This document shows, piece by piece, positions 1 through 20,000 of a stretch of DNA of 20,000 bases. The stretch comes from Psammoneis japonica. Lineage: Eukaryota. Numbering within the stretch: position 1 is the first letter of the stretch; each line of letters starts with the position of its first letter. The DNA is taken from assembly GCA_008632985.1 (NCBI GenBank), contig QPGO01000033.1, positions 618,175 through 638,174 of the forward strand. Reading direction: 5' to 3'. The notes beneath the pieces are model-generated. The model was not told where the DNA came from, did not search any database, and saw nothing but the letters and a program-made list of their open reading frames with translations. A program made the translations under genes and the position numbers.

Positions 1-1420
1 GGCCAGGGAAAGCTCGTGTGCTTCTGTCATGATGGATCAATGTAAACCAAAGTTGTTCTTTTTGTTCTGCAACATCAGAGTGCAGTGCAACAGATTGTCA
101 AGGCGCACCCGCACGTTGGCTGTGCTGTCAGCCAAATCAACACCATTTGCCGTTCACTCACTCGACAAATTACAAAGCTGATGATTCTTGTTGGCTGAAA
201 CTCTTGAGCTGCTTTTGAGACTTGACACAATGACCCACTTGTCCCATCCTTCACCCTCCACATTTCATCAGAGGCCGCAACACAGTGTTGTTCACTTTCC
301 TTTGTAAATTTTGGAACATTGAATTGCACAAAAGTGTGTCATCATTGTCCAACTTCAACAAAAATTTTAAGAGTCAAGTTGAATTTCTCATTTCCTTTTT
401 GTGTGTGCAATTGTTGCCTTTTTGTTTTGACCCAAATTTGCCAAAGACTTTCAATGCACATTTTGTCATCAAAAAATGAGTTTTGTTTTGATGAATTTGT
501 TGCACATTCATGGAAACGTCAACTTTGACAGTGCTTTTCAATGGCTCCACCGCAGTCTTGCGTGGCCCTGACAAAGAGAGAAGGGGCAGGAGGACTTGCC
601 GTGCCTGCCAATGTCAAGACTGCAAAGGACGTGGAGGCAAACATTTGTGTGAGCACCAGATGCATCCACAGTTGGGAAATCAACACTGCACTGCTGTCGT
701 GCCATTCAGCTAGACCAGCAATCACCAGCAAGAGTGACCATAAACTTGCCTTCTGTTGGCACAAAAAGCAAACATGCCCTCATGACAAGTGCACCCATTT
801 CCATCTCTCGCTGCTGTTTTGACTTTCGACCGGCATCCCAAGAGTGACACCATGGCCCGACGGCATCACGCAGCCCCTCGGCATTTCCACAGCCCCCCCC
901 CTTTCCCAAGGTCCATTGATGGCATTGTTGCATTGCAGCCCCTGCTCGCAGCTGTGATTTGTTGTGTGCTCTTCAGCAAAGTTGATTTTGTGTTCCCAAC
1001 ATCTGTCGATGGCGTCACCGTGGCCCAGCTCCTTGCCAACCGTGTGAGAATCAAGCAATGCCAACAGCAGCAAAAACACAGAAGGAGCTTTCACCCATTT
1101 TTGGACTTTCTCACCTCTGTTTTCTTGGACACACAATGTCAGAGTAAAATGTGGAATTGACCTGCATTGGCGTTGTTTGCAAGAGAAGGTTTGACGGCAA
1201 TGATCAAGCATCGGCTGCTTCTGCGCCATCATGGTGGTTTTTTGTGATGATTTTCTGCGCTGCGTTGTCTCACTTGAATGTGGAAAACTGTTTTGCATTC
1301 ATTGTTGCTTTGTTTCTACAAAGTTTGTGTCTTTTTCATGTTTGTTGGAGGCACACTAAAGAATCAGATTTTTTGCATCAAAACGAAGCATGACAACACA
1401 CACTTGGACTTGCAGCACTG

Positions 1421-1486
1421 AACTCTTTCTCCCTTCTTTTCCCTTTTCCTGTCTTCTCCTCTCTCTCTCCTCCCCTCCTCTTTTGT
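1421..1486 (+). repeat. CT-rich low-complexity pyrimidine tract (also at ~18153-18218)
   Basis: ctctttctcccttcttttcccttttcctgtcttctcctctctctctcctcccctcctctttt. Confidence 0.7.
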
Positions 1487-1921
1487 GTTCTGTCAATGAC
1501 ACCAAAAAATTGCCTTGTTTTCACCTGTGCCCACCAGTTTTCCAGTCAGCAGCTCCCTGCCTGCATTTTGGCACATTTTCTGCATGTGCAATGCTCTGCC
1601 CATTTCACAGCAGCGCACCCTCTCCCCAAAATGCATTTGACAAGAGGGTGTGCTGTTGTGTTGTTTGTCAGCAGCAGATCCTGAACCAATTTCATGGTGC
1701 TCACCTTTCGTCGCATGTTGCGAGACATCAGTTTGGAGTGAACTTTCCAATCGACAGATTCGCATGCTGGGTCAGACCATCTGCACTTCTCCTGCACATG
1801 TTGGATCAGAGCTGGGCTGGAAGCTTTGCAACGGAGAACTGATTTAAATTTCAAGCACACCTGAGCCGAAAAATGTCCGGAGAGACAGAAAAGGAACAGC
1901 AGAACCGCGTGCTTCTCCACC

Positions 1922-2673
1922 GTGACATCCAGGCAATGGCAGAATTTGTTCACACGATCATTGCCGGAGACAACCCAAATGATCCCACATCTGGTCAGCC
2001 TTGTTTCTGATTTTTACGTTGCAAAAGTCTCCAAAGTTTGATCAACGATCAAGCCCAAGACCTCCACAGTGCCCATTTTGTCACTGACATTGTCATGCGT
2101 CACGTTCAGTGCAAACCCAAGGACATGGACTGTCGGTTCCTGAAGATTTTCTGTCATGTCAATGCCCAAAAGGAATGGTGCCTCTTTGTCAACAGCTTTC
2201 CGGATGCATGCAATGCTGACGATCCTGGTTCCCAGGTGGATGAGATCAAGGGGTTCCTTGGTGACCCAACCGGCAACATCAAGAACACGGTGATGATGCA
2301 AGGCGATTCCCTTGCACGCCGGGAGGCTCATGAAGAAAAAATCAATTCCATGTTGAATCATGAATTTGAGAACCGTTGTCCCAAGGAGCAAAATGGCATC
2401 TGGCCTGGGCACAGCAAGCAGCTCACAATGCTTTGTTGCAGAATGCACGATCAGAGGGCCGACTGCTTGGAAGATGATGACAAACAACATTGCAAATCTA
2501 AAACCAAACGCAAAATTAAGAGGATCCGCAAAGATGGCACCTGTTTGTGCGATGGCAAGCAACCCGCCCACCTCCCACCTTTTGCCTTTCTGCCTGCATC
2601 TGTCATCTCAATGTCCCTTCTCACACTCCATGGTTGCACACGCCTCACCAGAGCCTTCCTTGACCGTCCCTGA
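1922..2673 (+). pseudogene. Decayed protein-coding-like segment of unknown family (second copy ~18655-19406)
   Basis: The frame reads like a natural globular protein (DIQAMAEFVHTIIAGDNPNDP...KSLQSLINDQAQDLHSAHFVTDIVMRHVQCKPKDMDCRFLKIFCHVNAQKEW...KTKRKIKRIRKDG). It has no Tyr, excess His/Cys and an in-frame TGA at 2008-2010. No family recognised. Confidence 0.35.
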
Positions 2674-3260
2674 CAAGAAGGCCAAGCCTGCATCTCACTC
2701 GAAACCAGCACCTCCTTCATTGTCTGGTGATGTGCCATTGTCTGGGGAGGGAGGAAGCGTTCCAGGCGCAGGTGGGAATCCGTGTGACATTGGGCCCGCA
2801 GAATTCTGCGTGCGAGCTCCGCAGTAAAATCACACGGCAATTAAAATGTGAAGTGCATCGTTTTTTACTCAGCCAGCTACATTCTTCAACCATTGAAGAG
2901 CGCAACTGGTGCATTGTTGTTTCCACAAATTCGTCACACAAAACATCTGGGGCTTCGCAAAACAGTGCTTCTGGACAATTTTTTAAAATGTCACATGTGG
3001 AAATGCATGTGCGAAACATGCGACGGATGACAAAAATCATTTGTGTCACACGTCAGTGCTGCGAGCTCCCACCTGGGGCTGAAACGCGTCGGAGGCGCGC
3101 CGGACTCTCACCGCTGACCTTCCGTCACTCTCAGAAATGATGGAAAACCAAAAACCTGCTCCCACCTCCAAAGGCCCTTTGTCCAAACTGCGTTCCTCTC
3201 CTCCGTCTGTTTCGGGCAAATCTTCCTGCAGTTGCGTCTCCTCCCAGCAACCCTGATGAC

Positions 3261-3725
3261 ATGTCGTGGCTGGACAAGTCCACACTCTGCAATCACTTTG
3301 ACCTGTCCAAGTGTCGGCCCGCCACCACCGAGGAAGTTGCTTCTCATTTGTCACACCTGCACATCATTGACAAAGCCACCAACACTGATCAGTTTCTTCG
3401 TCATTCCGCTGACTTTCACCTGGCAGACAACTTGCGGGAAAACTGGCACACGTTCTCAAACAATGCGCCTTCATGTGATTCCGCCACCGCATCTTGTGTC
3501 CGAACCAAGCACCCTCCTGACCTTGATCACTTCTCCAAGGAACTCTCCATTGCCAGACAAGCCAACTCTCTGTGCAAAGGGCACTTTGGGTGCATTCGTG
3601 TGTGCATTCCTGCCCTCCTTGGAGAGAGTGAGCTGCGGGATGAATTTGCAGCGGGTGCGTTTGATGATGCAAAACTGGTCATGGACAGGGGAGACGTTTC
3701 GACATTGGACACATTCCAGGTCTAG
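3261..3725 (+). pseudogene. Possible decayed coding segment, unknown family
   Basis: 154-aa Tyr-free ORF with protein-like composition (ALLGESELRDEFAAGAFDDAKLVMDRGD). No recognisable motif. Confidence 0.25.
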
Positions 3726-4638
3726 GTGGGACCTCACACTGCTGAACTGTGACATCGACAGTTTTTTGAATCGCGTCGTGTGTCGCGCACGTACATTTCT
3801 GCGTGATGTTGGCAAAATTTTGCATGATTTTATGGTGCAATCATCAGGCGATCCATTCAACAACTTTTAATGTTTTTTCCTTCTACGCCATTCTCGAGTG
3901 TCTTAAGAATGGCGTGGGGCAGGCGCGCTGTCCAAAACTTTGAGTGCGAACAGAGACATGTGTGCTGCAAACTTGGCCGTTCATTTTGTGTCGAAGACAA
4001 ATGTGTCCATTGACCAAAGTAAGAAATGCAGAGCTCGCACGCAGAATTCCATGGGGCGAATGTCACAAAAAGTCCCACCCAGGACTGGAGCCCGTCATTG
4101 AGACAGAAGTCAAGTGTCAGCTTGCCAACTTGTGGAATGGATGAGACAGGCACTTGTGGACCGTTGGGAGAAACATCACCAAGGGGAGGCACTTGTGGAC
4201 CATTGATGGACAAAAAGGGCATTGTTTGCGATGCATTGATGCTGGCAAAGTGGTTCCAGCGTGACATCTTGCAAGACCACCCTGAAAGACTGTGGTTCTG
4301 TGAGGAAATGGAGTTCTTCCTGTTGTCTCCAAGGACAGTCAATGAATGGACACTGGATTTAATTGCAGAGGAGGAGGATGAGCAGGAGAACTTTCACAGC
4401 AGGAGAGAGGAAATGCGTTGGGTGGAGAGATGACGGCGCGCCAAAGTTAACGAATTTGTGAGATTTGCCGGAGCGGAGACGAGGGCTTTCATTTGCATGA
4501 CTGATTGTTTGGACATTGGGCAATGCAGCAGGTTTAGAGCCACAAGGTTAGAGGGGGATGACAAAGTGGGTTGGAAAAAACGATTTGGCGCCAAAAAGGA
4601 TGGATGTGCTGCAGCCCCACCAGCAAACCAGAATGTCA

Positions 4639-4938
4639 TTAAAGCATGTGTGGGGTTTGTTCATTGTGGCAAAAATGACTTTTACAGGCACACGTTTTCA
4701 CAATGTTTTGAGCAAAATGCTTGTGCATGCTGTCAACAGCATGGAAGTGGATTTTGACATTGCAGCAACAGAGAGGTTTGAACTGGAATTTGCATGGATT
4801 CGAAATTTTCAAAAGATGACAAGGAATGGCAAAATTGTTGAATCATGCACACATCAAAAGATTTGGCTAATTCTCGATTGTGCTGCAATTGAGAAAAGAG
4901 AATCATTGATGAAAAGCATCAGATTTTCAGTGTTAAAG
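4639..4938. repeat. ~295-bp AT-rich dispersed repeat, copy 1
   Basis: ttaaagcatgtgtggggtttgttcattgtggc...agattttcagtgttaaag matches 5307-5606. Confidence 0.9.
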
Positions 4939-5064
4939 AGAGGTTTGAAAATTTCCCAATGGTGAAATGAGCTGGGGAACCAAGGCATGGAGCCACCCAC
5001 AATTGGCAACAGTGGCACAGGCTCAACATGAAAAAGAGCACGGTCACTCAGGCGATCAAGAACA

Positions 5065-6166
5065 TTGCAATGGCTGGCAAGTGCACCCATGTTTGCTGAA
5101 GTCGTGTTGACAGACAACAAAGCCAAGGGGATGCGTGGTCAGAAGAAACCGGCAGCGAGAGGCAAAGGAGGGAAGAAGAGCAAGAAGAGGAAGAAGAGCG
5201 ATCAGACAGCAGATGAAGAGCCGTTCCTGGTGACTTGGGAGGAGGAGACAGTGATGACGATTGTGGAGGGCAAGCGCAAGAACAAGGGAGCGCATGCTTG
5301 GTTCTGTTGAAGCATGTGTGGGGTTTGTTCATTGTGGCAAAAATGACTTTTACAGGTGCACGTTTTCACAATGATGTTTTGAGCAAAATGCTTGTGCATG
5401 CTGTTGACAGCATGGAAGTGGATTTTGACATTGCAGCGACAGAGAGGTTTGAGCTGGAATTTGCATGGATTCGAAATTTCCAAAAGATGACAAGAATGGC
5501 AAAATTGACAAAACACACACATTGAAAGATTTGGTTGATTCTCAATTGTGCTGCAATTGAGAAAAGAGAATCATTGATGAAAAGCATCAGATTTTAAGTG
5601 TTGAAGACGATTGTGGAGGACAAGCACAAGAACAAGGAAGTGCATGCTTGGTTCTGCAAAAACGTCCTGAAACTCACGAAGAGCACCACGGGTGAGACGA
5701 AGGCAGCCGGTCTGGCCACAGCAGGTGACGAGGCTCTGGGTCTGTTGATGCTGGAAAACTGCTGGAAGAGTTGGGAGCACAAGGCCCATCATGACAAGAC
5801 TGTTGGAGCTGGGGGGGCTCAGACGAAGAGGATGAGGAAGAGTCGGAACCAACACCCAAGCACATGGACCCGTCGAGGCAACGAGACTCATGGAAGGATG
5901 CAGGGACATTGCGATTCAATGAACTGCTTGCAGAAGTGAAGAAAGACAGGTTGAGTGAGGAGGGCATGCAGTTCGACACATGGTGCAGCGAAGGCAAGAA
6001 AAGGAAGAGTGATGAAAGAGGCAAGGGATCAAAAAGAAAGAAAAAGCCAGTGGGGAAGGAGGCAAGAACACAGGCAACGACAGAGCTTTCAAGTGACAAC
6101 AAGGAGAAGGAGGAAGAGGCAACGGACAAGAACAGAGGAGACAAGGACAGCAAGGAAGAGGATTGA
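5065..6166 (+). pseudogene. Interrupted, frameshifted gene for a charged protein; probably a transposon-associated hypothetical protein
   Basis: ORF pieces 5065-5310, 5598-5939 and 5864-6166 join into ...HAWFCKNVLK...TAGDEALGLLMLENCWKSW...SWKDAGTLRFNELLAEVKKDR..., followed by a Lys/Glu-rich tail. The DEA-x-LL-x-LEN-x-W and W-x3-G-x2-RFNEL-x3-V-x2-DR pattern resembles repeat-associated hypothetical proteins of diatoms (from recall, not searched). Confidence 0.45.
5307..5606. repeat. ~295-bp AT-rich dispersed repeat, copy 2, inserted in a decayed ORF
   Basis: ttgaagcatgtgtggggtttg...agattttaagtgttgaag, flanked by a 55-bp duplication (5252-5306 / 5602-5656). Confidence 0.9.
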
Positions 6167-7023
6167 GAAAGCGATGAGGGAAGCAAGACGAACGCAGATG
6201 CAGATGATGAGCGAGCTGCGGCACGAAAATGCAGTGGAGGCTTTTGTTGGTGTGAGAATGGAAAGCGGGTGAGCAGCACATCAGCGTTCAATGCAAACAG
6301 TTGTGGGGTTCTACGAAGCATTTTGATGGTCATTGTTGCATGATCCAAACTTTCATTTGACAACCAGTGTTCACAATGGAAGGTTCCTCAAACCCATGAA
6401 ATGCAATGATCAGCATTGACTTGTCATCAGACCAAACGTTTTGAATTTCGCATTGAAAAGGTAAAAAGGGACGGCATTCTGACAGTCAAGGGTTGGATCC
6501 CATGGGACAAGGTGGGTTCCCATGGTGAAAAATTGCACACTGTGACATGTGACAAAAAGCCACAGTCCACACAACTGTCAAGGATTGAAGCCTTGACACT
6601 CGTGCCTGTGACGGCAGCAAAAATCACCTGTGAGAAGGGTGGCCAGGATTGCTGCAATTTGCACTCTGACGTTGTTGCGCTGGCTGACAAACAGTGCAAA
6701 TGAGTCACATGTTTCTGGGTCACATGCTGCCTTGCAGCCAAAAGAAGCAATCTTTGCCTTTAGAGCCACCATGATGCACTGGTCTGCCAAATCAAACTCC
6801 GCATCACCATGGACAGTCGGGGAGAAATGTTGTCAAAACTGCGCGATGATGTGTTTGAGCTCTTGAGAGCTCACCCAGCTTGAGACATCATGGCTCCAAG
6901 TTGCCATGTTTGTCGTGAACTCTTCCTGATGCTGTGTCTGTGACTTGGCTTCGTCGTTCAATTGCCGTGGCCATCGCACTTCAGAGGCGACATTCTTGAC
7001 AAGAAAAAGTGTCTCTGGGACAC

Positions 7024-7242
7024 TGACAGGATTTGATCAAGATTGACCAACTCGACCAAATCCGACCCAACGACTTGAAAAATGCGACACCCAGGATTCG
7101 AGCCCAGGCCATCAAGTGACTGGTTGCCAACCAAACCATTCACAGTGCAGCTCAAGTCGAGAGGCTTTTTGCACACAGCAGCTGGATGTGTTTCAGCCAG
7201 AGAGTGACATGCCGGCATTCAACTCTTCTTTGAATTCTGTCA
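7024..7242 (-). repeat. TRIM LTR (3')
   Basis: tgacaggatttgatc...gaattctgtca. Confidence 0.88.
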
Positions 7243-7679
7243 CTCCCCATGTGTCACGAATCTGTCTGATGTGGCTGTCCCTGAATCGCCCCCACAAGGT
7301 TTCTAAGTCACCCAGGATCATTCGGACGGGCAGGTTGAATCGCTCCTCTCACAAAGCTCCGCTGCTGTCAAGGGACCCACCCACATCTTCCGTGCCGGAG
7401 TTGAAGACAGGGCTCAAACATGGACTCTCGCCGCAGTGCATGGCACTCCCTGCAGTGCGCCGATGTCGACTGCATTGCTGACAGATTCCAAGCTCCCTGG
7501 GCAATTTTTCGCGCCCCCCTCATTCAAAGCATGCTGAGCGGCTGCCCTCTGCACACCGGCAACACCCCATTCTGCCCCGACGGCTTCACAGGGGCTTCCC
7601 GACAATGCTGTCCCCCCGAGGCAGGCATGCCCCGTTTTTGAGACAGAGAGATGCGCGCGTCACTCTGAGAATCACGCCA

Positions 7680-7897
7680 TGACAGGATTTGATCAAGATT
7701 GACCAACTCAACCAAATCCGACCCAACGACTTGAAAAATGCGATGCCCAGGATTCGAGCCCAGGCCATCAAGCAGCCGGTTGCCAACTGGACCATTCGCC
7801 GCACAGCTCAAGCTGAGAGGCTTTTGCACACAGCAACTGGATGTGTTTCAGCCAGAGAGTGACATGCCAGCATTCAACTCTTCTTCGAATTCTGTCG
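7680..7897 (-). repeat. TRIM LTR (shared middle)
   Basis: tgacaggatttgatc...gaattctgtcg (terminal CA changed to CG). Confidence 0.88.
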
Positions 7898-8320
7898 CTC
7901 CCCATGTGTCACGAATCTGTCTGATGTGGCTGTCCCTGAATCGCCCCCACAAGGTTTCCATGTCACCCAGGATCATTCGGACGGGCAGGTTGAATCGCTC
8001 CTCTCACAAAGCTCCGCTGCTGTCAAGGGACCCACCCACATCTTCGATGCCGGAGTTGAAGACAGGGCTCAAACATGGACTCTCGCCGCAGTGCATGGCA
8101 CTCCCCACAGCGTGCCGATGTCGACTGCATCGCTGACAGATTCCAAACTCCATGGGCAATTTTTTCATGCCCCCCTCATTCAAAGCATGCTGAGCGGCTG
8201 CCCTCTGCACACTGGCAACACCCCATTCTGCCCCGACGGCTTCACAGGGGCTTCCCGACAATGCTGTCCCCCCGAGGCAGGCATGCCCCGTTTTTGAGAC
8301 AGAGAGACGCACGCGTCACT

Positions 8321-8335
8321 GTGAGAATCGCGCCA
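8321..8335 (-). promoter_or_regulatory. Putative primer-binding site of the TRIM (second copy 7665-7679)
   Basis: Minus strand TGGCGCGATTCTCAC directly after the LTR; TGG is complementary to the tRNA CCA end. The tRNA identity was not determined. Confidence 0.65.
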
Positions 8336-8554
8336 TGACAGGATTTGATCAAGATTGACCAACTCGACCAAATCCGACCCAACGACTTGAAAAATGCGAT
8401 GCCCAGGATTCGAGCCCAGGTCATCAAGCAGCCGGTTGCCAGCTGGGCCATTCGCCGCGTGGCTCAAGTCGAGAGGCTTTTTGCACACAGCAGCTGGATG
8501 TGTTTCAGCCAGAGAGTGACATGCCGGCATCCAACTCTTCTTCGAATTCTGTCA
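8336..8554 (-). repeat. TRIM LTR (5')
   Basis: tgacaggatttgatc...gaattctgtca. Confidence 0.88.
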
Positions 8555-9497
8555 GACACCTCGCGACAACGGAGACCCTGCAGAACAAAAGAGCAGCACA
8601 GAAAGAGAAATCGCGCGTGAGCCAAACGGTCACAAGCACGCAAAGCCCCGACAAAACACACAGCATGAATGGCAACGCACAAGGTTGGTCGTGATGCAAC
8701 AGAAGTGACGTTGTCAATGCGAGCCTTCAGCAAGAATTTTCACCATGATCCACCCACATGAACCTGGGTGTTCTCGACCTTGTCTCGCAGAAGATGACGC
8801 AATGTGCCAAACTCCGTTGAGAGCATCCAGGTTCCGACCTCAGAGATGATCGCATTTTTTGGCTTGGCAAAACACCATTGTTCGTGCTGTTTTGCGTGTC
8901 ATTTTGAGCCATGAGCCAGAAAACACTCCCAAAAACTGTTCTGCAGGGTGAAGTGCACTGAGTCTGCACAGATTTGGGCTGTTCCAGGCTGCGCAGAAAG
9001 TGAGCGGGCCAAAAACTCTGGTGCACCCACTCAAACACATTCGACAACTGACTGACAACAGATCGGTTGACTGGCTTCCCAAAGCGCCACTTGTGTTGTG
9101 CCCTTCCCCAGCTGCTCTCCGGCTGGTGCCATGGAGTGCAGTCGTTCAATTTAGATTGTGCCTGCAACATCATTTGCAACAAACGTGACTGCCACTTTTC
9201 ACACATTGTCTGCCAAACAGGTGTTGGCTCCAGCTCATGTGTCTCAGTGCAACCCACCACGTGGCTTTCCTCATCCCCCAACCCATTGCCCCCCTCCTCC
9301 ACTTTCCTGTCATGCTCTGCCACAATCTTCCTGCAAAAATCCTCCCTCTTGCGTTTCCTGGGTGCGCTCCCTTCCGCGTCTCCGTTCTTGGAGTTCCCTG
9401 CCATGAAAAGCTTCAGGCGTCTCACGCACTTTCTCCTCTTTGCCCCGCGCTCTTCATCGGGCAGGTTCTTGTTGTTCTGCAGCTCTGTGGTGACCAG

Positions 9498-9962
9498 CAA
9501 AATGGCCAAGGGCACAAAATCAAAAAGGACAAAAAATGTCTTTTGAGGGCGCCAAATCACAAAGGGCACAAACCAGGCAGGGGCACAAAATTGCTGTCAC
9601 AAAATGGCTGAGGGCGCAAAATGGTGGCTGAGGGCACAAAGCTGCCAAGGGCAAAAAATCAGAAAGGGTCCAAAATGGCAAAAGGCACAAAACCACAATG
9701 GCCAAAAATTGCTGAAGGCACAAAATCATGAGGGGCACCAAATGCGGCTGAGGGCCCAAAACCAAAAAAGGCACAAAATGGCAAAGGGCACAAAGTCACA
9801 AAGGGCGCAAAATGGCCAAGGGCACAAAACCACGAGACAGGGCAAAGTGCTCAAGGGCACAAAAAAAGGAAAGGGCACAAAGCAGCCAAGGGCACAAAAA
9901 GGTCAAGGGCACAAATCAAGAATTGCGCAACATGGCTGAGGGCACAAAATCTCAAAGGTGCC
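9498..9962. repeat. Degenerate minisatellite built on the motif AGGGCACAAAA (units ~20 bp)
   Basis: About 20 recurrences of ggcacaaa/ggcgcaaa interleaved with aaatggccaa/aaatggctga. Confidence 0.85.
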
Positions 9963-10308
9963 ATGCCAAATGCGAAAATGCAAAATGCGAAAATGCAAAA
10001 AAAATGCGAAATGCGAAAATGCAAAAATGCGAAAATGCTGAAACAAAATGCGGAAACGCGGAAATGCGAAAATGCGGAAACGCGGAAATGTGAAAATGCG
10101 GAAATGCAAAAATGCGGAAATGCGAAAATGCGGAAATGCGGAAGTGCGGAAATGCGGAAATGCGAAAATGCCCAAACGCGGAAATGCGGAAATGCGAAAA
10201 TGCAGAAATGTGGAAATGTGGAAATGCAAAAATGCAAAGAAATGCAGAAATGCAGGAATGCAGAAAAACACGAAAACACAGAAATGTGGAAATGCAAAAA
10301 TGCAAAAA
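9963..10308. repeat. 8-bp satellite (GAAATGCG / AAAATGCG)n
   Basis: About 40 degenerate units, e.g. gaaatgcg gaaatgcg aaaatgcg, with variants gaaacgcg, gaaatgtg, aaaatgca, gaaaacac. Confidence 0.93.
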
Positions 10309-10336
10309 GGGTCAGGCTTGGGTTTGGGGTTGGGGC
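10309..10336 (+). repeat. Degenerate telomere-like hexamer tract
   Basis: ggg tcaggc ttgggt ttgggg ttgggg. Each hexamer has CA or TG where TTAGGG has TA; two also differ at the last base. Confidence 0.45.
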
Positions 10337-10349
10337 TTGTTTCTGAATC

Positions 10350-10908
10350 TTTGGCACATGACATCTTGTCTGTCAACATGACAATGTTTTTTGTGTGTTG
10401 GTTTCACGACAAGGTGTTGTGTCCAGCAAATGTCCATCAAAGTGCTGTGGCGGTGTTTCAAGCTCAAGACAAAATTGGTTGGAGACAGATTTTCAATGGG
10501 CGCTTCTCATCTTTGTGGAACAAAGCTCAGCCATCATGCTTGCTGTCAACTGGATTGTGCCGCTCCTTGTTGAACATGGAAAAGCACCCAGATTGGGCCA
10601 CTGCGATTGGCCGTTTTGTGTGGCCCCAATGGCGGGAACACTCCATGATGACACTGCACATGGGCACAATTTGGGCACAAGAAAGTCCTCACAGCACCGT
10701 GACGCCAAGGCAGAAGCATGAGCCATCCATTCCAAGGCAGACAATTGTTCAGCTTGCAATCGATCCAAGTTGCTCAGTTCAGTGGAGGAGCACCTCACTT
10801 GTTTGACCCACAGACTGTGCAGCTGGTTGGCCATGGCTCGACCAATGTTCAAGTCAAGCATCCGCGAAGCCTGGCGTCTGGCAGTGAGGGGCACTGGCGC
10901 CATTGCAA
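10350..10908 (+). mobile_element. 5'-truncated, decayed non-LTR retrotransposon (C-terminal region); continues at 16403-16471
   Basis: AQDKIGWRQIFNGRFSSLW...W...IGRFVWPQW / DTAHG...SVEEHL...SWL...PMFKSSIREAWRLAVRGTGAIA resembles the Q-x2-IGW-x2-F-x-GR-x-S-x2-W C-terminal region of diatom LINE-like proteins (from recall). The frame resumes in phase after the Copia. Confidence 0.6.
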
Positions 10909-11084
10909 TGAGCAATTCACGCCGCAGTCTCTGGGAATTTGACAAGATGCGACAGAAAATGTTGGCGCGGCAATCAACAGGTTCCAGAAAATTGCAAGGT
11001 TGTTCTGTGCCACCCTCTGTGTCAGCGACAGTGATGGTCTTCGCCAAATGCCATGTTCAGCGACAGTGTGGCTGCACTCACTCA
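10909..11084 (-). repeat. Copia 3' LTR
   Basis: TGAG...CTCA inverted termini; aligns without gaps to 16227-16402. Confidence 0.92.
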
Positions 11085-11094
11085 GTCCCCTCGA
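11085..11094 (-). promoter_or_regulatory. Polypurine tract of the Copia
   Basis: Minus strand TCGAGGGGAC directly before the LTR start TGAG. Confidence 0.65.
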
Positions 11095-11303
11095 ATGGAC
11101 ACCAGCTTTGGCAGGATCAATTCGACCCTGTGCATCCACGTTGCCGGCCCTTTCCAGGCCAGTTCAAAAAAAACATGTCTCGGGATGGGCAAAACCATCT
11201 CCATTTTGGAAATGGAAAATCCCGGTTCGTCTGCAAGACGAAGCAATCAGTGGCGCCACAGCTGCATTGGGCTCGGGTGTTTTGCCCGCCACTGGAATCA
11301 CAA

Positions 11304-11621
11304 TCACCACAAAATGTGATGAGTTGACTCCCGGAGCCTCGGTCCGGGCATCAACTTGGTGAGAACGTCAGCGAGATTCTTCTCGCCATCCTCCCAAGCA
11401 ATGCGCACAATGCCAGCAGCCTGCGCCTCATGCATCCGGTGACAAGCAATGGCACTGTGCTTCTTTTTGAGTGTCGACTCGGGCCGCATTGAGTTCTCAA
11501 ACACGGCCTCATTGTCACAGAAGACGTTGATGGAGCCATCGATGGGAGCACCCATCATGCGAAGCTTGTGTCGAAAGGCCTCGATCTGCTCCACGGCAAT
11601 TTTCATCGCAACAAATTCCAC
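11304..11621 (-). pseudogene. Copia RNase H, C-terminal part
   Basis: EFVAMKIAVEQIEAFRHKLRMMGAPIDG..VFCDNEAV..N...PESTLKKKHSAIACHR..EA.AAG.......GEKNLADVLTK. Confidence 0.93.
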
Positions 11622-12981
11622 ATTCCTGAAAACGTGATTGATTGAAGGTCAGTTCCGTGTCATCGAACACCATCGCTGACCTGGCATGTGCCTTCAAACA
11701 GGCAAAGATGTGAAACACCTCATCCAGGTGCCCAACCCTTGGCACTGCCAAGCAAGAAGACAGAAGAGAGACTGGCGCTGCAATGTCAGTGCGCCCCAGT
11801 TCCACCACCCAACACAAAACGCCAATGAGTCCCTGGAAACAAGTCGCCCTTCGGGCATCCAGCTCAGGTGCAGCGTCAAGTTCAGGGTGATGCCCCAAAC
11901 TCAATGGCGTTGCGACTCTCTTCTTGAGTCCCCGGCCTGCACGGCCGAGTTCAAACTCAATGTTGGCAGCGGCCCACTGGACACACAAGTCAGGTGCAAG
12001 GGCCCAACGTGTTTTGCCGTCCGAGTCAGATGGTTGGAACTTCTTCACTTCGGCACCCAGGTGCTCTTCCGGTTCCTTGACGCTTCCCTCTTTTGGCACA
12101 TGTCTCAAAGCCATGTAATCCATGAACTTCTGGGGTTCATGCGAGACAACCAGCAGGTCATCTGCATGTGCAAGCATGCATTCCCAGCACTTGAAGCCAT
12201 CCAGCTTGGCATTCTTGTGCATCCACACATCGGGATCACCCTTGCCACAGGTGAATCCCACGAGCCTTGGCGTTGCTGCCACATGTTCCCTAAAAGCAGC
12301 GCCGGAACTCTTCAGTCCGCACAGGGCCCTGACAATTTCAACGGGTCGACCGACACTCTGCTTGCCAAAGTCCAGGCCAGCAATTGTGCAACAGCACTCC
12401 TTCATTGGTGCATTCAGACGAGCATTCTGAATGTTGGCACACATGACTTCCAAGTCATTCAGAGCTGCTGTCGTGTGGCCTCCAGCCACGTGTTGCACTT
12501 TCCTGTTCAAGTCCAACTTGATGTCAAACACCAAGTGGCACTTAATTTCCTTGTGTCCCATCTGGTCATCATCGACAAATTCGAAGGCTGGCATTGCATT
12601 GCGCATCTCCTTCTCAATTGCATTTCCCCGCAGGTCAAGCCCAGACTGTTCGTCCAGCATCAAGGCCTGCTCCACGGATTTTGGCAATTCGACACCGAAT
12701 TTGTGAGTGCGCTTCCAGCACCTGGTCTTGACTTTCATGACCATCCTGGCATGACGACGCAACATGTCTCGAACCCACCAGTTGAACGCTGGCTCACCAG
12801 CCATCTCATTTGCAACAGCATGCTCCGTGACTTGGACAGGGAATGATTCTTTTGCCTCCGACAAAGGGAGCCAACTAGAGCTTCCATCTTTCCACTCAAA
12901 CTGTGTGTCCCAGTCAATTGTCGTTCGGCGGGGCCTGCGCGTGCCACTCTTTGTGACAAAGAAACCATCATCTTTGTGCAC
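11622..12981 (-). pseudogene. Copia reverse transcriptase (RVT_2 type) and upstream linker
   Basis: WKDGSSSWLPL..KES.PVQV.EHAVAN..EPAFNWWV, KFGVELPKSVEQAL, CHLVFDIKLD, VAGGH, RALCGLKSSGAAFR, DPDVW, HADDLL (normally YVDD), GRTDI. Confidence 0.95.
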
Positions 12982-13790
12982 TGCGCATGCGTCACTTTGG
13001 TGACCTGCAATCTCTTTGACAATTTGGCAAGATCGTCCCTCCCCACAAACCTGGGAGCAGATGTTCTCAGCAAATTAAATTGGCTGTGAACGTGTCGGCA
13101 GATCTGTCTGGGAACTCTACCTCGCAAAGCCGTGAATCCAGGACAGGCTTTTTGTGCCGCTTCCCTGTCTGATTTCCATCCGCACCGCGCTGCATTGGCA
13201 TCTTCCTTGCCAAATGGGTCTTCGGGTGGTTCTGGGAACTTGTCATTCCCTTCCTGACCATCCCCTGGCCTGAGTTTCAGACTGGCATCGAGATGCTCAA
13301 TCTTTTGCCAAATCGCATTGGTCTTCAAGTCATCCTCAGGCAGAGCCCACACATCCTTCCAAATGATGGGTGTGCCTGATTCAGGTGGGATCACAAATGC
13401 CATGTCATCTGCACAGTTTTCTGTGACACCTGACCAGCGCCCGATGCACTTCCTTTCAAAGGGAAATTTTGCCTGAGGCATCATAAAGTGCACCGGCTGG
13501 CACCAGTCAAAGAGGGCATGAGCTGAGACGTCTGGTGTTGAACCCGTGATGTCCTCTTTGGGGACTTTCCCATCCATTTCCGGATGCTCAGAGGCCGCGA
13601 GCCTCCTGACAGCCATGGCCCACTTGGCACAGCAGGACCAGCAGCGTTTTGGCGCATTCGTGCGCCTTGTTGCAATCCGCACTTTCTTCTTCAGCTCACG
13701 AATGGAGGCTTCGGCCAAGTTCTGCCGCAGACTGCAAGGAACAGCAACCCCTTGTTTGATCCGGCACCCCAATGATTCGTAATGGGATCC
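12982..13790 (-). pseudogene. Copia integrase C-terminal remnant
   Basis: PCSLRQNLAEASIRELKK (cf. EPYSPWQNxAExxIRELK), TGSTPDVSAHALFDWCQPVHF, IGRWSGV; frameshifted. Confidence 0.85.
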
Positions 13791-13849
13791 GGACCTTGGA
13801 GTCTGGGAAGGCAATTGAATGAGTGCTGGAGCTGCCAAACTGCTTTGGC

Positions 13850-14140
13850 ACATCATGCACCGTCAAGCCGTTAGCATGGAGCTGATTGGGACATGTCAGT
13901 GAGTGTTCATCCTGTCCCCAATGTGCATGGCCTCACTCAAGATGAGGAGGTGTGGCTGACCAGAACTCGGGTCAACCCAGACAGCAGCAACCATCTGCAT
14001 CGGGATGTTGTTGATCGGGTCGCATTCACTGGAATGTGGATGTGCAGTGACAGCACGAGAGGGGTCAGAGAAGGGAACACAGCTGGATCCTGCAATGCAT
14101 GTGTCGGCATGCATGTCCAGCTTGTTGAAAAGGGAGTTGT
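13850..14140 (-). pseudogene. Copia aspartic protease region
   Basis: LDMHADTCIAGSSC (cf. the CoDi-type ELDSHADTCxxG), followed by DPSSGQPHLLILSEAMHIGDRM. Confidence 0.85.
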
Positions 14141-14300
14141 GGCCTGCATCAGTGTCGACTGAAGCTGTGCATCTCAAGGATTTAGCGAAAGGCACAGACA
14201 CATTTCCATTGGTGCAGACAGAAGCAGCATCACAAGAATTGATTTTAGACTCCATTTTAACTTCTACAAGGTTGTTGTCCTTGCTCATTGGCGCAACCTT

Positions 14301-15590
14301 TCATTCCTTTTTCTTGGCTTCCGCAATGCTTGCAGCCGCAGGCTTGTGCGCTCTGCGCCCAAACTGATTCCCAGCATCGGCACCCCCTTTTTCCTTTGAG
14401 GTTTTCTCCTTTTCAACGTCCTTGGGATCAGCAACCGTCACCTTGGAATGTTTCCTCAGAGGTTCTTCGGTTGCCTTTGTTTTCAGAGCAGCAGCTCGGC
14501 GCTTCTTCTCATGCCTCTTCTTCTCCCGAAGCTCATTGACTTTGGCCTTCTCCTCTTGGTTGAGGTCATCCCATTCTTCCTTGGGACAATGGCCTGCCCT
14601 GATCCGGGGCTTGTCTTTCACCTTGCCTTTTCCCTGGCCTTGGTTCCTGTTCCTGGCGTTGTCCCGTTCCAATGCCGCAATCTGGCGGTGATCCGTTGCC
14701 CGATTCTTTGAGTTCTCAACCAGTGTCTTCATGTGCTGTTGACACAACTCAAAGCTGGAGAGTTTTGCCTTGTCGCTGTCTGCGACGCTCTTTCTGGTCT
14801 CCAACCTTGGGTCCGTGATTCCCTTCAGGAAATCTGAGACCTTCTTGGTCTCTGCCACCAGCTCATGCTGGTTGAATGCATGACGACCGCGCCCAGCGCA
14901 TTTTGCGGCAGTGATCTGAGCATGCATGCGGCTCTTGAGTGGTTTGATCAAGGCCCACCCTGGCCCATCAATGATCAGCTTTTTCAAGAGATCACAAACC
15001 TGCTTGCTGTCAGTGTCATGCAAATTCCCTTGATGGATCGTGGCAGCGTCAAGGTCCTTGTCGACGTTCGAATGAGTGGCATTGCGCACCTCATTGTTGA
15101 CTTCCGAAGTCTCGCGAACAATGCACAAAAGTGGAACGCCCGCAACTGCATTACGGCGGTGCTGGAGCTTGGTCCCAAACAGCTCATCCCAATTGTAAAA
15201 ATCGTGCATCTGACTCAGAGGTGCAGTGCTTGGGGAGTTGTCGTCTGATTTGTCCTTCTGGATGTTCGACAATTCACTCAGACACTCTGTTCAGCAAGTG
15301 ATTGCAGCGTCGTTGAAAGCTTGGGCCTGCCTTGGCTGTCCACGTGTCGTTTGACAATCCAGAAAAGCTCAAAATGCCTTGAACTTCCTGATCAAAAGGT
15401 GTGGGAACTGCACAGCTGGGTTGTCAACAGTGTCCTTGATGAATCCCTTGACCATGTCTCCGACCTCAGACAGTGGGATTTGGTGGCAGGAATCAGCATC
15501 GGTGATCCCTTGCACCACAACATGGGCCCTGGTGGCATCGTCAAACCCAGTCCGGGTGAGGGCTGCATCAAAAGCGACAGCGGCAGCCAT
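14301..15590 (-). pseudogene. Copia gag, frameshifted
   Basis: MAAAVAFDAALTRTGF...QGI...FPHLLIRKFKAF, GVPLLCIVR, DSKQVCDLLKKLIIDGPGW, ETKKVSDFLKGITDPRL, CPKEEWDDLNQEEK. Lies between the 5' LTR and the protease. Confidence 0.8.
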
Positions 15591-15658
15591 TGTGCAGTCA
15601 AAACAACCCCGTCAGAGGCACGACATGCGTGTGTGCGTGTTTCGTTTCGATTTTCTCA

Positions 15659-16155
15659 CGCCAACGGCAAAAGTTGGCTCTGCCAATGACATTGAAACCG
15701 GCAAATTAATGGAGTGTCAATTTCCTCAACAACTCCACACTCAACATGTCCCAGTGCACATCAGCATTGCGCACACATTGAATTGTTTCCAATGATTAAT
15801 TTCCGTTGTGCACTGCTCAGGTCCAACGAGTGAACTGTGTTCACATTCACAACTGTGTCACATTTGCAGCGAACAATTTCGATTGAAGTGAGGTCATGGT
15901 GTGTCTTTCCATTGTGCATTTGGCGCGCGATCGCCAATGGCAAAAGTTGGCTCAACCAATGACATTGAGACCGGCAAATCAACGGAGTGTCAATTTCCTC
16001 AACAATTCCATGCTCAACACATCCCAGTGCACATCTGCATTGCGCGCACATTAAATCATTTCCAACGATTGATTTCCGTTGCACATTGCTCAGGTCCAAC
16101 AAGCGAGTTGTGCTCACATTCACAACTGTGTCACATTTGCAGTGAACAATTTCGA
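15659..16155. repeat. Tandem duplication (224 bp x2, period 273) in the Copia 5' leader
   Basis: 15659-15882 matches 15932-16155 (cgccaa(c/t)ggcaaaagttggctc...gaacaatttcga). Confidence 0.92.
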
Positions 16156-16212
16156 AAGAATGGCCGCCATGCCATTGCCCATTCCAGGCTGCAGAACAAA
16201 GAGAGACGTCAT

Positions 16213-16223
16213 TGGCTCTGACA
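16213..16223 (-). promoter_or_regulatory. Putative tRNA-iMet-like primer-binding site
   Basis: Minus strand TGTCAGAGCCA, 3 nt after the 5' LTR, matches the canonical (TGG)TATCAGAGCCA except TA>TG. The TGG itself is not conserved. Confidence 0.55.
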
Positions 16224-16226
16224 AAG

Positions 16227-16402
16227 TGAGCAATTCACGCCACAGTCTCCAGGAATTTGACAAGATGTGATGGAAAATGTTGGCACAGCAATCAACAGGT
16301 TCTAGAAAATTGTGAGGTCATTCCATGCCACCCTCTGTGTCAGCAACAGTGATGGTCTTTGCCAAACACCACACTCAGCAACAGCATGACTGCACTCACT
16401 GA
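16227..16402 (-). repeat. Copia 5' LTR
   Basis: Aligns without gaps to 10909-11084; the terminal ctca is ctga here. Confidence 0.92.
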
Positions 16403-16471
16403 GCAAAATGTTTTGGCACAACATCGTCTCAGGGTGATGCCAACCAAGGACGTGCAAAACCAACAAGTTGA
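16403..16471 (+). mobile_element. Remainder of the interrupted non-LTR element ORF
   Basis: Removing 10909-16402 and one copy of GCAA gives att gca aaa tgt ttt ggc... = IAKCFGTTSSQGDANQGRAKPTS*, with the stop at 16469-16471. Confidence 0.55.
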
Positions 16472-16727
16472 CTGCAATGTAAAAAGTTGACTCCATCATG
16501 ATGCTCCATTTAAGAGGGCGGTCCAGAGACAGCCCGCTGCACTTTTTGCACAGAAACTGCACGAGAGCCAAGCACGTGCATTCCTGCACAGACGCAGCAC
16601 AAAAACAGAAAGCATGGCATGCCCATCAGCAACTCACGACAACACCACGTGATGACCATGCATCAAAATGGAGTCGTCCACATCTCTTTCTGCAGCTCCT
16701 CTTTCACTTGCTCGATTGCTCCAAAAG

Positions 16728-19700
16728 GGCCAGGGAAAGCTCGTGTGCTTCTGTCATGATGGATCAATGTAAACCAAAGTTGTTCTTTTTGTTCTGCAAC
16801 ATCAGAGTGCAGTGCAACAGATTGTCAAGGCGCACCCGCACGTTGGCTGTGCTGTCAGCCAAATCAACACCATTTGCCGTTCACTCACTCGACAAATTAC
16901 AAAGCTGATGATTCTTGTTGGCTGAAACTCTTGAGCTGCTTTTGAGACTTGACACAATGACCCACTTGTCCCGCCCTTCACCCTCCACATTTCATCAGAG
17001 GCTGCAACACAGTGTTGTTCACTTTCCTTTGTAAATTTTGGAACATTGAATTGCACAAAAGTGTGTCATCATTGTCCAACTTCAACAAAAATTTTAAGAG
17101 TCAAGTTGAATTTCTCATTTCCTTTTTGTGTGTGCAATTGTTGCCTTTTTGTTTTGACCCAAATTTGCCAAAGACTTTCAATGCACATTTTGTCATCAAA
17201 AAATGAGTTTTGTTTTGATGAATTTGTTGCACATTCATGGAAACGTCAACTTTGACAGTGCTTTTCAATGGCTCCACCGCAGTCTTGCGTGGCCCTGACA
17301 AAGAGAGAAGGGGCAGGAGGACTTGCCGTGCCTGCCAATGTCAAGACTGCAAAGGACGTGGAGGCAAACATTTGTGTGAGCACCAGATGCATCCACAGTT
17401 GGGAAATCAACACTGCACTGCTGTCGTGCCATTCAGCTAGACCAGCAATCACCAGCAAGAGCGACCACAAACTTGCCTTCTGTTGGCACAAAAAGCAAAC
17501 ATGCCCTCATGACAAGTGCACCCATTTCCATCTCTTGCTGCTGTTTTGACTTTCGACCGGCATCCCAAGAGTGACACCGCGGCCTGACGGCATCACGCAG
17601 CCCCTCGGCATTTCCACAGCCCCCCCCCCCCCCTTTCCCAAGGTCCATTGACGGCATTGTTGCATTGCAGCCCCTGCTTGCAGCTGCAATTTGTTGTGTG
17701 CTCTTCAGCAAAGTCGATTTTGTGTTCCCAACATCTGTCGATGGCGTCACCATGGCCCAGCTCCTTGCCAACCGTGTGAGAATCAAGCAATGCCAACAGC
17801 AGCAAAAACACAGAAGGAGCTTTCACCCATTTTTGGACTTTCTCACCTCTGTTTTCTTGGACACACAATGTCAGAGTAAAATGTGGAATTGACCTGCATT
17901 GGCGTTGTTTGCAAGAGAAGGTTTGACGGCAATGATCAAGCATCGGCTGCTTCTGCGCCATCATGGTGGTTTTTTGTGATGATTTTCTGCGCTGCGTTGT
18001 CTCACTTGAATGTGGAAAACTGTTTTGCATTCATTGTTGCTTTGTTTCTACAAAGTTTGTGTCTTTTTCATGTTTGTTGGAGGCACGCTAAAGAATCAGA
18101 TTTTTTGCATCAAAACGAAGCATGACAACACACACTTGGACTTGCAGCGCTGAACTCTTTCTCCCTTCTTTTCCCTTTTCCTCTCTTCTCCTCTCTCTCT
18201 CCTCCCCTCCTCTTTTGTGTTCTGTCAACGACACCAAAAAATTACCTTGTTTTCACCTGCACCCACCAGTTTTCCAGTCAGCAGCTCCCTGCCTGCATTT
18301 TGGCACATTTTCTGCATGTGCAATGCTCTGCCCATTTCACAGCAGCGCACCCTCTCCCCAAAATGCATTTGACAAGAGGGTGTGCTGTTGTGTTGTTTGT
18401 CAGCAGCAGATCCTGAACCAATTTCATGGTGCTCACCCTTTCGTCGCATGTTGCGAGACATCAGTTTGGAGCGAACTTTCCAATCGACAGATTCGCACGC
18501 TGGGTCAGACCATCTGCACTTCTCCTGCACATGTTGGATCAGAGCTGGGCTGGAAGCTTTGCAACGGAGAACTGACTTAAATTTCAAGTTCACCGAAGCC
18601 GAAAAATGTCCGGAGAGACAGAAAAGGAACAGCAGAACCGCGTGCTTCTCCACCGTGACATCCAGGCAATGGCAGAATTTGTTCACACGATCATTGCCGG
18701 AGACAACCCAAATGATCCCGCATCTGGTCAGCCTTGTTTCTGATTTTTGCGTTGCAAAAGTCTCCAAAGTTTGATCAACGATCAAGCCCAAGACCTCCAC
18801 AGTGCCCATTTTGTCGCTGACATCGTCATGCGTCACGTTCAGTGCAAACCCAAGGACATGGACTGTCGGTTCCTGAAGATTTTCTGTCATGTCAATGCCC
18901 AAAAGGAATGGCGCCTCTTTGTCAACAGCTTTCCGGATGCGTGCAATGCTGACGATCCTGGTTCCCAGGTGGATGAGATCAAGGGGTTCCTTGGTGACCC
19001 AACCGGCAACATCAAGAACACAGTGATGATGCAAGGCGATTCCCTTGCACGCCGGGAGGCTCATGAAGAAAAAATCAATTCCATGTTGAATCATGAATTT
19101 GAGAACCGTTGTCCCAAGGAGCAAAATGGCATCTGGCCTGGGCACAGCAAGCAGCTCACAATGCTTTGTTGCAGAATGCGCGATCAGAGGGCCGACTGCT
19201 TGGAAGATGATGACAAACAACATTGCAAATCTAAAACCAAACGCAAAATTGAGAGGATCCGCAAAGATGGCACCTGTTTGTGCGATGTCAAGCAACCTGC
19301 CCACCTCCCACCTTTTGCCTTTCTGCCTGCATCTGTCATCTCAATGTCCCTTCTCACACTCCACGGTTGCACACGCCTCACAAGAGCCTTCCTTGACCGT
19401 CCCTGACAAGAAGGCCAAGCCTGCATCTCGCTCGGAACCAGCACCTCCTTCATTGTCTGGTGATGTGCCATTGTCTGGGGAGGAAGCGTTCCAGGCGCAG
19501 GTGGGAATCCGTGTGACATTGGGCCCGCAGAATTCTGCGTGCGAGCTCCGCAGTAAAATCACACGGCAACTAAAATGTGAAGTGCATCGTTTTTTACTCA
19601 GCCAGCTACACTCTTCAACCATTGAAGAGCGCAACTGGCGCATTGTTGTTTCCACAAATTCGTCACACAAAACATCTGGGGCTTCGCAAAACAGTGCTTC

Positions 19701-20000
19701 TGGACAATTTTTTAAAATGTCACACGTGGAAATGCACGTGCGAAACATGCGACGGATGACAAAAATCATTTGTGTCACACGTCAGTGCTGCGAGCTCCCA
19801 CCTGGGGCTGAAACGCGTCGGAGGCGCGCCGGACTCTCACCGCTGACCTTCCGTCACTCTCAGAAATGATGGAAAACCAAAAACCTGCTCCCACCTCCAA
19901 AGGCCCTTTGTCCAAACTGCGCTCCTCTCCTCCGTCTGTTTCGGCAAATCTTCCTGCAGTTGCGTCTCCTCCCAGCAACCCTGATGACATGTCGTGCTGG
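16728..20000. repeat. Copy 2 of the large direct repeat (runs off the window)
   Basis: Near-identical to 1-3273. Confidence 0.97.

Follow-up and report, generated by a model that had tools for sequence, protein, structure and literature searches.

A TpA-erased, repeat-rich stretch of diatom-like DNA as the probable footprint of TpA-specific hypermutation

Introduction

Repeat-induced point mutation (RIP) of fungi is dinucleotide-specific and near-saturating, kills transposons and leaves long open frames full of missense changes. It is triggered by duplication, mutates the copies independently, converts CpA and TpG to TpA, and raises AT content (part of PMC7296669 served for this comparison). 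APOBEC3 and ADAR editing in animals is deaminase-driven hypermutation against mobile or foreign nucleic acid; it acts on cDNA or RNA in strand-coordinated clusters, with a preference of ADAR for a 5′ U. When CpG decays through deamination of 5-methylcytosine, a palindromic YpR step becomes TG or CA, depending on the strand.

The sole earlier report of TpA-specific hypermutation is a 2026 preprint on the chlorarachniophyte alga Bigelowiella natans (Mettrop et al., bioRxiv 10.64898/2026.01.13.699255), the accessible part of which describes how integrated NCLDV and virophage DNA undergoes TpA-specific T/A>C/G hypermutation. In Illumina-sequenced MA lines, 230 of 231 mutations in two hypermutable regions were A>G or T>C, all on TpA according to the authors. 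The same text reports 124 TpA-depleted, CpA+TpG-enriched clusters in the genome and 324 low-TpA CDS enriched in reverse-transcriptase and DDE domains, and proposes an ADAT2-like deaminase from structure prediction only (bioRxiv 10.64898/2026.01.13.699255).

Here we analyse a 20,000-nt stretch of DNA (the window), and conclude that it probably carries a real footprint, near saturation, of TpA-specific A:T>G:C hypermutation in repeat-rich, diatom-like nuclear DNA.

Results

The window contains 77 TA dinucleotides where 1251.2 are expected from base composition (observed/expected, o/e, 0.06). Mononucleotide shuffles (n = 200) gave a mean of 1252 TA (sd 25.5) and a minimum of 1172. The o/e lay between 0.00 and 0.13 in all 20 one-kb bins, and the longest TA-free stretch spans 2964 bp (9152-12116). 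A first-pass annotation had described TpA as almost absent, alike from retroelements, satellites and other sequence. Both points are borne out, with 19 TA against 317 expected inside the retrotransposon described below (0.060), 58 against 929 outside it (0.062), and the satellites and unassigned sequence equally affected. Its hand counts were also exact: 18 TA in 1-3300 (222 expected), 15 in 11085-15600 (249.5 expected) and 1 in 7024-8554 (75.8 expected).

Both TG (1890 against 1172.9 expected, o/e 1.61) and CA (2084 against 1329.4, o/e 1.57) were in excess, and CG was low (720 against 1246.2, o/e 0.58). The mutation is confined to the TpA dinucleotide: AA (o/e 1.30), GA (1.02), AT (0.89) and TT (1.32) are not similarly low, and CG is a rare product (1 of 18 sites; see below). 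TA with a 5′ A or a 3′ T has been lost in essentially every case, and TTAA is the most resistant context. Stop-to-stop frames of at least 120 aa (n = 54) either lack Tyr (49) or have one (5), and the stop triplets number 441 TGA, 46 TAA and 12 TAG on the + strand and 494, 39 and 21 on the − strand. Related retrotransposon loci from metagenomes (n = 80) have TA o/e values of 0.48-0.93 (median 0.69), about tenfold higher than that of the window. The GC content of the window is 0.50, compared with a median of 0.48 among these loci.

Table 1. Features of the 20,000-nt window
Feature	Position	Strand	Remarks
Continuous TpA-erased domain	1..20000	.	TA o/e 0.06, without boundary inside the window
Direct repeat, period ~16.73 kb, copy 1	1..3272	+	Runs off window start
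Gene-like frame, Tyr-free	2011..2670	+	One distant homolog, P0183, E 1.7e-5
668-bp repeat, two diverged copies, purine-rich on +	4639..5974	.	
656-bp tandem repeat, 2.3 copies, 1 TA	7024..8554	.	
17/34-bp and 8-bp satellites, 0 TA	9498..10308	.	Units differ mainly by CG/TG/CA
3′ LTR, Copia/CoDi-like retrotransposon, 178 bp	10909..11086	-	Pairs with 16227-16404
Retrotransposon internal region: gag, protease, truncated integrase, RT, RNase H	11087..16226	-	tblastn
Open RT frame, 519 aa	11518..13074	-	0.2% Tyr, 4.6% Cys, 4.4% His
Gag-like frame, 329 aa	14304..15290	-	Sole Pfam match weak: DUF5726, E 0.0042
273-bp repeat, 1.8 copies	15659..16171	.	Between 5′ LTR and gag
5′ LTR, same Copia/CoDi-like retrotransposon	16227..16404	-	1 CG, compared with 8 in the other LTR
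16.73-kb-period repeat, copy 2	16728..20000	+	Runs off window end

The element that occupies much of the window (Table 1) is a dead Copia-type LTR retrotransposon, with an RVT_2-type RT and the integrase upstream of the RT. When the long ORFs of the 80 related loci were used in tblastn, all 287 of 287 HSPs fell in the internal region on the minus strand, in the order protease, integrase remnant, RT, RNase H. For the RT frame, 676 homologs were found (best identity 54%); they carry PF07727, and the closest 90% cluster includes proteins of Fragilaria crotonensis; a Pfam match for the frame itself was absent even at E ≤ 10. The two LTRs mismatch at 28 of 178 positions. The left copy has TG...CA ends, the right copy ends in TGA, and the flanks of the element (TGCAA and GCAAA) match only partially. 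A stretch that adjoins the 5′ LTR is PBS-like, and we take it to resemble an initiator-tRNA site. In its PF07727 homologs, its 178-bp LTRs and its gag-protease-integrase-RT-RNase H order, the element resembles diatom Ty1/copia (CoDi-like) elements. Unlike them, it is dead, has no conserved Tyr, lacks most of the integrase core and contains several frame changes, and its best identity to them is only 54-56%. A TpA-erased relative was not found among the 120 best protein homologs, nor among the 80 related loci. The peptide-pattern scan is biased against erased copies, because both of its patterns contain Tyr.

Elsewhere in the window, the two 3.3-kb copies of the large repeat are identical in 3216 of 3278 columns. 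There were no Rfam or tRNA matches in the window, and no deaminase gene lies within its 20 kb.

Which way did the changes run? In an alignment with 29 proteins, none of the 19 conserved Tyr columns is kept (now 10 Cys, 6 His, 1 Arg, 1 Phe and 1 Leu), while 209 of 268 other conserved columns are retained. In the comparison with the 80 DNA loci, 0 of 18 conserved Tyr are kept (9 TGY, 5 CAY, 1 CGT, 1 TGG and 2 TTY), against 281 of 354 other conserved columns (~79%). TGY or CAY is thus found at 16 of 19 Tyr columns in the former and 14 of 18 in the latter. The single TGG requires a second change. Across all changed conserved columns (n = 91), one TA>TG/CA step explains 27, 13 of them at residues other than Tyr, with changes such as I>M (ATG), V>A (GCA), L>S (TCA) and L>P (CCA). 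One CpG step explains 16, including R>H/C/Q/W in the RT. The two strand outcomes are interspersed along the RT gene, with 9 runs among 15 TG/CA sites (7.7 expected, sd 1.6). In the gene-like frame at 2011..2670, the six aligned Tyr of the homolog face C, T, H, A, C and C; C or H at 4 of 6 gives a binomial p of 0.002, for this one distant homolog.

Judged against these conserved Tyr codons, the changes are shown to be A>G / T>C transitions in the direction TA>TG/CA, as the first-pass annotation had proposed for the top (TG) and bottom (CA) strands. Its further suggestion, that TA becomes CG if both strands are hit, fared less well, with one CGT among 18 Tyr columns; such a product is unexpected from a strictly TpA-dependent hit. 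As neither TG nor CA contains TA, a converted site is immune, and CG is almost never the outcome. Since a TA>CA change reads as TA>TG on the opposite strand, A>G and T>C are indistinguishable from the sequence alone.

The abundance of TG and CA, which the first-pass annotation had attributed to TA conversion, is real but does not all come from TA. Relative to the baseline of the related loci, the window has lost 814 TA and 425 CG and gained 497 TG and 582 CA, and CpG decay supplies about one third of the TG/CA excess. Decay of the methylation-deamination type is evident both from the CG o/e of 0.58 and from the two young 3.3-kb copies, where CG<->TG/CA is the leading difference (29 of 50 mismatches). 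Such decay, unlike the TpA process, is unable to remove TA or to make Tyr codons Cys or His.

The LTRs and repeat copies give information on timing. The LTR pair contains 8 TG<->CA double differences in 178 bp, alongside only 4 differences outside the CG and TA types, whereas the 3.3-kb copies contain 2 doubles in 3278 columns (Fisher p = 1.7e-9). Residual TAs number 18 and 16 in the 3.3-kb copies, with 15 common to both, and only 4 differences between the copies are TA<->TG/CA. The density of doubles is 0.06% at 0.4% background divergence, ~0.5-1.8% at 1.7-6.7% and 4.5% in the LTRs, so that repeat pairs of intermediate divergence have an intermediate density. At least one LTR double lies in flanks that match exactly over 8 nt upstream and 17 nt downstream. 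Because the two LTRs differ, the hits postdate integration, and because the 3.3-kb copies have their conversions in common, the 16.7-kb duplication did not trigger hypermutation. Read in this way, the timing argues for a real, historical process.

Two features of the LTRs fit less simply. The 8 doubles exceed the ~4.4 expected from ~8.8 ancestral TA sites. The 7 CG<->TG/CA differences between the LTRs are all one-sided, for which the proposed process offers no explanation. An ancestral CG deaminated on opposite strands could also yield TG<->CA doubles. The 16.7-kb repeat could, for its part, be assembly redundancy, in which case the ordering of conversions before duplication is void.

Discussion

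The window shares several features with the B. natans system, as far as the accessible part of the preprint describes it. In both, TpA alone is hit and becomes TpG or CpA depending on the strand, TpA is depleted and CpA+TpG gained in clusters that include reverse-transcriptase genes, and degraded genes lose their annotation, as the RT here is no longer seen by Pfam. The window, however, comes close to saturation, with an o/e of 0.06 across at least 20 kb, whereas B. natans has a Rho of 0.45 in its NCLDV region and no depletion in its virophage region. Here an LTR retrotransposon, satellites and a large repeat were hit rather than viral inserts, and the nearest relatives of the element are diatom elements. 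CpG decay accompanies the TpA loss in the window, while the accessible text of the preprint makes no mention of CpG. De novo, episodic mutation was seen in living lines of B. natans, whereas the process here is known from the historical ordering of LTRs and repeats.

Fungal RIP shares the same four dinucleotides with the window, as well as its dinucleotide specificity and transposon killing, but it was rejected as an explanation: its C>T change at CpA creates TpA, the opposite of the direction seen here, and it raises AT where the process in the window raises GC. RIP also mutates duplicated copies independently, whereas the 3.3-kb copies share their outcomes; and although the LTRs differ, the internal region, single in the window, is equally hit, so the duplication trigger of RIP is not seen here.

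Could the depletion arise in the read-out or assembly, with a modified base at TpA, or a processing step, making normal TA read as TG/CA? None of the 80 related loci comes near this degree of depletion, the sequence is found in one small run only (141 million letters; 0.46 of sampled words), two other runs of the same sample contain next to none of the window's words, and the assembly may itself derive from that single run. Frame changes occur at several points in the element, and the CG<->TG/CA differences between near-identical copies could be methylation-linked miscalls. We nevertheless consider an artefact quite unlikely. A real process of exactly this signature has been documented with Illumina in another alga, on the evidence of the accessible preprint text. 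The outcomes are clean (14 of 18 Tyr columns have TG or CA, and there are also the TGG, one CG and no TA), and they alternate, where a strand-majority long-read consensus would give long runs. If an artefact were stochastic, the 3.3-kb copies should disagree at very many sites, yet they have only the 2 doubles; if it were determined by context, the LTRs should agree, yet they have 8, at least one of them in identical flanks. The rise in the density of doubles with background divergence is also expected of a process that depends on time.

A mutational or repair bias across the genome, in which every TpA turns rapidly into TG/CA and only selected Tyr codons survive, would resemble CpG decay, or the depletion of CTAG by very-short-patch repair in E. 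coli. In its favour, TA is as depleted within the retrotransposon as beyond it, satellites and unassigned sequence are included, the 20 kb show no boundary, and selection is not demonstrable for anything in the window, which gave no Pfam, Rfam or tRNA hits. Against such a bias, the one documented case, in B. natans, is local and episodic in the available account, and the retrotransposon, which retains 79% of its other conserved residues, had all its Tyr codons when it arrived. Since the 178 LTR bases show 4 background differences while at least 16 of the 18 Tyr are gone, TA loss would have outpaced the background by a factor of hundreds. Once the 16.7-kb repeat had formed, few further TAs disappeared (4 differences, 15 shared), a pattern that a burst, or a process that saturates and is limited by context, explains better than a steady rate does; a general bias is unlikely in our judgement. 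We regard as similarly improbable a different chemistry with the same footprint, either oxidation of thymine in TpA (TET/JBP-type, to 5-hydroxymethyl- or 5-formyluracil) leading to T>C, or an error-prone polymerase. 5-Formyluracil mispairs with G, the sequence cannot separate A>G from T>C, and the flank preference (5′ A / 3′ T) is equally symmetric. Pol eta, a candidate in the first-pass annotation, does not fit, because its WA>WG signature should also deplete AA, which is enriched (o/e 1.30). A literature search on diatoms and hydroxymethyluracil gave, among the matches listed, no evidence for thymine modification in diatom DNA, and the B. natans authors favour an ADAT2-like enzyme, by structure prediction only (bioRxiv 10.64898/2026.01.13.699255). 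The matches listed concerned mostly dinoflagellates, the rest being on sleeping sickness, protist culturing and drug resistance. ADAR- or APOBEC-like editing, acting on the retrotransposon's RNA or cDNA ahead of integration, has in its favour that ADAR-type enzymes favour a 5′ U, according to the preprint text available (bioRxiv 10.64898/2026.01.13.699255), and that edited retroelements are known in animals (as described in part of PMC4866542). It is contradicted, and thereby made extremely unlikely, by hits on both strands with alternating outcomes, by LTR differences that place the hits after integration, by equal depletion of satellites and flanking sequence, and by a change that is A:T>G:C and not C>T. 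APOBEC3 and ADAR act in strand-coordinated clusters, whereas here chromosomal DNA was hit on both strands, site by site.

TpA-specific hypermutation of chromosomal DNA therefore remains the reading that we prefer. Each TA step would be hit independently, on one strand or the other, to give TG or CA; the converted site, without TA, would be immune, so that CG would almost never result. The hits would have come after insertion of the retrotransposon and almost all before the 16.7-kb repeat formed, with ordinary CpG (5mC-type) decay running in parallel and contributing about one third of the TG/CA excess. Targeting may be at silenced, repeated or foreign DNA, and the enzyme may be a DNA-acting adenine deaminase of the TadA/ADAT2 kind, which would turn A into inosine, read as G. 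We would class the process with the TpA-only hypermutation that integrated viruses undergo in the B. natans MA lines. The first-pass annotation, which had proposed A>G at TpA, possibly as a repeat-directed genome defence, knew of no description of such a system in diatoms. TpA-specific A:T>G:C hypermutation of foreign DNA has since been shown experimentally in B. natans, so the kind of hypermutation is already known from the accessible preprint text (bioRxiv 10.64898/2026.01.13.699255), while our literature search found no report of TpA-specific hypermutation in diatoms.

More tentatively, the diatom lineage may possess enzymes dedicated to editing double-stranded DNA of the chromosomes at TpA, with the highest efficiency at ATA/TAT. 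Acting together with CpG methylation, such a system would bring silenced repeats to TG/CA at both palindromic YpR steps. TpA hypermutation could then be widespread, and possibly an ancestral 'reverse-RIP' defence of SAR algae. If such a diatom system exists, it would be recognisable in any assembly by Tyr-free transposon frames.

TpA depletion across the window

The window contains 77 TpA dinucleotides where 1251 are predicted from its base composition (observed/expected, o/e, 0.06), and the minimum over 200 mononucleotide shuffles was 1172. TA o/e lies between 0.00 and 0.13 in all 20 one-kb bins, and the longest TA-free run is 2964 bases. TG (o/e 1.61) and CA (1.57) are over-represented, with CG at 0.58. 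Because TpA is nearly absent, so is tyrosine: among the 54 frames of at least 120 codons, 49 contain no Tyr and five contain one. TGA triplets are about eight times as numerous as TAA and TAG combined. The depletion is equal within the retrotransposon (o/e 0.060) and beyond it (0.062), in line with the first-pass annotation, which held that retroelement and other sequence were depleted alike; a recount of its three manual TA tallies (18, 15 and 1) gave identical numbers. The size of the depletion that it reported is thus fully borne out. A defence function would be an interpretation of it, as would targeting and any particular enzyme.

Repeats and features of the window

The window spans 1.2 units of a 16.73-kb-period repeat, which could be a genuine duplication, tandem or segmental, or assembly redundancy. 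The sequence between the two copies includes repeats of 668 bp and 656 bp (the latter in tandem) and satellites of 17 and 8 bp. The satellites contain 0 TA in 811 bp, and the variation among their units is mostly CG/TG/CA. The plus strand has a strong purine skew over a 3-kb stretch (for example, A 319, G 313, C 174 and T 194 at 5001–6000), which takes in the 668-bp repeat and a minus-strand Ser/Leu-rich low-complexity frame. The window gave no Rfam family at E ≤ 1 and no tRNA by ARAGORN; in Pfam searches on 24 and then 100 window frames the sole match was a weak one to DUF5726, in gag; and a homolog search with the frame at 8730–9596 gave no match.

Features of the window and their coordinates
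Feature	Position	Strand	Remarks
Large direct repeat, copy 1	1–3272		period 16.73 kb; recurs at 16728–20000
Large direct repeat, copy 2	16728–20000		3216 of 3278 columns identical to copy 1 (98.1% identity)
Gene-like frame	2011–2670	plus	possible first exon from ATG near 1873; repeated at about 18600–19403; no Tyr
Purine-skewed stretch	4001–7000	plus	
Satellites	9498–10308		17/34-bp and 8-bp (unit AAATGCGG)
LTR pair	10909–11086 and 16227–16404	minus	178 bp each
RT frame	11518–13074	minus	519 codons
Integrase gap	13763–13765	minus	
Putative primer-binding site	16210–16226	minus	just inside the 5' LTR

The retrotransposon

The element reads gag, protease, integrase remnant, RT and RNase H on the minus strand. 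It is damaged by several frame changes and has lost most of the integrase core. At the integrase gap about 270 residues are absent relative to homologs, so that residue 163 of L011_o0 (a long frame from a related metagenomic locus) adjoins residue 439. The stretch just inside the 5' LTR resembles what we take to be an initiator-tRNA primer-binding site, with TG in place of the presumed TA.

The RT frame has 676 homologs by phmmer (best E 4e-173), and no near-identical relative was found in a collection of 5.8 billion proteins, the best identity being 54–56%. PF07727 is present in all 120 RT homologs among the matches listed; those with names come from the diatoms Fragilaria crotonensis and Fistulifera solaris, plus two labelled as bacterial MAG proteins. 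The 90% cluster closest to the frame includes F. crotonensis proteins. Pfam did not detect RVT_2 in the window's RT frame even at E ≤ 10; P0001, a homolog 56% identical to it, has RVT_2 at 63.7 bits.

No TpA-erased relative occurs among the 120 best RT homologs, and no relative was confirmed by a metagenome scan with peptides taken from the window. A scan using the alignment recovered 80 loci, each with a TA o/e of at least 0.48, through two patterns that both contain Tyr and so bias it against erased copies.

Direction of change

Because TAY is the only way to encode tyrosine, columns with conserved Tyr give the polarity of the change. Of 19 columns at which 70% or more of 29 aligned homologs have Tyr, the window kept it at none, having instead Cys at 10, His at six, and Arg, Phe and Leu at one each; other conserved columns were retained at 209 of 268. 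In a second set, made from the long frames of the 80 metagenome loci, Tyr was kept at 0 of 18 columns (nine TGY, five CAY, one CGT, one TGG and two TTY) and the other conserved columns at 281 of 354. A single TA>TG or TA>CA step suffices for 27 of 91 altered conserved columns, including I>M (ATG), V>A (GCA), L>S (TCA) and L>P (CCA), and a single CpG step for 16 (R>H, R>C, R>Q, R>W and others). The remainder comprise 12 other transitions, 17 transversions and 19 columns needing at least two changes. On these comparisons, the element arrived with normal Tyr codons and was then altered at TA and CG far more than elsewhere.

An initial homolog search with the plus-strand gene-like frame gave no match, and an exhaustive search gave one weak homolog, P0183 (446 aa, E 1.7e-5), which is without a Pfam family or an Atlas neighbour. 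The six Tyr residues of P0183 align to C, T, H, A, C and C in the frame (binomial p = 0.002), a weak indication of the same direction of change as in the element. Taken from its possible start (1873–2670), the frame may be a defunct gene from some other mobile or foreign element.

Against a baseline of o/e pooled over the 80 relatives, the window is short of 814 TA and 425 CG and has an excess of 497 TG and 582 CA. By these deficits, TA is the source of roughly two thirds of the extra TG and CA, and CG of about one third. The first-pass annotation had asked whether CG, and not TA, was the ancestor of most TG and CA; on this balance that is not so overall. CpG decay is nevertheless a real second process in the window, and it predominates among the most recent differences.

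Probable order of events

LTRs are identical when an element inserts. Those of the window are mismatched at 28 of 178 positions, through eight doubles (TG aligned to CA, differing at both positions), seven CG↔TG/CA differences, one TA↔CA and four of other kinds. Because the LTRs start identical and differ mainly at TA- and CG-type sites, most of their divergence arose after insertion, separately in the two LTRs and at sites of these two types. Some of the doubles can derive from ancestral CG deaminated on opposite strands, eight being seen against about 4.4 expected from TA alone. The CG-type differences are one-sided: all seven keep CG in the left copy (CG count 8, against 1 in the right), the loss falling in the element's 5' LTR.

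The 3.3-kb copies of the large repeat are mismatched at 50 positions, with 29 CG↔TG/CA, four TA↔TG/CA, two doubles and 13 others; the 29 suggest that CpG decay of the 5mC type is active here. They have 18 and 16 residual TAs, of which 15 are common to both. At the relatives' density of about 49 TA per kb, a 3.3-kb copy should have started with about 160 TA sites, and independent conversion of these should have left roughly half of them discordant between the copies, which is not the case. Doubles number eight in 178 bp in the LTRs versus two in 3278 in the 3.3-kb copies (Fisher p = 1.7e-9), and repeat pairs of intermediate background divergence have them at intermediate densities (5 in 657, 1 and 4 in 219, 4 in 240). 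We infer that insertion of the element would have been followed by TA erasure and then by formation of the 16.7-kb repeat, with CpG decay continuing afterwards; if the large repeat is assembly redundancy, the LTR step alone would stand. The polarity of the Tyr columns and this repeat timing together support the A:T>G:C change at TpA, on either strand, that the first-pass annotation had claimed.

Pattern of outcomes and flanking bases

TG and CA outcomes alternate along the RT gene (9 runs in 15 sites; expected 7.7, s.d. 1.6), and their ratio at Tyr sites, 10:5, is not different from 1:1 (p = 0.30). Strand-coordinated clusters are absent and the two-hit product CG occurs once. On the number of runs, a strand-coordinated, processive deamination is rejected. 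The process would require the TA step itself: after one change neither strand reads TA and the site would be immune, which fits the rarity of CG.

By context, the 77 surviving TAs (about 15 of them counted twice through the large repeat) fall in TTAA (22), GTAA/TTAC (23), CTAA/TTAG (15), CTAC (8) and CTAG (5), with only three having a 5' A or 3' T. Survival relative to the 80 relatives, scaled to 20 kb, is 0.41 for TTAA, 0.14–0.20 for GTAA, CTAA and CTAG, 0.08 for CTAC/GTAG, one of about 68 for GTAC and three of about 522 for all ATAN/NTAT pooled, a comparison in which only the extremes are trustworthy as its baseline is transposon DNA of other organisms. The survivors are a non-random sample, TTAA being resistant and the 5' A and 3' T contexts gone. 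Any candidate enzyme has to reproduce this flank preference.

Alternative explanations

A miscall of a modified base (for example, hydroxymethyluracil), or another artefact, could make the sequence report TG or CA. The sole run that matches well, a DNA run of 141 million letters containing 0.46 of the window's sampled words, may be the assembly's own source, which leaves room for such an error; two further runs of the same sample contain next to none of the words, and the sequencing-run search listed no RNA run containing them. Against an artefact, the outcomes are clean and switch between TG and CA over short distances, which a long-read consensus by strand majority would not do. Stochastic error is incompatible with the concordance of the 3.3-kb copies, and context-determined error with LTRs that are discordant at sites with identical flanks. 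Moreover, discordance grows with the age of the repeat pair, and the same signature has been measured by Illumina in living cells of Bigelowiella natans (Mettrop et al., bioRxiv 10.64898/2026.01.13.699255). On the strength of the repeat-age analysis and this preprint, we rate a miscall lower and consider it improbable.

Among enzymatic routes to a change at TpA, editing by APOBEC or ADAR before integration is rejected, as the LTRs differ, both strands are changed and the flanks are depleted equally. The WA>WG signature of Pol eta, a candidate chemistry in the first-pass annotation, is contradicted by an AA o/e of 1.30, with no depletion. Because TA is self-complementary, adenine deamination and thymine oxidation are inseparable by sequence.

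Relation to known systems

In mutation-accumulation lines of the chlorarachniophyte B. natans, 231 of 302 nuclear mutations lay in integrated NCLDV and virophage sequence; 230 of these were A>G or T>C, all on TpA according to the authors, at a rate of about 6e-7 per site per generation and in some lines only (10.64898/2026.01.13.699255). The same preprint describes 324 predicted CDS in the genome whose TpA frequency averages 0.0018 and in which reverse-transcriptase and DDE domains are enriched, and proposes an ADAT2-like DNA adenine deaminase from structure prediction only; its main text makes no mention of LTR, Copia, CpG, tyrosine or diatoms. It was the one directly relevant paper in a literature search in which neither TpA erasure nor A>G hypermutation turned up for any diatom. 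With this preprint, the phenomenon has a precedent outside diatoms.

The window has both sequence-level marks of TpA hypermutation described for B. natans. It differs in being near saturation (0.06, versus a Rho of 0.45 for the B. natans NCLDV region), in its targets (an LTR element, satellites and a large repeat), in the CpG decay that accompanies TA loss, in a measurable flank preference, and in the diatom affinity of its element. Fungal RIP is the mirror image, turning CpA/TpG into TpA where the window has TpA turned into CpA/TpG, and no sign of its duplication trigger is seen in the window, where conversions are common to both 3.3-kb copies. The window is probably a further case of the just-described TpA hypermutation, in a second algal lineage.

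Relative to the preprint's main text, what is new is the polarity test (conserved Tyr codons that became Cys and His codons), the timing test (LTRs against later duplicates) and the flank preference (loss of TAs with 5' A or 3' T, resistance of TTAA). Hypermutated elements of this kind evade Pfam and would go unnoticed in domain-based annotation, and their open reading frames are inflated because two of the three stop codons vanish. Targeted A:T>G:C hypermutation of chromosomal DNA rests so far on a single 2026 preprint on one alga (10.64898/2026.01.13.699255). If the host is a diatom relative, a second case would mean that the process is no Bigelowiella curiosity, that it is able to reach completion, and that retrotransposons and satellites are also among its targets.

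Follow-up and report, generated by a model that had tools for sequence, protein, structure and literature searches.

DNA-level A-to-G hypermutation at TpA is described in only one report that we found in the literature, a 2026 preprint on integrated viruses. In mutation-accumulation lines of Bigelowiella natans, that preprint found that 230 of the 231 mutations gained within integrated viral regions were A→G/T→C changes, all at TpA, and it proposed a defence role involving adenine deamination (Mettrop et al. 2026 preprint, bioRxiv 10.64898/2026.01.13.699255). Compared with that case, the locus presented here is near-saturated over at least 20 kb, with a rho for TA of 0.06 against 0.45 in their NCLDV region, and concerns an LTR retrotransposon and satellites rather than a virus. 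TpA loss is here combined with strong CpG decay, and the terms 'CpG', 'LTR' and 'Copia' have 0 occurrences in the preprint.

Other known systems resemble the window, by which we mean the whole 20-kb stretch of DNA that was analysed, in part. Fungal RIP is likewise a dinucleotide-specific transition hypermutation at the DNA level; its targets are repeated or mobile sequences, which it destroys once they are integrated, and it makes LTR dating unreliable. RIP turns CpA/TpG into TpA and so enriches TA, whereas the window shows the opposite direction, with TA depleted 16-fold and CA/TG enriched, and RIP was rejected for it on these grounds. In transposable elements, the decay of methylated CG converts it to TG or CA on either strand, which is the swap pattern described below, and both the window's observed/expected CG of 0.58 and the dominance of CG-versus-TG/CA differences in its young duplicates resemble it; neither the loss of TA nor the change of Tyr codons to His or Cys codons can, however, result from such decay. 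ADAR hyper-editing of repeat-derived double-stranded RNA shares the A-to-G change with a 5' U/T neighbour but acts on RNA, whereas here both strands of integrated DNA and non-retroelement repeats are affected. The best named relatives of the element are diatom reverse transcriptases from Fragilaria crotonensis and Fistulifera solaris, which carry PF07727 and are 47-49% identical; they belong to what we take to be diatom Copia-like elements of the CoDi type, from which the window copy differs in being degenerate, Tyr-free and without an RVT_2 match.

Structure and insertion of the Copia element

The locus is best explained as a degenerate Ty1/Copia-type LTR retrotransposon on the minus strand that was inserted once in a higher-copy repeat. 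In element orientation, the 3' LTR (10909..11084, minus strand) and the 5' LTR (16227..16402, minus strand) are each 176 bp long and were delimited as direct repeat D4 (85% identity), by alignment and by composition. The 3' LTR adjoins a putative polypurine tract read from the sequence, GAGGGGA on the minus strand (11086..11092), whose role is suggested by its position. Three bases inside the 5' LTR lies a weak primer-binding-site-like stretch (16214..16223, minus strand, TGTCAGAGCC), a partial fit to the familiar motif: the plant-type initiator-tRNA core presumably has TA where this stretch shows TG, and there is no fit at the three bases expected to pair with the CCA end of the tRNA. An internal tandem duplication in the 2.1-kb leader (15659..16171, repeat D3; 15659-15898 and 15932-16171, 86-88% identical) carries 27 mismatches, comprising 4 swaps, 7 CG-versus differences, 3 TA-versus differences, 7 other transitions and 2 transversions.

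The two LTRs are parts of a single insertion. The same four bases, GCAA, lie directly outside them (10905..10908 on the left, 16403..16406 on the right), and four contigs of public run X1 join the left flank (up to 10908) to the right flank without the element, an unfilled site at which 26 of 30 letters match by eye. The sequence-only reading had placed the LTR differences after insertion and on DNA, and this placement is upheld by the duplication and the unfilled-site contigs. That the LTRs stem from separate insertions, brought together for instance when two elements recombined, with divergence predating the locus, is most improbable, and the test for separate insertions that this reading had proposed came out against them. 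The fifth base of the duplication has no match in register, where Copia target-site duplications are usually 5 bp, and the base following GCAA differs in the unfilled-site contigs, both of which would accord with a composite origin; against it stand the GCAA on both sides, the flank-joining contigs and LTRs that differ at only 2 of 82 sites outside hypermutable dinucleotides.

The polyprotein remains (11307..14132, minus strand), mapped by tblastn with 40 homologues of at least 900 aa each, are broken by frameshifts and, compared with the best full-length relative, have two internal deletions. Residues 21-149, 440-631, 682-1230 and 1306-1356 of homologue P0001 align to the element, and its residues ~150-440 and 1230-1306 have no counterpart there; residues 440-631 align upstream of the reverse transcriptase part, P0001's own rve match being weak (E 0.12). 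The longest open frame, assigned from its homologues to the reverse transcriptase/RNase H region (519 aa, 11515..13074, minus strand), is nearly free of Tyr (Y 0.2%, H 4.4%, C 4.6%). It has 7800 homologues at E<=0.001, the best 51-54% identical (best E 2.7e-147 in one search and 4.3e-173 in another), and PF07727 RVT_2 is present in all 120 among the matches listed; no intact copy more than 54% identical to the frame was found among the protein homologues. Compared with Pfam at E<=1, the frame itself matched no family, PF07727 included, except for a chance CHZ line; P0001 matches PF07727 at E 3.7e-19.

Differences between the two LTRs

An ungapped LTR alignment (10909-11085 against 16227-16403, 177 columns) contains 27 mismatches and 0 gaps, with 26 transitions and 1 transversion, and the hand count of the sequence-only reading (about 27 differences, no gaps, one transversion) was exact. 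The transversion, a C/G difference in the third-last column, is the reason that one LTR ends in TG...GA and the other in TG...CA on the plus strand; another copy in run X1 has C at this position. Eight of the differences are TG<->CA swaps of adjacent bases (LTR offsets 23, 44, 86, 92, 97, 140, 145 and 158), all in sequence contexts that had been quoted from the start. Seven further sites are CG in one LTR and CA or TG in the other, with CG in the copy at 10909 in 7 of 7; at one site TA (16302-16303) stands opposite CA, again in agreement with the initial counts of one and about seven, and two transitions fall outside these classes.

The differences are thus confined almost entirely to a few dinucleotides, 24 of the 27 positions falling within CG, TA, TG or CA. 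When 26 transitions were placed at random on the LTR in 20,000 trials, swaps averaged 0.81 and reached a maximum of 5, so that the observed 8 are about 10 times the chance expectation. Outside CG/TA/TG/CA the LTRs differ at 2 of 82 sites (2.4%), against a raw 27 of 177 (15.3%). LTR dating of this Copia is consequently inflated ~7-fold, an overestimate that had been anticipated from the sequence alone. The 3' LTR contains 0 TA where 10.5 are expected, 8 CG (expected 11.5) and 39 TG+CA (expected 22), and its TG+CA surplus is mainly lost TA; the 5' LTR contains 1 CG, 1 TA and 45 TG+CA.

TA loss at tyrosine codons and across the window

Tyrosine columns were defined by at least 70% Tyr among at least 8 intact homologues, which gave 16 columns. 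None of these 16 conserved codons still encodes Tyr: 7 are now TGY, 5 CAY, 2 TGG, 1 CGT and 1 TTC, while other conserved residues are largely kept (Gly 30/33, Pro 20/21, Phe 10/10, His 8/8, Trp 9/10). A second alignment, with 16 occupied Tyr columns, reads C at 9, H at 5, R at 1 and F at 1. The changes at TpA are A→G/T→C and yield TpG and CpA, as in the 12 of 16 Tyr codons that became TGY or CAY. Since both products occur on the coding strand, the conversion of TA affected both strands of the DNA, and editing of the genomic RNA is ruled out.

TA depletion extends over all 20 kb, with observed/expected values of 0.06 for TA, 1.57 for CA and 1.61 for TG. The window retains 77 TA, 0-9 per kb, with 0 in 10001-12000, and its non-retroelement flanks of satellite and tandem-repeat DNA are as TA-free as the Copia. 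These flanks include a satellite (9498..10308, by self-comparison) that is built of 8-bp units (GAAAATGC-like) and lies immediately upstream of the insertion, and a TA-free tandem repeat of ~656 bp, 94% identical in self-BLAST (7024..8553), in which 6 swaps, 20 CG-versus and 1 TA-versus differences were counted. Self-BLAST further identified a segmental duplication (1..3273, partner 16728-20000, period 16,727 bp) whose copies are 98.1% identical and serve as a young calibration pair. Depth summed over X1 contigs amounts to several hundred to several thousand in the window and suggests that the whole stretch is repeated. The same TA-poor family is carried by X1 contigs, of which 213 of 1082 aligned are at least 99% alike. 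The window may itself derive from run X1, which is therefore not independent of it.

TA or CG ancestry of the swaps

The LTRs alone cannot tell whether a given swap site was ancestrally TA or CG; by composition, we estimate that about 5-6 of the 8 swaps arose from TA and 2-3 from CG. The earlier suggestion that swaps in themselves imply ancestral TA did not hold, as CpG decay gives the same pattern and accounts for most changes in the youngest pair. Of the 50 mismatches in the 3.3-kb duplicate, 29 are CG-versus-TG/CA, 4 are TA-versus, 2 swaps account for 4 positions, and 8 other transitions and 5 transversions were counted. CpG decay is active and very fast here: 29 of ~119 CG sites differ in this duplicate, against 6 of 1707 background sites (0.35%).

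It is therefore conceivable, though in our assessment unlikely, that CpG decay alone produced the LTR pattern, with all 8 swaps arising from methylated CG deaminated on opposite strands in the two LTRs and TA lost earlier, in the donor copy or an already depleted lineage, and so identically in both LTRs. CG-versus-TG/CA is the largest class in each of five repeat pairs, 65 differences altogether, and among 40 fixed differences listed in X1 copies CG stands opposite window TG/CA in 12 and TA in only 3. The LTR counts fit a model of independent loss (24 ancestral CG, losses of 0.67 and 0.96), with four site classes expected at 0.3/7.7/0.7/15.3 and observed at 1/7/0/16, and swap sites and CG sites were not distinguished by their flank context (9/19 versus 16/55, p=0.17). 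The retained TA, initially read as evidence for a TA origin, loses that standing: background transitions predict 0.9 such LTR sites for the 1 seen, and ordinary transitions at TG/CA predict 10.9 TA-versus sites for the 12 found in the five pairs. A check of other LTR copies had also been proposed, and a third copy, in which three of the eight swap sites are covered, reads TG at each of them; neither TA nor CG, and hence no unmutated state, was seen at them.

The same account would nevertheless need ~24 CG per 176-bp LTR, an observed/expected of ~1.5 or more with ancestral TG/CA at ~0.6, where the element interior implies CG below 1. It would also need a mobilised source copy that lacked Tyr codons and had a damaged primer site. 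The five pairs hold 24 swaps against 5.7 expected under independent CpG decay (Poisson tail 1e-8), and although rate differences among CpG sites could contribute to this excess, swaps also exceed expectation in CG-poor pairs, with 4 against 0.45 in the pair 4639/5307.

Discussion

We favour, as the probable history of this locus, mutation of the inserted DNA by two dinucleotide-specific processes, TpA conversion and CpG decay, both ending in TG/CA; the sequence-only reading had raised such a convergence as a caveat, and it is the reading that best fits the data. Through replacement of A by G on one strand or the other of the palindrome, TpA would have been converted to TpG or CpA almost to saturation. 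The cause is most likely adenine deamination by a putative enzyme, which by analogy with the proposal for B. natans may act in defence against repeats and foreign DNA. The second process would be ordinary decay of putatively methylated CpG, much stronger in the 5' than in the 3' LTR. Each LTR would have resolved each ancestral TA or CG independently, so that about half of the doubly converted sites appear as TG/CA swaps.

The repeats also bear on the order of events. Because the 98% duplicate copies share the TA-free state (631 shared TG/CA and 15 shared TA, with 2 swaps), the TA wave is older than the duplication, and the same counts hint indirectly that the TA process was inactive afterwards. 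The Copia insertion is older still than the duplication, as judged from background divergence (2/82 versus 6/1707). We infer both when the TA wave occurred relative to the insertion and how the eight swaps divide.

An artefact of sequencing or assembly, in which base modification at TA causes it to be read as TG or CA, with a random outcome in each copy, is very unlikely. Strand-dependent miscalling at a palindromic site would give random TG/CA, and X1, as a possible source of the window, is no independent check. However, the X1 contigs carry the TA-poor family too, and their changes run both ways (A>G 129, G>A 106, C>T 141, T>C 132), TA is restored in only 3 of the 40 fixed differences listed, the element also has deletions and frameshifts, and assemblies from Logan, ENA and JGI/IMG contain six further Copia proteins that are free of Tyr or poor in it. 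The B. natans result came from Illumina mutation-accumulation lines (bioRxiv 10.64898/2026.01.13.699255).

Least credible of all is that ADAR-like A-to-I editing of the transcript, or errors of reverse transcriptase, became fixed through retrotransposition: the preference for a 5' T is similar to that of ADAR for its neighbouring base (bioRxiv 10.64898/2026.01.13.699255), yet only sense-strand A→G would be heritable and CAY stands beside TGY, with further coding-strand changes of Val to GCA (2) and Leu to CCA (1), LTRs identical at integration differ at the swap sites, and the surrounding satellite and tandem-repeat DNA is equally TA-free, so that the original argument against RNA editing gains support independent of the LTRs.

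On the two-process history, the window shows the saturated end state of TpA hypermutation in a retrotransposon, with LTR pairs and nested duplications as internal clocks for timing the process and Tyr codons as sites of known ancestral state. CpG decay converges on the same products, so that any claim about one process or the other requires copies whose ancestral states are known. LTR-divergence dating in such genomes is off by ~7-fold, and mutated genes are missed entirely by profile searches such as Pfam. More tentatively, and as a possibility that we hold short of even confidence, these observations may reflect a TpA-directed DNA mutator that changes A to G on either strand and acts after integration on retrotransposons and neighbouring satellites, in a host whose diatom-like Copia elements place it beyond the one chlorarachniophyte reported; its episode would fall after the Copia insertion (2.4%) and before the 16.7-kb duplication (0.35%), and would have reduced TA to 6% of expectation. 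If this is true, the same defence would be at work elsewhere in nature, with the Tyr-free Copia proteins of unrelated public assemblies as its mark.

Results

TA is nearly absent from the window, occurring 77 times in 20 kb (obs/exp 0.06; range 0-9 per kb), with CA and TG at obs/exp values of 1.57 and 1.61 and CG at 0.58. This depletion is common to an 8-bp satellite, a 656-bp tandem repeat, both flanks and the Copia element. The surviving TAs lie mostly in TAA/TTA contexts (TTAA 22, GTAA 14 and TTAC 9 of the 77). Counting both strands, TA contains 154 adenines, of which 85 precede an A and 3 a T, with TAT/ATA almost absent; the base after TG, in contrast, is evenly distributed over all four. 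The bias among survivors may stem from the neighbour preference of the process, or else from the route by which new TAs arise. The near absence of TAA and TAG leaves long open frames in all six frames, and those of at least 100 aa number 68. Positions 1-3273 and 16728-20000 are directly duplicated over 3.3 kb or more (period 16,727 bp, 98.1% identity), and the window is therefore longer than a single unit of some large repeat, tandem or segmental. The satellite (9498-10308), built of GAAAATGC-like units, lies upstream of the insertion site and stops about 600 bp short of it, and its CG, TG and CA unit variants look like CpG decay inside the array.

The element is coded on the minus strand and is invisible to family profiles. 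No Pfam family matched the window significantly in any frame, reading all six frames through their stops (coded as X) across the element and across 1-10903 returned no family at E<=0.01, ten long frames gave just one sub-threshold line (DUF5726), and the 519-aa frame at 11515-13074 (minus strand) had no Pfam reverse transcriptase match even at E<=1. By contrast, a protein search with the same frame gave 7800 hits at E<=0.001, with 51-54% identity for the best of them; these relatives bear RVT_2, the Ty1/Copia reverse transcriptase, and those with names are diatom proteins (Fragilaria crotonensis, Fistulifera solaris). Relative to P0001, the best full-length relative, the element lacks residues ~150-440 and ~1230-1306 and contains several frame changes. 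A purine run adjoins the 3' LTR (10909-11084). Part of the 2.1 kb that separates the 5' LTR (16227-16402) from where the polyprotein match begins is taken up by a 329-aa Lys/Glu/Arg-rich open frame (14301-15290, minus strand), which has no significant family (DUF5726, sub-threshold, E 0.004) and may be a gag-like remnant. Three bases inside the 5' LTR, a stretch at 16214-16223 (minus strand) bears a weak, partial resemblance to an initiator-tRNA primer-binding motif, and its bases that should face the CCA end of the tRNA are mismatched. Where this stretch has TG, the motif has TA; were it a true primer-binding site, it would provide a known ancestral TA that mutated after integration.

Several observations indicate that the two LTRs belong to one insertion rather than to separate ones. 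Each LTR is immediately flanked on its outer side by GCAA. In X1, the single public sequencing run found to contain window DNA (49% of sampled words), four contigs follow the left flank to 10908 and then continue with right-flank letters past 16406, 26 of 30 matching by eye; as read from their sequence, these contigs come from further copies of the host repeat in which the site is unfilled. Two other runs, X2 and X3, yielded no contigs aligning to the window. The summed depth of X1 contigs is ~2900-4350 in the flanks and 240-2170 in the element (mostly 240-940), and the Copia is therefore inserted within a more abundant repeat.

The LTR pair (direct repeat 10909-11085 / 16227-16403; 177 columns, 85% identity) aligns without gaps and shows 27 mismatches, comprising 26 transitions and one transversion. 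The differences described in the sequence-only reading, including every sequence context it quoted, are present in this alignment. Eight are adjacent TG<->CA swaps (LTR offsets 23, 44, 86, 92, 97, 140, 145 and 158), seven sites have CG in one copy and CA or TG in the other, one has TA in the 16227 copy opposite CA, and two are other transitions. When 26 transitions were scattered randomly over the LTR in 20,000 trials, swaps averaged 0.81 and never exceeded 5, and the eight observed are therefore real structure rather than chance. Each swap marks an ancestral dinucleotide that, once the element had integrated, was resolved one way in one LTR and the other way in its partner, which is as true of CG as of TA. 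All seven one-sided CGs are retained by the 3' LTR and none by the 5' LTR (CG totals 8 versus 1), a split suggesting that CpG decay, and presumably methylation too, was much heavier at the 5' LTR. The kilobases around the LTRs follow the same trend: CG obs/exp is 0.69-0.78 to one side and falls to 0.49 across the element.

Tyrosine codons report on TA loss independently of the LTRs. Forty homologues of at least 900 aa were aligned to the element, giving 265 codon columns covered by at least 8 homologues with at least 70% agreement. At the 16 conserved Tyr columns the element has no Tyr, carrying instead TGY (Cys) at 7, CAY (His) at 5, TGG at 2, and CGT and TTC at 1 each, while other residues are retained (Gly 30/33, Pro 20/21, Asp 21/24, Phe 10/10, His 8/8, Trp 9/10). 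Further TA->CA changes occur at Val (to GCA, 2) and Leu (to CCA, 1), and when 14 intact relatives were aligned separately, the 16 occupied Tyr columns held Cys 9 times, His 5 times, and Arg and Phe once each. The presence of both TA->TG and TA->CA on the sense strand indicates that TA was lost on both DNA strands. Had the genomic RNA been edited, or reverse transcriptase made the errors, change would run in one direction only and the LTRs would be identical; the Tyr changes in both directions contradict this. The earlier proposals that mutation occurred on DNA and after insertion thus hold, the former on codon evidence and the latter because a single insertion's LTRs diverged at ancestral dinucleotides. 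The single CGT among the 16 conserved Tyr codons is the product expected when both adenines of one TA convert, and some CpGs in 11307-14132 (minus strand) could be products of the TA process rather than ancestral. Such double conversion is too rare, at 1 of 16 codons, to be the source of the seven CGs of the 3' LTR.

CpG decay is equally real. In the 98.1% duplicate, 50 mismatches comprise 2 swaps, 29 CG versus TG/CA, 4 TA versus TG/CA, 8 other transitions and 5 transversions, with 631 TG/CA common to both copies. CG loss between these duplicates is uneven, 22 from the first copy and 7 from the second. The older pairs show 6 swaps, 20 CG-versus and 1 TA-versus sites (656-bp tandem, 94%), 4, 2 and 3 (4639 / 5307, 92%) and 4, 7 and 3 (leader duplication, 88%). 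Among the 40 listed places at which every aligned X1 contig differs from the window, X1 has CG opposite window TG/CA at 12, TA opposite CA at 3, TG/CA opposite CG at 4, CA opposite TA at 1, and other changes at 20. A third LTR copy, visible at the 40 listed of 592 variable places in the X1 comparison, covers three of the eight swap sites and has TG at all three. Searches for other LTR copies with two degenerate LTR patterns in metagenome contigs, and with one pattern in genome and in viral contigs, gave no matches, as did a protein-based locus search of viral contigs.

The sequence-only reading had connected the swaps and one retained TA with ancestral TA, while allowing that a swap alone could also come from CG decay. 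The retained TA carries no weight, as one-copy TAs number 12 across five repeat pairs against 10.9 predicted from background transitions on TG/CA. Nor do the LTR swaps by themselves identify ancestral TA, since CG decay produces swaps too. A model in which all LTR swaps come from CG decay also fits: 24 ancestral CGs with losses of 0.67 and 0.96 give expected classes of 0.3/7.7/0.7/15.3 against the observed 1/7/0/16. For this model to work, the ancestral LTR must have had a CpG obs/exp of at least ~1.5 and a TG/CA value of ~0.6.

Swap excess, mass balance and timing indirectly favour a large TA share. The pairs together hold 24 swaps against 5.7 from independent CpG decay, and in the older pairs the counts are 6 against 1.6, 4 against 0.45, 4 against 1.4 and 8 against 1.25, an excess that rate differences among CpG sites could inflate. 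The 3' LTR has 8 CG (11.5 expected), 0 TA (10.5 expected) and 39 TG+CA (22 expected), and this TG/CA surplus is mostly lost TA; the element interior is short of 276 TA and 134 CG and has 371 TG/CA in excess. Flanking context did not separate swap sites from true CG sites: 9/19 versus 16/55 have 5'-A or 3'-T next to them (p=0.17), although within the LTR alone the post hoc figures are 5/7 versus 0/6. We estimate by inference that 5-6 of the eight LTR swaps came from TA and 2-3 from CG. Both processes are at work in the window, in line with the earlier alternative that TA and CG converge on TG/CA.

The TA-free state common to both 98% duplicates indicates that the TA wave was over before that duplication. 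Background divergence is 2/82 in the LTRs and 6/1707 in the duplicate, so that the Copia insertion is older than the duplication and may have been exposed to the TA wave. LTR divergence is 15.3% raw (K2P 0.181) but 2.4% (K2P 0.025) at the 82 columns outside CG/TA/TG/CA, an age inflation of ~7-fold that bears out the earlier warning on dating.

Discussion

The original interpretation of the LTRs is supported in part. It stands in placing mutation after insertion and on DNA, with RNA editing excluded; the swaps, however, do not separate TA loss from CpG decay. A full-text literature search for TpA hypermutation of DNA returned one relevant precedent, from Bigelowiella natans mutation-accumulation lines (Mettrop et al., bioRxiv 10.64898/2026.01.13.699255). 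In those lines, 231 of 302 nuclear mutations fell in two integrated viral regions, and 230 of these 231 were A->G or T->C, all at TpA and in some lines only. The genome holds 124 clusters of TpA-poor, CpA+TpG-rich windows enriched in reverse-transcriptase domains, and an ADAT2-like adenine deaminase is the proposed cause; the terms LTR, Copia and CpG are absent from the preprint's text. On this account the signature is the same as that of our window, which is at saturation, but the B. natans regions are integrated viruses whereas ours is a retrotransposon with diatom-type named relatives.

Other Copia proteins share the pattern. Mean Tyr content among the 270 examined is 3.9%, and six reverse-transcriptase fragments from Logan, ENA and JGI/IMG assemblies (P0055, P0082, P0097, P0112, P0143 and P0150) have Tyr of 0-0.9% with His and Cys raised. 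At conserved Tyr columns they carry His and Cys, both directions of change, and they are 39-46% identical to the window's frame. To judge from these substitutions, they bear the same signature in other Copia families.

For a process of this kind one recent preprint is the precedent, and the window adds a new, saturated instance of it in a retrotransposon. Genes hypermutated at TA escape annotation by profiles: Pfam detects no reverse transcriptase here, and phmmer recovers relatives by the thousand.

Follow-up and report, generated by a model that had tools for sequence, protein, structure and literature searches.

The question raised by this locus is how a Copia element could lose conserved tyrosines from its reverse transcriptase (RT) and RNase H, including the tyrosine of the catalytic motif, and in which direction the responsible mutations ran. 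An earlier note, made from the letters of a 20,000-nucleotide stretch of DNA (the window), had proposed that these residues were systematically recoded to Cys, His or Arg. We find that the same loss of TA dinucleotides pervades the window, and we think it highly probable that the tyrosine loss is the coding scar of a TpA-specific hypermutation acting at the DNA level on an integrated Copia element and on the surrounding repeat-rich 20 kb.

Anatomy of a degenerate Copia element

An LTR pair and pol homology define a degenerate Ty1/Copia-type LTR retrotransposon of about 5.5 kb on the minus strand (10909-16403). The 5′ LTR, in element orientation, lies at 16227-16403 and matches the 3′ LTR at 10909-11085 over 177 nt with 84.7% identity, both on the minus strand. 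The edge of the 3′ LTR is fixed by contigs of sequencing run X1 that reach 10909; beyond it, these contigs run on into the reverse complement of what adjoins the 5′ LTR. A PBS-like stretch, TGTCAGAGCC, adjoins the 5′ LTR and may resemble an initiator-tRNA PBS; no clear target-site duplication or PPT was seen at the element. Between the 5′ LTR and gag, the leader contains a 273-bp tandem duplication (15659-16155) whose copies are 88% identical and differ mostly by CG/TA/CA/TG changes. The ORF that follows (14301-15272, minus strand) is called gag-like from its position only, and its sole Pfam match, to DUF5726, is below threshold (E = 0.004, 17.9 bits; cut-off 25). A Pfam scan of the protease-region ORF (13896-14288, minus strand) returned no match, and the N-terminal part of the relatives aligns at 14120-13765 (HSPs of protein P0121).

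A C-terminal integrase remnant with its linker (12735-13856, minus strand) matches by BLASTP a protein that carries rve and RVT_2 (P0109, E = 4e-29). At approximately 13764 the element has lost about 267 aa that the polyprotein of the relatives possesses, the integrase core among them: in tblastn the alignments break off at window position 13765 and resume at 13763, with a median of 267 aa of the relatives left unaligned in between. Homology to relatives places RT and RNase H at 11304-12981 on the minus strand, in two frames (11515-12981 and 11304-11621). Integrase therefore sits upstream of RT, which is the Copia order, and full-length relatives are colinear from 14120 down to 11307.

Searches with the pol region yielded 284 matches at E ≤ 1e-3 (best 2e-152) and 540 longer ones at E ≤ 1e-20 (best 2e-171), and nearly all of the pol matches listed carry PF07727 (RVT_2). 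The best are environmental proteins at 57% identity; among named proteins, the nearest matches are to RVT_2 proteins from Fragilaria crotonensis, Cyclotella cryptica and Nitzschia inconspicua, which share 40-49% identity. These diatom relatives, together with the position of integrase upstream of RT, suggest a possible likeness of the element to the diatom CoDi-type Ty1/Copia group. The window's own frame does not reach Pfam RVT_2 (no family is returned even at E ≤ 10), whereas the same HMM scores 49-59 bits on all four relatives tested (cut-off 31.6), and we read the missing score as probable decay rather than as non-membership.

Loss of tyrosine from conserved positions

The 488-aa ORF (11515-12981, minus strand) contains one tyrosine in total, and a direct count bears out the earlier note on this point. 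The 105-aa RNase H frame that overlaps it (11304-11621, minus strand) contains none. Tyrosine makes up 4.05% of residues on average in 120 relatives (range 2.7-5.4%). At 12157-12168 the plus strand reads gtcatctgcatg, the reverse complement of which, CAT GCA GAT GAC, encodes HADD on the minus strand. The relatives' consensus at this site is YVDD and the first column is Y in 59 of 59, in line with the proposed change from YVDD to HADD, and an intact catalytic YxDD is absent from the RT of the window. The other positions listed as recoded tyrosines fare equally well, with 96-100% Tyr among relatives at every listed column; the codons now found there are TGC at 12319-12321, CGT at 12418-12420, CAT at 12820-12822, TGC at 12718-12720, CAC at 12061-12063, TGT at 11698-11700, CAC at 11568-11570 and TGT at 11442-11444.

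Two alignments extend this picture. A MAFFT alignment with 60 relatives has 18 consensus-Tyr columns (at least 60% Tyr), at which the window keeps no tyrosine and carries eight Cys, six His and one each of Arg, Trp, Phe and Leu. A tblastn codon analysis with 70 full-length relatives (the first 70 by identifier among 86 proteins of at least 1250 aa) covers protease, integrase, RT and RNase H and yields 29 consensus-Tyr codons, again with none retained: 16 have become TGY (Cys), 10 CAY (His), 2 Phe and 1 CGT (Arg). Conserved codons for other residues are retained in 433 of 577 cases against 0 of 29 for tyrosine (Fisher p = 2.7e-17), and the recoding of this ORF is confirmed as lying far beyond chance. 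In a check set beforehand, the relatives were found not to carry His or Cys at these columns themselves (combined share 0-19%, mostly 0-3%).

Direction, dinucleotide specificity and strands

The direction of change rests on the known ancestral state at the coding sites of Copia pol, and elsewhere in the window on composition. At the coding sites, the conserved tyrosines of a retrotransposon amount to assumption-free proof: 26 of 29 Tyr codons have moved to TGY or CAY, in support of the earlier claim that TA became TG or CA. Decay of CpG cannot yield Tyr-to-Cys or Tyr-to-His changes because TAY has no CpG ancestor, and the dismissal of CpG decay as the cause holds.

It had also been claimed that both strands were hit. 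This too stands, since the ratio of Cys to His outcomes (16:10, p = 0.33) reveals no strand bias. Strand-coordinated bursts were considered and are ruled out by a runs test (15 runs versus 13.3 expected).

The changes are specific to TpA. At codon position 2, A has become G in 16 of 29 cases after T, versus 3 of 55 after A, 3 of 86 after G and 1 of 22 after C; at codon position 1, T has become C in 10 of 29 cases before A, versus 1 of 21 before T and 2 of 27 before G. Thus, TA has changed far more often than other A/T sites, although some A>G and T>C changes also occur outside TpA (3.5-7.4% of sites). Other TA-bearing codons are concordant. Changes of GTA to GCA, CTA to CCA and ATA to ATG are all seen: Val-to-Ala replacements are GCA in three of four cases, Leu-to-Pro replacements are CCA in three of three, and Ile-to-Met occurs three times. 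Even across codon boundaries, where a TA would read tA>tG, both Lys-to-Glu changes and three of four Thr-to-Ala changes are preceded by a codon ending in T.

TA depletion across the window

The recoding extends past the 488-aa ORF to the whole window. There are only 77 TA dinucleotides in the 20 kb (obs/exp 0.062), with CA at 1.57, TG at 1.61 and CG at 0.58, and therefore the effect is not particular to the ORF. In 1-kb bins, rho for TA is 0-0.125 in 20 of 20 and rho for CA+TG is 1.45-1.80. The TA-depleted, CA/TG-enriched domain spans positions 1-20000, with no boundary inside the window, and noncoding flanks and tandem repeats are as TA-poor as the rest. Among 80 related Copia loci from metagenomes, rho for TA ranges from 0.46 to 1.02 (median 0.68), compared with 0.06 for the element in the window. 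TAA and TAG stops have largely vanished, so that the six frames are filled with long spurious ORFs: the stops counted are 935 TGA, 85 TAA and 33 TAG, and 68 ORFs reach at least 100 aa. This window-wide extent had escaped the earlier note, as had an existing report on the alga Bigelowiella natans that is discussed below.

Decay of CpG accompanies the loss of TA, as is evident from the rho of 0.58 for CG and from 65 of 173 mismatches between repeat copies. The familiar 5-methylcytosine decay of CpG also ends in TG and CA and is also active in the window, and the excess of CA and TG is partly fed by it. Doubles of CA and TG between repeat copies may likewise descend from either CG or TA.

No host gene was recognised in the remainder of the window. 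A Pfam scan of 48 of the 63 stop-to-stop frames of at least 110 aa (the other 15 comprise 5 from an 8-bp tandem array and 10 from the second copy of a duplicate) gave no family at E ≤ 0.001, and other Pfam scans of window frames gave only sub-threshold noise. Rfam produced no match on the window at gathering thresholds. For the ORF at 18747-19406 (plus strand), a word-indexed search found no homologue; an exhaustive search produced a single weak match, P0241 (E = 7e-5, 26% identity), a protein without any Pfam family.

Public sequencing data contain the same TA-poor sequence. Of the words sampled, 47% occur in Logan contigs of run X1; 781 contigs fall on the stretch, with word depths of about 30-190 per contig. 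Differences between these contigs and the window are transitions at 447 of the 514 places listed; among 40 differences listed, there are 4 at which other X1 copies still have TA where the window has CA. The window may itself have been assembled from the X1 sample, and the support from this run is thus not independent. Runs X2 and X3 have no contigs on the stretch, and there are no RNA runs among the sequencing runs listed as containing the sequence.

Surviving TA sites and flank preference

Among the 77 TA dinucleotides that survive, only 3 fall in ATA- or TAT-containing classes and 22 are TTAA; the corresponding shares among 18,575 TA in relatives are 51.7% and 4.9% (chi-square p = 9e-29). 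A rule by which RTA/TAY is lost first predicts an excess of Cys among pyrimidine-preceded tyrosines, and Tyr codons after a pyrimidine have indeed become Cys in 8 of 9 cases, whereas after a purine there are 8 Cys to 9 His (one-sided p = 0.045). The process thus has an extended preference in which RTA/TAY goes first and TTAA last, on the basis of 77 sites and one marginal test. Some surviving TA might have been newly created rather than being resistant.

Repeat copies and the order of events

The two LTRs of a retrotransposon are identical at insertion, by the mechanism of retrotransposition. In the window they differ at 27 of 177 positions, 24 of which lie within CG, TA, CA or TG dinucleotides, including 8 adjacent CA/TG doubles. 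With both strands hit without bias and the LTRs diverged at YpR dinucleotides, the process must have acted on integrated DNA and not on RNA.

A second chronometer is provided by a direct repeat with a spacing of about 16.73 kb, whose copies (1-3273 and 16728-20000, both plus strand) are 98.1% identical over 3279 columns. The copies share TA at 15 sites and differ in its presence at 4; CG is shared at 90 sites and restricted to one copy at 30 (120 in total). There are only 2 CA/TG doubles, and by subtraction about 13 differences are spread over the other approximately 3000 positions. The TA and CG differences within so similar a pair count for recent activity. The order of events is insertion of the Copia element, heavy loss of TA and CpG, the 16.7-kb duplication and then slow, continuing decay, with TA loss falling mostly between insertion and duplication.

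Weighing the explanations

In the mechanism that we favour, T:A would be converted to C:G only inside the self-complementary TpA, with TG or CA as the outcome according to the strand hit. The integrated Copia element and the entire 20 kb would have been acted on until about 94% of the expected TA was gone. Since tyrosine is encoded only by TAY, the conserved tyrosines, including the Y of YVDD, would have been converted mostly to Cys and His (26 of 29). The chemistry may be deamination of adenine to inosine, read as G, by an ADAT2/TadA-like enzyme. An unlikely variant of the same process relies on a different chemistry, in which the T of TpA is oxidised or modified to a base of the 5-hydroxymethyl- or 5-formyluracil type and mispairs with G to give T>C. 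Oxidised thymines do mispair with G, and hmU occurs at TpA in some protists. Since TpA is palindromic, a T>C change on one strand equals A>G on the other, and a damaged A and a damaged T are indistinguishable from sequence. A search of the dinoflagellate hmU literature found no paper on TA depletion. Arguing for adenine instead, the 2026 preprint by Mettrop et al. (bioRxiv 10.64898/2026.01.13.699255) puts forward as its candidate an ADAT2-like adenine deaminase, chosen from sequence and predicted fold only.

It is very improbable that the scar was left by ADAR-like A-to-I editing of the element's transcript and then fixed by reverse transcription and integration. The element does replicate via RNA, and a UA target suits the preference of ADARs for a 5′ U, a preference noted in the Discussion of the same preprint (10.64898/2026.01.13.699255). 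However, editing of the genomic RNA predicts Tyr-to-Cys changes alone, and 10 of the 26 recoded tyrosines are His, with no strand bias. The LTR pair differs at YpR dinucleotides, so these changes came after integration, and DNA across the 20 kb that belongs to no retroelement is equally depleted. Scarcely to be credited is an artefact of sequencing, base calling or assembly that miscalls TA, even though TA is extremely and evenly depleted across the 20 kb and the assembly may have been built from the sole run that contains the sequence. The contigs of that public run are TA-poor at the word depths given above, the repeat copies within the window differ at these very sites, the four TA-to-CA differences noted above distinguish the window from other X1 copies, the CpG decay looks natural and a flank-dependent residue of TA would be unexpected. 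Finally, we give almost no weight to a genome-wide avoidance of TA, driven by mutational bias or selection rather than by a process aimed at repeats. The window offers no segment with normal TA for contrast, but the loss of all Tyr codons and two of the three stop codons is incompatible with working genes. Invariant catalytic residues have been destroyed, which signifies decay and not adaptation, and the signature is local in B. natans, the only organism in which it has been studied (10.64898/2026.01.13.699255).

Relationship to known hypermutation systems

TpA hypermutation of integrated viral and other foreign sequences in B. natans is the subject of that preprint (Mettrop et al., 10.64898/2026.01.13.699255). 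In two viral regions, 230 of 231 de novo mutations were A>G or T>C, every one of these at TpA. Coding sequences low in TpA were enriched for reverse transcriptase; the authors read the signature as a regulated, RIP-like defence against foreign DNA. The window shares with B. natans the conversion of TpA to TpG or CpA by strand, and the coupling of TpA depletion to CpA+TpG enrichment in clustered 1-kb windows (our rounded rho for CpA+TpG is at least 1.52 in 17 of 20 bins, by a formula that may differ slightly from that of the preprint). Given this common signature, the window is a saturated instance of the kind of hypermutation just described in B. natans. The de novo events in B. natans fell in an NCLDV insert, where rho for TpA is still 0.45, and in a virophage insert; in contrast, rho in the window has fallen to 0.06 across no less than 20 kb, and the DNA affected is an LTR retrotransposon accompanied by tandem and segmental repeats. 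The words tyrosine, Copia, LTR, flanking, context and CpG do not occur in the text of the preprint. Searches of the literature on TpA or A-to-G hypermutation and on dinucleotides of diatom Copia elements found no other report of the signature, and neither Bigelowiella nor TpA occurs in PMC12344493.

Fungal RIP resembles this process in being a dinucleotide-specific transition hypermutation that strikes repeats and mobile DNA on both strands and kills their coding capacity. However, RIP changes C to T at CpA, makes TpA and depletes CpA and TpG. Membership in RIP is excluded because the flow of mutation in the window is exactly the opposite, from TA to CA or TG, with obs/exp of 0.06 for TA and about 1.6 for CA and TG. 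The retroelement hypermutation caused by APOBEC3 (C>U in minus-strand cDNA) and by ADAR (A>I in dsRNA) is also context-dependent and of a deaminase type, but it takes place before integration and is strand-asymmetric, whereas in the window the outcomes are split 16:10, divergence of the LTRs postdates insertion and the flanks are affected as well. Pre-integration editing of either type predicts strand-asymmetric changes common to both LTRs and was rejected, given the 27 differing LTR positions.

Implications

TpA-specific A:T>G:C hypermutation is a newly reported form of eukaryotic genome editing, described so far in one preprint and for one species (10.64898/2026.01.13.699255). The present locus widens its scope beyond viral inserts, to LTR retrotransposons and ordinary repeats that have been driven to saturation. 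The flank rule, by which TA preceded by a purine, or followed by a pyrimidine on the other strand, is lost first while TTAA persists, can be tested against candidate deaminases. Annotation is affected too: repeat annotation that relies on Pfam misses such regions, as their RVT_2 and rve matches are lost, and the regions present many false long ORFs because TGA is nearly the sole remaining stop.

We suspect that the process is a targeted defence. More tentatively, and with considerable doubt, we suggest that it could be an adenine- or thymine-directed counterpart of RIP: a general defence against repeats and mobile DNA, reaching beyond integrated viruses, that prefers RTA/TAY, accompanies the decay of methylated CpG within one silenced domain and exists perhaps outside B. 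natans, with the window as its end state. If true, protist genomes could be searched for such defence by its mark, DNA that is free of TA and inflated in ORFs.

Tyrosine loss in the Copia pol region

The RT/RNase H ORF of the degenerate Ty1/Copia element (minus strand, 11515-12981) encodes 488 aa with a single tyrosine, as an earlier note made from the sequence alone had stated, and the RNase H frame that overlaps it (minus strand, 11304-11621; 105 aa) has none. The mean tyrosine content is 4.05% in the 120 nearest relatives of similar length to the 488-aa ORF. A phmmer search with this ORF returned 284 proteins at E<=1e-3 (top match 2e-152, 51% identity), nearly all with PF07727 (RVT_2), and the named matches are diatom proteins from Fragilaria crotonensis, Cyclotella cryptica and Nitzschia inconspicua. 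The ORF has zero matches to Pfam, even at E<=10; all four relatives tested score 49-59 bits for RVT_2.

Two alignments trace the fate of the missing residues. When the ORF is aligned with 60 relatives by MAFFT, tyrosine is kept at none of the 18 columns in which at least 60% of the relatives have it, and the window instead carries eight Cys, six His and one each of Arg, Trp, Phe and Leu. For the second, full-length polyproteins from a search for longer relatives (of 86 proteins with at least 1250 aa, the 70 that come first by id) were compared with the window by tblastn, covering 961 window codons from 11309 to 14126. Tyrosine is left at 0 of 29 consensus-Tyr codons versus 433 of 577 remaining conserved residues retained (Fisher p=2.7e-17); the 29 codons now read TGY (16), CAY (10), TTY (2) and CGT (1). 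The proposed recoding to Cys or His is thus found at 26 of the 29. The alternative that relatives themselves use His or Cys at these columns finds little in the alignment, where 0-19% of them do so, and mostly 0-3%. The catalytic motif at 12157-12168 is CAT GCA GAT GAC (HADD), replacing the relatives' consensus YVDD as noted earlier, and every other listed tyrosine replacement was found again in its place.

TA-directed substitution on both strands

Ancestral bases were taken from conserved residues, and the clean contrast lies at codon position 2. There, A>G is seen in 16/29 cases after T (Tyr), compared with 3/55 after A (Asn, Lys), 3/86 after G (Asp, Glu) and 1/22 after C (His, Gln). The counterpart at codon position 1, T>C, is seen in 10/29 cases before A, compared with 1/21 before T and 2/27 before G. 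Both contrasts bear out the claim that TA was substituted more often than other A/T sites. The same trend as in Tyr codons appears in V>A changes (GCA in three of four), L>P changes (CCA in all three) and I>M changes (n=3), and cross-codon TA is represented by K>E (preceded by T in 2/2) and T>A (3/4). Classical CpG decay occurs alongside (R>H 5, R>Q 2, R>W 2, R>C 1, T>M 3).

If the genomic RNA had been edited prior to reverse transcription, only one of two outcomes would be expected. Cys corresponds to coding-strand A>G (n=16) and His to coding-strand T>C (n=10; p=0.33), and the two are randomly interspersed (15 runs vs 13.3 expected). RNA editing is therefore very unlikely, and both strands were hit, as previously suggested.

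TA depletion across the window

Depletion of TA is not peculiar to the RT/RNase H ORF and extends across the whole window, which has 77 TA (obs/exp, or rho, 0.062) together with rho values of 1.57 for CA, 1.61 for TG and 0.58 for CG. In each of twenty 1-kb bins, rho is 0 to 0.125 for TA and 1.45-1.80 for CA+TG. Because rho TA is 0.46-1.02 (median 0.68) in 80 related Copia loci on metagenome contigs vs 0.06 in the window's element, TA poverty is no trait of the Copia lineage concerned. The six-frame stop counts (TGA 935, TAA 85, TAG 33) explain the 68 ORFs of at least 100 aa on the two strands, and a Pfam family is absent from the 48 long frames scanned (of 63 in the window).

One frame outside the element (plus strand, 18744-19403, with a second copy at 2011-2670) has as its sole homologue a database protein, P0241, that is without a Pfam family (E 7e-5, 26% identity). 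By eye, four of six P0241 tyrosines in the BLASTP alignment lie opposite Cys or His in the 18744-19403 frame, a hint that some gene beyond the Copia element was recoded likewise.

Flanking bases of the surviving TA

The 77 surviving TA were sorted by symmetrised tetranucleotide class. They fall into GTAA/TTAC (23), TTAA (22), CTAA/TTAG (15), CTAC/GTAG (8), CTAG (5), ATAA/TTAT (3) and GTAC (1), with none in ATAT, ATAC/GTAT or ATAG/CTAT. Of 18,575 TA counted across the 80 related loci, 51.7% belong to the four ATA/TAT classes and 4.9% to TTAA (chi-square vs survivors p=9e-29). TTAA is the most persistent class, and the comparison indicates that purine-preceded TA was removed fastest. Such a TA would present, on the other strand, a target A with a following pyrimidine, and the strongest preceding base appears to be A. 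In an independent check at sites of known ancestry, Tyr codons after a pyrimidine became Cys in 8/9 cases and those after a purine gave 8 Cys and 9 His (one-sided p=0.045), which weakly agrees with this preference. We regard the flank rule as a lead and no measurement, as part of the surviving TA may be newly made.

Structure and history of the element

The coding region is flanked by a pair of 177-nt direct repeats (minus strand, 10909-11085 and 16227-16403; 84.7% identity), and along the minus strand come, in turn, 5' LTR, leader (with a 273-bp tandem duplication), gag-like ORF, protease region, integrase remnant (matching an rve+RVT_2 protein, E 4e-29), RT plus RNase H, and 3' LTR. Adjoining the 5' LTR is TGTCAGAGCC (16217-16226, minus strand), which we take to resemble a primer-binding site of the initiator-tRNA type, one of its TA being read as TG. 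Compared with the 70 relatives, the copy lacks a median of 267 aa near 13764 and pol is spread over several frames, so this copy is dead several times over.

Twenty-seven positions differ between the LTRs: 16 form eight adjacent CA/TG doubles, seven are CG<->TG/CA, one is TA<->CA and three are other changes. Post-insertion divergence was thus almost wholly at YpR dinucleotides, and either TA or CG may be the source of the doubles. A 3.27-kb direct repeat (1-3273 and 16728-20000; spacing about 16.73 kb, 98.1% identity) shares TA between its copies at 15 sites, has it in a single copy at four and contains only two CA/TG doubles; most TA loss is therefore older than this duplication. CG differs at 30/120 sites and TA at 4/19, and about 13 other differences, by subtraction, lie over the remaining ~3000 positions. 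Together, the LTR and duplicate comparisons give the order as Copia insertion, heavy TA and CpG loss, segmental duplication and slow ongoing decay.

In this 98% duplicate CpG is as mutable as surviving TpA, which, with a rho CG of 0.58 in the whole window compared with a related-locus median of 0.93, suggests that the domain is cytosine-methylated. The window apparently takes in ~1.2 units of a large duplication, tandem or segmental, with the element within unit 1. Tandem repeats at 7024-8554 (unit about 656 bp, 94% identity) and 4639-5607 (about 668 bp, 92%) differ among copies mostly by CG<->TG/CA, CA/TG doubles and TA<->TG. A microsatellite-like 8-bp array (9968-10308; consensus AAATGCGG, about 37 copies) and the degenerate 17/34-bp array adjoining it (9498-9915) are both TA-free.

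Comparison with a public sequencing run

One public run, X1, contains 47% of sampled words. At 80% identity or above, 781 of its contigs match 10400-15900 (170 at >=99%, 262 at 95-99%, 191 at 90-95% and 158 below 90%), a spread that indicates a multi-copy family. Transitions account for 447 of 514 listed places of difference; among 40 of these given row by row, 13 have TG/CA in the window and CG in the others, and four have CA where the others still have TA. The match to X1 represents consistency and no independent support, as the assembly itself may have been built from this run. Among the same 40, the window has G/C where others have A/T in an AA/TT context eight times, and the reverse twice; this small sample may point to a milder A>G activity where the 5' base is A.

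Contigs of X1 that reach 10909 run on into the reverse complement of sequence beside the other 177-nt repeat, which matches the LTR prediction. Four contigs match up to 10908 and then resemble the plus strand just past 16403 (junctions 10908/10909 and 16403/16404). The arrangement resembles an empty-site copy; Copia would then have inserted into an older repeat of which other copies are without it.

Relation to TpA hypermutation in Bigelowiella natans

A precedent is available from mutation accumulation in B. natans, in which the mutation rate of two integrated viral regions is about 1000-fold above that in the rest of the genome and 230 of 231 changes there are A>G or T>C, those all at TpA (bioRxiv 10.64898/2026.01.13.699255). 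The same preprint describes 124 clusters of 1-kb windows with a deficit of TpA and an excess of CpA+TpG, as well as 324 low-TpA CDS enriched in reverse transcriptase and DDE domains. Its authors propose a regulated RIP-like defence, with an ADAT2-like deaminase as their candidate from sequence and predicted fold. In its text, the words tyrosine, Copia, LTR, retrotransposon, trinucleotide, flanking, context and CpG are absent. Our literature search found the signature reported nowhere besides this preprint.

The earlier reading of TA-directed recoding of Copia Tyr codons is upheld in both its observation and its interpretation. We infer the targeting of the process and likewise its chemistry; because TpA is palindromic, sequence cannot separate adenine deamination from a thymine lesion. 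The window is of the same kind as the hypermutation just described in B. natans, and represents a saturated case of DNA hypermutation specific to TpA, in which an integrated Copia element and the repeat-rich DNA around it were hit.
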